Source: Candidatus Omnitrophota bacterium
GTDB taxonomy: Bacteria; Omnitrophota; Omnitrophia; Omnitrophales; Aquincolibacteriaceae
Assembly: GCA_022709525.1 (NCBI GenBank)
Contig: JAKLIQ010000001.1
Coordinates: 338,679-402,678, forward strand
DNA length: 64,000 bases
Reading direction: 5' to 3'
Positions within the stretch are counted from its first letter, which is position 1; every line of letters starts with the position of its first letter. The position numbers were made by a program, and so were the translations under genes. This document shows positions 1 through 64,000 of the stretch, in pieces. The notes below the pieces were generated by a model. The model was given only the letters and a program-made list of their open reading frames with translations. It ran no database searches and was not told where the DNA came from.

Positions 1-230
1 CGATGATCGGCCATCTGATCGGCGCCGCAGGGAGCGTTGAGCTCATCGCGACGCTTTTAGCCATGGAAAACCACCTGATCCCGCCCACCATCAACTACAC
101 GTCCAAGGACCCTGATTGCGATCTGGATTATGTTCCGAATGAGGCCCGCAAAGCCGATATCCGGATCGCGATGAAAAATTCCTTCGGGTTCGGCGGCAAA
201 AATTCGATCCTCATCTTAAAACGGGTGTAA
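1..230 (+). CDS. fabF: 3' end of beta-ketoacyl-ACP synthase II (partial; start lies upstream of the window)
   Basis: Translation ...[29 protein letters not shown]...[17 protein letters not shown] is the conserved C-terminus of KAS II (FabF). Frame is open from base 1, stop at 228-230. Confidence 0.8.
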
Positions 231-243
231 CCCATTTTAAGAT

Positions 244-404
244 AAAGGGACTCGTCGCTCGGGACTAGGGACTTGTTTGGGTTCCTGGTTTTTGCGAGTC
301 CCGCACTTGATCTCTTTAAAAATTTGAAAGATTATCAAGTGCTGCACTGGTTTCTGTCAAAAATTCAATGAAAACCAGGCGAGGAACTAGTCCCGAGTCC
401 CCTT
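244..404. repeat. Palindromic repeat element of the GGGACTCG/CGAGTCCC family, composite copy. Left module 247-302, right module 378-403, AT-rich core between them.
   Basis: aaaGGGACTCGtcgctCGGGACTAGggact...gCGAGTCCC at the left and gaggaaCTAGTCCCGAGTCCCc at the right are reverse complements. The element fills the convergent fabF/lpxA intergenic region. The same modules recur at 3008, 3424, 19032, 23002, 44557 and 46181. Confidence 0.75.
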
Positions 405-409
405 TAAAA

Positions 410-1261
410 TCAGGCGAGTTCTTCTTCGATCTCGGTATCGCTGGTTGCTGTCGTGCGGTTCTTGCGGTGGGAAAGTGTTTCTACTGCGGAGCCGTCGAGA
501 ATACCGCGCTTGGACGCTTCGATGAATTCCACCATGTGTGCGACTTCCGGGCTTTTGAGGGTTTTTTTGATCTCAAGCACCGCCTGGCTTACGTTCATCC
601 CCGAACGGTAAAGCAGCTTGTAAGCTTCCTTGATCTCGCCCCGCACCTGAGGCCCGATGCCGGCGCGGCGCATTCCCACCACGTTGATCCCCTGAGCGAC
701 GGCCGGCCGGCCGCCGCAGATCACATACGGGGGGATGTCTTTATTGATCGCCGATAAAGCGCTGACCATGGCGAGCGTGCCGATGCGCGTAAATTGATGA
801 AAACCGGTCATGCCGGAAAGAAAAGCCCTGTCCTCAACAACGCAGTGGCCGGTTAAAGAAGCCTGGTTGACCATGATGATGTGATTACCGAGATGACAGT
901 TGTGGGCGATGTGGCAATAAGCCATCAGGAAATTCGAGTCGCCGATCACGGTGGAAGTCCCTTCTTTGGTACCCCGATGGATCGTAACGAATTCGCGGAT
1001 CACGTTCTTGTTGCCGATCTTGGTAAAGGTCGGCTGTCCCTGGTAGGCGAGGTCCTGAGGGGCATGTCCGATGACGGCCTGCATATGGATCTCATTATAA
1101 TTTCCGATATCGGTTCCTTGGGCAAGATAGGCTCCCGCCATGATCTTGTTGTGGGAACCGATCTTGACCCCGTCTTCAATGATCACGTTCGGGCCGATCG
1201 TATTGCCAACCCCGATCCCGACGTTTTTCCCGATAATAGCGCTGGAATGGATTTCAGACAT
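410..1261 (-). CDS. lpxA: Acyl-ACP--UDP-N-acetylglucosamine O-acyltransferase (LpxA)
   Basis: Hexapeptide-repeat left-handed beta-helix sequence throughout (MSEIHSSAIIGKNVGIGVGNTIGPNVIIEDGVKIGSHNKIMAGAYL...). Length (about 284 aa) and the C-terminal helical domain are typical of LpxA. Start set at the MSEIH Met (1261) rather than the ORF-track start at 1405. Confidence 0.8.
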   Translation of the reverse strand: MSEIHSSAIIGKNVGIGVGNTIGPNVIIEDGVKIGSHNKIMAGAYLAQGTDIGNYNEIHMQAVIGHAPQDLAYQGQPTFTKIGNKNVIREFVTIHRGTKEGTSTVIGDSNFLMAYCHIAHNCHLGNHIIMVNQASLTGHCVVEDRAFLSGMTGFHQFTRIGTLAMVSALSAINKDIPPYVICGGRPAVAQGINVVGMRRAGIGPQVRGEIKEAYKLLYRSGMNVSQAVLEIKKTLKSPEVAHMVEFIEASKRGILDGSAVETLSHRKNRTTATSDTEIEEELA

Positions 1262-1394
1262 AGGGCGGATTATATCACAACCCAGACTAGAGACTGAAGA
1301 CCAAAGACTATTTGGCAATTCCCGCATTTTTCTATAGAACAAGTCGCAGAATTTCTCCCGACTTCTTCGTCGCCGTTCAAATTTTCCCAGCGAG

Positions 1395-1605
1395 AAAATT
1401 TTCACTCGCGCGCTCGACTTCGCTCGGCCCGTGAGATAGGTTCTGAGGGCACGTCTCGGAGCCGCTTAAAGCTTGGTTCCTGCTATAGGCAGGATTTAAG
1501 CGGCGAGAGCCGAGGCGTCATGGCGCCGCTGGAGTGCCGAAAGCGCCGTTGACCGAAGAGCTTATCTCACGGGCCACCGTGCCCGCTTCGCTTCGCGAGC
1601 GCGCC
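1395..1605. other. Long imperfect inverted repeat (about 210 bp) with nested sub-hairpins. Candidate structured RNA or regulatory palindrome; strand unknown.
   Basis: gcgcgctcgacttcgctcggcccgtgagata (1398-1431) pairs with tatctcacgggcc...gcttcgcttcgcgagcgcgc (1564-1604). Inner pair gccgcttaaa (1462-1471) with tttaagcggc (1495-1504). Lies in the divergent lpxA / giant-gene intergenic region. Confidence 0.4.
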
Positions 1606-1879
1606 TCTGAAGTCTGGAGAAATTTTTCTTTACTGCCTCTACAAATACCCGGGAATTGTCAGTAAAGACCAGAACAGAAGCAGGAAATGATTCCTGTTTT
1701 GTCGCCTTATGTCGTTTGTCTCACACTCTCAGACGATCCCTATGCTATATATTGCTAAAAATCGCTATATGTCTTAATGGTTAGTTTCATTTTCACTAAG
1801 GATGACAAAAATCAGAAGTTTGAGAAGAAAATACCCCTATGAAAAAATTGGAAAAAATGGACTTTTTTTCGAACCTCTC

Positions 1880-1908
1880 TTGCTTTACCCCCATGCATCA
1901 GTTATATT
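1880..1908 (+). promoter_or_regulatory. Candidate sigma70-type promoter for the giant ORF (TTGCTT-N17-TATATT)
   Basis: ttgctt at 1880-1885, 17-nt spacer, tatatt at 1903-1908, in an AT-rich region about 90 nt upstream of the 1999 ATG. Confidence 0.3.
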
Positions 1909-1998
1909 TTCGGCGACTTTTTTAAGACTAAGGAAAATGGGATAAAATCTCTTTCGAAATCAAGCGAAAAACCGGTCGAAAAAGGACGAAACAGCCGA

Positions 1999-4900
1999 AT
2001 GAATCAACGTAATCCATTCAAGACATATATTGCGGCGCTTACTGTTTTCGCTTTCTTTTTTACAAACCTCGGGATCACTCCGGACGCGTTAGCGGCGGCT
2101 TCGATGCCTACGCCTCGCAACATCTCCGGCAATCAAGCCGAAGTTTTGTTGCCCTACCAAGCCCGGCTTGATTCAAGCATCGGCTTTTCGATTCCCTCCG
2201 AACTTGGCTCCATCGAATATTTCAGGCCCGGAAAAGGCCCGGCGCTTATTCATATCCAGACCGCGCACGGGCATTACCAGGCCCAGAAACAGATCCAGCA
2301 GATCCTCCATCACCTTGATAAAAATTACGGTGTCAAAACCCTTTTCTTGGAAGGAAGCGGGTTTGAGCTGAATCCGGAGCTCATCCGTTTTTTCCCGGAC
2401 GATCATGCGCTTACTATGAAGGCCGCCGACGAGCTCACCAAACGCGCGCTTCTGAAAGGCCCTGAGCTCTTTTTGCTTGATAAGCTGTTCGAAAGCTCAC
2501 AAACAATCAAGCAAAAGACCACAGACCACAGACCGCAGACGACAGCTAAAGATTTTGGGCTCCAGTCTCCAGTCTCCAGTCTCCAGTCTTCCGAAGGCGT
2601 TCGCGCCTTCGGAATTGAGGAGCTTAAATCTTACCGCGAGAACGGCGTCGATTTTGTCAATGTCCTCGAAGCCAAACAAAAAACGCAGAATTTTCTCGCC
2701 GATATGGACATGGGGATCGAGCGTCTTTCCAGCCATTATCTTAATAAAGACCTCCGCGGTTTTCTCAAGCGCCTTGAGGCTTTTGAAAAAAATCAGATCC
2801 CGTTCGAGGATTGGCTTACCTATTTAAAAGGGGAGGCCGCCAAGCGCCTTGAGATGGACCTTTCGCAGGCCCAATATCAGATCGATTGGCCGATGATGGT
2901 CCGAATTTTCAAGATCCGCGAACTTACTTCTAAGCTGGACCGCCAGAAATTTTCAAAGGAGCGTGATGAGTTTTTAAAAACTATCAGGAAATATCTCTCC
3001 AAAAATTGGGACTCGCACCTCGGGACTCGTTCCTCGACGAGAAACCAAAACGAGTCCCTAGTCCCTAGTCCCGAGTCCCTTTATGGAGAAATCGAACGAT
3101 TACTTCGATCGGAGCAGGCAAGCGTCCAGCTTCCGGACCCTGAAACGAGTTTGCTGTTCGAAGACATGGTCCGCCAGCTTCCGGAAGATTTTGATTATGA
3201 AAAGTATCCCAACGTGCGTTATTTCATCGGCATGCTTCTTTTGCAAAGCGAACTAAAGGCGCAGATGCTCATGGAAGAAATGGATCGGTTGGTCGAAAAG
3301 ATCTCCGTCAAATTGGCCGACGCCCCGGAAGAGCAAAAACTTCTTGTCCTCTTAAAAGATTACCGCCTTCTCCAAAAACTTTTCGCGCTGGAACTTTTAC
3401 CGAAGGATTATGAAGCTATTATCGGGACTCGGGACTTGCACCTCGGGACTCGACTGAAACCCTCCAATATATGTGCTCGATTCAATGAAATCGGAAAGTG
3501 GCAAGCCGGAAACGAAAAAACGAGGAACTCAAACGAGCCCCTAGTCCCGAGTGACGAGTCCCGCGTGCGCCGGGTTGAATTTAAACATGTTGAAGATTTG
3601 GATGTATTATTCAATAAGGCGCTCGCATTCTACGCCGGCGTGAAGGAACGCGACCTCAAGATGGAGCAGCGGATCGAAGAGCGGCTCAAGGAAACGGGCG
3701 CTCAAAAAGCCGTGGTCATCACCGGCGGCTTTCATTCCCAGCCCTTTCGCGATCATTTTACGAACAAGGATTTTTCCTACGCTCTCATTTCTCCCAAATT
3801 GACCACGACTGACACAAAAGGCCGCGAAGAATATATCCAGAATACTTTACGTTTTACGCTTAAGTCGACAAAAGAGTCCGTTTATCCGGCAGATCCGGAG
3901 GTGCTCAGGCCTGAAAACCGCTATGGCTTGGATCAGGCCGCCATGCGTGCCGAGATCCGCCAAATCATCTCAGAAGTAGCCGGCCAACCTCAAACCAAAG
4001 ACCTGGAAGCCGCGCGAAAGCTTGTCGATAAAGCTTTTCAACAGGCGGCAAAAGAGGCAGGACTTCTTTACGATCCCCAAGTCGATGAAGCCGAGGCTCG
4101 TGACTTGGCCCAATGGCTTACCGTGACACCTAAAAATATTCCCTTCAGCCAGATCCTTCAGGACGTCCGCGATTGGTTTGCCGGCGCCGAAAGAAAACAA
4201 AAGTTAGAAAGCATTTCTGTTCCTACCCTTGATGTTCTTGCCACAGCCATTCCACAGGATGCCGGAAAAGGATCTGAAGCGGTTTCCCAATCGCGTGCGA
4301 CAGATCTTCAAAAAGAGCCGGAAGGGATGACCGCGCTCGACATCCTCAAAGGGATCGGCTTTGTTTTAGGCGTCAATGTCGCTTATCTAGGCGTCATTCT
4401 GATCATCGCGGCGATCCCCACCGTCATTGTGCTTACTTCAGCGGTGGCGCTTGGGGGTTATTTGGCCTACCAGGCCTTTCTTTGGGCCCAAGAAACATAC
4501 CAGAAGATCAGCGAAGGTATCCGTTCGCTTCCCCAAAATATAGCGGATAAAAAACAATCCCTGTCCCTAATGCTCAAAACGTGGAGTCAAATTTTCAAAC
4601 ATTTTTCCGCCGAGACGTCCGGCAAGTTCAATTACGACGAATTTGCGGAGCAGGTCCATAAAGAAAAGATCCGGATCGGACAACGGATCACGGTCTATCC
4701 CAAAAAAGGCGATCTGATCTCCGGCCGTTTCCATTATCTCAATAACGCGACCGGTTACTTATCCGTCTCGTCCGTTTCGACCGCGTCAGAACAGATTATC
4801 TCCCAGATCCACAAGGATGATATCGCGTTTATTGATGTCCCTCGCGATGTTACTCGCTCGGAAGCGAGAGTAGCCATAATGGTCATTAATGATGCTGTCT

Positions 4901-7900
4901 GGTTTGGGATGGATGCTGCATCGAAAGCGATTTCAATCGACGATTTAAAAGCCGCATTGCGTGAGTCTGATAGAGACTACATATCGGTGCAGCGTGACGG
5001 AGTTTGGCATTCCGTGTCTAAGGTTTTTGTCTACAGACATCTTAGATTTTATGAAAAAGACATTCAAAAAATTTCCAAAATCAAACAAAAAACGTTTGAA
5101 CCGGGAAAAAAGAAATTAATCCCTAAAAAAATTGCAGAAATTTTTCATCAGGCCCTTGCCGAACAATCAGATTTGACCGCTAAATTGATCGCAGCTATGG
5201 GAAGCGCTTATTCGCCCAAAACAGATGTCTTGAAGTCCAGGCGAGTTTCTTTGACAGAAATTTATAAAAATGCGATCGCAAAGCTCGAAAGGGAGCTCGC
5301 AAAGCTTGAGTCATCACTAACCTCTGAAGAGCGCTCTGCGGTTATAGATCGCATTGATGTTCATGTAAAAGTCGCAGGTTATGATGGCAAGCCTCGGGGA
5401 AATCCGCCTCATCGCACAGATTATAAAGTTGCTTTTGCGCTTCGTGACAAAAAAGAACCGCGCAAAACAAGTTCGATGGACGTCATCAATGAATTGTTCG
5501 CAGGTATAGATAATCATCATTATCCGGATCGTGATTTTTTATGGACGTTTTCTCAGGGTGGGCGATTGGGCGATGTTTATCGGCATGTGCGGGGGGAGCT
5601 TGCCTCGCGTCTTGAGTGGTTTGGACTGCTCCCCAACTCACTGTTCGGTTCCGATGAACGTTCTGTATATGTAAACAATGTTATCAATAACATTGAAGTA
5701 GATTTTACGATCCATGGTTTCGCATGGCCTAGCAACTACGCTTTGAATTATGAGGTATTTTTTGCACCTCGTTCCGAGGCGAGGGAATTTTCTGATGTGA
5801 AAACAACGCAAGAGCTCGGCGAATTCATGGCCCCCGTTATCGCGCAAGTCACGGAAAGGATTAAAACCTCCGAACCCTTTCAGGCGTCCAATATTTCAAA
5901 AAACTTGATCGAAGCAGGCCTCTACGACCCTTTGCCCGGCGACAAACAACACGCCTTTGAAGAATTAGGCAAGCAGGACACGCTTGATAAGACCGCTTAT
6001 TTCATGGGTCTCCAGATGTATTGGGCTATCGCCCGCGCTCCTGACCTTGAAAAAGCCAAAGAGCTTGCCGGGACTGTTGATGCCTATGCTCAATCCCGCT
6101 CCGAGGCGAGGAGTGCCGTGAATGAAGGGGCCATGCATGAAGCGGCTCGTAATATGGGTTATCAAGATTTAAAAGAGATCGCTGTTTCTCATGGCGAAAA
6201 TACCATTCCCAATATCGATGAATTTCTGGCCTATTTGAATACCTTTGAGACCGATCAAACGCAGGCGAGGGAAGAATGGTTTGTCAAATGGATTATGGAG
6301 TTCCGCATTATTGAAAAGCTAAAACAGTTCATTGGCGAACATGTCGCCAAGGGAGATGCAAAAGCTTTTGCTAAGGCGGAAGCAGCCTTTCAGGCATTGC
6401 AAAAAATCAATGCTACCGGACAAAGAATCCTGGCAAAGGCCAACCAAACGGCCCAAACGATCAGAACGCTCCAAGATCTGCATGCGATGCTTTCTGAGGC
6501 AAAAACCGCTATCTCAGAAGTTAAAGCCAGTTACCATTTGGAAGAAGAAGCTGGCCGCCAGGAATCCCGCTCGGAGATGAGGGTGAAGCGGACCGAGATG
6601 ATCCGGGACGTTTTATTTCGCGTGGGCATCGCCGTTCCTGTGGTCGCGATCGCCGGCGGTTTTGTCTATCTAGCTATTACTCACACCGCGCCCGTTTTTC
6701 TTTTTCAAGCTTCGTTGACGCTTCTGATCACCATGGGCTTTATCGCATTAGCAACGACATGGCTTAATCATCTTTTTGATCTGGTTCATCAAAAATTCCC
6801 GACTGAAAATCGAAGATTGTCAACGCCCGAAGTTTGGCTTATGGAAACGTTCGGCATCAAACTTAATTTCGGCCGTTTAAGCGGCCTTATAGGCCTGATG
6901 CTCCGGCCTTTAACTCCGTCTGTTTCGGCTCAAGATCAGAAACTTAAAAAACTGCCCGATCAAACCATGGGCGTCTGGCCATCGAATGAGGGAAAACCCC
7001 GTTTTGAAAATCACGATTTTTCCAAAAGAGCGCTACCAATCATTTTGGCAGGAGCGTTTGGCGCGACAGCTGCTTCTGCGCAACAAATCCAAATAACCTA
7101 TCCGCCAATGGACCCGCCTTATGGCGCCAACATGACACTGACTCATACCAATAAAGTCGCGCCGCAGGACGTTTGGGTCACCGCGTTCGCGTATTGGAAA
7201 ACCTCTCTTGTGGAAAGCACCGCCATTGTGACCACTAAGGTATATGATGCGCTTTTCAAGACGAACGATCCTTCTACGACAGTCTATTCAATCAAGCCGG
7301 CAATTTTTTCGAATGCTTCCCCAGTTTTTTTCTACGGCGATAAGTCAGAAACGCCCGTTGTTTCAGGTGGCAGCCTGCCTTCTACGGAAACAAATGTTCT
7401 TCCCAAAAACCCTTCCGCGGCAGACCTTTTAAAACTCCGAACAGACTTTGAACGTGAGCAAAAAGTTAAAGCGAAGGCGCTTGAAAAAAATCGTTCTGAA
7501 CTGAGGGGGAAATTTGCAAAATCGATAATCCTTGGCATTATCGCGTTAGCCGCTGGCTGCGCTACTGCTCCTGCGCCTTATGGTTATCGTCCCGCCGTTC
7601 CTTATGGCTATCCTTATAGTATCACTCCGAGCTGGAAACCGCCGGTTCCTAAAAGGATCAATATTCCAAAAGCGCCGCCCATGCCGCCGGCCGGGATCAA
7701 TATCCGGCCTCGGTCGGAGATCAGGACAACGGTCCGCATTGAAGTGCCGGAAGATGTTCCGCCGGAAAAGACCATCGCGCGATTTGTCCTCGATCAGTTG
7801 GGGAAACCGCTCAACGAGTCCGGAGACCAGGTTACTTTGGTCGATATCCTTCAAGGAAAAGCCATCCTTACCATTTTTACCAACACGGGAGAGTTTATTT

Positions 7901-10900
7901 TCGATCCCCGGGCACAGAGTCTCTCTGCGTTCAATCAGCCCGCCGGCGAGGCCTTGGCGATCGAATTCCAATTCCGTTCCGAGCTAAGAAATTTTCATGT
8001 TCAGGAAGTGAGACTCGATGTAGGCGATCTGAACAAACTTTCTGTCGAGGAAAGAGAAGAAGCTATTGCCAAAAAAATCAAAGATGGTAAGACCAGGATC
8101 TACCTTGGCACATCGATTGAGAACGATCGGTTGCAGTGGGATATGGATCGTGATATTTCCGCCGCGCATGGCCTTGTCAGGGACGCGCGAGTTTTAGCGG
8201 TCTCATTGCAGAAAATAGGAATTCCGGTCCATATGGAATTCCTTAAATTGCCCCTCGAGGTGCGGAACGATGGGACCTGGAGCTTCATCGAATATGACTA
8301 TTATTTTGCCGTTGGGGAAGATCACGCGGAAATATTAAAAAGATTTATTTTGCGTTTGCGGGCGTTGGCCAACGCTTCTACTCTGGGCGATCAAGGATAT
8401 GTAAGACTTCCCGAGGGCATTCTTACGGACGAAATAGAACGGTTTACCGAAGAATACATCGGCCGTTCGGAGACGAGAGCTCTTCCTTCCGTTGAAAAAT
8501 TGATCGGGAAAATAGAAGCGGCCTTGAAAGCCTTCGCGATTCTTTCTAAAACGATCGATAAAGGCGTGATTAATATGTGGGCTAAGGGCTTATATAAGAA
8601 CATGGAGCCTTGGGTGAGAGAGGCGTATGACGATTTGGTTAAATTGATTGGGGAAAAGGCCCAAAAAAGCGATGAACAAGGCGTTCGAGACGCCATCAAT
8701 CAGGTTGAAAAAATCTTTCTCGCCGAAAGGCGGTTCTTGAAGGCAATATTTGATTCAGTGCCAGAGGAGGAAGTATGGCTGTTCACTGAATTTATCGCAT
8801 TGATATGGGACGAACATTCCGACATAAGCAATGCTCTTGCGGACGCTTCGATGAAATTTGAGAAAAACAATTCCGCATTTTCCCTCGAGCTGTCGAACAA
8901 GGCTGATGATACCCGCCCCTCGCTTTCAGACGCGCAGGATCCGGATGATGGCCCGGCCCCGGCCAGCGCCGAACCCTCAACCGCCCCACGTTCCGAAATG
9001 AGGAGTTTACTTGTTGTACAAATGCCTACCACCATGCATCCGGAATTCGCCCTCTCAACTTTTATCATGAACGCTATGAAGGAACATAATTTAAAAAGGC
9101 AGGACGAACGGGGCAATATTTTATTTGAAATTTATGTCAATATGAGGGATGGTCAAAGAATGCTTTACACCGACTTCATTAAAAGCAAGCTTCATAGTTC
9201 CGATGAATTATCTGCGATCTATAATATTCAAAATATTGAATTTGTTTCGACTCCTTCCTTTCAGATCAACACTCCTAAAGATTTGCCGGAAGTGATTATT
9301 GCGCTCGAAAAAGACGCAGAAAAATTGAACAATTTACCGATGGCCGCCTGGAAATCATTGAAGGATGAAGTCTTAAGCCACGCTGAAATTTTCTTAAATA
9401 TCGCTGAAAATTTAGCTGGAACCGATCTTGAGCGTAAAGAGCGGCAAGTAGTTTTTTTACAGATCTTAAAAGGCATTCAAACAATGATCGCATTACCTTT
9501 TCTTGCGGATCAAGAAGACACAAAAGCCAAAAAGATGGCTCAGCGGATTACAAATCTTTGGTTCTTAATTGGCGATGAACTTGAACAAGCGCGTTTGGAC
9601 GGGATAAAGAAGGCCGCCGAAAAACGATACGGCCGGCCAATTGATGTTAAAAAATTAAAAAATGAAATGGGTTCCGCCCATGTTGCATTTGACAAAACCT
9701 CCAACACGCTAGAAGTCGAAGATCTGCCTACTGATATTTGGAGCCCTTATCCGGCGGACCGTATGGTCTCCACTTATCTTAGCCCCGCCATTCTCAGGCA
9801 TCTGCTCGAAGGCTTATCTTTATCCGTGGATGTTGCTGGCGACATGGTACTTCCTTCGAAAGTGGGTTCCATCTCCATTCAGAAATTAGAAGTTCTTATT
9901 AAAGAAGCGATTGATAAAACGGTAGAAGATAAGGCGAAAAAGGATGGAATCGGTGACCCCTCAAAAATTGAGAAGCTCAAAGCTGATCCAGTTGCTAGAT
10001 TTAACGCGCTAGTCAAATTAGAAAATGATGTTCGAAAAAGTCCGGACGAAGCCATTCGAGTCATGCACAGCCAGGGTGTTACAACGATCACCGAAGCTGT
10101 CTTTGTGGAATTTATGGGGGATTTTCTCGCGGCCATGCTGCTGTTAAAGACAGCTCAAAATTGGCAGTTTAAAAAAGAAGGGTTTGAGGCAAATCACGTA
10201 CTTCTTGAAAATATCCAGAAAACCTTGAGTCTTTCTCAGATTGGGCTCGAGGACATCGCTCTTCGGCTTGTTTCCCTTAATATTCCCCTAAATATCATCG
10301 AGCAGGTCATTCAAGGAAAGATGAACAACCTCGAAAAATTTGAGGCTCAAGGAAATGTGATCGTTATGAAGGGCGGGGTCGTAGAGGTTTTAGCTGCAGG
10401 CGGAAAAGCTGCTCGGTGGCGTTCTTCACTAGTGCCATTATTAAAAAATAAAATCATCGAGGATGACGTGGCGGCTAACCGCAATGATCTTCCGCGAGCC
10501 CTTGCGGCTTATTGGTACGGGGATTTTAGTTCCGGAGGCGGCACAGGGATATCACTCGCGATGGATAATCTTACTCATTTAGCGCAACGAGGTTACCCCG
10601 TTCGACTTGCGTATATTTTAAGCCCGCATACATGGCGTACCTTTATGGAAGCAACATACGGGCTTCTGAAAAGATATAACCAGAAAAAAGCAGTTAAAGT
10701 TCCTGTGGAAGCCATCGCCCAAAATACCAGCAGAGCTTGGGTGATCGCAGGAGACGAGATCAAGGAAGAAGATAGAAATGTGCTGGGACATGGGGATGTC
10801 ATGGGAGTGGTTTTTGCCGCCATCCAGGGATTAAAAAATGGGCAGGTTTATGCTATTCCTCGTTCAGCGGACGGACCGACAGCCCAGCTTGGACAGAAGC

Positions 10901-13900
10901 AATTTGAGAGGATTTTGGGATTTATGGCAACCAATACCGTGGCCCATGTTGGTATTGGGAATTGGAGAAATCTTGGTCAGGCAGGGGGAGGATTTGTCAC
11001 CGTCCAAGGACAGCCTGATATTGTTGATACAGCCATTCCAAAAAAAGAAAATGAAAAAAACGGATTTTTAGCTGATCGAGATATTAATCTGTTTTCAACT
11101 TTTATTAATGTTCTGAATTATGCAACCCTTCTTTACGCGATCTCCGACAATATTACAATTGAAGACCAACCGCTTATCTCATGGGATGAGGTGCAGTCTG
11201 TTTCAAGGATGGAAGAAAGTTCAATGACGATTTTGAAACAGCGTTTGGCAAAACTCAGCATTGAACAAGAGCAGGAGATCGTTCGTAATTTTATGAATCT
11301 TTTGCCTTCGGAATATGTTTTAAAGTCGGAAGATGTTCCGAAAGAGGAAGGTTCGAAAGAGTTTGTAAAGAAAGAATTTATACAATGGGAACAAATTAGC
11401 GGAATGTGGCATGGCGCAATTGAAAAAAGAATAAAGGAACGACATGCTCAAGAGAGAGTCCCCGTGCAATGGTCTAAGCCTCTAAGCTATGCAAATGCAG
11501 ATATAAGCTTAAGAGAATTTTCCATTCTTACTCAGCGAGGCGTTCAGGAGTCCGTTCCGTTATTTGCAGAGGTAAAGTCTGTTGTGGATTTATATGCTTT
11601 TCAGCCGCTTGTGCAGAAAGGAATAAAAATTTTAGCGGATAAAGATGTTTTAAGTTCAGAAGTCGGGCAGGATGCCGTGCGGCCTTCCAAGGGTATGGTT
11701 TTAAGAATCAATTCCGAGACTGCCGCGCGACAGCAACTTGCTTCTTTTGCCGCTAAGGGGGCACAGGTCTATTTGGGAAAAAATTTGGTATTTGAAAAAG
11801 GAGCTGAGCTCATTATTACCATCAAGGATTTTCATCGAGGCGTTAGCCTTAAAATAGGCGATAACGCGACATTTTATGGTGACGTTTTATTGCATCTTAA
11901 AGGAGGAGCAGTTGTTGATATTGATAGCGGCGCACAGGTTGGCAGCCCCCTTCTTTCCAGATTAAGATTAACGCTCGAAGATGGCTATTGGCTTCACATT
12001 GAAAGAGAAGCCATGCAAAAAATACTAGAAATGCTGGAACAGAAAGACAAAAAGATTGGAACTGAAAAAGTTGTTGAGCAATACAAAGATTTTGTAACCA
12101 CTAATTTTTTAAGCAAGGCTCGATTTGTTCGACTTCTCGTTGATGCTCTTGCAAATAGTAAAGAGATTAATGAGAATCTGAGAAAAAATGCTGAAGAGGC
12201 AGCTAGGGGAATTGATGTATTTGAAAAAAGGTCGGAACCAAATGCTCGCGCGGAAATGCGGACGCAGCAGGAAGAAGTGCCGGCGGAAGTGGCGCGCCTG
12301 ATCGATGGCGAGATCGTGCCGAAACTGGAGAGGCAGGCGGGCATTATCGAAAGTTTCAAGTCCGGAGAAACCAGTATTGCGAACCTGGCGGTAACCTTTG
12401 ATAAATCGCGTTTACGCGGGATAGCGGGTGAAGTCTATCAAAAGATCTCCAATGCCATTCCGCAGGGGAGCAGCGTTTCAGCCCAAAGTCTTTTTAGTTT
12501 CTTCTATTCGGCCCGTTCAGAAGACGAACATCATCTCGCGGCGCTTTATGCGGCCAATTTAGCCGAAGATAACGACCGTTTGGAGGTCCTTAATTCCGAA
12601 AGGCGGATCCTCTCCCAGGAGCCCATCAATTCAACGATCCTTGCGAGAAAAGAATTCGCCGAAGCTTACGCCAAAAAACTTTTCCTTCTCTTCTCCCACA
12701 ACGCCAAGGGGGAAAGCATTGCGTCAGCCATATACCGCGTTCTTCAGCGCTACGAAATGATAACCCCCGTGAACGTAAGCGCTCGGGACGTTGAGATCGT
12801 CGTTTTAGCTAACCTTCTTCGAAATATGCTTACACCCCAGCAGCTTGAAAAGGTAGCCTGGGACACCCTTATGGAAGAAGCGAGCGCTCTTTTCAACGAG
12901 ATCCAGCGGGTCACTTTCAATTGGAGCGATCTTTCGGCCGAAGCCAAACGCTCGGAAGTCCGGGATACGATTTATGAAGAGGTAAATGACCGGGCGAAAG
13001 AGATCGTAAATATTATTCGTGGGATCGAACAAAATGGGGAACTTAAATCTGTTGAACCCATCCAGCAACACGTGATGGCGCTGCAATCACTTTTTTTAAA
13101 CGGCAACCGGGGTGAGGATATAGCCCGGCAGTTGAGGTCGAAAGCCCCAGCCCTTTCCATCGGCGGTCTTGAACAGATCGCAGGTTATATGACCGCAGCC
13201 TGGCTTTTAGCCAGTTTTTTTGATGAACAGCTTAGAGTATGGCAAGGAAATGAGGACGTAAGACGTGATTGGCATTCCGTTTCCACTCGCGAAGTTCCCG
13301 ATCTTATAAAAGGCATCAACTACGCGTTTGTTCACGGGAAGGTTTTTAAGACTTTTGATTGGATGTCCTCCTTAAATGCAGATAGTTATGACCATGATAA
13401 AGCCATGAAATTTTTCTATAACGCGTTAGTGGAATGGGGGATCGTTGCGCCTTTTTCTTTCCAAAACGCGAAAGGCATTGTCAGGCCTGAATCCATTGTT
13501 TTTTCTCTTTTAAGTTCGGATCATATTTCCACTTTTTCTCAGAAAAAGTTCTTTGAAGAATTAAACGGGCGCTTGGCCAGTCCGTACTTTCCGTTAAAGG
13601 ATTCTGTCAAATTGTGGGTACGCACGCCTCGACCGGAAGCGCCTTACGCTTTTGAAGTGTTGACTCTAAAGACGTCATCTTTTGTTGATTCTGGAACCGA
13701 AATATCGCCGGTGAAATTTTTTGAACAAGCTATCAGTCAGTTGAAGACCAAGCAAATTAATGATATTAAAGACCTCAATGAATTGCTTGCTCGCGTGATG
13801 CGTGTTGGGATTGTCTATGCCGGCCGGTCGGAATTGAGGGAATCAGCAATTTCAAAACAGACCACAGATCAAAAATCACAGACTGTAGCTCAACTTTCAA

Positions 13901-14721
13901 GATTTGGCTCTCAATCCTCGGAATGGGTGGGAGGAGAAGCGGCTTCGATGCTTCCTAAAATCCAGAATTCCCTTTATCCAAGTTATAGTGAAGTTCAAAC
14001 GGACGTTATGGTGATCCGTCAGCTTTATCAGGAAGAATATCTTTATAAAAAAATTGTCAGATATTTTCGCTCCGGCATCATTCCGTTAAAACTTTGGAGC
14101 GCCCTCCGGAAGGCGGGCGCGCTTGGCAGGACCGTGATCGAACGCATCGCCGGTATTTCTTTCGCGGATGCAGCGAAAACCGGATCGGCCGTTCACGAAG
14201 CTACTTTGGCCGATCTGCCAAAGTCGTTCAAAGAATATCATAGGTTCAACCTGGCTCAAGGCGTCTTGCTTTCGATGGATAAGGGAAAGATCGCCGATGG
14301 CTTGATTTTCAGCCGGAAGTTCGCTTTTAGTCGCGGCGCAATCGCGGCAGCTCGTACGGTCTTAGGCGATGTCCCCTTGGCGATGGTGAAGGCCGGTATG
14401 AGCGCGAGGGAAATCCAATTTGTCGAAAATCTTAACCTTCAGTTTAAAAAAGCCGGGCGCAAACAGGCCGAAATTTTTCTCGCTGAGACACCCGAACAAG
14501 CATTGCAGTATCTGCGGGCGAACAAAGCAACCCGTCTGAGGGCGCTTTTTGACGAGAGCGAGGAGAACGATTCTCTGGCTATAGCCCTTAAAAACCAGCT
14601 GCCGGATATCCAATTCGTCAGTAATGCCGAGTTCCAGAGCTTCCTCGGCTACGCCGGCACCGAGATCCAGAAACTGGTCGCCAATGTCCAAGGCCAGTTC
14701 GCCATCCGTAGAGCTGCGTAA
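1999..14721 (+). CDS. Giant secreted/membrane-associated protein of unknown function (4240 aa)
   Basis: One stop-free reading frame of 12,723 nt. N-terminal signal-peptide-like segment (KTYIAALTVFAFFFTNLGITPDALAAA). Hydrophobic helix clusters near aa 800-850 and 1535-1600. Pro/Tyr-rich segment with an internal lipobox-like LAAGC near aa 1840-1890. Recurrent RSExR motif. Coiled-coil-like stretches. No recognisable catalytic motif. In-frame palindromic repeat insertions at 2521-2612, 3008-3079 and 3424-3562. Confidence 0.85.
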   Translation: MNQRNPFKTYIAALTVFAFFFTNLGITPDALAAASMPTPRNISGNQAEVLLPYQARLDSSIGFSIPSELGSIEYFRPGKGPALIHIQTAHGHYQAQKQIQQILHHLDKNYGVKTLFLEGSGFELNPELIRFFPDDHALTMKAADELTKRALLKGPELFLLDKLFESSQTIKQKTTDHRPQTTAKDFGLQSPVSSLQSSEGVRAFGIEELKSYRENGVDFVNVLEAKQKTQNFLADMDMGIERLSSHYLNKDLRGFLKRLEAFEKNQIPFEDWLTYLKGEAAKRLEMDLSQAQYQIDWPMMVRIFKIRELTSKLDRQKFSKERDEFLKTIRKYLSKNWDSHLGTRSSTRNQNESLVPSPESLYGEIERLLRSEQASVQLPDPETSLLFEDMVRQLPEDFDYEKYPNVRYFIGMLLLQSELKAQMLMEEMDRLVEKISVKLADAPEEQKLLVLLKDYRLLQKLFALELLPKDYEAIIGTRDLHLGTRLKPSNICARFNEIGKWQAGNEKTRNSNEPLVPSDESRVRRVEFKHVEDLDVLFNKALAFYAGVKERDLKMEQRIEERLKETGAQKAVVITGGFHSQPFRDHFTNKDFSYALISPKLTTTDTKGREEYIQNTLRFTLKSTKESVYPADPEVLRPENRYGLDQAAMRAEIRQIISEVAGQPQTKDLEAARKLVDKAFQQAAKEAGLLYDPQVDEAEARDLAQWLTVTPKNIPFSQILQDVRDWFAGAERKQKLESISVPTLDVLATAIPQDAGKGSEAVSQSRATDLQKEPEGMTALDILKGIGFVLGVNVAYLGVILIIAAIPTVIVLTSAVALGGYLAYQAFLWAQETYQKISEGIRSLPQNIADKKQSLSLMLKTWSQIFKHFSAETSGKFNYDEFAEQVHKEKIRIGQRITVYPKKGDLISGRFHYLNNATGYLSVSSVSTASEQIISQIHKDDIAFIDVPRDVTRSEARVAIMVINDAVWFGMDAASKAISIDDLKAALRESDRDYISVQRDGVWHSVSKVFVYRHLRFYEKDIQKISKIKQKTFEPGKKKLIPKKIAEIFHQALAEQSDLTAKLIAAMGSAYSPKTDVLKSRRVSLTEIYKNAIAKLERELAKLESSLTSEERSAVIDRIDVHVKVAGYDGKPRGNPPHRTDYKVAFALRDKKEPRKTSSMDVINELFAGIDNHHYPDRDFLWTFSQGGRLGDVYRHVRGELASRLEWFGLLPNSLFGSDERSVYVNNVINNIEVDFTIHGFAWPSNYALNYEVFFAPRSEAREFSDVKTTQELGEFMAPVIAQVTERIKTSEPFQASNISKNLIEAGLYDPLPGDKQHAFEELGKQDTLDKTAYFMGLQMYWAIARAPDLEKAKELAGTVDAYAQSRSEARSAVNEGAMHEAARNMGYQDLKEIAVSHGENTIPNIDEFLAYLNTFETDQTQAREEWFVKWIMEFRIIEKLKQFIGEHVAKGDAKAFAKAEAAFQALQKINATGQRILAKANQTAQTIRTLQDLHAMLSEAKTAISEVKASYHLEEEAGRQESRSEMRVKRTEMIRDVLFRVGIAVPVVAIAGGFVYLAITHTAPVFLFQASLTLLITMGFIALATTWLNHLFDLVHQKFPTENRRLSTPEVWLMETFGIKLNFGRLSGLIGLMLRPLTPSVSAQDQKLKKLPDQTMGVWPSNEGKPRFENHDFSKRALPIILAGAFGATAASAQQIQITYPPMDPPYGANMTLTHTNKVAPQDVWVTAFAYWKTSLVESTAIVTTKVYDALFKTNDPSTTVYSIKPAIFSNASPVFFYGDKSETPVVSGGSLPSTETNVLPKNPSAADLLKLRTDFEREQKVKAKALEKNRSELRGKFAKSIILGIIALAAGCATAPAPYGYRPAVPYGYPYSITPSWKPPVPKRINIPKAPPMPPAGINIRPRSEIRTTVRIEVPEDVPPEKTIARFVLDQLGKPLNESGDQVTLVDILQGKAILTIFTNTGEFIFDPRAQSLSAFNQPAGEALAIEFQFRSELRNFHVQEVRLDVGDLNKLSVEEREEAIAKKIKDGKTRIYLGTSIENDRLQWDMDRDISAAHGLVRDARVLAVSLQKIGIPVHMEFLKLPLEVRNDGTWSFIEYDYYFAVGEDHAEILKRFILRLRALANASTLGDQGYVRLPEGILTDEIERFTEEYIGRSETRALPSVEKLIGKIEAALKAFAILSKTIDKGVINMWAKGLYKNMEPWVREAYDDLVKLIGEKAQKSDEQGVRDAINQVEKIFLAERRFLKAIFDSVPEEEVWLFTEFIALIWDEHSDISNALADASMKFEKNNSAFSLELSNKADDTRPSLSDAQDPDDGPAPASAEPSTAPRSEMRSLLVVQMPTTMHPEFALSTFIMNAMKEHNLKRQDERGNILFEIYVNMRDGQRMLYTDFIKSKLHSSDELSAIYNIQNIEFVSTPSFQINTPKDLPEVIIALEKDAEKLNNLPMAAWKSLKDEVLSHAEIFLNIAENLAGTDLERKERQVVFLQILKGIQTMIALPFLADQEDTKAKKMAQRITNLWFLIGDELEQARLDGIKKAAEKRYGRPIDVKKLKNEMGSAHVAFDKTSNTLEVEDLPTDIWSPYPADRMVSTYLSPAILRHLLEGLSLSVDVAGDMVLPSKVGSISIQKLEVLIKEAIDKTVEDKAKKDGIGDPSKIEKLKADPVARFNALVKLENDVRKSPDEAIRVMHSQGVTTITEAVFVEFMGDFLAAMLLLKTAQNWQFKKEGFEANHVLLENIQKTLSLSQIGLEDIALRLVSLNIPLNIIEQVIQGKMNNLEKFEAQGNVIVMKGGVVEVLAAGGKAARWRSSLVPLLKNKIIEDDVAANRNDLPRALAAYWYGDFSSGGGTGISLAMDNLTHLAQRGYPVRLAYILSPHTWRTFMEATYGLLKRYNQKKAVKVPVEAIAQNTSRAWVIAGDEIKEEDRNVLGHGDVMGVVFAAIQGLKNGQVYAIPRSADGPTAQLGQKQFERILGFMATNTVAHVGIGNWRNLGQAGGGFVTVQGQPDIVDTAIPKKENEKNGFLADRDINLFSTFINVLNYATLLYAISDNITIEDQPLISWDEVQSVSRMEESSMTILKQRLAKLSIEQEQEIVRNFMNLLPSEYVLKSEDVPKEEGSKEFVKKEFIQWEQISGMWHGAIEKRIKERHAQERVPVQWSKPLSYANADISLREFSILTQRGVQESVPLFAEVKSVVDLYAFQPLVQKGIKILADKDVLSSEVGQDAVRPSKGMVLRINSETAARQQLASFAAKGAQVYLGKNLVFEKGAELIITIKDFHRGVSLKIGDNATFYGDVLLHLKGGAVVDIDSGAQVGSPLLSRLRLTLEDGYWLHIEREAMQKILEMLEQKDKKIGTEKVVEQYKDFVTTNFLSKARFVRLLVDALANSKEINENLRKNAEEAARGIDVFEKRSEPNARAEMRTQQEEVPAEVARLIDGEIVPKLERQAGIIESFKSGETSIANLAVTFDKSRLRGIAGEVYQKISNAIPQGSSVSAQSLFSFFYSARSEDEHHLAALYAANLAEDNDRLEVLNSERRILSQEPINSTILARKEFAEAYAKKLFLLFSHNAKGESIASAIYRVLQRYEMITPVNVSARDVEIVVLANLLRNMLTPQQLEKVAWDTLMEEASALFNEIQRVTFNWSDLSAEAKRSEVRDTIYEEVNDRAKEIVNIIRGIEQNGELKSVEPIQQHVMALQSLFLNGNRGEDIARQLRSKAPALSIGGLEQIAGYMTAAWLLASFFDEQLRVWQGNEDVRRDWHSVSTREVPDLIKGINYAFVHGKVFKTFDWMSSLNADSYDHDKAMKFFYNALVEWGIVAPFSFQNAKGIVRPESIVFSLLSSDHISTFSQKKFFEELNGRLASPYFPLKDSVKLWVRTPRPEAPYAFEVLTLKTSSFVDSGTEISPVKFFEQAISQLKTKQINDIKDLNELLARVMRVGIVYAGRSELRESAISKQTTDQKSQTVAQLSRFGSQSSEWVGGEAASMLPKIQNSLYPSYSEVQTDVMVIRQLYQEEYLYKKIVRYFRSGIIPLKLWSALRKAGALGRTVIERIAGISFADAAKTGSAVHEATLADLPKSFKEYHRFNLAQGVLLSMDKGKIADGLIFSRKFAFSRGAIAAARTVLGDVPLAMVKAGMSAREIQFVENLNLQFKKAGRKQAEIFLAETPEQALQYLRANKATRLRALFDESEENDSLAIALKNQLPDIQFVSNAEFQSFLGYAGTEIQKLVANVQGQFAIRRAA
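2521..2612. repeat. Heptamer tandem repeats (CAGACCA-type, then CCAGTCT x4) followed by a perfect 9-bp-arm palindrome, in frame inside the giant ORF
   Basis: ccacagaccacagaccgcagacgacagc ... ccagtctccagtctccagtctccagtct ... ccgaaggcg-ttc-gcgccttcgg. Encodes QTTDHRPQTTAKDFGLQSPVSSLQSSEGVRAFG. Homologous peptides and DNA occur at 13855-13925 and 18975-19058. Confidence 0.7.
3008..3079. repeat. GGGACTCG/CGAGTCCC nested-palindrome element inserted in frame in the giant ORF
   Basis: GGGACTCGcacctcGGGACTCGttcctcgacgagaaaccaaaaCGAGTCCCTAGTCCCTAGTCCCGAGTCCC. Same architecture as the intergenic copy at 23002-23075. Translated as GTRSSTRNQNESLVPSPES with no stop. Confidence 0.8.
3424..3562. repeat. 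GGGACTCG/CGAGTCCC element, larger copy with a 65-nt core, in frame in the giant ORF
   Basis: GGGACTCGGGACTtgcacctcGGGACTCG ... 65 nt ... cgaggaactcaaacgagcccCTAGTCCCGAGtgaCGAGTCCC. Translated as GTRDLHLGTRLKPSN...NSNEPLVPSDESRV. Confidence 0.8.
13855..13925. repeat. CAGACCA-family heptamer repeat copy, in frame near the C-terminal third of the giant ORF
   Basis: cagaccacagatcaaaaatcacagactgtagctcaactttcaagatttggctctcaatcctcg encodes QTTDQKSQTVAQLSRFGSQSS, parallel to the copies at 2521 and 18975. Confidence 0.55.
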
Positions 14722-14732
14722 CGATAAAGCAG

Positions 14733-14850
14733 TAGGTAGTAAGTAGTAGATGGTAGGTGGCAGACGGTGTGGCAAAGTCCGTTTTGCGCTTTGTTCACCA
14801 CATACTGCTTACCACATACTACCTACCAGTTTTTACTTCTCTCTTTCGAC
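14733..14850 (+). terminator. Long imperfect hairpin made of GTAG/CTAC repeats followed by a T-rich tract. Candidate terminator of the giant gene.
   Basis: gtaggtagtaagtagtagatggtaggtgg (14733-14760) is complementary to ccacatactgcttaccacatactacctac (14798-14827). Perfect 10-bp outer stem gtaggtagta/tactacctac. Downstream agtttttacttctctctttcg. Confidence 0.4.
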
Positions 14851-14908
14851 TTTCCTAGCTAGAATACCCCCAAATCTTCTAACCCTTTTCCAACTTGGGA
14901 CTTAGAGA

Positions 14909-16126
14909 ATGTTTCCATCCGTCAGCGAACAGCTAGGGGTCTTTAAGGAGAATCTGGTCGAGCTCATTTCGGAAAAAGAGCTTGTCACGAAACTCGAAGC
15001 TTCCTGTAAGAAAAATAAACCCCTTCGCATCAAATACGGGGCCGATCCCTCGGCGCCGGATCTCCATCTCGGGCATACCGTGCCGCTCCGTAAGCTTCGT
15101 CAATTGCAGGACCTCGGGCATACGGTCGTTTTCATCATTGGTGATTTTACGGCGCGGATCGGCGATCCCTCAGGGAAATCCGAAACCCGGCCCATGCTTA
15201 CCGAAGAACAGGTCCAAGCGAACGCTAAAACCTACCAGGAACAGGTATTCCGCATCCTCGATAAGAAAAAAACCGAAGTTCGCTATAATTCCGAATGGCT
15301 CGGCGCGATGCGGCCGGAGGATTTCTTAAAGCTTACCGCCCAATACACAGTGGCCCGGATCCTCGAGCGGGATGATTTCAGCAAACGTTACAAGGCCGGT
15401 CATCCGATAGCGCTCGTCGAATTTCTTTACCCGCTGCTTCAAGGTCATGATTCCGTGGAGATCGAATCAGATGTCGAGCTCGGGGGGACGGACCAGATGT
15501 TCAACCTTTTGGTGGGGCGCGAACTCCAAAAAGCGGATGGTCAGGAGTCGCAGGTTGTTATGACGCTTCCTTTGATCGAAGGGCTGGATGGCGTTCAAAA
15601 AATGTCCAAAAGCCTCGGCAATCATATCAGCCTGAAAGATACGCCGCGCGAAATGTTCGGCAAGGTCATGTCGATCCCGGATATCATGATGGAGCGCTAT
15701 TACCGCTATACGGCGGCGCTTCCGGTTAAAGAAGTCGAGTCGATCCTTGCGGGTCTGAAAAAAGGCGAGTTTCATCCGCGGGAAATGAAAGCCAAACTTG
15801 CCGAGCGTATCGTCTCGCTTTTCCATTCCGAAAAAGAGGGAAAAGAAGCGCGCGAAGAATTCGACGAGATCTTCAAGAACAAAGGCCTGCCGGATGAAGT
15901 CCCTACCGTCAAGATCAAGGAAAAGACGATCGATATCGTGAGTCTGCTTGTCGCCGCGCAGCTTGTGACAAGCAAATCCGAAGCCCGGCGCCTCATGGAA
16001 CAGGGCGGTGTCAAGATCGGCCACGAGAAGATCACGGACCCGAAATCGGTCATTACGATCGGCGATCCTTTCGTCCTGCAATGCGGTAAGCGCAAGTTTG
16101 CCCGCATTGAAAGTTATAGTGCTTAA
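14909..16126 (+). CDS. tyrS: Tyrosine--tRNA ligase
   Basis: Class I HIGH motif ([11 protein letters not shown]) and KMSKS motif (KMSKSLGN). 405 aa with a C-terminal S4-like region. Confidence 0.9.
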
Positions 16127-16163
16127 TTCATGATATTTACGCTAAGCGCCCTTTGAGCGGTCC

Positions 16164-17147
16164 ATGAGCGATCATCATTCCGAAGTTCTAATCGATTTTC
16201 AAAATGTTTCCAAAAGGTATGGCGCGTTCCGGGCTCTTCGCGACGTTTCTTTTCAGGTCCGGGAAGGGGAGATCGTCGGATTTCTGGGCCCCAACGGCGC
16301 CGGCAAAACGACCGCTATGCGGATCCTTTCGGGATTTTTTCCTCCCACAAGCGGTCACGTCTCGATCCGAGGCGTCGATATGTCCAAGCATCCTCACAAA
16401 GCCAAGCAAGCCATTGGGTATCTTCCGGAGACGGTGAGTCTTTATCCGGACATGCGCGTGATCGAATATCTTCGATTTGTCGCAAAAGTCAAAGGCGTGC
16501 CGCCTCATGAACGATGGGGGCATATCAGGGCCAAGATGTCTTTTTGCGGGCTTCTGGAGGTCAGCCACCGCTTGATCGGAAAGCTTTCAAAAGGGTACCG
16601 CCAGCGCGTGGGGCTTGCCCAGGCGCTCATGGGCGATCCTTCCGTGTTGATCCTCGATGAGCCCACCACGGGGCTCGACCCGACCCAGATCAAAGAGATC
16701 CGCGAACTGATCCGCGCCCTGGGTCAAAACCGCGCCGTGATCCTCTCAACGCATATCCTTCCCGAAGCTTCCATGTTATGTAATCGCGTTTTAATGATCA
16801 ACCAAGGGGAGATCCTGGCGAGCGGTACGGTCCAGGAGCTTGCTTCTTGTTTGAAGAACCGGGAAGTCATTCATATCCGGATCAAGCACCGGGAAGACCG
16901 GCAACACGCGGTGGAGGCGTTGGGATCGATCCAAGGGGTCAGAGGATTGAGATCGGGAGAAGAAGCCAACGGAGAAACCTTCTTCGCTTTTGAATCCTTG
17001 CCTGACGAAGACCTGCGCCCCAAGATCACGAAACTTTTCGTGGAGCAGGGTATTTCGCTCGCCGAGATCCGGCGCGAACCTATGAACCTGGAAGAAGTTT
17101 TTCTAGGGCTTCTTGAGGAAGGGAAGCTCGGGAGGCGATTCTCGTGA
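16164..17147 (+). CDS. ABC transporter ATP-binding protein (GldA-like, ABC-2 type)
   Basis: Walker A GPNGAGKTT, signature LSKGYRQRVGLAQAL, Walker B LILDEPTTGLD. Followed by a translationally coupled permease. Confidence 0.85.
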   Translation: MSDHHSEVLIDFQNVSKRYGAFRALRDVSFQVREGEIVGFLGPNGAGKTTAMRILSGFFPPTSGHVSIRGVDMSKHPHKAKQAIGYLPETVSLYPDMRVIEYLRFVAKVKGVPPHERWGHIRAKMSFCGLLEVSHRLIGKLSKGYRQRVGLAQALMGDPSVLILDEPTTGLDPTQIKEIRELIRALGQNRAVILSTHILPEASMLCNRVLMINQGEILASGTVQELASCLKNREVIHIRIKHREDRQHAVEALGSIQGVRGLRSGEEANGETFFAFESLPDEDLRPKITKLFVEQGISLAEIRREPMNLEEVFLGLLEEGKLGRRFS

Positions 17148-17920
17148 GAAAGATATTTGCGCTCGCCCGGAAGGAATTCAGCGGCTGTTTCCACTCCTGG
17201 CTCGGCGTGCTGATGGCCGTGCTCTTTTTTCTCGTCTCCGGCATCTTTTTTGTGATCCTGGTGCTCAATTACGTCAAGATGTCGATGCATCCCGAGCAGT
17301 ACGGGCTCTCCCATTTTACGGGGATCAATCAAACGCATTTTATCTTCGGGTCTTTTTTCACCAATTTGAGCATTTTGCTGCTTTTTCTTGTGCCGATCCT
17401 CACGATGCGTTCTTTCGCCGAAGAAAAGAGGCAGGAGACGCTTGAGCTTCTTTTTACTTATCCCGTTTCGGACTTTGAGATCGTTGCCGGAAAACAGTTG
17501 GGGATCATGATCTTCTTCGGAGCGCTTCTTGCGCCGCTTTTGGGGTATTTGGCGGTGTTCCGCGGGATCGGCGGCGAATTTGACTGGGGGCCGGCATTGC
17601 TCGGTTTCGGCGGCTTTTGGCTGATCGGGACGGCTTATCTTGCGGCGGGGGTCTTTATCTCCAGTCTTACCCGGAGCCCGATCGTAAGCGCTCTCGGCAC
17701 TTTTAGCGTGCTTCTTGTTTTCTGGATCTTTGACTGGGTCAAGGATATCGCCGGCGGGCCTTGGGGGCGCGTTTTTTCGGAACTTTCGCCGCTTGCGCAT
17801 TACCGGAATTTCACGATCGGTATTCTGGATGTGCAGGACGCGGTCTATTTCGGGTTCTTTTTCTTTTACTTCGTCTTCTTAACGCTCCGCTCGATCGAAA
17901 CCAGGAACTGGAAAAGTTAA
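17144..17920 (+). CDS. ABC-2 family transporter permease (GldF-like)
   Basis: Six hydrophobic helices, 258 aa. Overlaps the ATPase stop by 4 nt and the next gene start by 1 nt (TAATG). Confidence 0.7.
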   Translation: MRKIFALARKEFSGCFHSWLGVLMAVLFFLVSGIFFVILVLNYVKMSMHPEQYGLSHFTGINQTHFIFGSFFTNLSILLLFLVPILTMRSFAEEKRQETLELLFTYPVSDFEIVAGKQLGIMIFFGALLAPLLGYLAVFRGIGGEFDWGPALLGFGGFWLIGTAYLAAGVFISSLTRSPIVSALGTFSVLLVFWIFDWVKDIAGGPWGRVFSELSPLAHYRNFTIGILDVQDAVYFGFFFFYFVFLTLRSIETRNWKS

Positions 17921-19335
17921 TGAAACAATTTTTCCTGAAATTCCAACTGCTCTTCGAGGCGGTGATCCTTTTGGCGACCCTCACGCTCGTTTACATGGTG
18001 ATCCAGCCGTTCCATGAGCGCTGGGATCTGACGCGCGAAAAGGTCTACTCGCTTCCACGGGCGACGACCGGCGTATTGCGGGACTTGAAGGACCGCAGGA
18101 TCGATCTCCTTCTTTTTTATCAGCAGGATGATCTTTCCAAGAAAGGCCTTGAGGTCTTTTTGAAAGAATGCCAGCGCCATCACCCGGAATTCCACTACGA
18201 TTTTTATGACCCGAACCGGCGGCCCCAGCTCGCCCGCAAATTCAATGTGACCGATGTCAAAACAGTGATCTTCCGCTCGGGCGGCCACGAAGAGCGCCTC
18301 GTTGCGCCAACCGAAGAGGACTTTACGAACGCTTTTCTGCGCCTTCTCCATCCCAAGGACCTCGATGTTTGTTTCGTGACGGGACACGGCGAAGTGCCGC
18401 TTGCCGAAGAAGGCACCGGAGGATATTCCCGTTTTCAGAAAACGCTTCAGGGTTATAACGCAAAGATCCATTCGATCGTGCTCACGCGGGACCACGTGCC
18501 CGATGTTTGCCAGGTGGTCGTGGTGGGCGGGCCGCGTTGGGACCTGACCGCCGAGGAATTCTCTGACCTCGACAAGGCGTTCCAGAAGGGGAAAGGCGTT
18601 TTTCTTTTGGTCGATCCTATGGACCCGGGCGCCGGCGCGGCTTTTGTCGAATTTGCCAGGCGGTACGGTGTTGCGCTGGGGCAGAACGTCATCGTCGACA
18701 AAATGAGCCGCATGGTCGGCGGTGATTTTTTAATGCCGCTTGTCAGCCAGTACCTGGAAACCCACCCGACCGGGAAAAACATGAAACAGGCGACTTTTTT
18801 TCCGCTCGTGCGTACGGTCCAACCTTCCGTGGATACAGTGGAGGGCCTTGAAGTCGCTCCTCTCGCTTTGACCGGGGACGGAAGTTGGGCCGAAACGGAT
18901 CTTCAGGCGCTCGAAGACGGCAATTCCACTTTTGATATCAAGACCGATATCGCCGGCCCTTTGCCTGTGGCGGTCGCCATACAACAGACAACAGACATCA
19001 GACCACAGACCACAGACAAAACCAGAACACAAGTCCCGAGTCCCGAGGAACGAGTCCCGCCGCAAGGAAGAATGATCATCGTCGGTGACGGTGATTTTTT
19101 AACGAACGGCTATCTGGACATTTCAGGAAATAAGGAATTCGGTTTGAACATGATCCGTTGGCTCGCCAATGACGACCGGTTTATGGACGTCAGGCGCCCG
19201 GAACTCCGCTTCAAGCCACTCCTGCTCGATGTGCCGCGCCGCACGCAGCTTATCGTGATCCTCCTGGGCGTTTACCCGCTCACTTTTTTCATTTTGGGCG
19301 GGATTTATCTTATTGTGCGGATCAGGACTTCATGA
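17920..19335 (+). CDS. GldG-family ABC-transporter auxiliary component (N- and C-terminal membrane anchors), carrying an in-frame repeat insertion
   Basis: Start MKQFFLKF is coupled to the permease stop. N-terminal helix AVILLATLTLVYMVI and C-terminal helix LIVILLGVYPLTFFILGGIYLIV. This architecture and the operon context are typical of GldG. The ORF-track start at 17761 overlaps the permease and is rejected. Confidence 0.65.
   Translation: MKQFFLKFQLLFEAVILLATLTLVYMVIQPFHERWDLTREKVYSLPRATTGVLRDLKDRRIDLLLFYQQDDLSKKGLEVFLKECQRHHPEFHYDFYDPNRRPQLARKFNVTDVKTVIFRSGGHEERLVAPTEEDFTNAFLRLLHPKDLDVCFVTGHGEVPLAEEGTGGYSRFQKTLQGYNAKIHSIVLTRDHVPDVCQVVVVGGPRWDLTAEEFSDLDKAFQKGKGVFLLVDPMDPGAGAAFVEFARRYGVALGQNVIVDKMSRMVGGDFLMPLVSQYLETHPTGKNMKQATFFPLVRTVQPSVDTVEGLEVAPLALTGDGSWAETDLQALEDGNSTFDIKTDIAGPLPVAVAIQQTTDIRPQTTDKTRTQVPSPEERVPPQGRMIIVGDGDFLTNGYLDISGNKEFGLNMIRWLANDDRFMDVRRPELRFKPLLLDVPRRTQLIVILLGVYPLTFFILGGIYLIVRIRTS
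18975..19058. repeat. CAGACMA heptamer run plus half of the GGGACTCG/CGAGTCCC element, inserted in frame in the gldG-like gene
   Basis: caacagacaacagacatcagaccacagaccacagac...caAGTCCCGAGTCCCGAGgaaCGAGTCCCg. Translated QQTTDIRPQTTDKTRTQVPSPEERVPP. Confidence 0.8.
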
Positions 19336-20327
19336 AGCTCATTCGGACTTTTGTTTTCATCCTTCTTTTCGCCGCTGTCGCCGCGATCTACGTTTATCAG
19401 GCGCGCCTCGCAAAGCAAATTTTAACGAACGCTCCCGATGAAGTGAACCGTGACGTGGTACTGACGCCGGAGGATTCCGTTGAGGGGATCGAACTCAAGG
19501 ACCATTCCCAGAAGACGCAGGTCACGCTTCGGAAAAACAAAGGGGGATGGGAACTCGAAAGACCCGTTCGTTATCCCGCCGAGAACGGGATCGTCGAAGG
19601 GTTCGCGATCGCCGCAAAGATGGCTTCCAAGCAGCCCCGCCTTCAGGCCGAAAAGGATTGGGAGGAATATGGCCTCGCGGATCCGGAGTTTGAGGTCATC
19701 TTCAGCGTTCAGGGGAAAAAGGACGCCACGCTTTTGGTCGGGACCCAGGCGCCGGTGGGCAAGGCGGTCTTTGCCAGGTGGAAGGAAGAGCGCGGGTATT
19801 TTCTCTTGCCGCCGGAAATGAAAGCCATGTTCCGCCAAAGCGTTTACGGTCTTCGGGAGAAACGCGTTTTCCGCCTTCCGCCCGAGACCCTCCGTAAAGT
19901 TTACATTGAAATGGGAGAGCGCGCCTATCAGTGGAAGGAAGACGCGGGCGAATGGCATTGGTTCGAGCCAGTCTCAGAATTCGGCCAGAAAATGCCGCTC
20001 GAGAAAATGAACCGGGTCCTGGCCGCCCTTCAAAATCTCCATATCAGAGAATTCCGGGACAATAACAAACAGTCCAAGGCCGAGCTCGGTTTTTTCATGA
20101 TCCATGACCGCATCGAACTGGACGCTGAAGGCGGCGAAAAGGAGCGATTCTATTTTGGCAACGAGATTCCGGATGAGAACGCTTATTACGGGCTCCGGGA
20201 GGGCGAAGAAACCGTCTTTTTAGTCGACCGTCAGAAAGTGATCGAAATTTTCGATCTTTTGCGAGCTCTTCAAAGAGATCAGGGCATTCCTTTAGCTGAA
20301 AAACAGCCGCCTTCCGAAACGCCCTGA
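19332..20327 (+). CDS. DUF4340-like periplasmic protein, commonly encoded downstream of GldG-family proteins
   Basis: N-terminal anchor MKLIRTFVFILLFAAVAAIYVY. 331 aa. Translationally coupled to the gldG-like gene. No catalytic motif. Confidence 0.45.
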   Translation: MKLIRTFVFILLFAAVAAIYVYQARLAKQILTNAPDEVNRDVVLTPEDSVEGIELKDHSQKTQVTLRKNKGGWELERPVRYPAENGIVEGFAIAAKMASKQPRLQAEKDWEEYGLADPEFEVIFSVQGKKDATLLVGTQAPVGKAVFARWKEERGYFLLPPEMKAMFRQSVYGLREKRVFRLPPETLRKVYIEMGERAYQWKEDAGEWHWFEPVSEFGQKMPLEKMNRVLAALQNLHIREFRDNNKQSKAELGFFMIHDRIELDAEGGEKERFYFGNEIPDENAYYGLREGEETVFLVDRQKVIEIFDLLRALQRDQGIPLAEKQPPSETP

Positions 20328-20335
20328 ACTGCTCC

Positions 20336-21037
20336 ATGACCGTTATTCCCCGCCTTAGAGATCTAAAAGATTCCATCCGCAGAGCTTCCGTTGAAAACGG
20401 ACGCGATCCCGGGAAGATCCGCCTTGTGCTTGTGACGAAAACCACGCCGCCCGAAAAGATCGAGGAGGCTTATGAAACGGGAGAAAGGGATTTCGGGGAG
20501 AACCGGGTCCAGGAGTGGCTCGAAAAAAAAGAGCGCCTTCCGCGGGATATCCGTTGGCACTTGATCGGTCATCTCCAGACAAATAAGGTGAAACAAGTGG
20601 TCGGGGAGATCTTTCTGATCCATTCGCTTGACCGTTTAGAGCTCGCTGACGCCATTGAAAGAACGGCCAAAAGTAAGGGGATCAATGAGGTTCCATGCTT
20701 GGTCCAGGTGAATATGTCGGGAGAAGAAAGTAAATTCGGTTTGGCCCCGGAGGCGGTTGAGGGTTTTATCGAACAAATGTCGTTAAGGCCTTCGATCAAG
20801 CTCCTCGGGCTCATGACCATCGGTCCTTTGACCGAAGACCAGGGCCGTATCCGGGAATGCTTCCGTAAGAGCCGTGAGCTCCTTGAGCGATTGAAGCAAG
20901 AATTCCCTCAGTATGGGTGGGACATCCTTTCCATGGGTATGTCGGGCGATTATAGAATAGCTATTGAAGAAGGGGCAAATATGCTTAGAATTGGCTCTTT
21001 AGTCTTTCCGAGAGGCGGAAAAAATGAACCTGCTTAG
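20336..21037 (+). CDS. yggS: YggS-family pyridoxal-phosphate homeostasis protein
   Basis: RLVLVTKTTPPEKIEEAYETGERDFGENRVQE...HLIGHLQTNKVK. 233 aa; alanine-racemase-N-like fold. Confidence 0.8.
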   Translation: MTVIPRLRDLKDSIRRASVENGRDPGKIRLVLVTKTTPPEKIEEAYETGERDFGENRVQEWLEKKERLPRDIRWHLIGHLQTNKVKQVVGEIFLIHSLDRLELADAIERTAKSKGINEVPCLVQVNMSGEESKFGLAPEAVEGFIEQMSLRPSIKLLGLMTIGPLTEDQGRIRECFRKSRELLERLKQEFPQYGWDILSMGMSGDYRIAIEEGANMLRIGSLVFPRGGKNEPA

Positions 21038-21839
21038 GAATAAAAAGATCGGACTCATCGGGGTCGGGAACATGGGCGCTTCTATACTCAGGGGGGTTTT
21101 GAAACGCAAGATCGCAACTCCTTCCTCCGTATGGGTTTATGATAAGATCAAAAGCAAAGCCGGGCATTTTGCCCGCTCTTATCGTGTCAGATGGGCGGCT
21201 TCCGCCCGGGAACTGCTTCAAAAAACGGATATTGTCATAGTGGCCGTGAAGCCGCAGGACTTCCCGGTTTTTGCCGCTGAAAACAGTTCTTATGTTCATC
21301 CCGGCCACCAAGTGATCTCGATCCTTGCGGGCATGACGACCGAAAAGATCGGGAAGATGCTCCGGGGTAATAAAAATGTTGTGAGAGCCATGCCCAATCT
21401 CGGCGCGAAAGCGGGCCAGTCCATGACCGCGATCTGCGGCAAAAGTAAAAAAGCGCTTTCGCTCGCTTCGGCGCTTTTTTCCGGATGCGGCGAGGTCGTG
21501 ATATTGCCGGAAAAAAGGATGGATCTCGTGACGGCCGTAAGCGGCAGTGGTCCCGCCTATTTTTTTCATCTGATGGAGCTTTTAGCGGACTTTGGCGTCC
21601 GGCAAGGCTTGTCGCCGAAAACCGCGCAAACGCTCGCGGTCCAAACGGCCTTGGGCGCCGCTTTGGTGGCAAAACATTCCAAAGCTTCCTGCGGCGAGTT
21701 GAGACAAATGGTTACCTCCAAGAAAGGGACCACGGACGCCGCCCTAAAGGCGCTCCGCCGCGGAAAATTCAAAAAAACTTTTTGCCGCGCGCTAGCCGCC
21801 GCTGTCGCAAGAAGCCGTGAACTTCGGAGGAACGCCTGA
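21024..21839 (+). CDS. proC: Pyrroline-5-carboxylate reductase
   Basis: N-terminal Rossmann motif KIGLIGVGNMGASIL and the ProC dimerisation region (SGSGPAYFFHLMELLADFGV). Confidence 0.85.
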   Translation: MNLLRNKKIGLIGVGNMGASILRGVLKRKIATPSSVWVYDKIKSKAGHFARSYRVRWAASARELLQKTDIVIVAVKPQDFPVFAAENSSYVHPGHQVISILAGMTTEKIGKMLRGNKNVVRAMPNLGAKAGQSMTAICGKSKKALSLASALFSGCGEVVILPEKRMDLVTAVSGSGPAYFFHLMELLADFGVRQGLSPKTAQTLAVQTALGAALVAKHSKASCGELRQMVTSKKGTTDAALKALRRGKFKKTFCRALAAAVARSRELRRNA

Positions 21840-22135
21840 TGTTTGTTTTTGGGGTTATCTTTAAAGGTTTGGCGATGCTCGTGAACGGAATTTGCACCAT
21901 CCTTTATTGGCTGCTTTTTGCCCGGATCATTGTTTCGTGGTTTCCGGTCGACCCTTTTTCCGGGCCGATGCGATTCCTGACACAGGTCACGGACCCGATC
22001 CTGGAGCCCTTGCGCCGGCTGCCGCTGCGGATCGGTATGTTGGATTTTTCGCCGCTCGTGGCTTTTTTCATGATCTATGTTACCAATCAAGTGCTTGTGA
22101 CGGTCCTTCTAAGGATCGCTTATCAATTTCAATAG
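21839..22135 (+). CDS. yggT: YggT-family membrane protein
   Basis: 98 aa, two helices, motif ARIIVSWFPVDPFSGPMRFLTQVTDPIL. Canonical yggS-proC-yggT neighbourhood. Confidence 0.75.
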   Translation: MFVFGVIFKGLAMLVNGICTILYWLLFARIIVSWFPVDPFSGPMRFLTQVTDPILEPLRRLPLRIGMLDFSPLVAFFMIYVTNQVLVTVLLRIAYQFQ

Positions 22136-22147
22136 GAGATTTTTAGT

Positions 22148-22996
22148 ATGCCGATGAAATTTTTCTTTAAAAAGAAGACCTCGATCATGAAAGACATGGG
22201 GAAGTGCCGGTCCTACATCCATCGAAAAACTTCCTTTAAGCCCGACATCGCATTGATCCTCGGGACCGGTCTCGGGGGCCTTTCAAAACGGATCAAAGCC
22301 GAAAAAATCTTTGATTATGCAGAGCTACCCTTTTTCCCGCAGACGACCGTCCAGTCGCATACCGGCAAACTCATTTTGGGAGAATTGGGCGGCAAGAAAG
22401 TCGCCGCTATGGAAGGGAGGTTCCACTTCTATGAAGGTTATTCGCTTGAGGAAGTAACGTTCCCGGTACGAGTGCTCCGGCATTTGGGAGCTAAAATGCT
22501 TGTCGTTTCAAATGCCGCGGGAGGGTTGAATCTGGATTATAAAAAAGGCGAGATCGTGGCCATTACCGATCACATTAATTTTATGGGCGTGAACCCGCTT
22601 ATCGGGGCCAACGAAGACAGGCTGGGGTCCCGTTTTCCCGATATGTGCGAACCATATTCAAAAAGACTTATGGAGCTAACAGAGCTTGCCGCCCGCGAAA
22701 CACACATCCCCATTCGGAAGGGCGTTTATATCGGGGTGACGGGGCCTTGCCTCGAGACCCGCGCGGAATACCGAATGATGCGCAATTTCGGCGCGGACCT
22801 GGTCGGCATGTCCACCGTGCCGGAAGTGATCGTTGGCGTGCATATGGGCATGGAGATCCTGGGGTTGAGCATCGTGACGGACACCTGCGACCCGGACCAT
22901 TTGGAACCATGCAACATCCAGGAGATCATCAAGACGGCGAACGAGGCCGGGCCGAAGCTGGATAAGCTGATCACTGCTGCTATTTCAAAATTCTAA
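22148..22996 (+). CDS. Purine nucleoside phosphorylase (PNP/MTAP family, trimeric type)
   Basis: PDIALILGTGLGGL...GKLILGELGGKKVAAMEGRFHFYEGYS...MLVVSNAAGGLN. Exact start uncertain; alternative Mets exist at aa 14 and 17. Confidence 0.8.
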   Translation: MPMKFFFKKKTSIMKDMGKCRSYIHRKTSFKPDIALILGTGLGGLSKRIKAEKIFDYAELPFFPQTTVQSHTGKLILGELGGKKVAAMEGRFHFYEGYSLEEVTFPVRVLRHLGAKMLVVSNAAGGLNLDYKKGEIVAITDHINFMGVNPLIGANEDRLGSRFPDMCEPYSKRLMELTELAARETHIPIRKGVYIGVTGPCLETRAEYRMMRNFGADLVGMSTVPEVIVGVHMGMEILGLSIVTDTCDPDHLEPCNIQEIIKTANEAGPKLDKLITAAISKF

Positions 22997-23001
22997 CAAA
23001 A

Positions 23002-23082
23002 GGGACTCGGGACTAGTTCCTCGGGACTCGAAAACGAGGAACCAAACGAGTCCCTAGTCCCGAGGGGCGAGTCCCGGTTTTT
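23002..23082. repeat. GGGACTCG/CGAGTCCC nested-palindrome element, compact intergenic copy with a trailing T-run. Likely acts as terminator after the PNP gene.
   Basis: GGGACTCGGGACTAGttcctcGGGACTCGaaaacgaggaaccaaaCGAGTCCCTAGTCCCGAGgggCGAGTCCCggttttt. Confidence 0.8.
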
Positions 23083-23088
23083 AAAATT

Positions 23089-25890
23089 ATGAGCGAAACG
23101 AAGAATTACAAAGACACTTTAAATCTACCGCAAACGTCTTTTCCGATGAAGGCAAATCTGGCTCAGCGTGAGCCGGAAATGCTCAAGCGTTGGGAAGCGG
23201 CAGGCGTCTATACGGCCATCCGGAAAAGGTCTGCCGGCAAACGTTCCTACATCCTTCACGATGGCCCTCCTTACGCGAATGGGCACATCCACATCGGCCA
23301 CGCGCTCAACAAAGTCCTCAAAGACCTCATCGTCAAGTATCAGACCATGCGCGGCCATGACGCGCTTTATGTCCCGGGCTGGGACTGCCACGGCCTTCCG
23401 ATCGAGCACGCCTGCCTTAAGGAAATGGGCAAACGCAAGGAGGAGGTGGACCGCGTCGAATTCCGGAAACAGGCGCGCAAGTACGCCGAAAAATTCGTCG
23501 GGATCCAGCGCGAAGAATTCAAACGACTCGGCATCTTCGGAGAATGGGAGAAGCCGTATCTGACGATGAATTACGACTACCAGGCTTCGATCGCAGCATC
23601 GTTCCTGAAGCTTCATGAGGACGGTTTTATCGAGCAACGTCTCAAGCCCGTGCCGTGGTGTTATGACTGCGACACCGCTCTCGCCGAAGCGGAATTGGAA
23701 TACGAAGATAAAGTTTCGAAATCGGTTTATGTTATGTTCCCGTCGCAAGAACTGGAAAATACGTATTATCTGGTGTGGACGACGACGCCTTGGACGCTTC
23801 CCGCCAACGTCGGCCTCGCGCTTCATCCGGACCTGGATTATGTGATCGCCGAGACAGGGAAGGGAAAGCTCATCTTTGCGCGTGAGCTATCCCAAAAACT
23901 TCAGGAAAAACTCGGTATCAGGATTACGAAAGAAATAGGAGTGAAGCGGGGGAAAGAATTCGCCGGAGCGAACGCCCAACATCCGTTTATCGCCCGAACT
24001 TCCAAAGTCATTGTTGCCGATTATGTCTCTGCCGAGGACGGCACCGGGATCGTTCATATCGCGCCGGGGCACGGCGAAGAGGATTATCAGTTCGGCCATC
24101 TTGAGAACGGGCTTCCGATCCTGTCGCCGGTCGATCACCGGGGAGGATTTACCGAAGAATTTCCTCTTTTTAAAGGCGAGCATGTTTTCAAGGCGAATCC
24201 GAAGATCACGGCGCTTCTGGCTGAAAAAGGGCTTCTTCTAAAAGAGGAGGACCACGCGCACAGTTACCCGCATTGCTGGCGCTGTAAAAAACCGATCATT
24301 TTTCGCGCAACGACGCAATGGTTCATGAAGATCGACCACAAAGACCTTCGCAAGCGCATGGAGGGAGCGATCGAGAAACATATCCAGTTCATTCCGGATT
24401 GGGGCAAGAACCGGATCGGCGCTATGGTCGAGACGCGGCCGGAGTGGTGTCTTTCGCGCCAGCGCTACTGGGGCGTGCCGATCCCGGTGATCCGCTGCAA
24501 GCATTGCGCGGGCGTTCATTTCGTCAAAGAATCCAAACAAAAGATCCTCGAACTTTTCGCACGAGAGGGTGCGGACGCCTGGTTTGCTCACCCGGCCGAA
24601 ACGTTTCTGCCCGCGGGAACAAAATGCCCTAAATGCAAAAAAAGCGAATTTGAAAAAGAGACCGATATTATCGATGTCTGGTTCGACTCCGGCGTCAGCC
24701 ATCAGGCCGTTTTGCGGCAATATCCGGGCTTGCATTATCCGGCGGACCTTTATTTGGAGGGTTCCGACCAGCACCGCGGCTGGTTCCAAAGCGCGCTGAC
24801 GACGGCGATGGCGTTGGAGAATAAAAGTTCTTTCAAAAGCGTTTTGACGCATGGTTTTGTGATGGACGGGCAGGGGAAGAAGATGTCAAAGTCCGCGGGC
24901 AATGTCGTGACGCCGCAGGATGTGATGAAAGAGTTCGGCGCCGATGTGCTGCGGCTTTGGGTCACTTCCTGCGATTACCAGTTCGATGTGCGGCTGTCGC
25001 ACGAGATCTTAAAACAACTCGTGGATACCTATCGTAAGATCCGAAACACTTTCCGCTATCTTCTATCCAATCTTTATGACTTCGATCCCGCGCAACATCA
25101 AGTCGCTCACGAAAAAATGCATCCGCTTGACCGCTGGGCCATGACGAGGACCGATCATCTGGTCGGGACGGTGACCGATCTTTACGAAAAATTTGAATTT
25201 CATCAGATCTACCGCGAGGTTTATGATTTTTGCGTGACGGACCTGAGCGCCTATTATCTGGACGCGCTCAAAGACACGCTTTACACGGCCGCGCCTAATG
25301 CGTGGCTTCGGCGTTCGGCCCAGACCGCTCTTTTCGATATCCTGACGCGCCTTGTGAAGATCATGGCGCCCATCCTTCCTTTTACGGCCGACGAGGTTTG
25401 GGGGTCCTGCAAGCTCGAAGAGGGGGTCGCGACCGTTCACGCGAGCGCCTGGCCGTCCTTTCGCGACGGCAAAGCGGAAAAAGAGTTCCAGGAATGGGAG
25501 CATTTGCGCGAGGTCCGCAACACAGTGACGCTTTTCCTTGAAAAAAAGCGCGAAGCCAAAGAGATCGGCGCGGGCCTGGAAGCGAAGGTGATCCTCACTG
25601 CAGAAGATCCGAAATCGGCCGAAATATTACATAGATATGAAAAAGAACTCGCTCGCGTCTTTGTCGTGTCCCAGGTTATTTTGGCGACGCAGGCTGTGGA
25701 GGGTATGGAGGCCGCAGAAGGTTTTTCCGCGGTGTTCCAGAAGAAGTTCGGACTGAAGGCCCTGGTGACCCAAGCGGACGGGGCCAAATGCGTCCGTTGC
25801 TGGAATTATTCTTCCTCCCTTAGCGGCGACCCGGAGTACGTGTCTCTTTGTCCCAAATGTGTGGAGGCGGTCAAAGGCGCACGGCCCTAA
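23089..25890 (+). CDS. ileS: Isoleucine--tRNA ligase
   Basis: HIGH motif (PPYANGHIHIGHALN) and KMSKS. 933 aa. C-terminal Zn-finger CVRCWNYS...CPKC. Confidence 0.92.
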   Translation: MSETKNYKDTLNLPQTSFPMKANLAQREPEMLKRWEAAGVYTAIRKRSAGKRSYILHDGPPYANGHIHIGHALNKVLKDLIVKYQTMRGHDALYVPGWDCHGLPIEHACLKEMGKRKEEVDRVEFRKQARKYAEKFVGIQREEFKRLGIFGEWEKPYLTMNYDYQASIAASFLKLHEDGFIEQRLKPVPWCYDCDTALAEAELEYEDKVSKSVYVMFPSQELENTYYLVWTTTPWTLPANVGLALHPDLDYVIAETGKGKLIFARELSQKLQEKLGIRITKEIGVKRGKEFAGANAQHPFIARTSKVIVADYVSAEDGTGIVHIAPGHGEEDYQFGHLENGLPILSPVDHRGGFTEEFPLFKGEHVFKANPKITALLAEKGLLLKEEDHAHSYPHCWRCKKPIIFRATTQWFMKIDHKDLRKRMEGAIEKHIQFIPDWGKNRIGAMVETRPEWCLSRQRYWGVPIPVIRCKHCAGVHFVKESKQKILELFAREGADAWFAHPAETFLPAGTKCPKCKKSEFEKETDIIDVWFDSGVSHQAVLRQYPGLHYPADLYLEGSDQHRGWFQSALTTAMALENKSSFKSVLTHGFVMDGQGKKMSKSAGNVVTPQDVMKEFGADVLRLWVTSCDYQFDVRLSHEILKQLVDTYRKIRNTFRYLLSNLYDFDPAQHQVAHEKMHPLDRWAMTRTDHLVGTVTDLYEKFEFHQIYREVYDFCVTDLSAYYLDALKDTLYTAAPNAWLRRSAQTALFDILTRLVKIMAPILPFTADEVWGSCKLEEGVATVHASAWPSFRDGKAEKEFQEWEHLREVRNTVTLFLEKKREAKEIGAGLEAKVILTAEDPKSAEILHRYEKELARVFVVSQVILATQAVEGMEAAEGFSAVFQKKFGLKALVTQADGAKCVRCWNYSSSLSGDPEYVSLCPKCVEAVKGARP

Positions 25891-27451
25891 CATCGAAGGA
25901 GTTTTTATTTTCAAAAGAGACGTGTCTTTTCATATAAAGACCCCGAAGACGATCCTCAAAAAGGTGCTGGTAGGACTCGTTCTTTTTTTTCTGGGTTCTC
26001 TCGCGGCTTATCTGCTGCCCTTTCTTATTCCTTCCGCGCGTTTGCGCCACCCCTTTTTCCCCATTCTGATCATGACCGTCATCTTTGTCGTCGCCTACAA
26101 GCCCATTGAGCGATGGGTTAAAAAATTCCTCGAAAAATATTTTTTCCATAAAAAAACATTCGCCCAGATGGCCTTGATGGACCTCGCTTCGGACCTGGCC
26201 GTGAATCTTGATCTCCAGGAGATCGCGAATCTGGTCGTGAATACCTTCGGCGAAGTGTTGCATCTGAAGACCGCGGCGCTTCTAGTGCCGGACCCACTCC
26301 AAAATAATTTTGAGGTCGCCTCGGCTCATGGCTGGACCCTCGCGGCCTCCAAGAAGACCCATCTTGCGGCCGATACACCGCTTCTAAAACTCGTCCATCA
26401 GACCGGACCGCACGTGCTGGTCCGCGGACCGATCCTCCAAAGCCTTACCTGGCAGGAGGCGAACGCCTTGGCTCGGGATTTTGACGCCCTGCAGGCCGGT
26501 TGGGTCATCCCGCTTTTTGTTAAAGGGGAGCTTGTAGGACTGGTTGCGTTCGGGGCCCTGTCGCCCGACACCGTGTTCGATCAAGCGGATTTTCATTTTT
26601 TCCGGGAATTTGCCTCGGCGATCGCACCCTGCGTTCATAACGCTCTTATCGTTAAGCGCCTGAAGCAGTTCAATAACGAGCTCCAGGATTCGCAGTCCCA
26701 ATGGGTCCAGAAAACCAAACTAAACGCGATCGAAAAGCTCGCCGCGGGCATCGCTCATGAGATCCATAATCCTCTGGCGATCATTTCGGGCAAAGCCCAG
26801 GTGCTTCTTATGCAGAAGGGGGCCAAACAGCTCGAACCGAACGTTCAGGAATCCTTGAACGCGATAGTGAAGCAAACGCGACGGGCTGCCGATATAACAA
26901 GGAAGCTTCTCATGTACTCGCAGGGTTCCCGCGGGCCGCAGGAGTGGGTCTCGCTGGAAAAGGTCCTCGATGAGACGCTGGCCCTGCTCGCGTACCAGGC
27001 ATCGCTGGATAAGATCGAGATCATCCGCGACATCGATCCGGAACTGCCGCGTTATTACGCGAACGTGCAGGAGATCCGGGAGATCTTCCTGAACCTGCTT
27101 CTCAATGCTGTTGAAGCCGTAGGGACGGAGGGGAAGATCTCGGTCGAATTGAAATATCATCGCGACGAAGAGCTCGTGGAGATCGTTTGTTCGGACACGG
27201 GGAAGGGGATCCCGGCCGAACACCTGGACAAGGTCTTTAACCCGTTCTACACCACGCGCCACGAGGCGGTGGGGCTCGGGCTTTTCGTGACGAAGCAGGT
27301 CACGCACCGCTACGGCGGTTCGATCCGCGTGGAAAGCCAGGAAGGGGTTGGCAGCATGTTCATTTTACAACTGCCGTGCGCCGCCGCGCAGAAAGCCGGC
27401 GGGGAAAAAGAAGAAGCTTCGATTTTAAGCAATCAAAGAACAGCAAGATAA
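25859..27451 (+). CDS. Sensor histidine kinase (membrane segment, GAF-like region, HisKA, HATPase_c)
   Basis: H-box IAHEIHNPLAIISG, N-box LNLLLNAVEA, G-boxes DTGKGIP and GLGLFV. The start is uncertain: the 25859 ATG overlaps ileS by 32 nt; an in-frame GTG lies at 25922. Confidence 0.8.
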   Translation: MWRRSKAHGPNIEGVFIFKRDVSFHIKTPKTILKKVLVGLVLFFLGSLAAYLLPFLIPSARLRHPFFPILIMTVIFVVAYKPIERWVKKFLEKYFFHKKTFAQMALMDLASDLAVNLDLQEIANLVVNTFGEVLHLKTAALLVPDPLQNNFEVASAHGWTLAASKKTHLAADTPLLKLVHQTGPHVLVRGPILQSLTWQEANALARDFDALQAGWVIPLFVKGELVGLVAFGALSPDTVFDQADFHFFREFASAIAPCVHNALIVKRLKQFNNELQDSQSQWVQKTKLNAIEKLAAGIAHEIHNPLAIISGKAQVLLMQKGAKQLEPNVQESLNAIVKQTRRAADITRKLLMYSQGSRGPQEWVSLEKVLDETLALLAYQASLDKIEIIRDIDPELPRYYANVQEIREIFLNLLLNAVEAVGTEGKISVELKYHRDEELVEIVCSDTGKGIPAEHLDKVFNPFYTTRHEAVGLGLFVTKQVTHRYGGSIRVESQEGVGSMFILQLPCAAAQKAGGEKEEASILSNQRTAR

Positions 27452-27507
27452 ACAGGATCCGGCGTTATTTTCGCGACGCCGGGCCATTACCGGGTGAGGA
27501 ACGCGTT

Positions 27508-27885
27508 ATGATGAAAAAATTATTGATCGTTGATGATGAGGTCGAGATCTGCGAATTCCTGAAATCTTTCTTTGAAGACCGGGACTACAGGGTCGCGGTC
27601 GCCCATGACGGTGTCATGGCCTTTGAGCAGGTCGGTATTTTTAAACCCGACGTTGTGCTTCTGGACATTCAAATGCCGGGCCTCGATGGGCTGCAGGCCT
27701 TGAAGAAGATCAAAGAAAAATATCCGAAGATGAAAGTGATCATGGTGACCGCCGTTGAGACGCAGGAGAAGATCGAAGAGGCCATGCGGCTTGGCGCGGA
27801 TAATTACATCACCAAGCCTTTAAGTCTCGAATATCTCGAAAAAGATGTTCAGGACAAGATCGAGCTTCTTGCCAAAGGAGTCTAG
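27508..27885 (+). CDS. Single-domain response regulator (CheY-like receiver)
   Basis: KKLLIVDDEVEICEFL...VLLDIQMPGLDG...MVTA...K. RBS ggtgagga lies 8 nt upstream of the ATG at 27508. The ORF-track start at 27376 is rejected. Confidence 0.8.
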   Translation: MMKKLLIVDDEVEICEFLKSFFEDRDYRVAVAHDGVMAFEQVGIFKPDVVLLDIQMPGLDGLQALKKIKEKYPKMKVIMVTAVETQEKIEEAMRLGADNYITKPLSLEYLEKDVQDKIELLAKGV

Positions 27886-27954
27886 TGACGGGTCTTTCGC
27901 TGCGAACGCGGGAAAAACCCAGAAAGATGCCCCGGACACCGGGGAACGTTCTTC

Positions 27955-29229
27955 ATGCCGACCGAAACAGACCGCTTGAACGCCAATAAGCTGGATTATC
28001 AGGAAGTGTTGCGGGATGTCGCCCGGATGATGGTCCGCCTCAAACGGCCTGACCGGCTCCTCAAGATCATCACGCGCTTCATTGACCGCCAGTTCGGCCT
28101 GACCCACACCTCGCTTTTGGTGCTTGATCCCCGGAAAAAGCGCTATGTCTTTGTGAACTCCAAAGGCTCGAAACGTCTTCCGGTCAGCCTTGTTAAATTT
28201 GATGTCGACCACCCGATGGTGCAATGGTTCTCGGGCTTCAAACAGAAGCAGCCTTTCCAGAAAGAATTTCTTTTTCTCTCCGATGTGAAAAAAATGCTCT
28301 CTCGCGCCGAATACCGGCTCGCTTCCAATTCCAAGGCGGATCAGCTGGCGGGCATCCAGAAAGCCATGCAGACCCTGAAAGCGGAATTGATCGTTCCCGG
28401 CTATTTCAAGGACACGCTTGTCGGCGTTCTGATGTTGGGGCGCCGGGTGAACGGGCGTTGTTTTACCAAGCAGGAGGTCACTTTTTTCCAGACGCTCGCG
28501 CATGATTGTTCTATGGCGGTCAAAACGGCCGAATACAACCAAAGCCTTGTGGAGCAAAACCAGGAACTTGCCCGGCGCCTTGAAGAGATCGAGCGGATGC
28601 GGAGCAAGGAGCAAAAAACCTACTATGAGATCATGCGTTCTCTCGCCGAGGAAGTTCACGCCAAAGAGCCCAACATCTTCGGCCATGTTTCAGAGGTGGA
28701 ACGGCTCGGCCTTATGACGGCCCGCGAGATGGGGATCGATCTTTCGGGAAAGACCAAAGACCTTCTTTCCGCGGCGTTGATCCTTCATGATGTAGGTAAG
28801 ATCGGGATTCCCGACAGCGTCCTCTCCAAACCCGGCCGGCTGACCCCCGAAGAATGGAAGATCATGAAGACCCACGTGGAAAAGGGTGCGAGGATCCTGG
28901 AACCGCTCACCGATTTTAAAAAAGTCCGCGAGATCATCCTTTCCCATCATGAACGCTTTGACGGGAGCGGTTATCCGCGGGGCCTCAAAGGAGACCAAAT
29001 ATCGATCGAGGCCAGGATCATCAGCGTGGTGGATAGTTTTCATGCGATCGTTTCATCGCGTTGTTACCGGGAAGGGCGGTCGCTTGATTTTGCCATCCAC
29101 GAGATCCGCAATTGCGCGGGCACGCAGTTCGATCCTGTCGTGGTCGACGCGTTCTTGAGGGCTCTCAAAAAAGAACTTCAAAAAAAGGGCGAGATCCCCC
29201 GTTCTCTTCTCGAATACGCCGCCGGTTAG
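27955..29229 (+). CDS. GAF-domain / HD-GYP-domain protein (likely c-di-GMP phosphodiesterase)
   Basis: HD motif LILHDVGKIGIP and GYP motif HHERFDGSGYPRGL. N-terminal half is GAF-like. Confidence 0.8.
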   Translation: MPTETDRLNANKLDYQEVLRDVARMMVRLKRPDRLLKIITRFIDRQFGLTHTSLLVLDPRKKRYVFVNSKGSKRLPVSLVKFDVDHPMVQWFSGFKQKQPFQKEFLFLSDVKKMLSRAEYRLASNSKADQLAGIQKAMQTLKAELIVPGYFKDTLVGVLMLGRRVNGRCFTKQEVTFFQTLAHDCSMAVKTAEYNQSLVEQNQELARRLEEIERMRSKEQKTYYEIMRSLAEEVHAKEPNIFGHVSEVERLGLMTAREMGIDLSGKTKDLLSAALILHDVGKIGIPDSVLSKPGRLTPEEWKIMKTHVEKGARILEPLTDFKKVREIILSHHERFDGSGYPRGLKGDQISIEARIISVVDSFHAIVSSRCYREGRSLDFAIHEIRNCAGTQFDPVVVDAFLRALKKELQKKGEIPRSLLEYAAG

Positions 29230-29257
29230 AGGCAGCTCTTTTTTTCCGACATATCGC

Positions 29258-29286
29258 TTGCGTCTCTAGGGGGGCATCAGTATAAT
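29258..29286 (+). promoter_or_regulatory. Candidate sigma70 promoter (TTGCGT-N17-TATAAT) upstream of the dksA-like gene
   Basis: ttgcgt at 29258-29263, 17-nt spacer, perfect tataat at 29281-29286. A small hairpin ggcgag-tct-cgcct sits in the leader. Confidence 0.4.
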
Positions 29287-29355
29287 GCCGCCTCAAGTTT
29301 ATAGGTTTTGGAAGGCGAGTCTCGCCTCAATTTCAAGGAAAGCAGGGTCTTATTT

Positions 29356-29820
29356 ATGAAAAAAGCGAAAAAATCCTCCAAAAAGAAAGCCAAAAAGCCG
29401 GCCAAAAAGTCTTCTTCACGACCGGTCAAAAACCCCAAGGCCAAGAAGCTCCCCAAAAGCGAACTTGAGATCTATAAAAAATTGCTTCTCCATTTACGCG
29501 GCAAGATCGCCGGCGATCTCCAGAAGATCGAGGGAGATACCCTGAGTAGCGAGCAACCGGTCAATACCGCGGAGCTTTCGGATGTAGCGGACCTTGCCAC
29601 CGACAATTACGATCGGGAACTCAATATCGGCCTCGCGTCCAATGAGCAGCAGCTCTTGAATGATATTGATATGGCCCTCAAGAAGATCGAGGACGGGACC
29701 TACGGCATCTGCGAGATCTACGGAACCCCGATCCCCAAAAAACGCCTTCTGGCGATGCCCTATACCCGCCTTTCGGTGAGGGCGCAGGAAGAAGAGGAGA
29801 AGAACAAACGTCGTCCGTGA
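29356..29820 (+). CDS. DksA/TraR-family protein with a Lys-rich N-terminal tail and a degenerate zinc finger
   Basis: Coiled-coil region ending ...ALKKIEDGTYGICEIYGTPIPKKRLLAMPYTRLSVRAQ matches the DksA C-terminal pattern, but only one of the four Cys is present. N-terminus KKAKKSSKKKAKKPAKK. Start at the MKKAKK Met. Confidence 0.55.
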   Translation: MKKAKKSSKKKAKKPAKKSSSRPVKNPKAKKLPKSELEIYKKLLLHLRGKIAGDLQKIEGDTLSSEQPVNTAELSDVADLATDNYDRELNIGLASNEQQLLNDIDMALKKIEDGTYGICEIYGTPIPKKRLLAMPYTRLSVRAQEEEEKNKRRP

Positions 29821-30275
29821 TCTTCTTCTACGGTCTTGTCGGATCTTTAGTTCTCATTGATCAGCTCTCGAAATTTCTCGCGCTTCATTATCTTTCTCCG
29901 CAAACGTCGGTTCCCGTCATTCCCGGCATTCTGGACCTGACCCTCGTGAAAAACTCCGGGGTGGCCTTTGGGCTCTTCAGCGGTTACGCGCCCGTCCTTT
30001 TTACAGTGATCACGGTCAGCCTCATTTTTCTTTTTTTTATCGCGAACCGTTCCCATCAAGTCCCGGGCAAAAACGGTTCGGACCTGGAGCGATGGGCGCT
30101 CAGTCTGATCCTCGGCGGCGCCGTCGGCAACTGGATCGACCGGCTCCGGTTCGAAGCCGTGATCGATTTTATTGATTTCCGGATCTGGCCCGTTTTTAAT
30201 ATCGCCGATATCGCCATTACCGCGGGCGTTTGTCTTTATTGCATCCGCATCCTGCGGCCCGGAAAAAGATCATGA
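29817..30275 (+). CDS. lspA: Lipoprotein signal peptidase II
   Basis: LVKNSGVAFGLFSG and NWIDRLRFEAVIDFIDF...FNIADIAIT motifs. 152 aa. Confidence 0.85.
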   Translation: MIFFYGLVGSLVLIDQLSKFLALHYLSPQTSVPVIPGILDLTLVKNSGVAFGLFSGYAPVLFTVITVSLIFLFFIANRSHQVPGKNGSDLERWALSLILGGAVGNWIDRLRFEAVIDFIDFRIWPVFNIADIAITAGVCLYCIRILRPGKRS

Positions 30276-31018
30276 AGCCAATCCTTTTTTCATTCGGGGA
30301 TATCCACCTCTATTCCTACGGGTTAAGCATTGTCATTGGGGTCCTCCTTTCCGTTTTTCTCATGAGGCGCCGCGCCCTGAAAGAAGGATTTCCCAAGCCC
30401 GATGACGTTTCGGACATGGCCTTTACGGTCTTGGTATGGGGATTTTTGGGGGCTAGGCTTTTTTATGTCGTTCAAAACTTTCCGTATTATCTCGCCCACC
30501 CGTTTAAGATCCTTGCGCTCTGGGAGGGCGGACTGATCTTCTACGGGGGCGCGATCTCGGCTTTCCTGGGTTTGATCCTGATGACCCGGAAGCGGAAATG
30601 GTCATTCTGGAAGGCCCTGGATTTCCTGACTCCTTACACAGCTTTGACGCACGCTTTCGGGAGGATCGGATGTTTTTTAAACGGGTGCTGTTACGGAAAA
30701 ACGTGCGATCTTCCGTGGGCTGTTCAATTTCCCGAGCTTTCGAGCCCCGTGCATCCGGCCCAGCTCTATGAAGCTTTCTACGATCTTCTGCTTTTCGCGT
30801 TCCTTCTTGCCCGCAGGAAAAGAGCTCGTTTTGACGGCGAGATCGGCCTCCTTTACTTTCTTCTTTACGGGATCGGCCGCTACACGATCGAATTTCTGCG
30901 AGAGCCCAGTTTTTCATGGTTCGGACTGAGTTCGAATCAGTGGCTGAGTTTCGGGATCATTACCGTTGCGTTCATTCTCTTCCAGCTGCGTCGGCGGCAA
31001 AGTTCGCATCATGACTAG
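30272..31018 (+). CDS. lgt: Prolipoprotein diacylglyceryl transferase
   Basis: Lgt signature LTHAFGRIGCFLNGCCYGK. ATGA overlap with the lspA stop. 248 aa. Confidence 0.85.
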   Translation: MKPILFSFGDIHLYSYGLSIVIGVLLSVFLMRRRALKEGFPKPDDVSDMAFTVLVWGFLGARLFYVVQNFPYYLAHPFKILALWEGGLIFYGGAISAFLGLILMTRKRKWSFWKALDFLTPYTALTHAFGRIGCFLNGCCYGKTCDLPWAVQFPELSSPVHPAQLYEAFYDLLLFAFLLARRKRARFDGEIGLLYFLLYGIGRYTIEFLREPSFSWFGLSSNQWLSFGIITVAFILFQLRRRQSSHHD

Positions 31019-31934
31019 GAACCGTTTCACGGAGTTTGTCGTCGAAGACAGGGAAGCGGGCCAGCGCCTCGATGTATTCCTCGCCGAGAAAATGTCCAGC
31101 CAACATTCGCGGGCACAGCTTCAAAAACTCATTAAAAACGAAGGCGTGCTCGTCAACGGGCGATGCGCGGCGCCGCATTATCCGGTCAAGGCAGGCGAGA
31201 AGATCCATGTTGAAAAACTCAATACGCCCGTCGAAGAACTTCCCGCCGAACCGATCCCGCTGGATATCGTTTATGAGGACGAGGATTGTCTTGTTGTGAA
31301 CAAGCCGGCCGGCATGGTCGTCCATCCCGCGCACGGGAATCCGAACCACACGCTCGTGAATGCGCTTCTTTTTCATGTCCAGAGTCTCGGGAACGCCGAG
31401 GATAAAGTCCGGCCCGGCATCGTACATCGCCTCGACAAAGACACATCCGGCCTTCTTGTGGTCGCCAAGAACGATCATGCTCACGCGAAACTCGCGCGCC
31501 AATTCAAGGAACACACGATCGACCGGGTCTATAACGCGATCGTTCGCGGCGTCGTACAGCATGACGAGGGGGTTTGCGAGGAGCCCGTGGGCCGCGCATT
31601 CCTCAACCGGAAAAAAGTGGTCGTCCGGCCCTCCGGAGGCAAGGATGCGGTCACCTTTTTCCGCGTCCTCAAGCGCTTTGAAAACGCCACGCTCGTGGAG
31701 ATCCGTCCTCAAACGGGCCGTACACATCAGATCCGCGTGCATTTCGCCCATATGGGACATCCCGTGCTGGGGGATACCCTTTATGGCGTTCCGTGTCCTG
31801 GTATCAAACGACAGGCGCTTCACGCCCTGACGCTCGGCTTCGAACAGCCCCGGACCAAAAAGAAGATCCATCTGACGAGCCAGCTCCCCGAGGACATGCA
31901 GGGCCTCCTGCGCTTTCTTGAATCACACCCTTAG
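31011..31934 (+). CDS. rluD: 23S rRNA pseudouridine synthase, RluA family (RluD-like, S4 domain plus catalytic domain)
   Basis: S4-like N-terminus (RLDVFLAEKM...), catalytic motif HRLDKDTSGLLVVAKN, VHPAHGNPNHTLVNALL. Confidence 0.8.
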   Translation: MTRNRFTEFVVEDREAGQRLDVFLAEKMSSQHSRAQLQKLIKNEGVLVNGRCAAPHYPVKAGEKIHVEKLNTPVEELPAEPIPLDIVYEDEDCLVVNKPAGMVVHPAHGNPNHTLVNALLFHVQSLGNAEDKVRPGIVHRLDKDTSGLLVVAKNDHAHAKLARQFKEHTIDRVYNAIVRGVVQHDEGVCEEPVGRAFLNRKKVVVRPSGGKDAVTFFRVLKRFENATLVEIRPQTGRTHQIRVHFAHMGHPVLGDTLYGVPCPGIKRQALHALTLGFEQPRTKKKIHLTSQLPEDMQGLLRFLESHP

Positions 31935-32070
31935 TTGGCTTATAATCAGGGGCTGTGAACCCCGTTAGATCTTTAAATCAAAATAACGTGGGAAACTTCC
32001 AAGGAAAGTAAGTCCATGAAATTTCCTTCCGAATTCAAAAATTCAGAAAAACAGGAGATCTAACGGGGTG
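31918..32070 (+). promoter_or_regulatory. Candidate promoter (TTGAAT-N17-TATAAT) plus a structured leader. A 13-bp long-range helix encloses two sub-hairpins; the 3' arm sits between the RBS and the GTG start.
   Basis: ttgaat at 31918-31923 and tataat at 31941-31946. ccccgttagatct (31960-31972) is the perfect reverse complement of agatctaacgggg (32051-32063). Inner hairpins ggaaacttcc and ggaaagtaagtccatgaaatttcc. aggag lies at 32044-32048 and GTG at 32068. Confidence 0.4.
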
Positions 32071-32739
32071 AATCCTGCTCACTGGGTTTTCTTCATCGGG
32101 ACCGTGGTTGTCTCCCTGGTTTTCGCGTTCTATGGGCAATGGGTGCTCTGGAAATATAAGACGCCTTCCTACCGGACGATCGTCACAGGCTGCGAGATCG
32201 CGCGCTTTGTCCTGGACCAGGCCGGGCTCCACCATATTGCCGTAACCCCTATCCGGCCTTCGGAGGAGTATGCTTCCGACGACGGCCTTTTCTTGGAGCC
32301 CAAGGTTTACGAGGGCCATGATTTTCTTTCGGTGTTGCAGGCCGCGCGCCAGGCGTATTTGAAGAGCCAGCTTTCCAACATGACTTTCTGGATACGCCTC
32401 AAAAAGCGCATGACTTTCGTGATCCGTTTCACGGTGCTGGCGGGCTGGATCCTTTTCGTCCCGGGCGTTTTCTTTCCGCCTTTTCGTTTTTTGATCAATG
32501 TGGGGCTCGGCTGTTTCAGTGTTGTGATGGCCCTTGTGATCTTCGATATGCCCTTTGAGCTCGAAGTCGAGGAAAAAACTTCCCATCTTCTTAAGCATTC
32601 GGGCCATTTCCAGCTGAATGAGTGGATCCGTTTGAAAAAACTGAACCAGGCCATTGCCCTTTGGGGGCTTTCGGCGATCGTGCGGGCTCCTTTCGACAAA
32701 TGCCTATGTCTTTTCGGAAAAAAGAGGAACGAGTTATGA
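32068..32739 (+). CDS. YugP-family (Zn-peptidase_2-like) membrane protein with a degenerate HExxH motif
   Basis: The pattern ...YKTPSYRTIVTGCEIARFVLDQAGL... followed by C-terminal transmembrane helices matches YugP-type putative zinc metallopeptidases. The position of the metal-binding HExxH reads AARQAYL. GTG start. Confidence 0.5.
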   Translation: MNPAHWVFFIGTVVVSLVFAFYGQWVLWKYKTPSYRTIVTGCEIARFVLDQAGLHHIAVTPIRPSEEYASDDGLFLEPKVYEGHDFLSVLQAARQAYLKSQLSNMTFWIRLKKRMTFVIRFTVLAGWILFVPGVFFPPFRFLINVGLGCFSVVMALVIFDMPFELEVEEKTSHLLKHSGHFQLNEWIRLKKLNQAIALWGLSAIVRAPFDKCLCLFGKKRNEL

Positions 32740-34205
32740 GCTTTAAGAATCTTGGGGAGTTCCTAAAGGCGCTCCGCGAGGCGGGAGAGCTTGCGGAGAT
32801 CAAGGCGCAGGTCGATCCGGCGCTCGAGGTGACAGAAATTTATGACCGCGTCGTAAAAAAAGAAGGGCCTGCTCTTCTTTTTGCGGATGTCCGCGGCTCA
32901 ACCATGCCGCTTGCGATCAATCTTTTCGGGTCTTCCAAGCGTATGGCAATGGCGCTTGGAGTTAAAGAAATTTCCGAGATCGCTGAACGCATCCGTTCTT
33001 TTCTTGATCTAAAGCCCCCGCAGGGGCTTTTTGAAAAGCTCGCGATGATCCCGAAACTTTCGGAGCTTCATGCGGTGCTTCCCAAATTCGTCAAACACGC
33101 CCCCTGTCAGGAAAAAATCATCCTCGCAGGCGAAGGGAAGATGCTAGACCGGCTTCCTGCGATCCAATGCTGGCCCAAAGACGGCGGCAAGTTCATCACA
33201 TTTCCTCTGGTCATTACCAAGGACCCCGAGACGAACAAACGGAATCTCGGGCTTTACCGGATGCATCTCTATGACGACCGGACGACCGGGATGCACTGGC
33301 AGATCCATAAAGACGGCGCCGAGCATTTCCGCAAACTCCGCAAAGGCGGCAAAGGACGGCTTCCCGTCGCCTGCGTGATCGGGGCCGACCCGGCAACCAT
33401 GTTTTCCGCGGCATGCCCGCTCCCGAGCGGCATGGATGAGCTGATGCTGGCGGGATTTCTGCGCAAGCATTCCGTCGAACTTGTTAAATGCAAGACGATC
33501 GATCTGGAGGTTCCGGCGGAAGCCGAGATCGTTCTGGAAGGTTATGTCGAAGAAGGGGAGATGCGCCTCGAGGGGCCTTTCGGCGATCACACAGGTTTTT
33601 ATTCGCGCGCGAAGGATTTTCCCGTATTCCATGTAACCTGCATGACCCATCGTAAAGACCCGGTCTATGTGACGACTGTGGTCGGCCGCGCGCCGATGGA
33701 AGATTGTTATATGGGAAAAGCCATCGAACGGATCTTTCTGCCGATGATTCAGAAACAATTTTCCGAGATCACGGACATCCATCTTCCTTGGGAGGGCGCG
33801 TTCCATAACTGTCTTATCCTTTCGATCAAGAAAAGTTATCCGGACCAGGGAAAGAAGATCATCCACGCGATCTGGGGCCTCGGGCAGATGATGTTCTCGA
33901 AAATGATCGTCGTGCTCGATCATGATACGAACATCCAGGACGTCAAAGAAGTCGCGTGGCGCGTCTTGAATAACATGGACCCGAAGCGCGATATCGTGTT
34001 CGGAGAAGGGCCTCTTGATGAGCTGGACCATGCGGCGGCCAAGGACTTTTCGGGCTCTAAGATCGGGATCGACGCCACCCGCAAAAGCGAAGCCGAAGGC
34101 ATGCAGCGTCCGTGGCCGGAAGATATCGTCATGACCGAGGAGATCAAGCGGCGGGTCGAAGAGCGCTGGCGTGAATATGGATTGGATGAAAAATATCTTC
34201 GCTAA
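32736..34205 (+). CDS. ubiD: UbiD-family prenylated-FMN-dependent decarboxylase
   Basis: 489 aa. UbiD-family features (DGGKFITFPLVITKDPETNKRNLGLYRM; ...EGPFGDHTGFY). Good RBS aagagga upstream of the ATG at 32736. Confidence 0.85.
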   Translation: MSFKNLGEFLKALREAGELAEIKAQVDPALEVTEIYDRVVKKEGPALLFADVRGSTMPLAINLFGSSKRMAMALGVKEISEIAERIRSFLDLKPPQGLFEKLAMIPKLSELHAVLPKFVKHAPCQEKIILAGEGKMLDRLPAIQCWPKDGGKFITFPLVITKDPETNKRNLGLYRMHLYDDRTTGMHWQIHKDGAEHFRKLRKGGKGRLPVACVIGADPATMFSAACPLPSGMDELMLAGFLRKHSVELVKCKTIDLEVPAEAEIVLEGYVEEGEMRLEGPFGDHTGFYSRAKDFPVFHVTCMTHRKDPVYVTTVVGRAPMEDCYMGKAIERIFLPMIQKQFSEITDIHLPWEGAFHNCLILSIKKSYPDQGKKIIHAIWGLGQMMFSKMIVVLDHDTNIQDVKEVAWRVLNNMDPKRDIVFGEGPLDELDHAAAKDFSGSKIGIDATRKSEAEGMQRPWPEDIVMTEEIKRRVEERWREYGLDEKYLR

Positions 34206-35046
34206 GGCCGCGGTTTTTCTCGAAATGATCAAATTCGAGCATTCGGTATTTGCCCTGCCGTTCGCTTATCTGGGGCTTTTTTTCGGGGTCGGCGGGGTTC
34301 CGGATTTTTTTCTTTTTTTCTGGGTCACGGTCGCCATGGTGAGCTTCCGGACGATGGCGATGGCGATGAACCGTTTGCTCGACCGGGCGCTCGACGCGGA
34401 AAACCCGAGGACGCAAGGCCGCGCGCTTCCGCAAAAAAAGATCCGGGTCCGTTCCGTCTGGATCGCGACAGCTGTATCGCTTTTGGTCTTTGAAATAAGC
34501 GCTTATTTGCTTGGGCCGCTTTGTTTCGCGCTTTCGCCCGTCCCCGTATTTTTGGCCGGGGTCTATCCTTTCACCAAACGATTTACTTGGCTTTCTCATT
34601 TTGTCTTGGGGTTGATCCTCGGGATCGCCCCTTACGGCGCCTGGATCGCGGCGACGGGGAAGTTCGGCTGGGCTCCCATGTTCCTTACGATCGGTGTTAT
34701 GTGCTGGGTCGCGGGTTTTGATATGATCTATGCGCTGCAGGATATCGATTTTGATATGAAAAAAGGACTTTTTTCTTTTCCGTCAAGATTCGGCATTGCC
34801 GCAACGCTTAAATTCACGCGTTTACTTCATGCCGCAAGCGTTTTTTGCTGGTTTGCGGCGGGATTTTTAGCGGGCATGGGGATCTGTTATTGGGTTGGCC
34901 TCATTGTTGTTACCGGATTTCTTATCCGGGAAAACCAGCTTGTCCGGAGTTTTGGCGTTTCGAAGATCAATGAGGCCTTTTTTCTTACGAATGCCGTCGT
35001 AAGCATCGTTTTATTCGTATCGGTTGTATTAGACAAGATTCTATAG
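34171..35046 (+). CDS. ubiA: UbiA-family aromatic prenyltransferase (menaquinone/ubiquinone branch)
   Basis: Nine predicted transmembrane helices and the Asp-rich motif NRLLDRALDAENPRT. Start ambiguous (ATGs at 34171, 34186, 34225). Confidence 0.8.
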   Translation: MNMDWMKNIFAKAAVFLEMIKFEHSVFALPFAYLGLFFGVGGVPDFFLFFWVTVAMVSFRTMAMAMNRLLDRALDAENPRTQGRALPQKKIRVRSVWIATAVSLLVFEISAYLLGPLCFALSPVPVFLAGVYPFTKRFTWLSHFVLGLILGIAPYGAWIAATGKFGWAPMFLTIGVMCWVAGFDMIYALQDIDFDMKKGLFSFPSRFGIAATLKFTRLLHAASVFCWFAAGFLAGMGICYWVGLIVVTGFLIRENQLVRSFGVSKINEAFFLTNAVVSIVLFVSVVLDKIL

Positions 35047-35056
35047 GAGTTAATTC

Positions 35057-35620
35057 ATGAAGCCTTATGTAGTGGCGATCACGGGAGCAAGCGGGGTGAT
35101 CTATGGGGTGCGACTGGTAGAAGTGCTGGCCGAACAAAGGATCCCCGTGGAGCTTGTAGTGTCGGATACGGCGAAGATCGTCATGAAAGAGGAGTTGGGA
35201 AGCGAAGCTGATTTTAAGAAGCAAAGCGTTTCCATTCACGATCTCCACGATTTCACCGCGCCGATCGCAAGCGGGTCGTATCCGACGGCGGGGATGGTTA
35301 TTATCCCTTGCAGCATGGGAACGCTCGGGGCGATCGCATCGGGTCTTAGCCAGAACCTTATTCACCGCGCCGCGGATTGTACGATCAAAGAAGGCCGCAA
35401 GCTTATTCTTGTGCCGCGTGAGACGCCGCTTTCAGCCATTCATCTCGAAAACATGCTCAAGCTTGCGCGTCTTGGCGTCAAGATCGTGCCGCCCATGCCG
35501 GCTTTTTACTCCGCTCAAGAAAAGATCTCCGACCTTGTCGATTTTGTGGTGGGTAAAGTGCTCGATCAGATGGGCGTCCCGCATGCGCTCTATCCCCGTT
35601 GGGTGGGAAAGGCGGCATGA
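35057..35620 (+). CDS. ubiX: Flavin prenyltransferase UbiX (partner of UbiD)
   Basis: MKPYVVAITGASGVIYGVRLVEVL...IIPCSMGTLGAIASG. 187 aa. Confidence 0.88.
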   Translation: MKPYVVAITGASGVIYGVRLVEVLAEQRIPVELVVSDTAKIVMKEELGSEADFKKQSVSIHDLHDFTAPIASGSYPTAGMVIIPCSMGTLGAIASGLSQNLIHRAADCTIKEGRKLILVPRETPLSAIHLENMLKLARLGVKIVPPMPAFYSAQEKISDLVDFVVGKVLDQMGVPHALYPRWVGKAA

Positions 35621-36465
35621 GATCCCAAGTAAGCCTTCGCGTCGGCAGAATTTGTTATTTGAACTGCCTTCCGTTCTTTTTCCGTCTTCCGGAACTTTTT
35701 TCATCGAACGGTGCGGAGACCAGAGTGGATTTTTTTCAGTCACATCCCGCGGCTATCAACGAGGCGATGCAAAAGGGGGAGATCGATGCGGCGCCCGTTT
35801 CAGCTTTGGAATATTTCCAACGTCAAAACGATTATCTTCTGCTCTCGGAGCTCGCGATCGGGACGCGGCTTTTTGCCAGAAGCGTTCTTCTGCTTTCCCA
35901 TAAAAAGATCGAAGAGCTTGACGGCGCGAAGGTCGCTCTTTCCCGGGAGAGTCTTAGTTCTGCGGGCCTGCTGAGGATCCTCCTCAAAAAAAGATACGGC
36001 CACAACAACACGTTTGAGGTAGCGGACCAGGATCCGGAGGTTATGCTCCGGAATTATCCCGCCGCGCTCGTGATCGGCGATCAGGCGCTTTTTTGCCAGC
36101 CCAAGGAATTGATCTACAAGTACGATCTCGGGGAATCTTGGTATACTTGGACCGGAAAACCGTTCGTGTTCGCTCTTTGGGCCGTGCGTAAAGATTTTGC
36201 GGCCAAACACCCCGGCCCCATTCGTTCCTTCTGCGCGCTTTTAAAAGAAACTCTTCTGGATAATTTGGCGAATCTTGAAAATATCCTCGAACATTCCTTC
36301 GGGATCACGCCCTCGGACAAGCGTTTCTGCCAAACTATCGGGTATCTTGTGAATCTTCAATACCAGCTGGACAAGACCATGAAAGAAGGCGTGGAGCATT
36401 TTTTTGAGCTCGCCCATGCCGAAGGTCTGACGCCGGCGCCTCAGCCTTTACGGTTCTTCGAATGA
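35617..36465 (+). CDS. mqnA: MqnA/MqnD-family protein (futalosine-pathway menaquinone biosynthesis; MqnA-like chorismate dehydratase)
   Basis: N-terminal RVGRICYLNCLPFF matches the MqnA G-x-I-x-YLN-x-xP motif. Periplasmic-binding-protein-like fold, length 282 aa. ATGA overlap with ubiX. Confidence 0.65.
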   Translation: MRSQVSLRVGRICYLNCLPFFFRLPELFSSNGAETRVDFFQSHPAAINEAMQKGEIDAAPVSALEYFQRQNDYLLLSELAIGTRLFARSVLLLSHKKIEELDGAKVALSRESLSSAGLLRILLKKRYGHNNTFEVADQDPEVMLRNYPAALVIGDQALFCQPKELIYKYDLGESWYTWTGKPFVFALWAVRKDFAAKHPGPIRSFCALLKETLLDNLANLENILEHSFGITPSDKRFCQTIGYLVNLQYQLDKTMKEGVEHFFELAHAEGLTPAPQPLRFFE

Positions 36466-37562
36466 CGGATGTTTTCCAGAAGATCCTTCAAAAACGCCTG
36501 GACGGCGGCCGTCTATCGCCCGAAGAAGGGCTGCAGCTTTACGCGTGCGATCTTATTTCATTGGGGAAAGCCGCGCAAAGATTAACACCGCGTCTTATCC
36601 CGAACGGCGTCACCTTCGTCGTGGACCGTAATATCAGCTACACAAATATTTGCACCGTCGGCTGCGATTTTTGCGCGTTCCACCGCCGGTCCGGGCATCC
36701 GGACGCTTTTGTCCTGACATTGGAGCAGATTCTCAAGAAAGTTGAGGAACTGGTCGCTCTTGGCGGGACTCAGATCCTTATCCAGGGGGGGATCCATCCG
36801 GATCTTCCATTGGATTATTATCTCGGCATGGTCCGGGCCATTCATGAAAAATACCCCCAGGTCCATATCCACTCCTTTTCAGCCGTCGAAATGGATGAAC
36901 TTTCCAAGAAAAGCAAAATGCCGCTTCCGGAACTTTTCAAGTTATTCAAAGAAGCAGGTCTTAATTCACTTCCGGGGGGCGGCGCGGAGATCCTTGCGGA
37001 GCGTGTTCGCAAAAAGATCAGCCCGAGGAAAATATCATCCGATCGTTGGCTTAAGATCATGCGGACGGCGCATGAGGCGGGTCTTAAGACCACCGCGACG
37101 ATGGTTTTTGGTCATATCGAAACTCTTGAAGAAAGGGTCTTGCACCTTGTCCGGTTAAGGGAGCTTCAGGATCAGACGCGCGGTTTCCGGTCGTTCATTC
37201 CGTGGAGTTTTGTACCTTATGGGACGCCGAAGATGGATCACATCAATTCGGCGGGCGGAGACGATTATCTTAGAACGGTCGCCATCTCGCGCCTTATGCT
37301 CGATAATTTCCAGCATATCCAAAGCGGTTGGCTGACGGAAGGACAAAGGATGGGGCAGATCGCGCTCGCGTTCGGCTGCGACGATATGGGCGGTACGCTG
37401 ATCGAAGATAAAGTCCTTGAGCCGACGGGGATCAAGGCGGATACGCGCCGCGAAGACCTTATCCGTCTCATCCGGGACGCCGGTTTTATCCCCGTTCAGC
37501 GGAATACAAATTATGAGATCGTAAAAGTCTTCGAAGAGGCCGGAAGCGCCTGCCATGGATAA
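36462..37562 (+). CDS. Radical SAM enzyme of the MqnC/MqnE family (futalosine pathway)
   Basis: CxxxCxxC cluster motif CTVGCDFCAF near the N-terminus. 366 aa. ATGA overlap with mqnA. Cannot be assigned to MqnC or MqnE from sequence alone. Confidence 0.7.
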   Translation: MTDVFQKILQKRLDGGRLSPEEGLQLYACDLISLGKAAQRLTPRLIPNGVTFVVDRNISYTNICTVGCDFCAFHRRSGHPDAFVLTLEQILKKVEELVALGGTQILIQGGIHPDLPLDYYLGMVRAIHEKYPQVHIHSFSAVEMDELSKKSKMPLPELFKLFKEAGLNSLPGGGAEILAERVRKKISPRKISSDRWLKIMRTAHEAGLKTTATMVFGHIETLEERVLHLVRLRELQDQTRGFRSFIPWSFVPYGTPKMDHINSAGGDDYLRTVAISRLMLDNFQHIQSGWLTEGQRMGQIALAFGCDDMGGTLIEDKVLEPTGIKADTRREDLIRLIRDAGFIPVQRNTNYEIVKVFEEAGSACHG

Positions 37563-38241
37563 AGAGAGCATTCGCAAGATCTTCGATTCGATCAGCGGCC
37601 GGTATGATCTTTTAAATCAGATCCTTAGTTTCGGCATGTCGGAATCCTGGCGCCGCCGGTCAACGGAGGTCATTTTAGGCGATAAAGATTTCTTACCGAA
37701 ATCCATTCTGGATATCGGTTGCGGTACCGGGAAATTTTTAGAATGCTTTCTGCAAAGAAGGTCCTGGGAGCGCGCTGCCGGGATCGATTTTTCTCAGGCC
37801 ATGCTAGAAAAAGCCCGCCGCACCGTTCGGGGGAACGTTGTTTGGCTTCAAGAGGATTTTGAAAACATGCCGTTCCTGGATTCGAGTTTCGATCTTGTGA
37901 TCTCGGGATTTACGCTGCGAAGCGTCCGAAAATTTCCTGAATTCTTAAGCCGCGTTCATCATGTCCTGAATCCCGGCGGAAAAGCCGCATTCCTTGATCT
38001 CACACGGCCCCGGAGTTTATGGGCGCGGATATTATTCTTTCCGTATTTAAAATTCATTCTTCCGCTTCTCGGATGGGTTATTTCGGGGAACCGCAAGGCT
38101 TATGATTTTCTTTCCGGTTCGGTCCGAAGTTTCCAGGAACCGGAGGAAACCATTCGATTGATGCAATCCTTTGGATTTCGCGACTGTACGACGAAAAGCT
38201 TTGCTTTTGGCGCGGCTACGCTTATCATAGGCAGGAAATAA
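37555..38241 (+). CDS. ubiE: Demethylmenaquinone/ubiquinone C-methyltransferase (UbiE/MenG family)
   Basis: N-terminal IFDSISGRYDLLNQILSFG and SAM motif ILDIGCGTGKF. 228 aa. Confidence 0.8.
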   Translation: MDKESIRKIFDSISGRYDLLNQILSFGMSESWRRRSTEVILGDKDFLPKSILDIGCGTGKFLECFLQRRSWERAAGIDFSQAMLEKARRTVRGNVVWLQEDFENMPFLDSSFDLVISGFTLRSVRKFPEFLSRVHHVLNPGGKAAFLDLTRPRSLWARILFFPYLKFILPLLGWVISGNRKAYDFLSGSVRSFQEPEETIRLMQSFGFRDCTTKSFAFGAATLIIGRK

Positions 38242-38247
38242 ATCCCT

Positions 38248-38706
38248 ATGACGACCCCTGAAGAAAAAATCGCACAATTAGGGCTTTTGTTGCCGCCGAC
38301 GCCGAAACCCGCGGGGCTTTATCAGCCCTTTGTCGTTTCGGGGAAACTCGCTTTTTTAAGCGGCCAGATCTCGAAAGATGCGGAAGGAAAAGTTTTGGCG
38401 GGAAAGGTCGGGAAGGACCTTTCGTTCGAGCAAGGCCGGGCGGCGGCGCGTCTCGCGGCGCTTAATATTTTGAGCATCATGAAGCATTTGATCGGTTTTG
38501 AAAAGATCAACCGCATCGTTAAGATGACGGGTTTTGTCCAAACCGCTCCGGATTTTTATGAGATCCCCGCAGTAGTGAACGGCGCTTCCGAAATCCTGGG
38601 AGAAGTCCTGGGGGAGCGCGGTACGCATGCCCGTTCCGCTGTGGGAATGAGCAGTTTGCCGCTTAATGCCGCCGTCGAGATCGAAATCATCCTCGAATTA
38701 AAATAA
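38248..38706 (+). CDS. ridA: RidA/YjgF-family protein
   Basis: 152 aa with the YjgF/UK114 pattern (...SGQISKDAEGKV...TGFVQTAPDF...ARSAVGMSSLPLNAAVEIE). Confidence 0.7.
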   Translation: MTTPEEKIAQLGLLLPPTPKPAGLYQPFVVSGKLAFLSGQISKDAEGKVLAGKVGKDLSFEQGRAAARLAALNILSIMKHLIGFEKINRIVKMTGFVQTAPDFYEIPAVVNGASEILGEVLGERGTHARSAVGMSSLPLNAAVEIEIILELK

Positions 38707-38724
38707 CGGAAAGTTCCCAAAGGT

Positions 38725-39603
38725 ATGAAAAATTTCCTGAAATTCGTTTGTGTTTTCGGAGGGATTCTTCTTTTGAGCGCTTTTTTGGCGCCGATCCTCT
38801 ACGATTTTTTTGAAACGTTCCATCATTATAAATTCGAGCGTATTTTTAACCGTCTGGTCATGATCGGCGCGATCGCCGCAGCCGTATTTTTTGTCCGCAT
38901 CAAAAAAGAATCGCTCGTTAAATTCGGTCTGATCTGGGGGTCTTCCAGTTTCAGGCTTTTGATCCTTGGTTTTTTGACGGGGATCGGGATGTTGGGCATA
39001 GTCGCAACCATCGAGGTTCTTTCCGGCCGAGCGGCATTCAGCGTCCAGGACATGAATTGGGCGCAATGGACGGGGAAGATCGCAGCGGCCTTAGGCACCG
39101 GTCTTCTGATAGGGGTTATGGAAGAATTTTTCTTCCGGGGTTTTGTGTTTAGGTCCCTCCAGGGTTTGTTTAAGAATAAAATCCTCTTGGCTGTTCTTGT
39201 GGCGACCGTTTTTTATTCAAGCGTTCATTTTGTCGGCATGAAAAAGATCTTTGTCGGCTCGGATCCGAACTTTATTGACGGGCTCCGGTTGATCGGGGCG
39301 CCTTTTGTTTCGCTTGCGGCATGGCCGAAATTCTGGCCTCAAGCCGTCGGGCTTTTCTTTTTCGGGCTCGCCTTGAACGGAGCGGTTTGCCGGAGCGGTT
39401 CGCTTTATCCCGCGATCGGCCTGCATGCGGGATGCGTCTTTTTTATCCGCCTCGACGATCTTTTTATGGAATTCCAGGGAGGCAAATCGCTTTTTTGGGG
39501 ATCCAAGATCCTTTATGACGGAGTCGCTGGATGGTTTATTCTCATCCTTGCGGGATTATTTTTATGGTTTATCTTGAAACCAGCCGCGGCGAATCGTCCG
39601 TAA
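38725..39603 (+). CDS. CPBP-family intramembrane metalloprotease (CAAX protease-like)
   Basis: Multi-helix membrane protein carrying the CPBP motif EEFFFRGFVFRSL and downstream conserved His residues (SVHFVGM; GLHAGC). Confidence 0.7.
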   Translation: MKNFLKFVCVFGGILLLSAFLAPILYDFFETFHHYKFERIFNRLVMIGAIAAAVFFVRIKKESLVKFGLIWGSSSFRLLILGFLTGIGMLGIVATIEVLSGRAAFSVQDMNWAQWTGKIAAALGTGLLIGVMEEFFFRGFVFRSLQGLFKNKILLAVLVATVFYSSVHFVGMKKIFVGSDPNFIDGLRLIGAPFVSLAAWPKFWPQAVGLFFFGLALNGAVCRSGSLYPAIGLHAGCVFFIRLDDLFMEFQGGKSLFWGSKILYDGVAGWFILILAGLFLWFILKPAAANRP

Positions 39604-39616
39604 CAGGCATGATCTC

Positions 39617-40639
39617 ATGACGACATTCAACAAAATCACCCGGGAGAAGGTCCTTGATTGTCTCAAACAGATCCGGGAACCCTTGGTAGGCGAGGATATT
39701 GTTTCGCTCGGGCTCGTGCGCGAGATCGAGGTCGACAAAAACCGCGTGTTCCTTCATCTGGAATCTTCGGTCGAGGACCCGCGTCTTCGGGACCAATTCC
39801 GGGAAACGATCATCCAATCGGTGTTGGCGATCGGCGCTTCGGGCTGCGACGTGCATTTTTCGGAAAAACCGAAATGTGGCGTGAACCCTTCGGCGATCCA
39901 GCCGATCCCCGGCGTCAAGCATGTGGTCGCCGTCGCAAGCGGCAAAGGCGGAGTGGGAAAATCCACCGTGGCCGTAAATTTGGCGCTGGCTCTTAAAAAG
40001 CTTGGCGCCCGCGTGGGCCTGATGGATGCTGATATCTACGGCCCCAACATTCCCATCATGCTCGGGATCCCGGCGGATAAAAAGCCGGAAACCGCCGGCC
40101 AGAGCGAGAAGATCGCTCCGATCGACGCGCATGGTATTCGGGCGATCTCGATCGGTTTTTTTGCAGATCCCGAACAGCCCGTGATCTGGCGCGGCCCGCT
40201 CCTTCATAAAACTATCGAACAATTTTTGCATCGCGTGGAGTGGGGCGAACTTGATTTTCTTGTCGTAGATTTGCCCCCCGGCACGGGTGATGTGCAGCTT
40301 TCCTTATCGCAGTGGGTGCATTTATCAGGCGCGGTCGTGGTGACCACCCCGCAGGAAGTGGCGCTTGGCGATGTGCGTAAAGCCGTGAACATGTTCCGGC
40401 AGCTGGAAGTCACTGTTCTCGGCGTGATCGAGAACATGACAGGCCCTGTTTTTGGAAAAGGCGGGGGAGAAAAAATGGCCGAAGTTTTTCAAGTCCCGTT
40501 CTTGGGGGATATTCCTCTTGAGGCGCAGATCCGGGAGTGCGGGGATTCAGGGCTCCCGGTCGTCATGGGATACCCTAAAAGCACGATCAGCGAACGGTTC
40601 ATGAAGATCGCGGAAGCGATCCGCCGCGCGCTCAAATAA
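39617..40639 (+). CDS. mrp: Fe-S cluster carrier ATPase Mrp/ApbC/NBP35 with an N-terminal MIP18/DUF59 domain
   Basis: Deviant Walker A VVAVASGKGGVGKSTVAVNLA. 340 aa. Confidence 0.85.
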   Translation: MTTFNKITREKVLDCLKQIREPLVGEDIVSLGLVREIEVDKNRVFLHLESSVEDPRLRDQFRETIIQSVLAIGASGCDVHFSEKPKCGVNPSAIQPIPGVKHVVAVASGKGGVGKSTVAVNLALALKKLGARVGLMDADIYGPNIPIMLGIPADKKPETAGQSEKIAPIDAHGIRAISIGFFADPEQPVIWRGPLLHKTIEQFLHRVEWGELDFLVVDLPPGTGDVQLSLSQWVHLSGAVVVTTPQEVALGDVRKAVNMFRQLEVTVLGVIENMTGPVFGKGGGEKMAEVFQVPFLGDIPLEAQIRECGDSGLPVVMGYPKSTISERFMKIAEAIRRALK

Positions 40640-40658
40640 AGATTGAAGGAGAATAATT

Positions 40659-41249
40659 ATGGCAAGATCAAAAAAAACGCAGGATGAGGCGCGATTCCCG
40701 AAGTTAGTGACCGAAATGCTGGCTTTATTGGGAGAAAATCCCGGCCGCGAAGGCCTTCGACGCACGCCCGAACGCGTTGTGACGTCCCTGAAGTATCTAA
40801 CCCAGGGCTATAAGCTCGATCCGAAAGAGATCCTTAAAAACGCCGTCTTCAAAGAGCCTTATGATGAAATGGTGATCGTGAAGGATATTGAGCTTTTTTC
40901 GCTTTGCGAGCACCATCTTCTGCCCTTCTACGGCAAAGCCCATATCGCCTATATCCCGAACGGCAAGATCATCGGTCTTTCCAAGATCCCGCGCGTTGTC
41001 GAGGTTTTTTCAAGACGCCTCCAGGTCCAGGAACGGCTTACGACCCAGATCGCGGAGTGCCTGATGAACGCCCTCAATCCCAAAGGCGTTGCCGTGGTAA
41101 TCGAAGCGCTCCATCTCTGCATGTCCATGCGCGGCGTCAGGAAAGCCGATTCCTACACGATCACAAGTTCCATGCTCGGAGCTTTCCGCAAGGACGCGCG
41201 CTCCCGCAGTGAATTTCTGAGCTTGATCCGGCTAAAAAGGGAAGAGTAA
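40659..41249 (+). CDS. folE: GTP cyclohydrolase I
   Basis: [21 protein letters not shown]...[24 protein letters not shown]. Confidence 0.9.
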
Positions 41250-41280
41250 TAAAAATTCCTAAAGTAAAGGATCGCGGGAT

Positions 41281-42339
41281 TTATTTGGGGGAAGGTATTC
41301 CGAGCTTCTTTTCCAGTTCCGCGACCTTTTTCCTGAGTACGCGGACATCATCCAAAGTTTCCGCGGCGCGAAGCTGGGCGCCGAACTGTTTTCTCATTTC
41401 CTGATACGGCCGGGCGGGCTGGCCGAAATAGATCTGTTTGCCAGGAACTTTCTTATTGGAAGGGAACCCCGCGCCGGCGCCGATCATCGCCCAATCGCCG
41501 ATCTCCACATGGTCGCCTAAACCGACGCTTCCGCCCATCGTGACATGAGAACCGATCTTACAGCTTCCGGAGATACCGGTTTGCGCGGAGATGACCGTGT
41601 GCGGCCCGATCACGACGTTGTGGGCGATCTGGACAAGATTATCGATCTTGCAGCCTTTGCCGATCCGCGTGGAGCCGATCGCCGCACGGTCGATCGTCGA
41701 ACAGGCGCCGATCTCCACATCATCTTCGATCACGACATTCCCGATCTGCGGCAGTTTCTCATGGGCTGCGGGTGTCGCGACATAGCCGAAGCCGTCCGCC
41801 CCGATCACGGTCCCCGCATGGACGACTACATTGGTTCCAAGTTCGGAGTTCTCGTAGATCGTTACGTTCGGGTGGATCACGCAATGGGAGCCGATTTTCA
41901 CGTTTTCTCCTACGAACGCGTGCGCGCGAAGAACCGATCGGTCACCGATCACGGCATGATCACAAACCGTCACGAAAGATTCGATCGTCACGTCCTTTCC
42001 GATCTTGGCCGTTTTAGCGATCGAAGCATTTGAGGCGATCGTGCCAGGGAATTTCTTGGCGGGGAAGAGCTCGCGGAGGATCTGCGCCCAAGCCCGTTTG
42101 GGATATTCGACCTGGATCAGGACCTTGGAGGATTGTTTGATTTGTTTTGGGACGATGATACAGGCGATCTCGGAAGTTTCAAGCGACCGGAAACCTTTTT
42201 CGTCCTGAACAAAAGAAATATGGCCCTTCAGCGGATTTTCAAAATTTGTGATCCCTTCGATCACAGTCGAAGCATCGCCTACCACCGTACCGCCGATCAT
42301 TTTTGCGAACTCTTCAACGGTTTTACGCATAGGGATCAT
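41281..42339 (-). CDS. lpxD: UDP-3-O-(3-hydroxyacyl)glucosamine N-acyltransferase
   Basis: N-terminal LpxD domain ([22 protein letters not shown]...) followed by extended hexapeptide repeats. 352 aa. Confidence 0.85.
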
Positions 42340-43037
42340 TTCTCGGCCGGGGTCTTTTCAGATGTGGCGGGAGCGGGCTCAGGCGCTGGCGCCTCTTCTT
42401 CGAGCCCTTCCGTGGTTTCCTCCGCCGGTTTTGGCAGGGCGAGGTAGTCTTTCAGGTTGGCCCGTTTATTGACGTCGGCGGTCCAGACCATGAAATCCGT
42501 TTTTTGCTTTTCGATGATCTTTTCTTTTTCTTTCGGGTCCGTGACCTTATCAGCGTCGACCGGAGTAAAGCTCGCGATCTTGACGCGCAAAAGTTTTTGA
42601 ATGCGCATGAACTCCCGGAGCCCTTCCTCAAAATCGCGCGGCGACATATGGAGCGCGCGGGTCAGCCAGATCTTGTATTGTTCCTGCGTCGGATTCACAA
42701 GCCCCTGTTGCTTGAGGAGGTTCGCGATCTCATTACGGACGTCCTCATCCGAGATCTTGACGCCCTCGCGCTTCGCTTCACGGGCGTAGATAATATTCTG
42801 CCAGGTATAGCTGCGGAGCGCTTCCGGGTCTTCCAGAGGTTTTTCCGTCGGCATGAAAAGCTGGGTCGCGCTATAGAATTGATTGTATTCCTGAAAAGAA
42901 ACGGTCTTACCGAATATTTCGCCCGCAAAACGCCCTTCTTTCTTGAGAGCGCTTACGGAGTAGCCGCCCCAGAGAATAAAAGAACCGACCACGACCCAGA
43001 TGATAAGTTTGGTGTATTTTCGCAAGAACTTCAACAT
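42336..43037 (-). CDS. Membrane-anchored periplasmic chaperone-like protein (SurA-N / PpiD-N-like, no PPIase domain), upstream of lpxD
   Basis: N-terminal transmembrane anchor [16 protein letters not shown], then a helical domain, then an acidic Pro/Ala/Glu-rich tail. Its position where skp/ompH usually precedes lpxD suggests a chaperone role. Confidence 0.4.
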
Positions 43038-43092
43038 AGGACGGATAATGTAACATAGCGTCTTTAAAATAACAATCGAAGAAGCTGTGCGG

Positions 43093-43121
43093 TTGACAAG
43101 GATAGAAGGCTTTTGTATGAT
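43093..43121 (+). promoter_or_regulatory. Near-consensus sigma70 promoter TTGACA-N17-TATGAT
   Basis: ttgaca at 43093-43098, 17-nt spacer aggatagaaggcttttg, tatgat at 43116-43121. Confidence 0.5.
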
Positions 43122-43128
43122 ACCGCAA

Positions 43129-43214
43129 ATGGGACACGAAACAACCGCACTTCAACGCATTTTTAGGCACAAGAAAGCGCTTCAAGCGCCTGTTCTTGTG
43201 CCTTTTTTATTTTT
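43129..43214 (+). ncRNA. Candidate small transcript of about 85 nt defined by the upstream consensus promoter and an intrinsic terminator. Could be an sRNA or a 5' attenuator of the guaB3-like operon.
   Basis: Predicted TSS about 7 nt after the -10. GC-rich hairpin aggcacaagaaagcgc-ttcaa-gcgcctgttcttgtgcct (43166-43202) is followed by ttttttattttt. Confidence 0.35.
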
Positions 43215-43220
43215 AGTAAG

Positions 43221-43390
43221 GTCGTGACTTATGAAGCAAAGCGAATATAAGTCACATGACCGAACTAAACCCCGCACCCAGTTGCAGCCGGGTTATCTCC
43301 CGGAATATCTGGGTGCGGGGTTAAATTCCAGCCTATCATTTACGTCTCTTTGTTCCGTAAATGATGCTGTCATTTAAGGAGGAGACCGCC
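43221..43390 (+). promoter_or_regulatory. Structured leader upstream of the guaB3-like/guaA operon. Three hairpins, two of them mutually exclusive next to the RBS. Candidate riboswitch or attenuator.
   Basis: Hairpin 1: gtcgtgacttat ... ataagtcacatgac. Hairpin 2: 14-bp stem aaccccgcacccag / ctgggtgcggggtt enclosing ccggg-ttatct-cccgg. Helix 3: catttacg ... cgtaaatg, which competes with aaatga-tgctg-tcattt that abuts aaggagg. Confidence 0.4.
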
Positions 43391-44551
43391 ATGTCGGTTT
43401 TTATCGGAAAAGATCGTAAAGCACGCAGGGCTTATGGTTTTGATGAGATCGCATTAGTGCCGGGGGATATCACCATCAATCCCGAAGAGGTTGATATTAA
43501 AATGCCTTTGGGGGATATGACGCTCCCGATCCCGTTCCTGGCTTCGGCGATGGACGGTGTCGTGGATCCCAAGTTCGCGATCGCGATGGGGAAGCTGGGC
43601 GGTCTGGCCGTCCTGAACCTCGAGGGGATCTATACCCGCTACGATGATTATGAAACGATCCTTGAGGAGATCTCCAAGGCGACGCCGGAAAAGGCGACGC
43701 AGCTTGTCCAGAAGCTTTACGTCAAGCCCATCAATGAAAAACTGATCGCTAAACGCGTACGGGAGATCAAGAAAGCAAAAGTCCTTTGCGCCGTGAGCGC
43801 GATCCCGCAGCGCGCCGAACGATTCGGAAAGATCGTCGAAGAAGCGGGCGCGGATATCTTTGTGGTGCAATCCACCGTCACCACCGTGCGTCATATCGCA
43901 AAAGCCTACCAGGTCGTTGATTTCAAGAAACTCTGCAGGAAGATGAAGATCCCTGTGATCCTCGGCAATTGTGTGACTTATAAAGTCGCGCTCGAACTCG
44001 CTGAAACGGGTTGCGCGGGGCTTCTTGTCGGCATCGGACCAGGCTCCGCCTGCACGACACGCGGCGTGCTCGGGATCGGCGTTCCGCAGGTGACCGCGAT
44101 CGCGGATTGCGCCGCGGCGCGCGAGTTCTATTACAAAAAGACCGGTAAATATGTTTCTATCATTGCCGACGGCGGCATGTCCACGGGCGGGGATATCTGC
44201 AAATCCATCGCAAGCGGCGCGGACGGCGTCATGGTCGGTTCGGCGTTCGCCAGGACGAAAGAAGCCCCCGGCCGCGGATTCCATTGGGGGATGGCGACGC
44301 CGCACGCAAACTTGCCGCGCGGCACAAGAATTCACGTTGGAACCACCGGGACGCTGGAGGAGATCCTCTACGGGCCCGCGCGTCTTGACGACGGGACGCA
44401 GAACCTTGTCGGCGCGCTTCGTACTTCGATGGGAAATGTCGGTGCCAAGAATATCCGGGAGATGCAGCTGACCGAGATCGTGATCGCGCCGGCCATCAAG
44501 ACGGAAGGAAAACTCTTCCAATCCGCGCAAAAGCTCGGAATGTGTAAATAA
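43391..44551 (+). CDS. IMP dehydrogenase/GMP reductase-family protein lacking CBS domains (GuaB3-like)
   Basis: About 387 aa TIM-barrel, IMPDH-like (PIPFLASAMDGVVDPKFAIAMGKLGGLAVL...GIGPGSACTTRGVLGIGVPQVTAIADC...ADGGMSTGGDICKSIASGADGVMVGS), with no CBS pair. RBS aaggagga precedes the ATG at 43391. Genomic context with guaA. Confidence 0.75.
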   Translation: MSVFIGKDRKARRAYGFDEIALVPGDITINPEEVDIKMPLGDMTLPIPFLASAMDGVVDPKFAIAMGKLGGLAVLNLEGIYTRYDDYETILEEISKATPEKATQLVQKLYVKPINEKLIAKRVREIKKAKVLCAVSAIPQRAERFGKIVEEAGADIFVVQSTVTTVRHIAKAYQVVDFKKLCRKMKIPVILGNCVTYKVALELAETGCAGLLVGIGPGSACTTRGVLGIGVPQVTAIADCAAAREFYYKKTGKYVSIIADGGMSTGGDICKSIASGADGVMVGSAFARTKEAPGRGFHWGMATPHANLPRGTRIHVGTTGTLEEILYGPARLDDGTQNLVGALRTSMGNVGAKNIREMQLTEIVIAPAIKTEGKLFQSAQKLGMCK

Positions 44552-44556
44552 ACCGC

Positions 44557-44620
44557 GGGACTCGTTCCTCGGGACTCGTCTCTTGTTTTAACGAGTCCCC
44601 AGTCCCAAGTCCCCGTTTTT
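44557..44620. repeat. GGGACTCG/CGAGTCCC element, intergenic copy plus T-run after the guaB3-like gene
   Basis: GGGACTCGttcctcGGGACTCGtctcttgttttaaCGAGTCCCcAGTCCCaAGTCCCcgttttt. Confidence 0.75.
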
Positions 44621-44628
44621 GGAGTTTT

Positions 44629-46170
44629 ATGGATCAAACCATCATTGTTCTTGATTTCGGGTCGCAGTACACGCAGCTGATCGCGCGGCGTGTGCGCGAA
44701 AACAAAGTTTTCTCCAAGGTCTATCCTTTCAGCGTGCCTTTTGACAAAGTCATGGCCGAAAAACCGAAAGGGATCATCTTTTCGGGTTCTCCGGCAAATG
44801 TCTACGGCAAAGGCGCTCCGATCCCCGATAAACGTTTTCTTCATTGCGGCGTTCCGATCCTCGGGATCTGCTACGGGATGCAGCTTCTTTCTCACAAGCT
44901 CGGCGGCCGCGTCCACAAATCCAAAAAACGCGAATATGGGTTCGCAAAACTTCACGTTTCCAAGCGCGAAAGCCCGCTTTTCCGCGGGATCCCGAAGACG
45001 ATCACTTGCTGGATGAGCCACGGGGATAAACTCGACAGGATCCCCCAAGGGTTCGAGCGGCTGGCTTATACGGAAAACGCGCCTTTCGCGGCTATGGGCG
45101 ATCCCGCGCGCGGGATCTATGCGATCCAATTCCATGCCGAGGTCGTTCATACCGAACTAGGTTCCAGGATCCTGAAGAACTTCCTGGTCGGGGTCTGCGG
45201 CTGCCGGCAGAACTGGACGCCAAAATCCTTCATCAAGGAAACCGTTAAAAAGATCCGCCAACAGGTCGGCCATGACCGCGTGGTGCTCGGGCTTTCAGGC
45301 GGCGTCGATTCCTCGGTCGCGGCCGTTTTGATCCACAAAGCCATCGGTAAGAAACTCAACTGTATTTTTGTCGATAACGGCCTGCTGCGTCTTAAAGAGG
45401 CCGATAAGGTTGAAAAAACATTCCGCGGTCATTTTAAAATGAATCTCAAAGTCGTTGATGCCGAAAAGATCTTTTTAAGCCGCTTAAAAGGCGTGATCGA
45501 TCCGGAGAAAAAACGCAAGATCATCGGCAAGACCTTCATCGATGTGTTCCAAAAAGAGGCGAACCGCTTGGGCAAGGTGCCGTTCCTCGCGCAGGGGACG
45601 CTTTATCCGGACGTGATCGAATCGGTTTCTTATTTCGGCGGCCCGACCAGCACGATCAAAAGCCATCACAACGTCGGCGGGCTCCCGAAGGATATGAAAT
45701 TCAAACTCGTCGAACCGCTTAAAGAGCTTTTTAAAGATGAGGTTCGCGCGGTAGGTTACGCGCTCGGGATCGACAAAGACATCGTGGGCCGGCAGCCGTT
45801 CCCGGGACCCGGCCTCGCGGTCCGTATTTTAGGCGAGGTCCGCAAGGACCGCTGCGATCTTCTACGCAAAGCCGACTGGATCGTGATCGATGAGATCAAA
45901 AAGGCGGGTTATTACGACAAGGTTTGGCAATCCTTCGCGGTCCTGCTTCCGATCCAAAGCGTCGGCGTGATGGGCGATGAGCGCACTTATGAGAACGCCG
46001 TCGCGGTGCGCGCCGTGACGTCTTTAGACGGCATGACCGCCGACTGGGCCAAATTGCCGCCGGAACTTTTGGGCCGCATCTCGAATCGCATCATCAACGA
46101 AGTGCGCGGCATCAACCGCGTCTGTTACGATATTTCCAGCAAACCCCCGGCTACCATTGAGTGGGAGTAA
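44629..46170 (+). CDS. guaA: GMP synthase (glutamine-hydrolysing)
   Basis: GATase1 domain (ILGICYGMQLL, catalytic Cys) plus the ATP-pyrophosphatase domain SGGVDSSVAAVL and the C-terminal dimerisation region. 513 aa. Confidence 0.92.
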   Translation: MDQTIIVLDFGSQYTQLIARRVRENKVFSKVYPFSVPFDKVMAEKPKGIIFSGSPANVYGKGAPIPDKRFLHCGVPILGICYGMQLLSHKLGGRVHKSKKREYGFAKLHVSKRESPLFRGIPKTITCWMSHGDKLDRIPQGFERLAYTENAPFAAMGDPARGIYAIQFHAEVVHTELGSRILKNFLVGVCGCRQNWTPKSFIKETVKKIRQQVGHDRVVLGLSGGVDSSVAAVLIHKAIGKKLNCIFVDNGLLRLKEADKVEKTFRGHFKMNLKVVDAEKIFLSRLKGVIDPEKKRKIIGKTFIDVFQKEANRLGKVPFLAQGTLYPDVIESVSYFGGPTSTIKSHHNVGGLPKDMKFKLVEPLKELFKDEVRAVGYALGIDKDIVGRQPFPGPGLAVRILGEVRKDRCDLLRKADWIVIDEIKKAGYYDKVWQSFAVLLPIQSVGVMGDERTYENAVAVRAVTSLDGMTADWAKLPPELLGRISNRIINEVRGINRVCYDISSKPPATIEWE

Positions 46171-46180
46171 AACCAAAAAA

Positions 46181-46272
46181 CGGGACTTGGGACCAGGGAC
46201 TCGTTTCTCGTTCTTTTTTGGTTTTTTGTAATCATTTAACGAGTCCCGAGGTACGAGCTGCGAGTCCCGAGC
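46181..46272. repeat. GGGACTCG/CGAGTCCC element, intergenic copy immediately upstream of the dnaE start
   Basis: cGGGACTtGGGACcaGGGACTCGtttctcgttcttttttggttttttgtaatcatttaaCGAGTCCCGAGgtacgagctgCGAGTCCCGAGc ends 1 nt before the dnaE ATG. Confidence 0.75.
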
Positions 46273-49200
46273 ATGTCACACAGCGATTTCGTCCATCTTC
46301 ATTGCCATACCGAATACAGCCTTCTCGACGCCACCTGCAAGATCGATGAGCTCATGGCTCGCGCCAAAGAACTTCGTTTCCCGGCGCTTGCCATGACCGA
46401 CAACGGCAACCTTTTCGGCGCCATCCAGTTCTATTCCAAAGCCATGAAAGAAGGCGTTAAGCCCATCATCGGCATGGGGGCTTATGTGGCGCCTGGCTCC
46501 CGCCTTGAAAAACAGGCTCACGGCATCAAAGAAGCGTCTTTTCATCTGACGCTTTTAGCCATGAACGAGCGAGGCTATAAGAACCTCATGAAGTTGGCGA
46601 GCATCGGATACACGGAGGGTTTTTACTATCGGCCCCGCATCGACAAAGAAGTGCTTAAAGAACATTCCGAAGGCCTGATAGGGCTTTCAGGCGGGCTTAA
46701 AGGCGAGATCCCGTATTATCTTTATCACGATGAAATGCATGACGCCCGCAAGATCGCCGAGGAATACGCCGGCATTTTCGGAAAAGACCGGTTTTTTCTT
46801 GAAATCATGGATCACGGCCTTGACCCGCAGAAAAAAGTCATCCAAGGTTCACAGAAACTCGCCAAAGATCTCAAAATCGGGATTGTTGCCACCAACGATG
46901 TTCACTACATCCACCAGAACCAGGCGATGGCGCATGACGCATTGATCTGTATCGGTACGGGTTCCAAGCTCGACGAACCGAACCGCATGCGTTACCAAGG
47001 CGACCAATATTACCTCCGGTCCGCCGAGGAAATGAAGGCCCTTTTTAAGGATATCCCCGAGGCGATCCACTCCACGATCGAGATCGCAAATCGCTGCAAT
47101 CTCGAACTTGATTTCCATAAGATCTTCCTGCCGCAATTCGCGCCGCCGGAAGGGAAAACACAAGTCCAGTATCTCGAAGAGCTTTGTTTTGGTCTTCTGC
47201 GCGAGCGTTTTTCGGGATCGATCCCCGCGAATTACGAGGCGCGCCTTCGCACTGAGATCAATCTCATCAACAAAATGGGTTATATCAGCTACTTTTTGAT
47301 CGTTTGGGATTTTATCCGTTTTGCCCGCGAAAAAAATATCCCTGTGGGTCCGGGCCGCGGGTCCGCCGCGGGCAGTCTCGTGGCCTATGCGCTTCATATC
47401 ACCGATATCGATCCCATCAGGCACCAGCTCTATTTTGAACGCTTTCTCAATCCCGAACGCGTCAGCATGCCGGATATTGATATCGACTTTTGTTACGAAC
47501 GCCGCGATGAAGTGATCGATTATGTGAAACGTAAATACGGCACCCAGAGCGTCGCGCAGATCATTACCTTTGGGACCATGGCGGCGAAAGCGGCCGTGCG
47601 CGACGTGGGACGCGTCATGGGTTTTTCATACGGGGAAGTGGATCGCATCGCGAAAATGATCCCGCTGGAGCTTAAGATCACGATCAAGCAGGCCCTGGAA
47701 CGCGAGCCCGCGTTAAAAGAAATGGTTAATTCGGATGCCAGGGTCGCGCAGCTGATCGGAACCTCTCAGGCGCTTGAAGGGCTTTCACGCCACGCCTCGA
47801 TCCATGCGGCCGGCGTTGTGATCTCGGATGTTCCGCTCACGGAACATGTCCCGCTTTATAAGACCGAAGACCAGATCTGTACCCAGTACACCATGAAAGA
47901 CCTCGAAAAGATCGGCCTTCTTAAAATGGATTTTCTCGGCCTTAAAACGCTTACCGTGATCGATGAAACGGTCAAGATCGTCCAGAAAATGCGCGCCGTC
48001 AAAGTGGATATCGTAAACCTTCCGGAGGATGATCCCGAGACCTATGAAATGCTTGCCAAGGGCGACGCGCTCGGGGTGTTCCAGCTTGAAAGTTCGGGGA
48101 TGCGCGACCTTCTTAAAAAAATGAGGCCGAGCCGTTTCGAACATCTTGTGGCCTTGCTCGCGCTTTACCGCCCGGGTCCGCTTGGGAGCGGCATGGTGGA
48201 TGATTTCATCAAACGGATGCGCGATCCCAAACTCATCAAGTACGATCATCCGGCGCTTGAACCAAGCCTGAAAGAAACTTATGGCGTCATCCTTTATCAG
48301 GAGCAAGTGATGCGGATCGTGAGCGATCTCGCGGGATTTACGCTTGCGCAAGCCGATTCGCTTCGCCGCGCGATCGGAAAAAAGATCCCGGAGGTCATGG
48401 CCAAGGAGAAAAAAGCCTTTGTAGACGGCGCCATGAAGCGCGGCGTCAAAGAAAAGGTCGCCGAGAAGATCTGGGAACTTATCGATTACTTTTCCGGCTA
48501 CGGTTTCAACAAATCCCATTCGACGGCTTACGCCGCGGTTTCTTATCAAACGGCTTATCTTAAGGCGCATTATCCGGTGGAGTTCATGACAGCGCTTCTT
48601 ACCTCGGAAATGAACAACACGGATAAGGTCGTGCAATACATCGAAGCCGCCAAAAAGATGGGGATCGATGTCCTTCCGCCCGCGGTCAACGAAAGTTTTT
48701 CGGATTTTACCTGCGTCGGTAATCACATCCGCTTCGGACTCGCGGCGATCAAAAATGTCGGTTCGACCGCGATCGAATCGATCATCGGTTCGAGGATGAA
48801 AGACGGGCCCTTCCGCTCGCTCTTTGATTTTGTCCAGCGCGTGGACCTTCGCACCTGCAACCATAAAGTCCTGGAAAGTTTGATCAAATGCGGGGCCTTC
48901 GATGAATGGAAGCTCCACCGCTCCCAGCTGATGGCCATGCTTGATACGGTTGTTGATATGGGTTCGAACCTCCAAAAAGACCGCAGCCGCGGCCAGCTTT
49001 CCTTTTTTGAAAGCGGCGCCGGCCCCGAAGCGTTTCATGATCAGCAAGCCGCGGTGCCAGATATTCCGGAATGGCCGGAAAACCAAAAACTTGCTTATGA
49101 GCGCGAATTGATCGGTTTTTATGTTTCTTCCCATCCTCTTTCCAAATACAGCAAGATCCTCAAGAATTACGCGACGGCTTCCACGGCCAATCTTTCGGAA

Positions 49201-49713
49201 TTCAATCATCAGGCGGAGGTCACGATCGGCGGGATCATCGATACGATGAAAGAGATCCTGACGAAAAAAGGGGATAAGATGGCCTTCATCAGCTTGCAGG
49301 ACCTGAACGGCTCCTGTGAAACGGTTATTTTTCCAAGTGTTTTTAAGGCCGCGGGGGACTTGCTTCAAAAAGACGCGCTTATTTTTGTGCGCGGGAAAGT
49401 CGATGCCCGCGACGACGTCGCAAAGATCCTCGCCGATGAGATCGTGCCCCTTGAAGAAGTTCCGAAGCGTTTTACGCGTCTCATCGCCGTCAATATCAAG
49501 ACAGCGGGCCTAAGCCCCGATGTTTTACAGGAAGTGCGGAAAATCCTCGTGAAGCATAAGGGAAGCACGCCTGTTTATCTTACCCTCCAGGACCCCAAAG
49601 GACGCATGACCGTTCTTGATTCCGGCGATAAGCTGAAAGTTTCGACCTCGGATGTTCTTTTTGAAGAACTCGAGCGTCTTTTAGGCGAAAATTGCGTTAA
49701 GATCCGCTCTTGA
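46273..49713 (+). CDS. dnaE: DNA polymerase III alpha subunit
   Basis: N-terminal PHP domain (HLHCHTEYSLLDA), polymerase core, C-terminal OB fold. 1146 aa. Confidence 0.92.
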   Translation: MSHSDFVHLHCHTEYSLLDATCKIDELMARAKELRFPALAMTDNGNLFGAIQFYSKAMKEGVKPIIGMGAYVAPGSRLEKQAHGIKEASFHLTLLAMNERGYKNLMKLASIGYTEGFYYRPRIDKEVLKEHSEGLIGLSGGLKGEIPYYLYHDEMHDARKIAEEYAGIFGKDRFFLEIMDHGLDPQKKVIQGSQKLAKDLKIGIVATNDVHYIHQNQAMAHDALICIGTGSKLDEPNRMRYQGDQYYLRSAEEMKALFKDIPEAIHSTIEIANRCNLELDFHKIFLPQFAPPEGKTQVQYLEELCFGLLRERFSGSIPANYEARLRTEINLINKMGYISYFLIVWDFIRFAREKNIPVGPGRGSAAGSLVAYALHITDIDPIRHQLYFERFLNPERVSMPDIDIDFCYERRDEVIDYVKRKYGTQSVAQIITFGTMAAKAAVRDVGRVMGFSYGEVDRIAKMIPLELKITIKQALEREPALKEMVNSDARVAQLIGTSQALEGLSRHASIHAAGVVISDVPLTEHVPLYKTEDQICTQYTMKDLEKIGLLKMDFLGLKTLTVIDETVKIVQKMRAVKVDIVNLPEDDPETYEMLAKGDALGVFQLESSGMRDLLKKMRPSRFEHLVALLALYRPGPLGSGMVDDFIKRMRDPKLIKYDHPALEPSLKETYGVILYQEQVMRIVSDLAGFTLAQADSLRRAIGKKIPEVMAKEKKAFVDGAMKRGVKEKVAEKIWELIDYFSGYGFNKSHSTAYAAVSYQTAYLKAHYPVEFMTALLTSEMNNTDKVVQYIEAAKKMGIDVLPPAVNESFSDFTCVGNHIRFGLAAIKNVGSTAIESIIGSRMKDGPFRSLFDFVQRVDLRTCNHKVLESLIKCGAFDEWKLHRSQLMAMLDTVVDMGSNLQKDRSRGQLSFFESGAGPEAFHDQQAAVPDIPEWPENQKLAYERELIGFYVSSHPLSKYSKILKNYATASTANLSEFNHQAEVTIGGIIDTMKEILTKKGDKMAFISLQDLNGSCETVIFPSVFKAAGDLLQKDALIFVRGKVDARDDVAKILADEIVPLEEVPKRFTRLIAVNIKTAGLSPDVLQEVRKILVKHKGSTPVYLTLQDPKGRMTVLDSGDKLKVSTSDVLFEELERLLGENCVKIRS

Positions 49714-49767
49714 AGCGGATTATTTTCGTTAACCCCTGTCCGCGCCTGAAGTTACAACTTAAATCGC

Positions 49768-49796
49768 TTGACAGGGACCAGCGGATTTGCTATTTT
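49768..49796 (+). promoter_or_regulatory. Candidate sigma70 promoter TTGACA-N17-TATTTT upstream of hup
   Basis: ttgaca at 49768-49773, 17-nt spacer, tatttt at 49791-49796. Confidence 0.35.
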
Positions 49797-49866
49797 CTCG
49801 CATCTTCAAACAGGACAAGCAGTTGGGTGAAAACCCCCTTGCTTCTTCGATAAAGGAGGTGGGAAT

Positions 49867-50139
49867 TTGACTAAAAAAGATATCGTGATGAAGGTCTCGA
49901 ATGAAACGAATCTCACCCAGATCGATGTCAAGAAGATCGTCCAGAAAACCCTCGATGTTATTTCTGAAAGCCTTCAACGCGGTGAAACGGTCGAGTTGCG
50001 GAATTTCGGCGTTTTTAAAGTGAAGAACCGCCGGGGCCGTTTGGGACGCAATCCCAGGACCGGCGAGGAAGTGACCGTACCCGAAAAGAAGGTCGTGGTC
50101 TTCAAGCCCGGGCTTGTGTTGAAGATCAAAGTGAAATAG
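49867..50139 (+). CDS. hup: Histone-like DNA-binding protein HU
   Basis: 90 aa with the HU/IHF fold signature ...GETVELRNFGVFKVKNRRGRLGRNPRTGEEVTVPEKKVVVFKPG. TTG start 8 nt after AGGAGG; an in-frame ATG 21 nt downstream is an alternative. Confidence 0.85.
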   Translation: MTKKDIVMKVSNETNLTQIDVKKIVQKTLDVISESLQRGETVELRNFGVFKVKNRRGRLGRNPRTGEEVTVPEKKVVVFKPGLVLKIKVK

Positions 50140-50208
50140 AAGGGCGCAGGCCGCGTCCGGATAGTCTGTGACGCGGGTTGAATTTTGAAAGATCGTTAAG
50201 GAGGCGGT

Positions 50209-50505
50209 ATGGCAGAGAAGGGCAAAGTAAAATGGTTTTCGAACGTGAAGGGTTTCGGGTTCCTCCGCAAAGAAGGCGAGGAACGCGATATCTTCGTCCA
50301 CTATTCCGCGATCCAGGGAGAGGGCTACAAAAGGCTTAATCCCGACGAAGAAGTGGAATTCGATATCGTTCAAGGGGAAAAAGGCCCGTTAGCCCAGAAT
50401 GTTGTGCGCCACAAGAAGCCGAAAGAAGAAGCCAAGACCGAAGGCGCCCCGGCTCCCGACGTCAAAAAGGAAGCCAAAAAGAAAGAAGCGCCGGCAAAGA
50501 AGTAA
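50209..50505 (+). CDS. Cold-shock protein (CspA family) with a Lys/Ala/Pro-rich C-terminal tail
   Basis: [31 protein letters not shown] (RNP1/RNP2-like) plus a roughly 35-aa KKEAKK tail. Confidence 0.88.
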
Positions 50506-50547
50506 AACCGCCTTTTACTTCCACAAGTTCTCTTAAAACAGATCGGG

Positions 50548-50578
50548 CCCGCGGGATTCGTCCCGCGGGTCTTTTTTT
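50548..50578 (+). terminator. Rho-independent terminator after csp
   Basis: cccgcggga-ttcg-tcccgcggg followed by tcttttttt. Confidence 0.7.
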
Positions 50579-50598
50579 CCTGAAGCGGTCAAAATGTT

Positions 50599-51405
50599 AT
50601 GGCTAAAAAAACTCAGACAAGAAAATTACGCCGGTTCTTTACCCAACAAAAATTACAACATACACCGCATGATCTTTGGCTTGACCCGGCTGAGACCCAT
50701 CACCTCAAGAATATTGTCCGTTTGCGTCCGGGCGACAGCTGTCTGGTGACGGACGGGCAAGGCGGCGAGGCCGAAGCGGTGGTGGGCGAATTCGACGCCG
50801 AAGGCCGCGCTTGCCTCCAGATTCGGAAGATCCTCGTAAGGACCGGCTCGTTCGACGATGCCGTCACGCTTCGGGTTTTCCCCGTCATGTTGCGCAAAGG
50901 AAAAACAGATCTTCTTGTCGAAAAAGCCCAGGAACTTGGCGCGCACGAGTTTTGTCCGGTCACCTCCGAACATTGTGAGGTCCAGATCGCAGAGGAAAAA
51001 ACCGGCAAGATCGTTGAGCGCTGGAACCGCATCGCCCGTGAAGCGAGCAAGCAATCGGGCAATCTTAAGGTCCTCCGGATCCGGGAGCCCCAGGAATTCA
51101 AAAAAGCCCTTGCGGCTCTTCCTCCGGAAGAGCTTGTCGTGATCTTTCATCCGGGTCCCGACGCTTTGACTTTTCCGGCGTGGCTTAAACGATTCGCCGA
51201 AACGAAGGGTGCAGTCAAAGCCCTGAACATTTTCGTCGGGCCGGAAGGAGGGTTCTCCGAAGATGAGATCCGCTGGGCCCGGTGGCACCGCAAAGAAAAG
51301 AACCTGCATCTTGTCGGTTTGGGCGAGATCTTGTTTAAAGCCGATACCGCGTTCATCGGGATCCTCGCTTCGATCCGGTTCTCAAATATTCTCGTCGCGT
51401 CATGA
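50599..51405 (+). CDS. rsmE: 16S rRNA (uracil1498-N3)-methyltransferase RsmE
   Basis: PUA-like N-terminal region (RLRPGDSCLVTDGQGGE) and the SPOUT C-terminal motif FVGPEGGFSEDEI. Confidence 0.75.
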   Translation: MAKKTQTRKLRRFFTQQKLQHTPHDLWLDPAETHHLKNIVRLRPGDSCLVTDGQGGEAEAVVGEFDAEGRACLQIRKILVRTGSFDDAVTLRVFPVMLRKGKTDLLVEKAQELGAHEFCPVTSEHCEVQIAEEKTGKIVERWNRIAREASKQSGNLKVLRIREPQEFKKALAALPPEELVVIFHPGPDALTFPAWLKRFAETKGAVKALNIFVGPEGGFSEDEIRWARWHRKEKNLHLVGLGEILFKADTAFIGILASIRFSNILVAS

Positions 51406-52766
51406 CATCGCATCTTTCCTCCAAAAAGAATGTCCGTTTCTATACGGTCGGCTGCAAGGTCAATCAGTACGAAACACAGGCCATGCGCGAATCGCTCGAA
51501 CAAAAAGGTTTTCGGGATATCGAAGGGGAGCGCGGCGCGCCTTGCGATCTGGTCGTAGTCAATACTTGCACCGTGACCCAGGATGCGGACCGGACGAGCC
51601 GTTACTGGATAAGACGTCTGCGCCGCGAGCATCCCAAAGCCAAACTTGCCGTTACCGGCTGTTATGTTGAAAAAAACCGTCTCGAACTTCAAAAAATGCC
51701 TGAAATAGATTTGATCCTTTCGAATGATGAAAAACCTTCCCTTGCGGAAAAACTTTCGGTTCCCGCGCAAAGATTCGGAGAGTCTAGCAAAAGCGCTCCC
51801 TCTTCCTTTGCCGCTCTTTCGGTCAGCCGGTCGGAAGGGAAAACCCGGGCTTATGTAAAGATCCAGGACGGCTGTGATCATGCCTGCAGCTTCTGCAAGG
51901 TATCGATCGTGCGCGGCGGCTCCCGAAGCCGGCCTATGAACGCGATTCTTGATGAAGTGAAGCGGCTTTGCGAGAACGGGTACCGCGAGATTATCCTGAC
52001 AGGCATTCAGCTGGGGGCCTATGGGCGGGATCTTGGTTCTCAGACGTTTTCCAAAGAGGGGCGGCCATTTTTACGCGATGTGATCGAAGCCTGCTCTGCC
52101 ATCGAAAGGGTCGAACGCATCCGTCTAAGTTCGATCGAACTTATGGACCTGGACCGTTCCGTCCGGGAAGCGTTCCGAAGCGTCCCCAAACTTTGCCCGC
52201 ACGTCCACCTCCCGCTTCAGAGCGGGGATAACGAGGTGCTTGTCCGGATGAATCGCCGTTACACGCGGGAGGATTACCGGGAAGCGATCCTGGAACTTAA
52301 AGAAAACGTGCCCGATTTTGAATTTAGCGCCGATGTCATGGCGGGATTTCCCGGCGAAACAAAAAAACAATTTGAGAACACGCTGGAACTTTTAAAGATC
52401 TTACGCCCGCTTAAAACCCACGTATTTCCCTACAGCCCCCGGGAGGGAACGCTGGCCGCTTCGTGGAAGCCCCTTCCAGTAAAAGAGGTCCAGGGGCGCG
52501 TAAAACAGCTCATGGCGTTAAGCGAGCGTCTTTCGCGCGAGGTTCGCGAGCGGTATCTGGGTCGTTCGCTTGAAATTCTGGCTGAACATAAAAATGAGCG
52601 CACGGGAATTTCGGAAGGATTCACGCGGAATTATCTCAAAGTTTTTTTTGAGTGTTCACGGAACGTTCAAGGGTGTATCATACCCCTCAAATTAGAGAGA
52701 CTTTTTCAGGACGGTTTTCGCGGGGCCTTGGAAAGCCCCGGCCAGGAATACGGGAGGGCATTTTAA
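51402..52766 (+). CDS. MiaB/RimO-family radical-SAM methylthiotransferase (MtaB-like)
   Basis: UPF0004 N-terminal domain (RFYTVGCKVNQYETQAM...VVNTCTVT), radical SAM CDHACSFC, C-terminal TRAM-like region. Confidence 0.75.
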   Translation: MTSHLSSKKNVRFYTVGCKVNQYETQAMRESLEQKGFRDIEGERGAPCDLVVVNTCTVTQDADRTSRYWIRRLRREHPKAKLAVTGCYVEKNRLELQKMPEIDLILSNDEKPSLAEKLSVPAQRFGESSKSAPSSFAALSVSRSEGKTRAYVKIQDGCDHACSFCKVSIVRGGSRSRPMNAILDEVKRLCENGYREIILTGIQLGAYGRDLGSQTFSKEGRPFLRDVIEACSAIERVERIRLSSIELMDLDRSVREAFRSVPKLCPHVHLPLQSGDNEVLVRMNRRYTREDYREAILELKENVPDFEFSADVMAGFPGETKKQFENTLELLKILRPLKTHVFPYSPREGTLAASWKPLPVKEVQGRVKQLMALSERLSREVRERYLGRSLEILAEHKNERTGISEGFTRNYLKVFFECSRNVQGCIIPLKLERLFQDGFRGALESPGQEYGRAF

Positions 52767-53333
52767 GTGGAATGGTTTTGGCAGGCCGTCGAATATGTTC
52801 AAAGAAGCACCCTGTTCGCCGCCGTGGCTCGTTTTGCGCCGATCGATTGGATCTTCTTATTTGTTCTCTTATGGGGCCTGGCCCAGGGCAGCCGCAAAGG
52901 TTTCTGCGAAATGTTCGGGCGCTTGTTCGGGATCTTCATTGTCAGCATGGGGACCGTGAGTCTCTATAAAAAAAGCGCCGGTCTTTTGACGGATGTATTG
53001 CCGGCCCTTCCTCCTAAAGTCGCCGAACCGATCGCCTTTTTTTTGATCGCCGTCTTTCTTTGGTTTTCCGTTTCTTGGTGTCTTAACGCTCTTGGAAAAT
53101 TCTTCAGATTGGAGGCCCACGGCCTCTTGAAAACTTTGGGCGGGATGGTCCTCGGGGCGCTTTACGTGGTCATGATCCTGAGTTTTGTGGCCCAATTCCT
53201 TCTTTTTCTTCCCATCAAGCCGGTGCAGGAGTCCTTCAAGCCCGGGCACACCTATACGGGTTATACGGTATCGCGGTTCGTGCCGGATCTTCACAAGATC
53301 GTTGTCAGTCCCTTCCGCAAAGCCGTCGCATAA
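52767..53333 (+). CDS. cvpA: CvpA-family membrane protein
   Basis: 188 aa, four hydrophobic helices (IDWIFLFVLLWGLAQG...). Confidence 0.5.
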   Translation: MEWFWQAVEYVQRSTLFAAVARFAPIDWIFLFVLLWGLAQGSRKGFCEMFGRLFGIFIVSMGTVSLYKKSAGLLTDVLPALPPKVAEPIAFFLIAVFLWFSVSWCLNALGKFFRLEAHGLLKTLGGMVLGALYVVMILSFVAQFLLFLPIKPVQESFKPGHTYTGYTVSRFVPDLHKIVVSPFRKAVA

Positions 53334-53341
53334 AGACGACT

Positions 53342-55135
53342 ATGGAACCAAAGAACTCTGGAACACGTTACGAGGAAAATATCATTGAGCAGGTCGCCGC
53401 GGCCAATGATATCGTCGAGATCATCTCCCAGTATCTTCCCCTGAAGCGCGCCGGGAGGAACCTCAAGGCGTGTTGCCCCTTCCATCAGGAAAAAACACCC
53501 TCGTTCATGGTTCAGCCCGAAAAGCAGATGTTCCATTGTTTCGGTTGCGGAGCCGGAGGCGATGTTTTCAGTTTTCTTATGCGTCACGAAAATATGACCT
53601 TCCCGGAAGCGTTGAAGGCCCTTGCCGACCGGGCGCATATCACACTCCCCGAAAAACGTTCCCACCGGGACGACGGGGGGCAGAAAGAAAAACTTTACGA
53701 AGTGTGCCAGGCCGCTGCGGATTTTTATCATGGACTCCTTCTGAAAGGCGCCGCGGCGGAAGCTCGGAATTACTTGGCTCGCCGCCATATTGCCGAAGAG
53801 ACGATCCGCGAGTTCAAGCTTGGTTGGGCGCCGGCGGAATGGCGATGTCTCTTTGACCATCTGACCCAGAAAAAATATCCCGAAACGCTTCTCAAACAGG
53901 CCGCCTTGATCCAGCAATCGCCCAAAGGCAATTATTATGATACGTTCCGCGGCAGGATCATCTTCCCGATCATGAATCTCCAGAACAAGGTGATCGCCTT
54001 CGGCGGGAGGGTCATGGCTGACAAAGAAGGGCCCAAGTATCTTAATTCGCCGGAAACGCCGATCTTTTCGAAGCGGCGCGAACTCTTCGGATTAAATCTC
54101 GCCAAAAAACACATTGACCGGGAGTGGCCGAACCTGATCCTCGTGGAAGGGTATATGGATTTCCTGGCGCTTTACCAGCATGGTTTCAAGAATGCCGTTG
54201 CGACGCTGGGAACGGCTCTCGGGGAGGATCATGTGCGCCTTATGAGGCGTTTTGTGGAAGAAGTGATCGTTGTCTATGACGGCGACAAGGCGGGGGAAGC
54301 CGCGGCTCTCAGGGGCTTGGAGATCCTCTTGGAGGGCGGAATGCAGGTCAAGCTCGTGAGTTTGCCCAAAGGAGAGGATCCCGATGATTTCTTGAACAGG
54401 CGCGGCGACGAAGCATTCGCGGCGCTTCTTAAAAACGCCAAAGATTTCTTTGATTACAAATTAAAAGCGCTTCTCGCGCGCTATCCGCGTCAGGACGCGC
54501 TCGGCCTTTCAAAGATCAGCCGCGAGATGTTTGAAACCTTCCTTAAAGTCAAAGACACGGTCATGCTCGCGGAATATTTCAAGCGCCTCGCCCGCTCCCT
54601 GCAGGTAGATGAAAATTCTCTGCGCGCTGAATTTTCAAAACTCGGCAAAAAGACCATTTATTCAAAAGAACCCTCGGGGGAGACCGTTCCCGCCGAAAAA
54701 ACAGTCCCGCCCCCAACCGAAGAGCTCTTGCTGCTTGCCCTTATCGCCGAAGTGCCGCCTTTTTGCGGCAAGGCCTGCGAGGAGCTTCGGGAAGAAGACC
54801 TTAAAGCGCCCGTTTCCAGAGAGCTTTTTGCCTATCTTCATCAACTGAGCGGGCAGGGGAAGAAGTGCTCTCTCTCGGGACTTTTGGCCAGGATCCCGGA
54901 CCCCTCATACCGGGAGAAACTTATCGCTATCATGGCGTCGCTTGATGAGACGGCCGACCGTGGCCAAGTCCTGACGGATTGTATAGGGAAGATCAAGAAA
55001 AGGAACATAGAGCAGCGCAAGAAAGAATTAAGCCGTCTGATCTCTGAAGCCGAAGCGCGGGGGGATGGCCGCCAGGCCGTTACCTATGTCGAAGAGTTCC
55101 AGGAGCTTTCCAGGCGCTCCAAGAAGGCCGAATAA
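53342..55135 (+). CDS. dnaG: DNA primase
   Basis: CHC2 zinc finger [16 protein letters not shown]...[21 protein letters not shown] region (EGYMDF; VYDGDKAG). 597 aa. Confidence 0.9.
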
Positions 55136-55178
55136 TTCGCTTGGTTTCAAAGGGCCGGATAACTATAATACGCAACTT

Positions 55179-56888
55179 ATGAAAAAAACAGCCAAGAAGC
55201 CCGCCCGGGCGACCTTTAAAAAGCCCTCTGCGTCTCATTCCAAGAGCAAGTCTCCGTCCGTGAAGCCCGCAAGAACCAAAAAAGCGGAAACCGGCAAAAA
55301 GGCCGCATCCTCTCTGTCGAAAGCGCAAATTGAAATCATTCAAAAGTTGATCGCGGTCGGGAAAAAGCAGGGTTTTATCACCCTCGAGCAGATGAAAAAG
55401 CGCTTGCCTGCGGACATGAATAATCCGGAGAAGGTGGAAGAAGTCATTGCTGCCTTGAATGAGAAGGGGATCGAGGTCAATAGCGGCGGCGTGAACGATC
55501 AGGCCAAACCCGCTTCCGACGCCATTCAGGATGTTGAGGTCAAAAAAGGCAAGGATTCCGAGCTCGAAGAGGATGCGGCGGTCGAAGAATACGAGCGGGG
55601 CCGCATCGATGATCCCGTCCGGACCTACCTCCGGCAGATGGGTCAGATCTCCCTCCTTAACCGCGAGCAGGAGATCGAGATCTCCAAGAAGATTGAAGCT
55701 TGCGAAGAAGAGCTGAAGAAAGCGGTCTATCAGACCAAGGCCGCCCGTTTTGAAGTGCTGGAGCTCGCCAAAAAGATCCTCGACGGCCAGATCCAGCTCG
55801 AGTCGATCATTGAGGAGGATCAGGAAGTCAAGATCCAGACGATCAAGCGGAAGCTCCAGATGCTGATCCGTAAATTCCGCGCATCCCGGAAAAAGTCCAA
55901 CGTTGTCGAGCTATTGCTTCAATTCAATCTGAATATCGCGATCGTCGAGCAGATCATCGCGAACCTTCGCGCCAAGCTCCGCGAGCTGAAAAAGAACCGG
56001 GACGAGATTAAAAAGCTTCGCCGCAGCTCCGTGCGCGGGAAGATCGGCCAGATCGAAGAGCGGAACCGCCAGATCCTCAAAGAATTCGGCGAACCGGAGG
56101 ACAAGCTTCACGAGCATTTCAAGATGATCGTCCGCAAGGAATGGGAGCTTACGAAGGCCAAAAAAGCGCTTGTGGCCGCGAACCTCCGTCTTGTGGTAAG
56201 CATCGCTAAAAAATACACGAACCGCGGTCTTTCATTTCTGGATCTGATCCAAGAAGGCAATATCGGCCTGATGAAAGCCGTTGATAAATTTGAATACAAG
56301 CGCGGCTACAAATTCTCCACTTACGCGACTTGGTGGATCCGCCAGGCCATCACGCGTTCCATCGCTGACCAAGCGCGGACGATCCGCATCCCGGTCCATA
56401 TGATTGAAACGATCAATAAATTCTTCCGGGCCTCCCGTCATTTGGTTCAGGAAACAGAGCGTGAACCGACCCCGGAAGAAGTGGCGCAAGTCATGCGGAT
56501 GCCGGTTGAAAAAGTGAAGGGGATCCTCAAGATCGCCCAAGAGCCGATCAGTCTTCAGACGCCGATCGGGGATGAGGGGGATACGAGTTTTGGGGATTTT
56601 ATCGAAGATAAATCGGCCGTTTCTCCGGCGAATGCGACTGCCTACAGCATGCTCAAGGAACAAATGGATGACGTGCTCCTGACGCTTACGGAGCGGGAAG
56701 AAAAAGTCCTGCGCCTCCGCTTCGGGATTGGGGATGGTTATCCGAGGACCCTTGAAGAGGTCGGGCATATCTTTAACGTGACCCGCGAGCGCGTCCGTCA
56801 GATCGAAGCCAAGGCGCTCCGGAAATTGCGTCATCCGACGCGGTCGCGGAAATTGAAGAATTTTCTGGATATTAAGCTAAGCGAGTAA
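55179..56888 (+). CDS. rpoD: RNA polymerase sigma factor RpoD (sigma-70)
   Basis: Region 2 ([37 protein letters not shown]) and region 4 ([29 protein letters not shown]). Start set at the MKKTAKK Met after the dnaG stop. Confidence 0.9.
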
Positions 56889-56955
56889 TAGAATCCCTTC
56901 AGCTCGGGCTCTTTTTGGACGATAGTCTGGTTGTTAAAAACCTTATCGAGGTTGT

Positions 56956-57360
56956 ATGGCCGAAAAGAAAAAATGCGTTTTAGTCATTGATGACGAAGAC
57001 GATGTTTGCCAGATCATCAAAGAGAAGTTCGAACATTTGGGTTACCGGGTCCTGACCGCCAATGACGGCGCGGAAGGATTCCGGAAGACCGAAGAAGAAA
57101 GACCCGATTGCGTTCTTCTGGATATCCGTATCCCGAAAGGGGAAGACGGATTGACCTACCTTCGCAAAGTCCGCTCCTACCGGCATGACGATCTCCAGGA
57201 GCAGACCCGCATGCGGAAAACCCCTGTGATCATGCTGACCGGCGCTGGCGCTACCATGCAAACGCTCTTCGAGCTCGAGGGGATCAGCGGTTTTATCGAA
57301 AAACCCTTTGATCTTGCCAATCTACAGGGCAAGGTCGAAAGCGTTCTCCGGACCCGTTAA
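56956..57360 (+). CDS. Single-domain response regulator (receiver)
   Basis: KKCVLVIDDEDDV...CVLLDIRIP...VIMLTGAG...EKPFD. 134 aa. Confidence 0.75.
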   Translation: MAEKKKCVLVIDDEDDVCQIIKEKFEHLGYRVLTANDGAEGFRKTEEERPDCVLLDIRIPKGEDGLTYLRKVRSYRHDDLQEQTRMRKTPVIMLTGAGATMQTLFELEGISGFIEKPFDLANLQGKVESVLRTR

Positions 57361-57517
57361 ACGGGCTCCTCCCTCCTCATTGTTGATTGCAATTCCTTCT
57401 TTTCTTCGCTATCCTACTTTCGTTCTGCGGCAGTTCTGAGTCCGCAGTTCAGAGTCCGGAGAAAAAATAACCAGGGTCAGCTCCCGACTCTGAGCTCATA
57501 ACTCCGCGCCGTTCCTT

Positions 57518-57591
57518 GGGCCTATAGCTCAATCGGTTAGAGCAGAGGACTCATAATCCTTTGGTTGGAGGTTCGATTCCTCCTGGGCCCA
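57518..57591 (+). tRNA. tRNA with CAU anticodon (elongator tRNA-Met or tRNA-Ile2/lysidine)
   Basis: 74-nt cloverleaf GGGCCUA-UA-GCUC-AAUCGGUUA-GAGC-A-GAGGA-CUCAUAA-UCCUU-UGGUU-GGAGG-UUCGAUU-CCUCC-UGGGCCC-A. The anticodon stem lacks the three G-C pairs and the C1:A72 mismatch of initiator tRNA. CCA is not encoded. Confidence 0.85.
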
Positions 57592-57668
57592 CTCGTTTTC
57601 ATTCTTGACACTTCTTGCCGGCGAAAAGTAGACTTGTGTCGCTTAAGGTGGCCCACGGAAAGGGTTTT

Positions 57669-58022
57669 ATGAAAAAGATCGCGTTTTTAATGCTTCTTGT
57701 TTTTTCAACCACGGGTTTTTCTTCTTGCGCTTTTCGTTCCGCGCAGCGCAATTTCGGGCCTTATTCCGAAGCGGAAAGTTTTTATAAAAAAGGAAATTAT
57801 CCTGAAGCGATCGAGAAGTATCAGGAGTATCTTGCCGGACATCCGCAAGGAAACATGGCCGCTATTTCGGAATATTATATCGCCAAAAGTTACGCCGCTT
57901 CAGGCGATACGGTCAAGGCCCGCGAGGCTTATGAGCGGGTGGTACAGCTTTATCCTGAAACAAGTTGGGCGGAATTTTCTAAGGATCAGTTGGATCGTTT
58001 GCAGGGCGCCCCGCAAACTTAA
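57669..58022 (+). CDS. Small TPR-like lipoprotein
   Basis: Signal peptide with lipobox MKKIAFLMLLVFSTTGFSSC, then TPR-like helices (FYKKGNYPEAIEKYQEYL...YYIAKSY...AREAYERVVQLYPET). Candidate promoter ttgaca at 57604. Confidence 0.6.
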   Translation: MKKIAFLMLLVFSTTGFSSCAFRSAQRNFGPYSEAESFYKKGNYPEAIEKYQEYLAGHPQGNMAAISEYYIAKSYAASGDTVKAREAYERVVQLYPETSWAEFSKDQLDRLQGAPQT

Positions 58023-58054
58023 CGGGGCGATCGTTCTTTGATTTGAAGCAGGTT

Positions 58055-58456
58055 TTGAGAAGGTCTTCTTGGATGACCGCGCACAGATGATGAGAGCAGG
58101 ATACGACCTGTCCGACGCTGTGGGAGGAAAGTCCGAGCTTCACAGGGCATCGTAGTGGGTAACGCCCACCTTTCGGTTTCTTCGGATTCCGGAACGGATC
58201 AGAGCCACAGAGACGAGGCCTTGTCGTGAAAACGGCAGGGAGTGAAACGAGGCAATCTCTACGTGAAGAAAGGCTAAATAAGGTGAAGACCTGCCGTATG
58301 AGGCAGGGGGAACGGCCCGTTCCTACCGCGTTGCAAAATACGGACTTCACCGGGTCAGCCGACCGAGGCCTGCAGTAATGCAGGCCCTAGATAGATGGTC
58401 ATCTCCCGCCCTTAAAAGCGGGGACAGAACTCGGCTTATAGAGAAGGCCTTCTCAT
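58055..58456 (+). ncRNA. rnpB: RNase P RNA (bacterial type A) with a terminal hairpin and T-run
   Basis: Universal P4 region gGGAGGAAAGUCCGagcuucACAGGGCa...GGUAACGCC. 3' consensus cuagauagauGgucaucuCc...gACAGAACuCGGCUUAu. P1 pairs gagaaggucuuc (58057-58068) with gagaaggccuucuc (58441-58454), followed by uuuuuuu. Confidence 0.85.
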
Positions 58457-58591
58457 TTTTTTCTCAGTTTTTGAACGCTTGACAAAGCGGGCGGAAGCGA
58501 GTATCCTTCCCCAGCTTTGAATCCTTTTAAGACGGCGCGAGACGCCGACAAAGGTGGAAAAAATGGATCATAAATTAGAACTCTATAAAGG

Positions 58592-58618
58592 CCCTGCACA
58601 GACGTGCGGGGTTTTTTT
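58592..58618 (+). terminator. Hairpin plus U-run abutting the pyrR start codon. Candidate pyr attenuator/terminator.
   Basis: ccctgcac-agac-gtgcgggg followed by ttttttt and then the ATG. Candidate promoter ttgaca(58487)-N17-tatcct upstream. Confidence 0.4.
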
Positions 58619-59163
<545 letters not shown>

Positions 59164-59167
<4 letters not shown>

Positions 59168-60105
59168 CGAAAACCCAATGGAAAAGAAAAGATCTTCTGG
59201 GATTACGGGATCTTTCAGCCGAAGAGATCGAGCTGATCCTGGATACGGCGAAATCCTTCAGCGAAGTCTCGCAGCGCGAGGTCAAAAAAGTCCCGGCCTT
59301 ACGGGGCAAAACGGTCGTCAATCTCTTCCTTGAACCGAGCACCCGCACGCGCGTTTCCTTCGAGCTTGCCGAAAAACGCCTCAGCGCCGATACGATCGGC
59401 ATGACGAGCAGCGGTTCCAGCATGACCAAAGGGGAATCGCTTTGGGACACGATCGCCAATATCGAGGCGCTTAAAGCCGACCTGATCGTGATGCGCCACG
59501 CTTCTTCCGGCGCGCCGCACCGGATCTCAAACTATACCAAATGCGGGATCGTGAACGCGGGCGACGGCATCAATGAACATCCGACGCAGGGGCTTCTTGA
59601 CATGTTCACGCTTCGTGAACTCAAGGGCAAGATCAAAGGCCTTAAGGTGGTTTTTGTCGGCGATATCCTGCACTCGCGGGTGGCGCGGTCCAATGTCTGG
59701 GGTTTGACGAAGCTTGGGGCCGAAGTGGTGATCTGCGGTCCGAAGACCCTTGTGCCGTGGGGCATCGAGGAACTGGGTGTAAAGGTGGTTCACGATGTCA
59801 AAAAAGCGATCGACGGGGCTGACGCCGTGACACTTCTCCGCATCCAGATGGAGCGGCAGAACGAGACGCTTTTCCCGAGCATCCGCGAATATGCCAGCAC
59901 GTTCGGGCTGAATCTGGAACTCTTCAAACTGGCGAAGCCCGATGCCATCCTGATGCACCCGGGGCCGATCAACCGCGGCGTTGAGATCGAGAGCGCGCTC
60001 GCCGACAGCCCGCAGTCCTATATCCTGAAGCAAGTCACGAACGGGATCGCGGTGCGCATGGCGGTTCTCTACCTTCTGAGCGGAGGGATGAAAAATGAAG
60101 AATAA
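59164..60105 (+). CDS. pyrB: Aspartate carbamoyltransferase catalytic subunit
   Basis: Carbamoyl-phosphate-binding motif STRTRVSFE; HPGP and HxLP motifs. 313 aa. Confidence 0.9.
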
Positions 60106-61396
60106 ATTGAACGGTCAGTCGGTTCGGAACCTGATCATCCGCAACGCGCATATCATTGATCCTGCCAACGGGATCAACGAAGTCATGGATCTGCATATTA
60201 AAAGCCACAGGATCGTGAAATGGGGCAAAGACCTTGCGGCCGAAGAAGCTGAGATCCTGGACGCCAAAAAACTTCACCTTCTTCCCGGCCTTATCGACAT
60301 GCACGTCCACTTCCGCGAGCCGGGTTACGAGCATAAAGAAACGATCGAGACCGGGGCGCTTGCGGCGATCGCCGGCGGATTTGTCGGTTGCGTTTCCATG
60401 CCGAACACCAAACCGGCTTGCGATAACGCCCAGGTCGTCAAGTATCAGATCGAACGCGCGAACATCATCAACTTCAATCTCTTTCCGGCCGGAACGCTGA
60501 CGCAGGGCCGGGAAGGGAAGAAGATCTCGGAAATGGCGGAGATGAAAGCCGCCGGAGCTGTTGCCGTGACCGACGACGGGAACTGGGTCTTTGATTCCGG
60601 CGTTGCGCGCCGGACCTATGAATATGCCGCCACTTACGGGCTTCCGATATTGTCGCATGCCGAAGACCAGACGATCGCTTTAAACGGCGTCATGAACGAA
60701 GGGATCGTTTCCACCAAGCTCGGGCTTCGCGGCCGTCCGAACGCTGCCGAAGATATCGCCACGGCCCGCGATATCGAACTTGTGCGTCTTATCAAATGCC
60801 AGCTCCACTTTCAGCATGTTTCGACCCGCGGGGCGGTCGATATGATCCGCCGCGCAAAGGCGGAAGGGCTTCCCGTGACGGCGGAAGCGACGCCGCACCA
60901 CATCGCCCTGACTGACGCGGAATTCCTGCGTTACGACACTTTTTACAAAATGAACCCGCCGCTACGGACCGAAGAGGACCGGCAGGCGGTGCTTAAAGGC
61001 CTTGAGGACGGGACGATCGATGTGATCGCGACCGATCACGCGCCGCATGCCTTTGAAGAAAAAGATCTTGATATCGAACAGGCGCCTTTTGGTACGATCG
61101 GGCTTGAATCGGCTTTCGGGATCGCCATGACCGAACTTTATCACGGGCGGAAGTGGAAGCTCGAAGAGATCGTGAAAAAAATGAGCCTTGTGCCGGCCGA
61201 GATCCTGAAAAAACAGAATTTCGGAAGGCTCAAGACGGGAGAGCAGGCGAATTTTGTTCTAGTCGACGTCAACAAAGAATGGACCTTCTCGGAAGAAAAT
61301 GTCCACTCAAAATCCCTTAATTCCTGCTTCTACGGGAAAAAACTTAAAGGGAAAGTCCTCTACACGTTCGCGAAGGGCTACCAGTACGCGCTTTAA
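60095..61396 (+). CDS. pyrC: Dihydroorotase (multimeric type)
   Basis: Metal-binding motif [15 protein letters not shown]...DHAPH. 433 aa. Confidence 0.88.
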
Positions 61397-61445
61397 CCAA
61401 TTATCAGAGAAAAGACTCATAACTTAAAAACCAGGGGAGAAAAGT

Positions 61446-64000
61446 ATGCCAAAGCGAACGGATATAAAAAAGATTCTGATCATCGGTTCGGGGCCGATCA
61501 TCATCGGCCAAGCCTGTGAGTTTGATTACTCGGGAACCCAGGCATGCAAAGCATTGCGCGAAGAAGGTTATGAGATCGTGCTCGTGAATTCCAATCCCGC
61601 GACCATTATGACCGATCCTGGCGTTGCGGATAAAACTTATATCGAACCTCTTACCGTCGAAAGCTTGACCGATATCATCGAAAAAGAGCGTCCGGACGGC
61701 CTTTTATCGAATTTGGGCGGGCAGACGGGATTGAATCTTTCAAGCGAGTTATATAAGCGCGGGATCCTGAAAAAATACAATGTTGAGATCATCGGGGTTA
61801 AAGCCGACGCCATCGAACGCGGGGAGGACCGGGAGGTTTTCAAGCGGACGATGCGAAGTTTGGGGATTGAAGTGCCGCAATCTGAGACCGCTAACACGAT
61901 CGAAGAGGCCGAAGCCATTGCCAACAAACTTCAATATCCGGTGGTGGTGCGTCCGGCCTATACCATGGGCGGCACAGGAGGGGGAATCGTCTATAATCGA
62001 GAAGAACTTTATACGGTCGCGGCCCGGGGCCTGAATGCCAGTCTTATCCATCAAGTCCTTATCGAAGAAGCGGTGATCGGCTGGGAGGAGCTCGAACTTG
62101 AGGTCGTACGTGACGCCAAAGATCAGAAAATCACTGTTTGCTTCATTGAAAATATCGATCCGATGGGCGTCCACACGGGTGATAGTTTTTGCGCGGCCCC
62201 TATGTTGACGGTTTCAGAAGCCCTTCAGAAAAAAATGCAGGATTATTCCTACCGAATTGTTGACGCGATCGGCGTTGTGGGCGGAACCAATATCCAATTC
62301 GCTCACAATCCCAAAACGGGAAGGCTGGTCGTGATCGAGATCAACCCCCGGACGTCGCGTTCAAGCGCGCTAGCATCAAAGGCAACGGGCTTTCCTATCG
62401 CGCGTGTTTCCACCAAGCTTGCCGCCGGGATCACCATGGACGAGCTTCCTTACTGGCGCAAAGGGACTCTGGAAAAATATGAACCTTGGGGCGATTATGT
62501 GGTGATCAAATTCGCTCGATGGGCTTTTGAGAAATTCCCTCAAGCGCGCGATATTCTCGGGACCCAGATGAAGGCCGTCGGCGAAGCGATGTCGATCGGG
62601 AAAACTTTCAAGGAAGCGTTTCAGAAAGCCATCCGGTCCCTTGAGATCAAGCGTTATGGTCTAGGCGGAGCTAAAAATTTCAAGGAGCTTGAGCTTGAGG
62701 AATTGAAGAAACGGCTTACGGTCCCTTCAAGCGAACGGGTCTTTTTAATGTATGAGGCCTTGCGAAAAGGCGCGTCGACGGATGATCTGCACCAGTTGAC
62801 GCATATCCATCCTCATTTCATCAATGAAATGAAAGAGCTTGTGGAGTTCGAGGAAAAGATCGCCAAGGTCGGTTGGAAGAGGCTTTCGCCCGAACTTTTT
62901 CTTCAAGCCAAGGAATTCGGTTTTTCAGATCGCTATTTGGCCGGGATCTTTCAAATCGGCGAAAAAGAGGTGCGTGAAAAACGTTTAGCTCTCGGCAAAG
63001 TTGCCGCTTACTGTGCGGTGCCGGTCAGCGGCGTCGACAACGCGGCTTATTATTACTCGACTTATATCGGTAAGGACGAAGTGCCGGTTTCAAAAAGCCG
63101 GAAGGTCATGATCCTGGGAGGCGGTCCGAACCGCATCGGACAAGGGATCGAATTCGATTATTGCTGCTGCCATGCGGCTTTCGCGCTTAAGGAAGAAGGA
63201 TTCGAATCCATCATGATCAACTGCAATCCCGAAACGGTTTCGACCGACTATGATACTTCCAATAAGCTCTATTTTGAGCCTGTCACGGTTGAGGACGTGC
63301 TCGCAATCTACGAAAAAGAAAAGCCGGAAGGCGTGATCGTACAGTTCGGCGGGCAAACGCCGCTCAATGTCGCCAATGAGCTGAAAGCGAACGGCGTCAA
63401 GATTCTGGGGACGACCCCTGAAAGTATCAACTTGGCTGAGGACCGCGAACGGTTCCGGGAAGTTATGATCAAGCTGGATATCCCGCAACCGGAAAGCGGC
63501 ACCGCCCGGTCCCTTGAGGAAGCGGTCAGGATCGCTGCCGGCATCGGTTATCCGCTGATGGTGCGGCCGTCCTACGTGCTCGGCGGCCGGGGTATGGAAA
63601 TCATCTACGACGAAACCATGCTCCGCCGTTATGCCGTGGAGGCCATTCAAGTGAGTCCCGAACATCCCATGCTGATCGATCGGTTTTTGGATCAGGCGAC
63701 TGAATGCGAAGTCGACGCCTTAAGTGACGGCACAGATGTTTTTATCGGATCGGTTATGGAGCATATCGAATACGCGGGGATCCATTCCGGGGATTCGGCT
63801 TGCGCCATTCCGCCCCGCACGATCAAGCCAACCCATCTAAAAACGATCGAAGATTACACCCGGAAGATCGCCAAAGAACTCGCGGTGGTGGGGCTTATCA
63901 ATGTCCAATACGCCATCTGCAATGACAAGGTTTATATTCTGGAAGCCAATCCGAGGGCCTCGCGGACGGTCCCAATCGTTTCTAAAATGACGGGAGTCTC
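61446..64000 (+). CDS. carB: Carbamoyl-phosphate synthase large subunit (partial; continues beyond the window)
   Basis: MPKRTDIKKILIIGSGPIIIGQACEFDYSGTQACKALREEGYEIVLVNSNPATIMTD. Both ATP-grasp halves are visible. Frame is open to base 64000. RBS aggggag precedes the ATG at 61446. Confidence 0.9.
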   Translation, partial: MPKRTDIKKILIIGSGPIIIGQACEFDYSGTQACKALREEGYEIVLVNSNPATIMTDPGVADKTYIEPLTVESLTDIIEKERPDGLLSNLGGQTGLNLSSELYKRGILKKYNVEIIGVKADAIERGEDREVFKRTMRSLGIEVPQSETANTIEEAEAIANKLQYPVVVRPAYTMGGTGGGIVYNREELYTVAARGLNASLIHQVLIEEAVIGWEELELEVVRDAKDQKITVCFIENIDPMGVHTGDSFCAAPMLTVSEALQKKMQDYSYRIVDAIGVVGGTNIQFAHNPKTGRLVVIEINPRTSRSSALASKATGFPIARVSTKLAAGITMDELPYWRKGTLEKYEPWGDYVVIKFARWAFEKFPQARDILGTQMKAVGEAMSIGKTFKEAFQKAIRSLEIKRYGLGGAKNFKELELEELKKRLTVPSSERVFLMYEALRKGASTDDLHQLTHIHPHFINEMKELVEFEEKIAKVGWKRLSPELFLQAKEFGFSDRYLAGIFQIGEKEVREKRLALGKVAAYCAVPVSGVDNAAYYYSTYIGKDEVPVSKSRKVMILGGGPNRIGQGIEFDYCCCHAAFALKEEGFESIMINCNPETVSTDYDTSNKLYFEPVTVEDVLAIYEKEKPEGVIVQFGGQTPLNVANELKANGVKILGTTPESINLAEDRERFREVMIKLDIPQPESGTARSLEEAVRIAAGIGYPLMVRPSYVLGGRGMEIIYDETMLRRYAVEAIQVSPEHPMLIDRFLDQATECEVDALSDGTDVFIGSVMEHIEYAGIHSGDSACAIPPRTIKPTHLKTIEDYTRKIAKELAVVGLINVQYAICNDKVYILEANPRASRTVPIVSKMTGV

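Follow-up and report, generated by a model that had tools for sequence, protein, structure and literature searches.

A dispersed family of heptamer-built hairpin repeats at gene ends and within genes of a Candidatus Omnitrophota bacterium

The window, that is, the whole 64,000-nt stretch of DNA from an uncultured Candidatus Omnitrophota bacterium analyzed here, contains a genuine family of short repeats that form hairpins, with arms made of 7-base modules. The family's seven loci represent whole and fragmentary copies of a single dispersed palindromic element, short in size (about 55–100 nt); the copies share their anatomy and are related across loci and species, lie at gene ends, and are tolerated in frame within coding sequences. 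The explanation that we favor, and consider moderately probable, is that of a dispersed heptad-modular hairpin family with a role at RNA 3′ ends, copied between loci and with arms that change unit by unit. As RNA, the element would fold into a long stable hairpin ending or protecting transcripts at gene 3′ ends and operon junctions, by factor-independent termination where a T-run follows and by 3′-end protection or RNase III-type processing elsewhere. It would spread between loci by copying or gene conversion, with no encoded transposase nearby, and arm length would shift through the gain or loss of whole 7-nt units.

The octamer GGGACTCG occurs 22 times on both strands of the window, against 2.66 ± 1.64 expected (maximum 8) from dinucleotide-preserving shuffles, and GGGACTAG occurs seven times, against 0.63 expected. 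Every match to either falls within the seven clusters listed in the initial annotation. Same-strand spacings of GGGAC of up to 30 nt are all 7 or 14 nt, those of GTCCC are all 7, 14 or 21 nt, self-similarity at lags 7 and 14 exceeds that at other lags, and TRF calls period-7 arrays in the window. Additionally, a profile built from 15 family members recovered the reported loci, and no others, from the window. The enrichment, the 7-nt spacing and the confinement of profile matches show that the dispersed family at the seven clusters is real and, because the 8-mers are found only within the arrays, exclude the k-mer skew that the initial annotation had raised against its own reading. Family copies fold more stably than their shuffles (MFE −28 to −64 kcal/mol, z = −2.9 to −4.8); the GldG region including 19032–19058 folds no better than shuffles (z = −0.66). 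Rather than the long perfect hairpins first described, these are imperfect ones, with 72–86% arm complementarity and pairing in shifted registers.

The 5′ arm consists of 2–4 heptamers, GGGACTC interleaved with NNNCTCG variants, and the 3′ arm of 1–4 complementary modules (CGAGTCC, CTAGTCC, CGAGGNN). Between them lies a T-rich, asymmetric center of 14–37 nt with consensus GTTTGGGTTCCTCGTTTTT(A), which occurs in both orientations; an A-run is often found upstream of the element and a T-run downstream. The family loci, with two neighboring features, are as follows.

242..304, plus strand: complete element in the convergent fabF/lpxA spacer (profile E = 4e-15); 5′ arm GGGACTC GTCGCTC GGGACTA GGGACTT, center GTTTGGGTTCCTGGTTTTT at 275–293 (1 mismatch to the family center), then a single 3′ unit CGAGTCCC
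303..345: non-family, near-perfect hairpin GCACTTGAT...ATCAAGTGC, between the element at 242..304 and the solo arm at 377..404
377..404, plus strand: solo 3′ arm CGAGGAA CTAGTCC CGAGTCCCC, followed by TTTAAAA (profile match)
3000..3084, minus strand: complete element with reversed center, in frame within a 4240-aa (giant) ORF (profile E = 4e-20)
3419..3454, plus strand: solo 5′ arm GGGACTC GGGACTT GCACCTC GGGACTC, in frame in the giant ORF
3513..3563, minus strand: reversed center AAAAACGAGGAACTCAAAC and 3′ arm CGAGCCC CTAGTCC CGAGTGA CGAGTCC, in frame in the giant ORF
18975..19022, plus strand: a different array, CAGACNA, of about 5–6 units, which replaces the 5′ arm at the GldG site and encodes QQTTDIRPQTTDKTRT
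19027..19058, plus strand: solo 3′ arm CAAGTCC CGAGTCC CGAGGAA CGAGTCC, in frame in the GldG-like gene
22998..23081, minus strand: complete element filling the PNP/IleRS spacer (MFE −43.7, z −4.84), flanked by an A-run upstream and TTTTT downstream
44546..44622, plus strand: complete element with short center in the IMPDH-like/guaA spacer, followed by GTTTTTGGAGTTTT
46171..46272, plus strand: complete element with long center in the guaA/dnaE spacer, abutting the dnaE ATG, without a T-run

The architecture described initially for all copies holds as a common family of arms and center, but 19032–19058 is a 3′ arm only and 247–403, taken as one copy, is a composite of the complete element at 242–304, the unrelated hairpin at 303–345, which may be the original terminator, and the solo 3′ arm at 377–404.

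Several heptad-modular hairpin families exist in this clade, the GGGACTC family among them. That the modules are tandem heptamer arrays, and that the same window holds further heptamer families, are points absent from the initial annotation. The other arrays in the window are the following.

1284..1310, plus strand: solitary AGACTNN array of about 4 units, inside the longest lpxA ORF call (410–1405, minus strand)
2516..2589, plus strand: (AGACCAC)x4, spacer, (GTCTCCA)x4, in frame in the giant ORF
14727..14826, plus strand: GGTAGTA/TACTACC heptamer hairpin, then TTTTT, directly past the giant ORF stop (z −3.46)
57425..57512, plus strand: AGTYCNG/CNGRACT hairpin with a 14-nt period, upstream of tRNA-Met (z −3.65)

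Complementarity in 2516..2589 is limited to the 4-nt cores AGAC/GTCT, and the feature lies within a stretch of ~36 aa missing in all 11 homologs of the giant ORF.

A center of ~19 nt recurs in seven copies, in both orientations, with at most 4 mismatches (only 1 in five of the seven); it is non-periodic and common to non-orthologous loci in five genomes. An asymmetric center held in common by loci and species in both orientations points, therefore, to copying between loci. The GGGACTC family is carried by at least six other Omnitrophota-type MAGs, and 15 copies from seven genomes (the window and six MAGs) fit one consensus with invariant arm positions, to which an in-gene copy on a metagenome contig also aligned. 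The taxon is supported by a Gldg protein named as Candidatus Omnitrophota and by synteny of guaA and dnaE with those of Omnitrophota UR.bin134 (86% and 80% amino acid identity, respectively), where the element occupies the orthologous site (L080) with conserved arms and a diverged center. In each of the six genomes compared, the orthologous PNP–IleRS spacer contains a hairpin, which in four of them is plainly made of heptamers, although the families differ: GGGACTC in the window, GTACNNN in L120 and L122, CACG/CGTG in L124, and an NNNNAAC type in L121, to which the hairpin of L123, without a clear 7-nt period, is akin. Each genome uses its own PNP–IleRS family again at other sites. Since orthologous spacers carry different heptamer families, sequence has probably been copied or overwritten between loci.

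These observations also bear on a purely local origin, in which 7-nt slippage on an existing terminator, with fold-back copying making the second arm, would generate each hairpin without transfer between loci. Such growth is compatible with the one-unit polymorphism between L152 and L150 (one extra GAGTTGA unit in L152, beside a gene that is identical in both), which equally fits the unit-wise arm change of the favored reading, and with the position of arms on either side of pre-existing sequence at 247–403 and 3424–3562. It also agrees with a statement in PMC4679880, citing Mrazek 2007, that among long simple repeats of bacteria heptanucleotides are the most abundant, which is ascribed to slippage. 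Arrays of the AGACCAC type also recur in unrelated metagenomes with GC contents from 42% to 66%, so that a shared unit order can come from a common degenerate unit set. Nevertheless, we regard a local origin as unlikely: the asymmetric, non-periodic center recurs at non-orthologous loci, and families are the same within a genome and different between genomes at orthologous sites, whereas local growth predicts the opposite pattern. Counting against the favored reading, the number of units was unchanged in a strain 99.3% identical, and a homolog 94% identical retains the same insert peptide, indicating that the arrays are not hypermutable.

As initially proposed, the family is found both between and inside genes, with in-frame copies in the giant ORF and the GldG-like gene and the others in spacers. 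Judging from comparison with homologs, the in-gene copies are in-frame insertions, missing or of another form elsewhere. Those of the giant ORF are missing from, or different in, its 11 aligned homologs: 3000..3084 encodes WDSHLGTRSSTRNQNESLVPSPESL at a site of varying length, 3419..3454 lies directly upstream of a conserved LKPS segment, and 3513..3563 lies downstream of a conserved RFNEI segment. The apparent core of the 3424–3562 copy (roughly 63–90 nt) is thus mostly ancestral coding sequence, specifying the conserved LKPSxxxxRF protein segment; because the arms flank ancestral sequence, the insertion of one contiguous element in a single step fails to account for this copy. At the GldG site the insert ranges from 0 to about 55 aa among 36 homologs, and the peptides GTRDSGLGTR and SPEERVP are translated GGGACTC and GAGTCCC arrays. 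L120 contains a complete GGGACTC element there, with a 3′ arm orthologous to the 19027..19058 arm of the window. Rickettsia palindromic elements are likewise said to be palindromes inserted in frame into coding genes, adding a tolerated peptide segment, and the window copies resemble them in occupying conserved genes but not their homologs; the Rickettsia elements differ in being 100–150 nt long, not heptamer-modular and from an unrelated lineage.

Four window copies begin 5–16 nt past a stop codon, and of the 12 copies at other Omnitrophota loci, 8 occupy short spacers, mostly between co-directional genes. Heptamer hairpins occupy 5–6 of about 12 window spacers of at least 40 nt downstream of a stop, the remainder containing ordinary GC-stem and T-run terminators. 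Several intergenic copies have A-run/T-run flanks resembling bidirectional terminators, and the T-run after the hairpin is clear at 14827 in the GGTAGTA family. The initial view of the intergenic copies as terminator-like agrees with their position just past stops, but among them the T-run is clear only at 23076 and 44615, weak at 403 and missing at 46272; it is also missing at 57512, after the AGTYCNG hairpin. The guaA–dnaE copy abuts a start codon without a T-run, and PNP–IleRS hairpins of related species also lack T-runs, so simple termination cannot account for everything. From its position and shape, the element is likely to act as a terminator or RNA 3′-end hairpin. The terminator consensus scan used is blind to loops larger than 8 nt, and an Rfam search gave no match on the elements other than chance-level miRNA, with only RNase P RNA and tRNA-Met passing the gathering threshold.

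Gene family PF05635 encodes an Avd-like four-helix-bundle protein (“23S rRNA IVS protein”), and PF05635 genes bracketed by arrays occur in several phyla. The short hairpins could be ORF-less relatives of such IVS-like cassettes, and may in that case remain, or spread, without the gene. Inverted arrays of 7-nt period bracket PF05635 genes in Omnitrophota (L147/L148, L149), Planctomycetota (L153), loci L150–152, and plasmids of Nostoc (L155, L156) and Geminocystis (L160); the flanking arrays in Picosynechococcus (L159) have an 8-nt period. Moreover, many PF05635 homologs have array-encoded extensions (such as SSEFGV at the N-terminus and TPNSELITPN at the C-terminus), the junction occupied by the cassette in L147 and L148 has a solo arm in L124, and the window hairpin at 57425..57512 has AGTCCGGAG and CTCATAACTCCG in common with the arms flanking the PF05635 gene of L148. 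However, no PF05635 gene with GGGACTC arms was seen, the scanned window ORFs and 115 GGGACTCG-ascertained loci yielded no PF05635 gene at all, PF05635 loci L154 and L158 have no arrays, and the association comes from a small sample made up only of PF05635 flanks, all of which makes this derivation improbable. As to the 23S rRNA IVSs themselves, they also form a long stem of inverted flanks within a functional gene or transcript, their long forms carry a four-helix-bundle ORF, and in L162 (Azospirillum) a PF05635 gene lies within the 23S rRNA with a heptamer array downstream; the window elements differ in having no ORF and in lying outside rRNA, within mRNA spacers and ORFs. The relationship is one of analogy, with limited motif sharing.

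The initial annotation took the repeats for a mobile miniature element, which agrees with their dispersal and copied center. Also in favor of the miniature-element reading are a heptamer hairpin in the tyrS–ABC spacer that is present in some closely related strains and absent from others, and the occurrence in Gemmatimonadaceae (12 loci, 6 per orientation) and Amycolatopsis (10 loci) of families that have GGGACTCG arms and conserved loops. A classical MITE, that is, a non-autonomous element with terminal inverted repeats and its own variable-length core, cut and pasted by a transposase acting in trans, is nevertheless quite unlikely. Alignment of the copies yielded no fixed ends, the outer boundaries moving by whole 7-nt units with arms of 1 to 4 units, and solo arms exist at 377–404, 3419–3454 and 19027–19058. 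Inspection by eye of the flanks of 15 aligned copies, which consist of inverted A-runs and T-runs, showed no target-site duplication. The two long cores, earlier taken as a trait of the element, are host sequence: a conserved protein segment in one case and an independent hairpin in the other. No filled and empty site came from genomes close enough to delimit an insertion. Among the window ORFs scanned, which were most of them (the giant ORF as far as residue 734, and the others save three at 57615–58022 and 60095–64000), there was no transposase, integrase or RAYT-like gene, and the genes called in six related loci likewise showed no transposase domain. A phmmer search with a weak E. coli RAYT query likewise gave no RAYT-like ORF in about 1.1 Mb of fetched loci from partial genomes.

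The REP, BIME and REPIN elements of Proteobacteria have proposed roles in termination and mRNA stabilization; they resemble the window family in being short, dispersed, imperfect palindromes, located at gene 3′ ends and within operons, and family-specific within genomes. REP elements and REPINs (PMC3116915) are recognized by a GTAG head and a unique palindrome; the window elements have arms of tandem 7-nt arrays without a GTAG head, solo arms and ends that vary by units, and the loci searched gave no RAYT.

The window family fits the known class of heptanucleotide arrays in inverted pairs, represented by Xanthomonas GGGANTN repeats and cyanobacterial STRRs. The STRRs of heterocystous cyanobacteria reportedly comprise several heptamer families per genome, mostly intergenic, as in the window, but are mostly described as direct arrays, whereas the window form is mainly that of inverted-pair hairpins. 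The Xanthomonas GGGANTN/GGGAATC repeats (Rehm et al. 2015; PMC4692102) are tandem 7-nt units, typically 2–4, with many convergent inverted pairs able to form stem-loops; they are concentrated within 50 bp of stop codons, and their gene context is conserved between species while their length changes (PMC4692102). The window family has the same tandem period and is mainly intergenic and near stops, with a minority of copies in genes. Its GGGACTC, GGGACTA and GGGACTT units agree with the GGGANTN consensus; the interleaved GTTCCTC and GCACCTC do not. All window copies have the G-rich arm 5′, and among non-ascertained flanks of the 115 loci there were nine G-then-C pairs and no C-then-G pair, matching the always convergent Xanthomonas pairs (PMC4692102). 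Differences lie in the phylum, the unit, the interleaved NNNCTCG, the fewer than four G-tracts of most arms, the conserved asymmetric center and the in-frame copies within conserved genes. Membership in this class was missed by the initial annotation; the Xanthomonas and cyanobacterial repeats had already been described (PMC4692102).

For GGGANTN repeats of Xanthomonas and Nostoc, a regulatory function through G-quadruplexes has been proposed, but in the window family it is very improbable: although GGG tracts recur in the units at 4-nt distances and GGGANTN oligonucleotides form G4 in vitro (PMC4692102), a quadruplex of at least four G3 tracts with short loops on one strand is unlikely to form in window arms, most of which have 2–3 GGG tracts because NNNCTCG units interrupt them (only 247–283 has four, with loops of 8–11 nt), nearly every arm has its C-rich complement next to it, where a duplex would compete with the quadruplex, and sister families in the same role (GTAC, CACG, GGTAGTA, AGAC) lack G-tracts.

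Finally, two other assemblies break within the PNP/IleRS element at 22998..23081, and the AGACTNN array at 1284..1310 probably lies just upstream of the true lpxA start, placed at about 1261 from the 283-aa LpxA of L121.

We counted 22 occurrences of the 8-mer GGGACTCG in the window, versus 2.66 ± 1.64 expected from dinucleotide-preserving shuffles, and seven of GGGACTAG versus 0.63. Every match to either lies inside the seven clusters delimited in the initial annotation (247–403, 3008–3079, 3424–3562, 19032–19058, 23002–23075, 44557–44614 and 46181–46272). The modules described there do repeat, but as tandem heptamers and not as loose 8-mers: all GGGAC-to-GGGAC spacings of ≤30 nt are 7 or 14 nt, all GTCCC spacings are 7, 14 or 21 nt, Tandem Repeats Finder returned period-7 arrays, and self-similarity of the arrays at lags 7 and 14 exceeds that at every other lag. 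Read in register, a 5′ arm is, for example, GGGACTC GGGACTA GTTCCTC GGGACTC and a 3′ arm CGAGTCC CTAGTCC CGAGGGG CGAGTCC, each unit combining an invariant CTCG/CGAG portion with a triplet that varies. The hairpins had been taken as long and perfect, but their arms are only 72–86% complementary. When folded as RNA, intergenic copies are clearly more stable than their shuffles (z = −2.9 to −4.8); the PNP-IleRS copy (96 nt folded) has an MFE of −43.7 kcal/mol.

We scanned a single genome of each species for the pattern GGGACTCG-N6-13-GGGACTCG-N8-38-CGAGTCCC and identified at least 115 stretches, in many phyla. The interleaved arm design of the window is common to the Omnitrophota matches listed, from six MAGs titled Omnitrophota or Omnitrophica and one MAG of similar GC. 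The non-periodic, asymmetric centre GTTTGGGTTCCTCGTTTTT is found in both orientations, being present in seven copies from five genomes with up to four mismatches (one in 5/7). An alignment of 15 copies gave the consensus A-rich / GGGACTCG GGACTMG GGACTCG / GTTTnGGTTCCTCGTTTTTA / CGAGTCC CGAGnnn CGAGTCn CGAGTCCC / T-rich; within the window, its profile matches only the seven clusters, and resolves their orientation. The shared centre, the consensus and the confinement of profile matches exclude a simple k-mer skew, the alternative raised at the outset. A conserved asymmetric centre common to different loci implies that the elements were copied between loci. The miniature mobile element with terminal inverted repeats that had been envisaged is nevertheless not supported: the outer ends differ by whole 7-nt units, some arms stand alone, and inspection by eye of the flanks of the aligned copies revealed no target-site duplication.

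Two other groups were apparent in the scan. In Gemmatimonadaceae MAGs, GGGACTCG forms the arms of a palindromic family whose loop, GAGATCTCGACCGGTCGCC, is conserved; among the matches listed, six are forward and six reverse (L014, L020, L025, L040, L051, L073, L077, L079, L101, L104, L110, L111). In actinomycetes, GTGGGACTCGCC recurs at a 21-nt period (3 × 7) in inverted arrays (L005, L006, L031, L043, L081, L086, L090, L103, L109, L117 and the Kutzneria/Pseudonocardia loci); this is a distinct family with the same 8-mer in common.

The window also contains other heptamer families and two ordinary RNA matches; Rfam, at gathering and E-value thresholds, returned nothing relevant to the repeats:
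1284–1310, AGACTNN array, solitary
2516–2589, AGACCAC and GTCTCCA arrays
14727–14826, GGTAGTA/TACTACC hairpin
18975–19022, CAGACNA array
57425–57512, AGTYCNG hairpin
57518–57592, tRNA-Met (CAT)
58061–58454, bacterial RNase P RNA class A

About half of the window spacers of ≥40 nt downstream of a stop codon hold a heptamer hairpin, and the remainder ordinary terminators with a GC stem and T-run.

The variable-length cores attributed to the family dissolve on closer analysis, the "long cores" at 3424–3562 and 247–403 being host sequence. We aligned the N-terminal domain of the giant ORF (4240 aa) with 11 homologs: the 3424–3562 copy is two pieces, a 5′ arm before the conserved LKPSxxxxRF segment and the centre plus 3′ arm after it, with ancestral coding sequence in between. 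Region 247–403 is composed of a complete element (242–304), an unrelated perfect hairpin (303–345) and a separate solo 3′ arm. In the same alignment, the ca. 36-aa stretch containing the 2516–2589 arrays is absent from all 11 homologs, and copy 3008–3079 lies at a length-variable site.

In the GldG-like gene, inserts at the site between PVAVAxEK and GRMIxVGDGDF measure from 0 to about 55 aa across a set of 36 homologs; in several, the insert includes GTRDSGLGTR and SPEERVP, the peptides that (GGGACTC)n and (GAGTCCC)n encode. In the DNA, related contig L120 has here a complete GGGACTC element, including the family centre, and the window has a 3′ arm orthologous to that of L120 with a CAGACNA array as its 5′ arm. 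Other families occupy the site in L122 (AGACCAC + GTGGACC), L124 (CCACG/CGTGG) and L147/L148 (GGATGGC/GCCATCC), and in L121 it is empty; at least five heptamer families fill one loop, in frame, across relatives. Judging from these alignments, the in-gene copies are in-frame insertions. On reading the sequence, (GGGACTC)n is free of stop codons in all six frames, which helps explain their tolerance in genes. The arrays are not hypermutable, because a GldG homolog of 94% identity has the same insert peptide and no unit-number variation was found within the window's own species in 7 kb compared with a strain 99.3% identical.

Orthologous spacers allowed us to follow intergenic copies. Genes guaA and dnaE are syntenic in the Omnitrophota MAG UR.bin134 (86% and 80% aa identity), where the element occupies the orthologous site; its arm units are conserved there, and its centre has diverged. 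Each of the six genomes compared has a hairpin in the PNP-IleRS spacer (69–92 nt), clearly built of heptamers in four, as follows:
Window, GGGACTC
L120 and L122, GTACNNN
L124, CACG/CGTG
L121, NNNNAAC type
L123, related to that of L121 (common CCCGTGAWTCAT), not clearly 7-periodic

The hairpin family of each genome recurs at its other sites. In these comparisons, heptamer families are shared by the sites of one genome and replaced between genomes at orthologous sites, implying copying or conversion between loci. Purely local slippage predicts the opposite, although it does operate at the level of the unit, since a GAGTTGA array has one 7-nt unit more in L152 (1903–1950) than in L150 (1961–2001), next to an identical PF05635 protein. 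The near-identity of AGACCAC-AGACCGC-AGACGAY between the giant ORF and the L122 GldG gene was dropped as proof of copying after a metagenome scan found this 20-mer in 22 contigs of 42% to 66% GC, all with arrays from one common degenerate unit set; inter-locus copying therefore rests on the non-periodic centre instead. Loci L125–L146 contain AGACCAC/AGACGAC/GGACGAC arrays, some very long and some adjoining a second array of GCGATAC type.

None of the compared genomes provided a filled/empty pair similar enough to pinpoint the insertion junctions. In L002 (139–264), from a strain 99.3% identical downstream, a GGTAGGT/ACCTACT heptamer hairpin lies in the tyrS-ABC spacer and replaces the last tyrS codons; the window spacer (16114–16160, 37 nt) is unrelated to it. 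At just 91% identity between the two, the 3′ end of tyrS suggests an imported segment.

Intergenic copies are situated directly after stop codons, between co-directional genes, and A-run/T-run flanks lengthen the palindrome. The arm order is fixed, with the G-rich arm 5′ in nine pairs versus none (non-ascertained flanks, among the matches listed), and in the guaA-dnaE element the arms are conserved at a divergence at which unconstrained sequence is probably no longer alignable. Position, flanks, arm order and arm conservation point to a putative RNA hairpin acting at the transcript level. Followed by a T-run it would work as a terminator, and without one as a 3′-end protection or processing site; T-runs are missing after the guaA-dnaE copy and after the hairpins of related species, so termination alone is insufficient. 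A consensus terminator scan, blind to long-loop hairpins such as these, gave near-background counts.

A possible longer form of these elements involves genes for PF05635 proteins (23S rRNA intervening sequence protein, a small Avd-like four-helix bundle). In L147 (2084–2543) and L148 (9575–10000), such a gene has been inserted precisely at the junction of the ABC permease and GldG genes, flanked by heptamer arrays in inverted orientation (AGTCCGGAGTTTGAAGTAAGGAGTTCGGAGT and GCTCCGAACTCCAAACTCATAACTCCGGACT, one at either side); L124 has a single arm only at this junction. GGAGTTN/NAACTCC-type brackets surround homologs in another Omnitrophota MAG (L149), a Planctomycetota MAG (L153) and the L150–L152 lineage; other heptamer units do so on plasmids of Nostoc (L155, L156) and Geminocystis (L160), and 8-nt-unit arrays in Picosynechococcus (L159). 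There were no arrays around the homologs in L154 and L158, and none of the PF05635 genes among the loci examined had GGGACTC arms. Many homologs have N- or C-terminal peptides encoded by the arrays (e.g., SSEFGV, TPNSELITPN), and the window hairpin at 57425–57512 has motifs in common with the L148 arms. A limited literature search found no paper describing this association.

These observations suggest, rather than establish, that PF05635 cassettes have ORF-less relatives in the short hairpins. That heptamer hairpins, and maybe STRR/heptamer repeats elsewhere, are in fact the ORF-less form of such a cassette is an unlikely reading in our estimation. The cassette would then be widespread, horizontally moving and intervening-sequence-like, its long form being a PF05635 gene between inverted 7-nt arrays; some process would overwrite gene-end hairpins and permissive in-gene loops with the genome's active array family, and the scheme would extend perhaps to the STRR/heptamer repeats of cyanobacteria, Bacteroidota and others.

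Heptanucleotide repeats have been known for 35 years, their origin and role unexplained, and the ORF-less reading, if true, would give a mechanistic handle on them. The Omnitrophota clade is an unusually clean comparative system for these repeats: family differences at the same site, the multi-family GldG loop and the copied centre make hairpin overwriting, and the possible PF05635 link, directly testable. The GGGACTC family joins this already described class. Its closest published description is that of the GGGANTN/GGGAATC heptamer repeats of Xanthomonas. These have 2–26 units (four preferred), form 70–75 convergent inverted pairs in each genome, lie no more than 50 bp from stop codons, are transcribed and keep their context between species (PMC4692102); STRR repeats are their cyanobacterial counterparts. 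Among long simple repeats of bacteria, those of heptanucleotides are reported to be the most abundant (Mrazek 2007, as cited in PMC4679880). The family would work similarly to REP/BIME elements, and its in-gene copies to Rickettsia RPEs.

Membership among MITEs or REP/REPIN elements is not supported, defining features of both being absent from the copies examined. Pfam searches of most window ORFs (covering the giant ORF to residue 734, and excepting three others at 57615–58022 and 60095–64000), together with JGI calls, revealed housekeeping genes only and no transposase, integrase or reverse transcriptase; a RAYT query, a weak test with an E. coli sequence, matched none of the ORFs of the comparison loci. 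G-quadruplexes are unlikely here, given the G-tract counts and the G-free sister families, and CRISPR-like or protein-coding repeats were set aside because the arrays are too short and inverted.

In practice, the elements cause ORF calls to be fused or lengthened and place low-complexity peptides in annotated proteins. GGGACTC-type repeats also break assemblies, including those of metagenomes; L002 and L004, from independent short-read assemblies, both stop at window base 23029, inside the PNP-IleRS element.

The giant ORF (1999–14721) is a JGI-called product without a Pfam hit on record, and its N-terminal ca. 700 aa have conserved counterparts among Omnitrophota proteins (HIQTAHG...ITGGFH motifs). 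At its position upstream of tyrS, the giant ORFs of relatives measure 5358, 7823 and 10,496 aa and differ in domain content; L121 has none. The 593-nt non-coding region preceding it (1406–1998) contains a long inverted repeat (1426–1451/1550–1575, 81% complementary). Rfam gave no match to this region, which may be a leader or structured RNA. The spacer between GldG and DUF4340 genes, which overlap in the window, contains a conserved unit of ca. 82 nt starting TCATGATCCTCA...GGGCGTCATG in L120 (2126–2285), L147 (4044–4214), L148 (11420–11498) and L122 (11635–11879), the latter with three tandem copies.

Follow-up and report, generated by a model that had tools for sequence, protein, structure and literature searches.

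A giant Omnitrophota gene with R-S-E-x-R motifs between protein-sized modules: a candidate polyprotein-like precursor

Giant open reading frames (ORFs) are a hallmark of the Omnitrophota, and the question raised about them in the literature is whether each product remains one chain or is cut up. They have been described as 'multi-enzyme metabolic clusters' (Nielsen & Lui 2026, bioRxiv 10.64898/2026.06.07.730766) and as Archaeovorin or Dockerin types (West-Roberts et al. 2023, bioRxiv 10.1101/2023.11.21.568195); cleavage after translation has been suggested for these giants, and both papers bring in peptidase domains of the C39 or S8 type and call the cleavage points unknown. The same question is raised by a giant gene in the 64,000-nucleotide stretch of Omnitrophota DNA analyzed here (the window), in which a strict pentapeptide, R-S-E-x-R, recurs behind a conserved N-terminal domain with a predicted TIKI-like fold. 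Neither the motif nor such a domain is mentioned in 10.64898/2026.06.07.730766 or 10.1101/2023.11.21.568195, and no description of the motif strings or the domain was found in the searchable literature. Together, they make the chain-or-cut question experimentally tractable, and the motif provides an objective rule for dividing giants into units to be modeled structurally and annotated. If the processing is real, it would represent a large-scale cellular polyprotein strategy in bacteria and would explain how housekeeping-type enzymes come to be encoded within giant genes.

The giant open reading frame and its locus

The giant ORF occupies positions 1999-14721 of the forward strand as a single stop-free frame that starts with ATG and encodes 4240 amino acids followed by a stop codon; its GC content is lower and its codon use is atypical in comparison with its flanks. 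The ATG is taken as the correct start because the N-terminus MNQRNPFKTY matches homologue N-termini, for example, MNQRKPFKTF in P0004. The initial annotation regarded the frame as one real coding sequence and proposed a search for orthologous giant ORFs in related genomes; the former is borne out and the latter are found, with the same architecture recurring on many independent contigs (JGI, ENA, NCBI, and Logan) and in 238 genome loci. An assembly artefact or a decaying pseudogene, in favor of which only the deviating GC content and codon use can be cited, is contradicted by this recurrence, by 4240 stop-free codons, and by residues of the N-terminal domain that are invariant in a 29-sequence alignment; this alternative is effectively refuted already and retains virtually no probability.

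Searches of the whole protein against Pfam, NCBIfam, PHROGs, and PDB sequences return nothing significant; the sole match in the Pfam, NCBIfam, and PHROGs searches, HEPN_DZIP3 with E = 0.04, was judged spurious. Self-BLAST detects no internal repeats in the protein, no Rfam match is obtained for positions 1-16500 of the window, and promoter and terminator scans at the ends of the gene reveal nothing exceeding chance. The giant ORF is a member of a very large, undescribed Omnitrophota family, of which the members seen measure 2.3-7.8 kaa; all named homologues and genome loci belong to this phylum.

As initially annotated, the gene is flanked by housekeeping genes and followed by an ABC system, and this context is syntenically conserved. 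An LpxA-type acyltransferase gene lies upstream on the reverse strand (410-1405), while the downstream genes on the forward strand (14909-20327) comprise tyrS (14909-16126), followed by those for an ABC ATPase, an ABC-2 permease, a GldG-like ABC_transp_aux protein, and a DUF4340 protein. In closer relatives, the same slot (lpxA / gene / tyrS-ABC) is filled by genes with unrelated bodies of 2.3-5.3 kaa, a positional orthology that the initial annotation overlooked.

Cysteine is nearly absent from the family, with two residues in the 4240 of the present protein and a family median of 0.05% as compared with 1.14% in neighboring genes; this amino acid is unmentioned in West-Roberts et al. 2023 (10.1101/2023.11.21.568195). 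The near-absence suggests a chain that crosses the cytoplasmic membrane or is located outside it. The secreted or membrane-associated character proposed at the outset is upheld by the signal peptide, the transmembrane (TM) hairpins, and a cysteine depletion that is typical of exported chains.

The N-terminal domain and its predicted fold

The chain begins with a signal-peptide-like N-terminus (aa 1-34, MNQRNPFKTYIAALTVFAFFFTNLGITPDALAAA; 1999-2100, forward strand), in which a basic n-region, a hydrophobic core, and ALAAA follow one another and a helix is predicted at residues 6-24; the layout, recognized in the initial annotation as well, is conserved across the family, as judged by eye and by hydropathy. 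The conserved N-terminal domain proper (aa ~61-621; 2179-3861, forward strand) carries a series of aligned motifs on the same strand: IHIQTAHGHY (aa 84-93; 2248-2277), with His90 invariant and Gln87 nearly so; FLEGS (2344-2358), with Glu118-Gly119 invariant; FYAGVKERD (3628-3654), with Phe544, Tyr545, and Arg551 invariant; and the GxxH-type VVITGGFHSQ (aa 572-581; 3712-3741), with Gly576-Gly577-Phe578-His579 invariant. H90, E118, R551, and GGFH579 remain unchanged throughout the 29 sequences, even at identities as low as 25%. The first and last of these motifs had been noticed earlier as H-rich and are present as described; the accompanying statement that the protein has no recognisable domains and no enzymatic signature does not hold for its first 600 residues, which constitute a conserved hydrolase-like domain.

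In the structure model of the domain (pLDDT 79, pTM 0.74), an alpha/beta core is interrupted by a helical insertion of ~350 aa, and this core is shared with the TIKI/TraB/ChaN/erythromycin-esterase/RRSP superfamily. As modeled, the domain is hydrolase-like, and its closest known fold class is TIKI/TraB-PrgY/ChaN/GumN/Ere/RRSP (PF04187, PF01963, and PF05139; PDB 2g5g, 6xcq, 2rad, 8bqs_DQ, and 5w6l). Support for the fold is not unanimous: Foldseek of the model against PDB returns helical noise only, the domain profile has 0 matches among PDB sequences, and the Pfam evidence is subthreshold. PF04187 (Tiki superfamily), the commonest weak Pfam match of the N-domains (5 of 29, best E = 4e-4), is not among the listed Pfam matches of the present domain itself, and no N-domain matches PF04187, PF01963, or PF05139 above the curated threshold. 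The family, for which Pfam offers no model, is very large, with 6066 clusters at E <= 1e-30; the domain sits N-terminally in all of the best 150 of 9555 matching clusters.

Within this fold class, TIKI and RRSP are site-specific endopeptidases, and the catalytic constellation of the superfamily consists of two GxxH-type motifs with a conserved Glu and Arg. Protease activity does not follow from the fold, because the superfamily also holds esterases (Ere) and the haem-binding ChaN. The present domain further differs from the TIKI/Ere/RRSP superfamily in that its first motif reads QTAH instead of GxxH, its core is split by the helical insertion, its profile matches are all subthreshold, and a multi-kiloresidue body is attached to it in every case, an arrangement that is, to our knowledge, unreported for known superfamily members. 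No Pfam protease family is detected in the giant protein or in the seven flanking ORFs scanned; by fold and conservation, the N-terminal domain is the leading candidate protease for the motif.

The junction motif and the modules between its copies

The most informative feature of the protein, overlooked in the initial annotation, is a beads-on-a-string organization punctuated by R-S-E-[LVAMIT]-R, of which 11 copies occur in 4240 aa against 0.07 expected, together with two RAExR variants; RSExR is essentially absent elsewhere in the window. A motif scan of the forward strand places RSEAR at aa 953 (4855-4869), aa 1258 (5770-5784), and aa 1367 (6097-6111), RSEMR at aa 1524 (6568-6582), RSELR at aa 1832 (7492-7506), RSEIR at aa 1905 (7711-7725), RSELR at aa 1993 (7975-7989), RSETR at aa 2156 (8464-8478), RSEMR at aa 2331 (8989-9003), the variant RAEMR at aa 3417 (12247-12261), RSEVR at aa 3651 (12949-12963), and RSELR, the last junction, at aa 3943 (13825-13839). 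The other variant, RAEIR at the end of the N-domain (aa 650-654; 3946-3960), is doubtful as a junction; close homologues conserve the predicted helix in which it lies. In the family, the first motif usually falls within about 100 aa of the N-domain end.

The motif is strict in relatives as well. Across 80 genome loci, RSExR reaches a density of 2.53 per 1000 aa in giant bodies versus 0.082 in other ORFs, and 414 kaa of homologues contain 702 RSExR versus 9 KSExR, 4 RSExK, and 4 RSDxR, with no conservation in the flanks except for small residues. Among 168 long family members, RSExR is the top gapped 5-mer in 104; in some lineages RAExR, RTExR, or RPExR dominate instead, so that position 2 varies by lineage (S, A, T, or P) with Arg, Glu, and Arg fixed, and (A/S)SLGxE recurs in distant lineages. 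In the pairs P0062/63, P0038/50, and P0077/81, motif residues are 90-100% conserved as compared with flanks that are 36-66% identical; the motif is under purifying selection and is conserved more strongly than its surroundings. Some members that possess the N-domain (P0046, P0140, P0143, P0183, and P0197) have few or no motifs.

Several conventional explanations of the motif were rejected. It is not a translated Shine-Dalgarno sequence with a start codon, given that the DNA reads CGN TCN GAR NNN MGR, not AGGAG, and just ~30% of the x codons are ATG, GTG, or TTG; 2A-like ribosome skipping lacks the conserved upstream context; and the arginines of a twin-arginine (Tat) signal would be adjacent, whereas here a Glu lies between them.

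Another possibility is that selection acts on the nucleic acid, with a 15-nt element, C-CGY-TCS-GAR-NNG-MGR-R, serving as a module-swap recombination joint or an mRNA processing site and the peptide arising as a by-product. The unrelated bodies of positional orthologues imply frequent module exchange, and the codons are biased: at 416 sites, the first Arg is encoded by CGN in 98% (CGY in 84%) and the Ser by TCN in 96%, as compared with AGR/AGY making up about 26-33% of Arg/Ser codons in the genes checked, and a purine directly follows the motif in 59 of 60 sites. The codon-family bias hints at a nucleotide-level constraint or at a common descent of the junctions; it could also reflect avoidance of an AGGAG Shine-Dalgarno-like sequence before the frequent ATG or GTG at x. 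A nucleic-acid element is improbable in view of synonymous variation at every degenerate position, a last Arg in which CGN and AGR occur at background frequencies, the amino-acid changes at position 2 (S, A, T, or P) beside fixed Arg, Glu, and Arg, and the absence of both nucleotide conservation beyond the 15 nt and any Rfam match.

The segments between motifs have a median length of 225 aa, and in orthologues they correspond to whole proteins. The motif falls inside none of 13 Pfam unit spans of orthologues, as against 13.6 expected, and multi-domain enzymes are left unsplit (GDH N+C, PGM I-III, GlgA N+C, and PAS-HK-REC). A full-length triose-phosphate isomerase (TIM), for instance, is bracketed by ...RAARSEAR... 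at 7 and 4 residues from its Pfam envelope. TIM, GDH, PGM, GlgA, and a hybrid histidine kinase each form one segment, so that several complete proteins reside in one ORF with the short conserved motif R-[SAPT]-E-x-R at every junction; more generally, the orthologue bodies hold central-metabolism enzymes, kinases, and glycosyltransferases. For the present ORF, segment sizes together with TM and lipoprotein signals suggest that it likewise encodes several complete proteins.

Two of its segments, on the forward strand like those that follow, contain TM hairpins, located by hydropathy only at aa 786-838 (4354-4512) and by hydropathy at aa 1536-1590 (6604-6768), the latter directly after RSEMR; they match the two clusters of TM helices initially annotated. 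A third hydrophobic stretch (aa 1839-1857), carrying the lipobox LAAGC, lies directly after RSELR at aa 1832 in a small module (aa 1837-1904; 7507-7710) that combines a lipoprotein-like signal, GKFAKSIILGIIALAAGC, with a Pro/Tyr-rich tail and is homologous to a module of P0010. By pattern match, it has the basic n-region, hydrophobic core, and L-[AS]-[GA]-C of a lipoprotein signal, and its lipobox Cys1854 is one of the two cysteines of the chain. Lipobox signals follow the motif in P0003, P0010, P0011, and P0015 as well, and TM-like stretches are enriched within the first 10 residues after the motif; the modules are thus predicted to bear their own N-terminal targeting signals. Use of an internal lipoprotein signal depends on cleavage.

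The largest module (aa 2336-3416, 1081 aa; 9004-12246) has no significant match among 5.8 billion proteins; aa ~3226-3434 weakly resemble stretches of P0004, P0012, and P0016, and homologue searches with the body segments aa 655-2335 and 2336-3416 as queries found nothing. The C-terminal module (aa 3948-4240; 13840-14718), with an alpha/beta core and the ending ...FAIRRAA, has counterparts in at least 12 homologues, in each case at the very C-terminus; family proteins usually end in -[AS]-A, and the N- and C-terminal ends co-occur in a subset of homologues.

This co-occurrence could suggest that the whole chain is the unit, namely an uncleaved, membrane-anchored mega-scaffold in which the motif acts as a structural cap, a hinge, or a partner docking site. 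Omnitrophota giants are usually discussed in the literature as such single, many-TM chains, the TM hairpins could thread one polypeptide through the membrane, and the motif is missing from some family members. A scaffold nevertheless appears rather unlikely: a passive linker does not need a strict pentapeptide that excludes Lys and Asp and is conserved beyond its flanks, and permanent fusion is hard to square with complete oligomeric enzymes (TIM and GDH) or with lipoprotein signals placed right after the motif.

The role favored initially, that of a giant adhesin, an S-layer or envelope organizer, or a cell-cell effector acting as one protein, fits an envelope or extracellular site as indicated by the signal peptide, TM segments, and cysteine depletion, and published work ties other Omnitrophota giants to host attachment. 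It is highly improbable here. Neither adhesin-type Pfam families nor internal repeats are present, Ig-like, cadherin, haemagglutinin, and SLH-type tandem repeats being absent from the protein by Pfam and self-BLAST; the orthologues hold metabolic enzymes, kinases, and glycosyltransferases, not adhesin repeats; and the lpxA / tyrS / ABC context differs from the secretion/pilus context of the >10-kaa giants.

Candidate processing and known systems

The preferred reading, which is given about an even chance, is that the product of the gene is a polyprotein-like precursor, which is processed at the motif and has a candidate protease in its N-terminal domain. In this mechanism, a Sec-type signal peptide would lead the conserved ~560-aa hydrolase-fold domain, which would be followed by about 12 apparently unrelated protein-sized modules (68 to 1081 aa), presumably including two TM-hairpin membrane modules and one small lipoprotein-like module, and the C-terminal alpha/beta module would end the chain. 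The R-[S/A]-E-[hydrophobic]-R at each putative module boundary would serve as a signal for site-specific proteolysis, with the chain being cut there into separate products, possibly by the N-terminal domain in cis. The locus itself may act as a slot, with modules entering and leaving the chain between constant N- and C-terminal ends.

Cleavage in cis is awkward because the N-domain seems to be exported, yet many modules have a signal, TM segment, or lipobox of their own right after the motif; such placement fits a release before, or independent of, export. The occurrence of the same motif across divergent N-domain paralogues fits a shared trans-acting factor equally well. Paralogues within one genome, with N-domains ~50% versus ~30% identical to the present one, all use the same motif, and their comparison does not separate a cis from a trans protease. 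A broader and more tentative proposal is that of a phylum-wide system, in which the N-terminal domain, as an endopeptidase of the TIKI/RRSP kind, would process its own exported, cysteine-free chain at R-[SAPT]-E-x-R and free up to ~25 complete proteins (including central-metabolism enzymes, membrane proteins, and lipoproteins), the modules turning over rapidly at a conserved slot; this is possible, with the odds against it.

The protein resembles the Omnitrophota giants in its phylum, its very long ORF, and its TM helices or signal peptide, and its orthologues hold the same enzyme families (PGM, hexokinase, glycosyltransferases, HEAT, and histidine kinases). It differs from them in that its 4240 aa fall short of the >=10 kaa of those giants, it has no Pfam domain at all and hence no Dockerin/TSP3 repeats or C39 or S8 domains, and its neighbors are lpxA, tyrS-ABC, and DUF4340 instead of T2SS/T4P upstream and pilZ or sugar import downstream.

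Among processed proteins of bacteria, MARTX of Vibrio has fixed N- and C-terminal ends and strain-variable, unrelated mosaic modules, which a protease acting in cis releases by cutting at short sites between them. The present family shares this outline of fixed ends and a mosaic middle, and the MARTX effector RRSP shares the predicted fold of the N-domain; in contrast to MARTX, the protein lacks both the glycine-rich A/B/C repeats and the cysteine protease domain (no Pfam match; 2 Cys), no T1SS genes are adjacent, and the modules of the family include housekeeping-type enzymes, not toxins. The gingipain polyproteins RgpA/Kgp/HagA of Porphyromonas and the processed Mycoplasma adhesins (S/T-X-F|X-D/E) are envelope precursors that carry a signal peptide and, near the N-terminus, a protease domain; cleavage at short sites, defined by Arg/Lys or by a motif, yields several surface products. 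Their products are related adhesin domains of one functional complex, whereas the present family combines unrelated whole-protein modules with a strict pentapeptide and a candidate protease of another fold. Viral polyproteins (picornavirus 3C and flavivirus NS3) offer a further parallel in several proteins per ORF, an embedded protease (here a candidate), junction motifs, and interspersed membrane modules; unlike them, the giant gene is cellular and chromosomal, lies in a housekeeping context, and varies extremely in module content between orthologues, and no viral family in PHROGs matches its product.

The in-frame repeat insertions reported in the initial annotation are real, as the query-specific stretches aa 164-196, 337-357, 478-482, and 500-518 match recurrent repeat families of the window. 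The first insertion (aa 164-196; 2488-2586, forward strand) belongs to the AGACCACAGAC / GTCTCCAGTCT repeat family and forms a low-confidence loop, and the second (aa ~335-362; 3001-3084, forward strand) is a palindromic GGGACTCG...CGAGTCCC element with a z of -4.8. A further small repeat insertion is located near 13855-13883 in the C-terminal module. Arms of the GGGACTCG type at aa 478-482 and 500-518 (3422-3565, forward strand) surround a native stretch and are common to the orthologue P0001.

The giant gene and its family

The giant gene lies in frame 1 of the + strand, begins with the ATG at 1999 and runs uninterrupted to a stop codon at 14719–14721, encoding 4240 aa; this ATG is accepted as the start because homologues carry near-identical N-termini. 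One long, real ORF had been proposed in the initial annotation, which the uninterrupted frame at 1999–14721 and the start matched in homologues bear out, and that the frame is an artefact is regarded as extremely improbable. The signal-like N-terminus and the transmembrane (TM) clusters described there were both recovered by hydropathy, with TM hairpins at aa 786–838 and 1536–1590 and an extra hydrophobic stretch at aa 1839–1857. The whole 4240-aa protein has no matches in Pfam, NCBIfam, PHROGs or PDB sequences, and an adhesin or S-layer protein appears quite improbable.

A search with the whole protein yielded 92 proteins of 2343–7406 aa, all named ones from Candidatus Omnitrophota, and the only region common to the query and all 92 is aa 1–650. 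At E <= 1e-3, a profile of 29 N-terminal domains (N-domains; aa ~61–621 in the query) matched 9555 clusters (50% identity level), 6066 of them with E <= 1e-30; the domain is N-terminal in 150 of the 150 best clusters, in host proteins of up to 7823 aa. A search for such giant ORFs in related genomes, as suggested in the initial annotation, covered species represented by one genome each and located 238 loci; the named records are all Omnitrophota, and two or three paralogues per genome are often present. Judged from these comparisons, the giant protein is a member of a very large, unnamed Omnitrophota family. Giant Omnitrophota ORFs are already known, and one paper on them states that their cleavage points are unknown; the present 2–8-kaa class is set apart from the described giants of >10 kaa (bioRxiv 10.64898/2026.06.07.730766; 10.1101/2023.11.21.568195) by its size, its genomic surroundings and its domains. 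The motif and N-domain fold discussed below are unmentioned in the literature searched, whose coverage of subscription journals is mostly absent, so that an earlier description is possible.

The N-terminal domain and its repeat insertions

The AlphaFold2 model of the N-domain (29-sequence alignment; pLDDT 79, pTM 0.74) consists of a small alpha/beta core, with strands at aa 70–88, 114–117, 202–205, 570–576 and 593–599, interrupted by a ~350-aa helical insertion. Its fold matches are erythromycin-esterase-like proteins (2rad, score 10.2; 2qgm, 9.7), EreC (6xcq, 9.8), ChaN (2g5g, 9.3), HopBA1 (5t09, 9.3), a TraB-family protein (8bqs_DQ, 8.7) and the Ras/Rap1-specific endopeptidase RRSP (5w6l, 8.3). 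Foldseek with the model found nothing, and no sequence profile reached threshold against the domain; independent backing for a TIKI-like fold (TIKI/Ere/ChaN/TraB/RRSP superfamily) comes from PF04187 ('Tiki superfamily, ChaN'), the Pfam family touched by more members than any other, at sub-threshold level (5 of 29, best E = 4e-4). Among the residues invariant across the 29-sequence alignment are H90 (IHIQTAHGHY), E118-G119 (LEGS), R551 (FY..V.ERD) and G576-G577-F578-H579, and the two His-rich motifs singled out in the initial annotation are exactly the sites of the first and last of these. The active site of TIKI-like families comprises two GxxH-type motifs, a Glu and an Arg. The fold matches suggest a TIKI-like fold, in which the invariant residues would be candidates for an equivalent active site.

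In-frame repeat insertions, likewise anticipated, number four query-specific ones in the N-domain, all in low-confidence loops of the model. A palindromic family (GGGACTCG...CGAGTCCC) contributes in-frame copies at 3001–3084 and 3422–3565, which read ...HLGTR...NESLVPS..., and the copy at 2995–3090 folds with z = -4.8; further copies (236–304, 380–405, 19026–19060, 22998–23086, 44550–44622, 46169–46270) appear to lie between long ORFs. Similar peptides (LGTR...NES[RL]VP) in the orthologues P0001 and P0059 indicate that this family is spreading within coding sequence in more than one genome. A second short family (AGACCACAGAC... / ...GTCTCCAGTCT), with copies at 2512–2590, 13855–13883 and 18975–19017, is in frame twice, at aa ~171–196 and immediately downstream of the final junction motif; the distant homologue P0073 bears a similar peptide, QTADHSLKTKDF...APVSSLKSS, in the same loop as the former.

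A junction motif between whole proteins

The body that follows the N-domain is punctuated by a motif, R-S-E-x-R, which is found 11 times in the query together with RAEIR and RAEMR (expected 0.07). Over 700 sites in homologues, it is sharp (R, S, E, L/V/A/M/I/T, R), with no conserved flanks except small residues before and A/S/T/E after, and Lys or Asp replacements are almost absent (KSExR 9, RSExK 4, RSDxR 4 vs RSExR 702). Across 80 genome loci, giant bodies contain 2.53 motifs per 1000 aa vs 0.082 in other ORFs, where the leftover motifs mostly represent 3' ends of further giant genes in tandem. Of 168 long members, 104 have RSExR as their most frequent gapped 5-mer; RAExR, RTExR or RPExR dominates instead in some lineages, and the most distant members repeat (A/S)SLGxE. 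Orthologue pairs that can be aligned show 90–100% conservation at the four fixed positions and 36–66% identity over the flanking 60 residues. The distant members P0071, P0076 and P0082 (see also L006), with N-domains 24–28% identical to the query's, lack R-x-E-x-R and repeat (A/S)(A/S)SLGxE, which may be an alternative junction motif; the first copy in P0071 directly follows the N-domain.

In the query, the motifs set apart the signal peptide and N-domain (aa 1–649), a module with a TM hairpin (aa 655–952), modules at aa 958–1257, 1263–1366 and 1372–1523, one with a TM hairpin at its start (aa 1529–1831), a Pro/Tyr-rich lipoprotein-like module (aa 1837–1904), modules at aa 1910–1992, 1998–2155 and 2161–2330, the largest module of 1081 aa (aa 2336–3416), modules at aa 3422–3650 and 3656–3942, and the C-terminal module (aa 3948–4240). 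The internal modules yielded no functional assignment. Among eight orthologues, no motif falls inside 13 Pfam-defined units vs 13.6 expected under random placement; these include GDH N+C, PGM I–III, GlgA N+C and a protein composed of PAS, histidine kinase and receiver domains. The TIM module of the homologue P0024 is a full-length enzyme (...PRAA-RSEAR-SQGERELFVGGNWKM ... GGASLKSDKFVSIVRSVRAA-RSEAR-M...) whose Pfam envelope lies 7 and 4 residues away from the two junctions. The median segment length is 225 aa. TM-like hydrophobic stretches cluster in the first 10 residues following the motif, and canonical lipoprotein signals follow it in the query (RSELR-GKFAKSIILGIIALAAGC) and in P0003, P0010, P0011 and P0015. 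In the orthologues, the motif separates whole proteins.

At least 12 homologues conserve, at their extreme C-terminus, the ~250-aa alpha/beta module that follows the final motif; its model (pLDDT 70) matches only generic Rossmann/HAD-like folds, and the module is therefore left unassigned. Family proteins end in Ala in 149 of 200 cases and in -AA or -SA in 127 of 200, the query in RAA (14710–14718 of the window). C-terminal determinants of the ssrA type, which these ends resemble, are recognised by ClpXP or Tsp. Cysteine is extremely scarce (median 0.05% in homologues vs 1.14% in neighbouring genes), also in members containing normally cytoplasmic enzymes; the query has two, at aa 492 near a repeat arm and at aa 1854, the lipobox Cys.

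Possible processing and turnover of the body

The chain has the anatomy of a polyprotein: complete proteins, which carry targeting signals of their own as required, are linked through a strict recognition motif and preceded by a conserved domain of a fold class that includes site-specific endopeptidases. On account of this anatomy and fold class, putative proteolytic processing at the motif is the reading we favour, at about an even chance, and the N-domain as candidate protease is a weaker, rather doubtful sub-claim. The closest analogues in working principle include MARTX toxins, gingipain polyproteins and viral polyproteins, the defining domains of all of which are missing from the giant protein. 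Processing is weakened by the non-proteases in the same fold class, a topology awkward for an exported protease, one motif common to paralogues with divergent N-domains, and members without motifs; a scaffold whose modules stay uncleaved is unlikely, though not negligibly so. Codon-family bias weakens it further: over 416 sites (L007–L086), the first motif Arg is 98% CGN (84% CGY) and the Ser 96% TCN, and at the last Arg the shares of CGN and AGR match the background. Most x codons are NNG, and a purine follows the motif at 59 of 60 sites; the motif at 4855–4869 is one such junction. This bias keeps alive a nucleotide-level role, such as a recombination or RNA-level element, which is nonetheless improbable, and could instead represent avoidance of AGGAG-like sequences; common descent of the junctions is possibly a further source.

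The body also probably turns over between relatives. Positional orthologues of 2340, 2926, 3346, 4240 and 5307 aa share almost nothing with the query beyond the N-domain and, in some, the C-terminal module; segments aa 655–2335 and 2336–3416 have no significant match in a 5.8-billion-protein database, and weak within-family similarity is limited to a few modules. GC is 0.41–0.48 in the body vs 0.52–0.56 in the flanks, and AGR makes up 30% of Arg codons vs 13% in flanking housekeeping genes (~2x), which fits foreign or fast-evolving module content.

The flanks claimed initially (lpxA, tyrS and a Gld-type ABC system) were confirmed: an LpxA-type acyltransferase (- strand) upstream and, in order downstream, TyrS, an ABC ATPase, an ABC-2 permease, a GldG-like ABC_transp_aux protein and DUF4340. 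Closer relatives keep the order fabF, lpxA, giant gene, tyrS, ABC, ABC-2 and GldG-like, continuing with DUF4340, yggS, proC, yggT, PNP and ileS; lpxA is directly upstream in about 20 loci, tyrS is downstream in L021, L024 and L025, and the more distant members P0075 and P0082 have other contexts. The ABC-2/GldG-like/DUF4340 set (16164–20327 of the window), present also in close orthologues, recurs upstream of P0075 (L005 1–2345), and a putative functional link with the giant gene is possible. Upstream of the gene, the 593 nt of intergenic sequence hold a 26-nt inverted repeat (1426–1451 / 1550–1575; 81% complementary), for which Rfam gave no match. The genes also occur in tandem arrays, since several genomes have the 3' end of a second giant ORF immediately before the N-domain giant gene (L013 2–3010, L058 2–9619, L030 2–9559, L046 50–2935, L062 2–943); these preceding ORFs are Cys-free or nearly so, bear the motif and end in -[AS]A.

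Follow-up and report, generated by a model that had tools for sequence, protein, structure and literature searches.

In-frame heptamer-array hairpins in a giant Omnitrophota gene and related copies between genes

Small dispersed repeats in Nostoc were reportedly described by Elhai and colleagues in 2008. Palindromic repeats lying in frame within genes have hitherto been a curiosity mostly from Rickettsia, whose palindromic elements (RPEs; Ogata et al. 2000) measure approximately 105-150 bp, have a sequence specific to each family and encode a conserved peptide (PMC10969869, PMC3184786). A preliminary description of the locus analysed here called such behaviour rare elsewhere, which was an overstatement, as in-frame ERIC, BOX, RUP, BRE and cyanobacterial MITEs have been reviewed (PMC3184786, PMC10969869). 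REP/REPIN sequences carry GTAG or CGTC at one end of a 20-40 nt imperfect palindrome, are linked to a RAYT (Y1 transposase) and are essentially extragenic (PMC3733652, PMC3116915). Heptamer repeats form a further group of described systems, comprising the G-rich heptamer SSRs of Xanthomonas (GGGAATC/GGGANTN) and Nostoc (GGGGA(C/T)T, STRR-type), in which GGGANTN occurs as at least two tandem units with approximately four preferred (Rehm et al. 2015; PMC4692102), and the TAACTGA direct repeats of Beggiatoaceae, Cyanobacteria and Bacteroidetes (PMC4679880). Palindromes, hairpins and heptamers go unmentioned in two preprints on giant genes of Omnitrophota. At the locus described below, palindromes built of heptamer arrays lie both between genes and in frame within them.

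In-frame inserts of the giant protein

The giant ORF that hosts the inserts lies at 1999..14721 on the plus strand of the window (the whole 64-kb stretch of DNA that was analysed) and is listed at 4,240 amino acids. Its N-terminal domain of approximately 560 residues is a conserved family domain (HMM match at nt 2191-3858), for which comparison with Pfam gave no family and comparison with PDB folds gave no significant match (best E 0.09). Fifteen protein homologues, several of them named by their source as Omnitrophica or Omnitrophota, and 80 metagenomic loci were collected; stop-free stretches of at least 1,500 amino acids are also present among the relatives. In-frame inserts occupy four sites of the protein (sites 0, 1, 2a and 2b, the last two flanking one helix). 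The three inserts of the window's ORF are all located in the first 1.6 kb of its 12.7 kb (the first 13%), and no further hairpins were found within it between 3600 and 14721.

Two copies of a palindromic element had been reported inside this ORF without stop codon or frameshift; both are present, and the peptides quoted for them are those which the ORF frame encodes. Copy 1, at site 1 (3008..3079, plus strand; 72 nt, 24 codons), is a complete hairpin of the GGGACTC family with an arm of 29 nt, a loop of 14 nt and a second arm of 29 nt (GGGACTCGCACCTCGGGACTCGTTCCTCG / ACGAGAAACCAAAA / CGAGTCCCTAGTCCCTAGTCCCGAGTCCC). The palindrome reaches outward, TCTCCA (2996-3001) pairing with TGGAGA (3084-3089), and the predicted RNA folding has an MFE of -30.2 kcal/mol (z -2.9). 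Site 1, at HMM position 232, is the most frequent insert site (32 loci).

For copy 2 the in-frame palindromic arms stood, while the notion of a single inserted unit did not: because its arms enclose conserved host codons, it is a split hairpin. The left, G-rich arm (site 2a; 3424..3452, plus strand; 29 nt, GGGACTCGGGACTTGCACCTCGGGACTCG) encodes GTRDLHLGTR, and the loop motif with the right, C-rich arm (site 2b; 3520..3562, plus strand; 43 nt, ACGAGGAACTCAAACGAGCCCCTAGTCCCGAGTGACGAGTCCC) aligns in register with the loop and right arm of copy 1 at 84% identity. The 67 nt between the arms are not element DNA, and 13 host codons within them (LKPSNICARFNEI; 3454..3492, plus strand) are kept in insert-free orthologues; the extra residues are only those of the left arm and roughly GKWQAGNEKTRNSNEPLVPSDES. 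The predicted RNA folding of copy 2 has an MFE of -47.5 kcal/mol (z -2.9).

A third in-frame insert, overlooked in the preliminary description, is found at site 0 (2482..2592, plus strand; 37 codons by the codon map; peptide KLFESSQTIKQKTTDHRPQTTAKDFGLQSPVSSLQSS) and is missing in 13/13 aligned homologues spanning the region. It holds an array of four AGACCAC units (2516-2545) and one of four CTCCAGT units (2560-2589; both from TRF), which pair poorly (4-5/7 complementary). The same AGACCAN/CCAGTCT family was found at site 0 in L132 and at site 1 in L128, L132 and L135. At the start of the insert there is an inverted copy of the host flank, forming an 11-bp perfect inverted repeat (2471..2516, plus strand) in which TTTTGCTTGAT (2471-2481, codons F-L-L-D) recurs as ATCAAGCAAAA at 2506-2516. 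The corresponding flank in L129, L136 and L139 reads TTTCTGTTGGAT-NAG-ATCCAACAGAAA, which is not present at insert-free loci.

The AlphaFold2 (AF2) model of the domain (mean pLDDT 82, pTM 0.72, 255/556 residues at 90 or above) places the inserted peptides as disordered loops on a confidently folded domain. The pLDDT falls below 50 in six stretches, five of which lie within or edge the inserted peptides, values below 50 being given both to DSHLGTRSSTRNQNESL of copy 1 and to residues 444-459 of site 2b, while the sixth consists of three residues outside the inserts (311-313, SVQ). For the host segment between the arms of copy 2 the model predicts a helix, with a low-confidence loop on either side. 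On this prediction the insert positions fit the protein fold as surface loops, as is the case for RPE-type insertion.

The segments are insertions, as they are absent from every site in 30 of the 69 fully readable orthologous loci, and each single site is empty in approximately 50 of 70-78 readable loci. The inserts cluster at HMM positions 97, 232, 354/357 and 371 of 473, and the domain is otherwise collinear across the aligned homologues. Orthologues encoding the same peptides with non-palindromic DNA had been proposed as grounds for rejecting the insertion view; distant orthologues lack the segments altogether, and in the closest relatives (L126/127, L128 and L129) the segments recur together with the palindromic DNA that encodes them. 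Within the clade, site 1 is empty in L134 and site 0 in L126. Identical inserts were recovered from independent assemblies (L126/L127, L137/L138, L125/L181 and L002/L142).

The four sites are hot spots, at which at least nine heptamer families were found (GGGACTC, AGACCAN/CCAGTCT, AGTACGG, GGATGGA, GGAGAAC/GGGAAAC, CACACGG, GCAACGC, GTCACCA and CAAGATC), together with unrelated palindromes of the GAAGCAATC type. Autocorrelation of the inserts at lag 7 was 0.4-0.6, compared to 0.25 at other lags. By our own reading of a rough NJ tree, gains outside the main clade number approximately eight and are scattered. The split hairpin around LKPSxIxxRF occurs in three heptamer families (GGGACTC, GGATGGA and GGAGAAC), in each case with complementary arms.

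The expectation that insert lengths are multiples of three holds for 70 site-inserts, all in frame, and fails in one frameshifted lineage, which is off by one 7-nt unit. This retention of frame argues that the inserts are translated. The heptamers within ORFs are stop-free in the frames used, whereas the stop-containing GGTAGTA and GTACATA were found only between genes.

The repeat family between genes and in a second gene

The octamer GGGACTCG occurs 22 times in the window compared to 2.66 +/- 1.64 times in 100 shuffles (maximum 8), an approximately 8-fold excess; the two copies in the giant ORF did not arise by chance. The family which it marks consists of dispersed imperfect palindromes of approximately 72 nt (59-86 nt in the window), the arms of which are arrays of 7-nt units, (GGGACTN)3-4 at the 5' side and (NAGTCCC)3-4 at the 3' side. 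The element ends are GGGACTCG / CGAGTCCC, and single arms are direct arrays rather than palindromes. Seven loci of the window belong to the GGGACTC family (four complete intergenic copies, two in the giant ORF and one arm in a GldG-family gene), and they have two variant units, GTTCCTC and GCACCTC, as well as the loop motif ACGAGGAAC(C)AAA in common.

The canonical intergenic copy (23002..23075, plus strand; arm 29 nt, loop 16 nt, arm 29 nt; MFE -43.7 kcal/mol, z -4.7) starts 5 nt past the stop of a PNP_UDP_1 gene and is followed directly by GGTTTTT, with 13 nt separating its end from the IleRS start. The copy in the IMPDH/GMP-synthase spacer (44557..44615, plus strand; MFE -27.8 kcal/mol, z -4.3) also begins 5 nt past a stop and is followed by TTTTT, and that in the GMP-synthase/DnaE spacer (46183..46268, plus strand; MFE -36.3 kcal/mol, z -3.0) begins 12 nt past the stop, leaves 4 nt to the next start, and has a loop of 36 nt and no T-run. 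The fourth, 3' of lpxA (247..402, minus strand), is split by approximately 70 nt bearing a second small hairpin; read on the minus strand, its G-rich arm comes first, 7 nt past the stop. The G-rich arm thus lies 5-12 nt past a stop in 4/4 complete intergenic copies, the minus-strand lpxA copy included. A heptamer hairpin of another family (GTAGTAG... / ...CTACTAC; 14727..14830, plus strand) stands 5 nt past the stop of the giant ORF itself, with a T-run behind it; its family, whose sequence includes stop codons, was found only between genes. By a rough count there are seven intergenic heptamer-array loci and four genic sites in the window, nearly all of whose DNA consists of long ORFs.

A T-run (at least 4 T within 3 nt) follows 2/3 complete plus-strand GGGACTC copies (23002 and 44557) and the 14727 hairpin. 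The in-ORF copies are mostly without one, site 2 ending in GCGTGCGCC, and the GGGACTC-family hairpins at site 1 are followed by CTTTAT or CTTTTT. The position and form of the intergenic copies suggest that they may act as terminators. A scanner for the terminator consensus (loops of at most 8 nt), run on positions 1-20000, listed no element as a whole hairpin and gave no clear excess over shuffles; an Rfam scan of the whole window at the gathering threshold returned only RNase P RNA and one tRNA, leaving the elements unmatched. Every GGGACTC copy has its G- or purine-rich arm on the 5' side with respect to transcription. Over all scored elements that arm was 5' in 36/52 and not in 16, by an automated test that is noisy, includes host sequence and draws on phylogenetically non-independent loci, so that purine polarity across families is a trend only.

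The GGGACTC family was also found 3' of genes in other Omnitrophota (L042 and L121). The likening of these repeats to RPEs is thus right as a description of their behaviour. As for their being mobile, dispersal and in-frame position were borne out and strict mobility was not: inspection of every copy by eye revealed no target-site duplication, and no transposase was present among 11 window ORFs scanned against Pfam. A contig search with GGGACTNGNNNCTCGGGACT gave, among the matches listed, pure (GAGTCCC)n arrays in Lysobacterales, Xanthomonas, Acidobacteriota and other groups; two of the listed matches are from Omnitrophota, both lying outside the window.

GldG is a second gene with one hot spot that behaves alike. 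Its in-frame heptamer insert (18981..19060, plus strand; encoding QQTTDIRPQTTDKTRTQVPSPEERVP) sits in the 3' part of the gene and is chimeric, with a left array of ACAACAG/ACAGACC and a right array of GAGTCCC. Homologues of base length (449-452 amino acids) are without it, and the DNA of three GldG homologues has different heptamer hairpins at the same spot; in L209 the GGGACTC family is found inside GldG, with four perfect units. Predicted folding was weak both here (18975-19065, z 0.0) and at site 0 (2505-2600, z -1.1).

Proposed copying, conservation and the readings compared

The inserts are conserved at the nucleotide level in excess of the genes that carry them. Among the window, L126, L128 and L129 the arms are 82-97% identical, while third codon positions are 45-53% identical; the site-2a arm of the window is 86-97% identical to those of the three relatives, and the 45-nt site-2b module (to 3564) 82-89%. 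Between L126 and L129 the site-2 module is the best-conserved 60-nt window (97%, compared to 70% overall). The hairpin and flanks of L151 and L125 (approximately 100 nt) are identical save for one 7-nt unit, in genes sharing approximately 48% of third positions. By exactly that unit the L125/L181 gene differs from the in-frame L151 and is split, the break being present in two independent assemblies; the truncation of P0011 (76% identical) falls at this position too. Chimeric and half elements both occur, and inverted copies of host flank are found at site 0 (11-12 bp) and site 1 (6 bp).

On balance it is probable that the elements are RPE-like, terminator-like heptamer hairpins which are copied between copies, tolerated in loops and encode passenger peptides. 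Their home position would be the spacer directly 3' of a gene, from which copies or single arms would enter ORFs, we infer, not by cut-and-paste transposition but with other copies as templates for gene conversion or replicative template switching. Survival within a gene would call for a heptamer that is stop-free in any frame, a total length that is a multiple of three, and a tolerant surface loop able to accept 10-40 extra residues, mostly polar and disordered; because only four such sites would exist in the N-terminal domain, the same sites are struck repeatedly in varied lineages and by varied families. Ongoing copying between copies would hold the arms near the family consensus and near each other, whole inserts may pass between species as short recombination patches, and gain or loss of one 7-nt unit would shift the frame and possibly split the gene. 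The encoded peptides show no sign of contributing to protein function and are presumably neutral passengers.

Several observations count against this reading. Neither a transposase nor a target-site duplication was found, nor any donor/recipient pair. A split hairpin in three families is hard to obtain via independent insertions and resembles compensatory evolution of a structure; confinement of the inserts to the first 1.6 kb is not predicted by random insertion with a tolerance filter; and the non-random polarity hints at a constraint at the level of the transcript or specific to the strand. The above-background nucleotide conservation could equally reflect purifying selection on RNA or DNA structure.

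Several of these observations favour a functional role, in which the in-ORF hairpins would be cis-elements of the giant mRNA or DNA selected at fixed positions near its 5' end, for example translation-dependent attenuators aborting the 12.7-kb message when ribosomes lag, or RNase III or pause sites by which the level of expression is set, their sequence being free provided that the arms pair. In addition to the split hairpin fixed in position with complementary arms in three heptamer families, such a role would fit arms more conserved than synonymous sites, the presence of every insert within the first 13% of the ORF, a polarity constant relative to transcription, the resemblance of intergenic copies to intrinsic terminators and the CTTTAT or CTTTTT after GGGACTC site-1 hairpins. 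It is nevertheless unlikely: 30/69 orthologues, long ones included, are without any hairpin, sites are sometimes empty within the clade (L134 site 1, L126 site 0), and most in-ORF copies are missing the U-tract, site 2 ending as given above. Some arm pairs are chimeric or only 4-5/7 complementary, with the weak z values noted for 2505-2600 and 18975-19065; the unrelated GldG behaves alike in its 3' part; and sequence identity is retained within a family beyond what pairing needs.

A more speculative possibility, which we regard as unlikely, is that the hairpins are traces, rather than inert junk, left by a sequence-specific system new to the literature, which writes or overwrites genome-specific 7-nt arrays at hairpin-prone sites of Omnitrophota genomes, with polarity fixed to transcription; in a variant, the in-ORF hairpins would be translation-gated checkpoints near the starts of giant genes. 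Such a system would account for complementary arms of differing heptamers at orthologous sites, including both sides of the helix, for near-identical arms across species while the gene saturates synonymously, and for the inverted host-flank copies beside arrays. If true, it would perhaps exist also in other phyla with dispersed heptamer arrays.

Origin in place is also unlikely. Slippage would expand a chance heptamer, fold-back template switching would make the second arm, and similarity between loci would be convergence on replication-favoured heptamers. Differences in unit number are indeed whole heptamers, adjacent host flank is copied inverted, the two arms of a hairpin are not always of one family, the matches listed include pure (GAGTCCC)n arrays from many unrelated phyla, and GGGANTN-type heptamer SSRs are known in Xanthomonas and Nostoc (PMC4692102). 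Convergence leaves unexplained the non-repetitive details, as copies across loci and genomes share GTTCCTC and GCACCTC in the same order together with the loop ACGAGGAACCAAAACGAG, and the L151 and L125 elements are identical over approximately 100 nt within diverged genes.

It is very improbable that the arrays are retained as contingency loci, at which gain or loss of 7 nt would phase-vary the giant surface protein or GldG. A unit of 7 nt is not a multiple of three, and L125/L181 differ from L151 by one unit with the gene split in two independent assemblies, P0011 being likewise truncated; in the P0011/P0013 lineage the split seems stable across species rather than switching. Arrays of only 3-5 mostly imperfect units are short for efficient slippage, and 70/71 site-inserts are in frame. 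Fast phase variation was dropped, since no indel was present in any array among 11 locus pairs at 93.8-100% identity (ten at 99.5% or above, several with inserts). An intragenic inverton was rejected as well, as the flipped arm-to-arm segment gains stops in the window, L126, L128 and L129.

That the segments are ancestral low-complexity linkers or assembly artefacts is scarcely conceivable: they are common to the closest relatives, and MAG assemblies can collapse or create repeats, but they are missing at 30/69 readable loci and from approximately 50 of 70-78 per site in an otherwise collinear domain, their DNA matches intergenic copies in the same window, the TyrRS protein encoded beside the giant ORF is identical on 10 contigs from several samples (the full-length ORF being on only 1/3 contigs shown), and the four assembly pairs named above carry identical inserts independently.

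Comparison with described repeat systems

Many Omnitrophota-like genomes are now found to share in-frame behaviour of the kind known from Rickettsia. The repeated filling of four loops in one protein, and of a single loop in GldG, amounts to a natural experiment on insertion tolerance and repeat turnover, and the excess nucleotide conservation, co-varying split hairpin, inverted flanks and one-unit frameshift allele bear on how repeats spread. The dispersed heptamer repeats of cyanobacteria (STRR) and Xanthomonas (GGGAATC), long unexplained, are thereby linked to hairpin/terminator elements and to protein evolution. For annotation, the inserts inflate and fragment MAG gene calls (the P0011 and P0013 halves) and create spurious 'low-complexity' segments in giant proteins.

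The elements are outside the RPE, REP and MITE families. They resemble RPEs as dispersed palindromes located between genes and in frame in unrelated genes (here seven loci), in adding peptides, probably translated here, at fold-compatible positions, and in that neither has a known transposase. They are set apart from the RPEs described in PMC3184786 and PMC10969869 by length and architecture, being 7-nt-unit arrays of approximately 60-75 nt in a different phylum, with arms that are separable or of mixed families and with many families replacing one another at one orthologous site.

REP/REPIN sequences (PMC3733652, PMC3116915) are likewise short palindromes at the 3' ends of genes, in species-specific families that are homogeneous within a genome and without target-site duplication. 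Here, unlike in those sequences, there is no GTAG/CGTC end tag, the arms are not palindromes, there is heptamer periodicity and genes are also entered; no RAYT gene was seen within the 64-kb window.

SPRITE, RUP and BOX of Streptococcus pneumoniae, BRE of Bordetella, intragenic ERIC and cyanobacterial MITEs are similar in being small hairpin or, in the case of SPRITE, Rho-independent-terminator-like repeats that are sometimes in frame in coding sequences (PMC3184786, PMC10969869). In contrast to the elements here, they are of MITE-like type (100-300 bp, with terminal inverted repeats and often target duplications) and lack heptamer arrays; recurrence in many families at orthologous protein sites is not reported for any of them. 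The flanks of the present elements carry no direct repeats and are inverted (TCTCCA..TGGAGA at site 1; A-tract/T-tract between genes).

The TAACTGA repeats share with them a single heptamer present 2-6 times at many loci, a patchy phylogeny and an unexplained mechanism of spread, but are direct, stop-containing, placed just upstream of starts and rarely in ORFs, whereas inverted pairs past stops are found here. GGGACTC fits the unit of the GGGANTN SSRs, and its arms are of 3-4 GGGACT(C/A/T) units with degenerate ones interspersed. Four GGG tracts are present only on the strand complementary to 3051-3079, most arms having three, and a G-quadruplex is probably not the common denominator, since non-G-rich heptamers behave alike. 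What distinguishes the present repeats from the GGGANTN SSRs is that they form inverted, hairpin-forming pairs, in frame at recurrent genic sites.

In-frame palindromes in the giant gene

The octamer GGGACTCG occurs 22 times in the window on both strands, against 2.66 +/- 1.64 (maximum 8) in dinucleotide-preserving shuffles. The matches group into seven loci, each an imperfect palindrome whose 5' arm consists of 3-4 tandem 7-nt units GGGACTN and whose 3' arm is a complementary NAGTCCC array, and the loop frequently includes ACGAGGAAC(C)AAA. In the cleanest copy (23002-23075), two 29-nt arms enclose a 16-nt loop. The period of 7 was confirmed with Tandem Repeats Finder, and no Rfam family matched the element loci.

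The preliminary description had placed two such palindromes in frame within the giant ORF (1999-14721, plus strand; 4,240 codons), and this observation was confirmed; copy 1 (3008-3079, plus strand) is a full-length element whose 72 nt make up 24 whole codons. Copy 2 proved not to be a single inserted unit. Its two halves flank a conserved protein segment, forming a split hairpin: the left arm (3424-3452, plus strand) is separated from the loop motif and right arm (3520-3562, plus strand) by 67 nt that start with the LKPSNICARFNEI codons, and these codons are host sequence, conserved in insert-free orthologues. Predicted RNA folds had minimum free energies of -30.2 kcal/mol for copy 1 (3000-3090; z -2.9), -47.5 kcal/mol for copy 2 (3418-3566; z -2.9) and -27.8 to -43.7 kcal/mol for the intergenic copies (z -3.0 to -4.7). 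A third in-frame insert, absent from the preliminary description, was identified at 2482-2592 (plus strand); in it a spacer separates AGACCAC x4 from CTCCAGT x4, and all 13 aligned homologues covering that region lack the insert. No comparable hairpins were found in the remaining giant ORF (3600-14721). If translated, the inserts would give rise to tryptic peptides across their junctions, such as NQNESLVPSPESLYGEIER and NSNEPLVPSDESR.

Related loci were collected as DNA (n=86, giving 79 distinct domain sequences with the window included) and aligned to a 473-state HMM of the N-terminal domain, inserts being scored at a threshold of at least 4 residues. Such inserts were nearly confined to four HMM positions, namely site 0 (position 97; 19 loci), site 1 (position 232; 32 loci), and sites 2a (position 354/357; 21 loci) and 2b (position 371; 23 loci), which flank the LKPS segment and together form site 2. 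All sites could be read in 69 loci. Of these, 30 were insert-free and 39 carried at least one insert, and all three regions were occupied in nine, the window among them; the insert-free modal lengths of these regions are 24, 30 (range 30-39) and 81 nt. Comparison with orthologues lacking the elements thus bears out the earlier claim and, as judged from the alignment, the in-ORF copies are insertions. When the domain from the window was modelled with AlphaFold2 (mean pLDDT 82, pTM 0.72), five of the six stretches with pLDDT below 50 fell in or at the edge of inserted peptides, the sixth being three residues long, and the LKPS segment was predicted as a helix between two such stretches.

Neither a Pfam match for the giant protein nor a significant PDB fold match for its N-terminal domain (which contains the motifs HIQTAHG and VITGGFH) was obtained; the protein homologue P0012 combines this N-terminal domain, as a fusion, with one of the isocitrate lyase / PEP mutase type. 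Two assemblies, L125 (1650-1710) and L181, carry an extra in-frame palindrome, GGGGACTGTCCCC ... GGGGACTGTCCCC, directly before the conserved VVITGGFH motif, a position which may be a fifth tolerated site. A recurrent insert site was also observed directly past the domain, after ..YIQNxL, with a GTACGGC-type hairpin in the related locus L001 (4277-4381) and the CAACGCA/GCGTTGA type in L122 (860-979) and L123 (1341-1460); it is empty in the window.

Repeat families at shared sites and a second host gene

The palindrome type found at a given site differs between genomes. At site 1, GGGACTC was present in the window, the paired loci L126/127 and L131; AGACCAN/CCAGTCT in L128, L132, L135 and L137; AGTACGG/CCGTACN in L001, L122, L133 and L136; GGATGGA in L123; CACACGG in L129; GGGAAAC in L130; and non-heptamer palindromes of the GAAGCAATC type in L002/L142, L144, L147, L178 and L124. 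The split layout at site 2 was built from GGGACTC (window, L126/127, L128 and L129), GGATGGA (L123 and L134) or GGAGAAC (L133 and L135), and in other genomes a whole hairpin lies on just one side of the LKPS segment. Heptamer-built inserts gave a lag-7 autocorrelation of 0.4-0.6 compared to approximately 0.25 at other lags, and most inserts folded more stably than shuffles (z -2 to -11). In a rough NJ tree one clade, which includes the window, holds nearly all heptamer-bearing loci, with by our reading about eight additional gains scattered outside it; the repeat families do not track this tree.

Directly upstream of site 1 in L126 (3688-3715), L128 (3742-3770) and L135 (1698-1720) lies a hairpin of 6-9 bp made up of the host's codons for A(L/I)RRF.... 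Its two sides change in concert from one genome to the next (CTGCGGC/GCCGCAG, TTCGAAGGT/ACCTTCGAA and GCCATC/GATGGC), and it is missing in the window.

A single hypervariable spot in the GldG-family gene (17761-19332), bounded by GPLPVAVA and GRMI(I/V)VGDGDFL, contains in the window an in-frame chimeric insert (18981-19060), in which a left-hand ACAACAG/ACAGACC array is combined with a right-hand GAGTCCC array. Homologues of base length have 449-452 amino acids, and others are longer by 10-50 residues with heptamer-array peptide signatures. At the DNA level this spot holds a perfect GGGACTC x4 hairpin with the loop motif of the window family in L209, the GGATGGA/GGCGGAG type in L210 and the AGACCAT/GTGGACC type in L211, so that in-frame heptamer inserts are not peculiar to the giant ORF. 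The window belongs to an Omnitrophota-like bacterium; homologues of both host proteins carry the names Omnitrophica or Omnitrophota from their sources. Downstream of GldG, L211 (2960-3385) has 3-4 tandem units of approximately 85 nt, each with a terminal GGGCGTCATGA, where the window has a short spacer; L210 alone among these relatives has a 23S_rRNA_IVP-family gene (PF05635; 1044-1430) between the ABC permease and GldG genes.

Gene-end copies, reading frame and proposed mode of spread

Four complete GGGACTC-family copies in the window occupy gene-end spacers, and one right-hand arm lies within the GldG-family gene. Three plus-strand copies separate the co-directional genes PNP/IleRS, IMPDH/GuaA and GuaA/DnaE, and the fourth, on the minus strand, follows the 3' end of lpxA. 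The copies begin 5, 5, 12 and 7 nt after a stop codon and end 4-13 nt before the next start, and two of the three on the plus strand run straight into a T-run. With respect to transcription, the G-rich arm is the 5' one in every copy, including that on the minus strand. The family was also found 3' of genes in the Omnitrophota MAGs L042 and L121 (among the matches listed). A heptamer hairpin of another family (GTAGTAG... / ...CTACTAC; 14727-14830) lies 5 nt past the giant ORF stop and is followed by a T-run; its unit contains stop codons, and this type was seen between genes only. Stop-containing families (GGTAGTA and GTACATA) were confined to the DNA between genes. Heptamers observed within ORFs contain no stop codon in the reading frames that they occupy.

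An AGACTAN x4 array (1284-1310) lies in the spacer between the divergently oriented lpxA and giant ORF. It falls inside a mechanical ORF (410-1405) but is probably upstream of the point where lpxA really starts; in L001 a GTACATA hairpin occupies the corresponding position. A 14-nt unit, GCAGTTCAGAGTCC, is present twice at 57430-57500, followed by a partly complementary stretch, directly upstream of a tRNA (57518-57591), and the RNase P RNA lies at 58061-58454. The TyrRS protein, encoded next to the giant ORF, was unchanged on 10 contigs from several samples.

All 70 site-inserts fell within a single-frame HMM match, with the exception of one lineage, represented by the independent assemblies L125 and L181, where a site-2a AGACCAA x5 / GGTCTTN hairpin shifts the gene to another frame. 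The related L151 has the same hairpin in frame; hairpin and approximately 45 nt of upstream flank differ by a single flank mismatch and an additional 7-nt unit but are otherwise identical, while only about 48% of third codon positions are shared with the related frameshifted gene. The protein homologue P0011 (76% identical to P0013) breaks off at this point too. One-unit slippage therefore does toggle the frame. Fast phase switching by the arrays was ruled out, since no array indel was found in 11 near-identical locus pairs (10 of them at least 99.5% identical).

Conservation was compared among the window, L126, L128 and L129. Nucleotide identity was 86-97% for the left arm and 82-93% for the right module, against whole-domain values of 45-53% at third codon positions and 73-82% at first and second positions. 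No other 60-nt stretch of the domain is as well conserved between L126 and L129 as that of the site-2 module (97% versus 70% overall), which takes in the enclosed host codons (95% identical). The arms are either under nucleotide-level selection or held near the family consensus by copying between copies or species.

The window's site-0 insert opens with an inverted copy of the adjoining host flank (TTTTGCTTGAT at 2471-2481, inverted as ATCAAGCAAAA at 2506-2516), and L129, L136 and L139 have TTTCTGTTGGAT-NAG-ATCCAACAGAAA there, though the heptamer families that follow differ; no such inverted repeat was found at site 0 in insert-free loci. The window's site-1 palindrome reaches outward into TCTCCA...TGGAGA, its site-0 arms are complementary at just 4-5 of 7 positions, and the GldG-family insert has one arm of ACAGACC units and the other of GAGTCCC units. 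No direct target duplication was seen at the elements. Taken together, these features suggest that replicative template switching and ectopic gene conversion fit better than cut-and-paste transposition.

Overall account and relation to known repeats

We consider it reasonably likely that these are terminator-like heptamer-array hairpins which would multiply by copying, those landing in genes being filtered for frame, lack of stop codons and tolerant loops, and the inserted copies being homogenised afterwards. Three features fall outside this account: the split hairpin with its co-varying arms, the clustering of inserts towards the 5' end of the giant ORF, and the fixed polarity. They leave room for a functional or machinery-based reading.

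The likeness to Rickettsia palindromic elements (RPEs) drawn in the preliminary description is supported as behaviour, as both are dispersed palindromes lying in frame and in loops (PMC10969869, PMC3184786); however, the window elements differ in length, architecture and lineage, and RPE membership was rejected on these grounds. Neither the GTAG or CGTC tag and palindromic unit of REP/REPIN sequences nor the target duplication of MITEs was found, and two Omnitrophota giant-gene preprints make no mention of such elements.

Long, pure (GAGTCCC)n arrays of up to approximately 14 units, some in inverted pairs (L062), were observed among the matches listed (L003-L120) in Lysobacterales, Rhodanobacter, Xanthomonas, Acidobacteriota, Gemmatimonadota, Vicinamibacterales and a Geobacter, so the same heptamer is common to several phyla. 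GGGANTN heptamer repeats are described from Xanthomonas and Nostoc, with approximately 4 units located at most 50 bp past stop codons and depleted in coding DNA (PMC4692102). The window arms match this unit; what is new relative to that work is the inverted pairing, the families that are not G-rich and the recurrence in frame.
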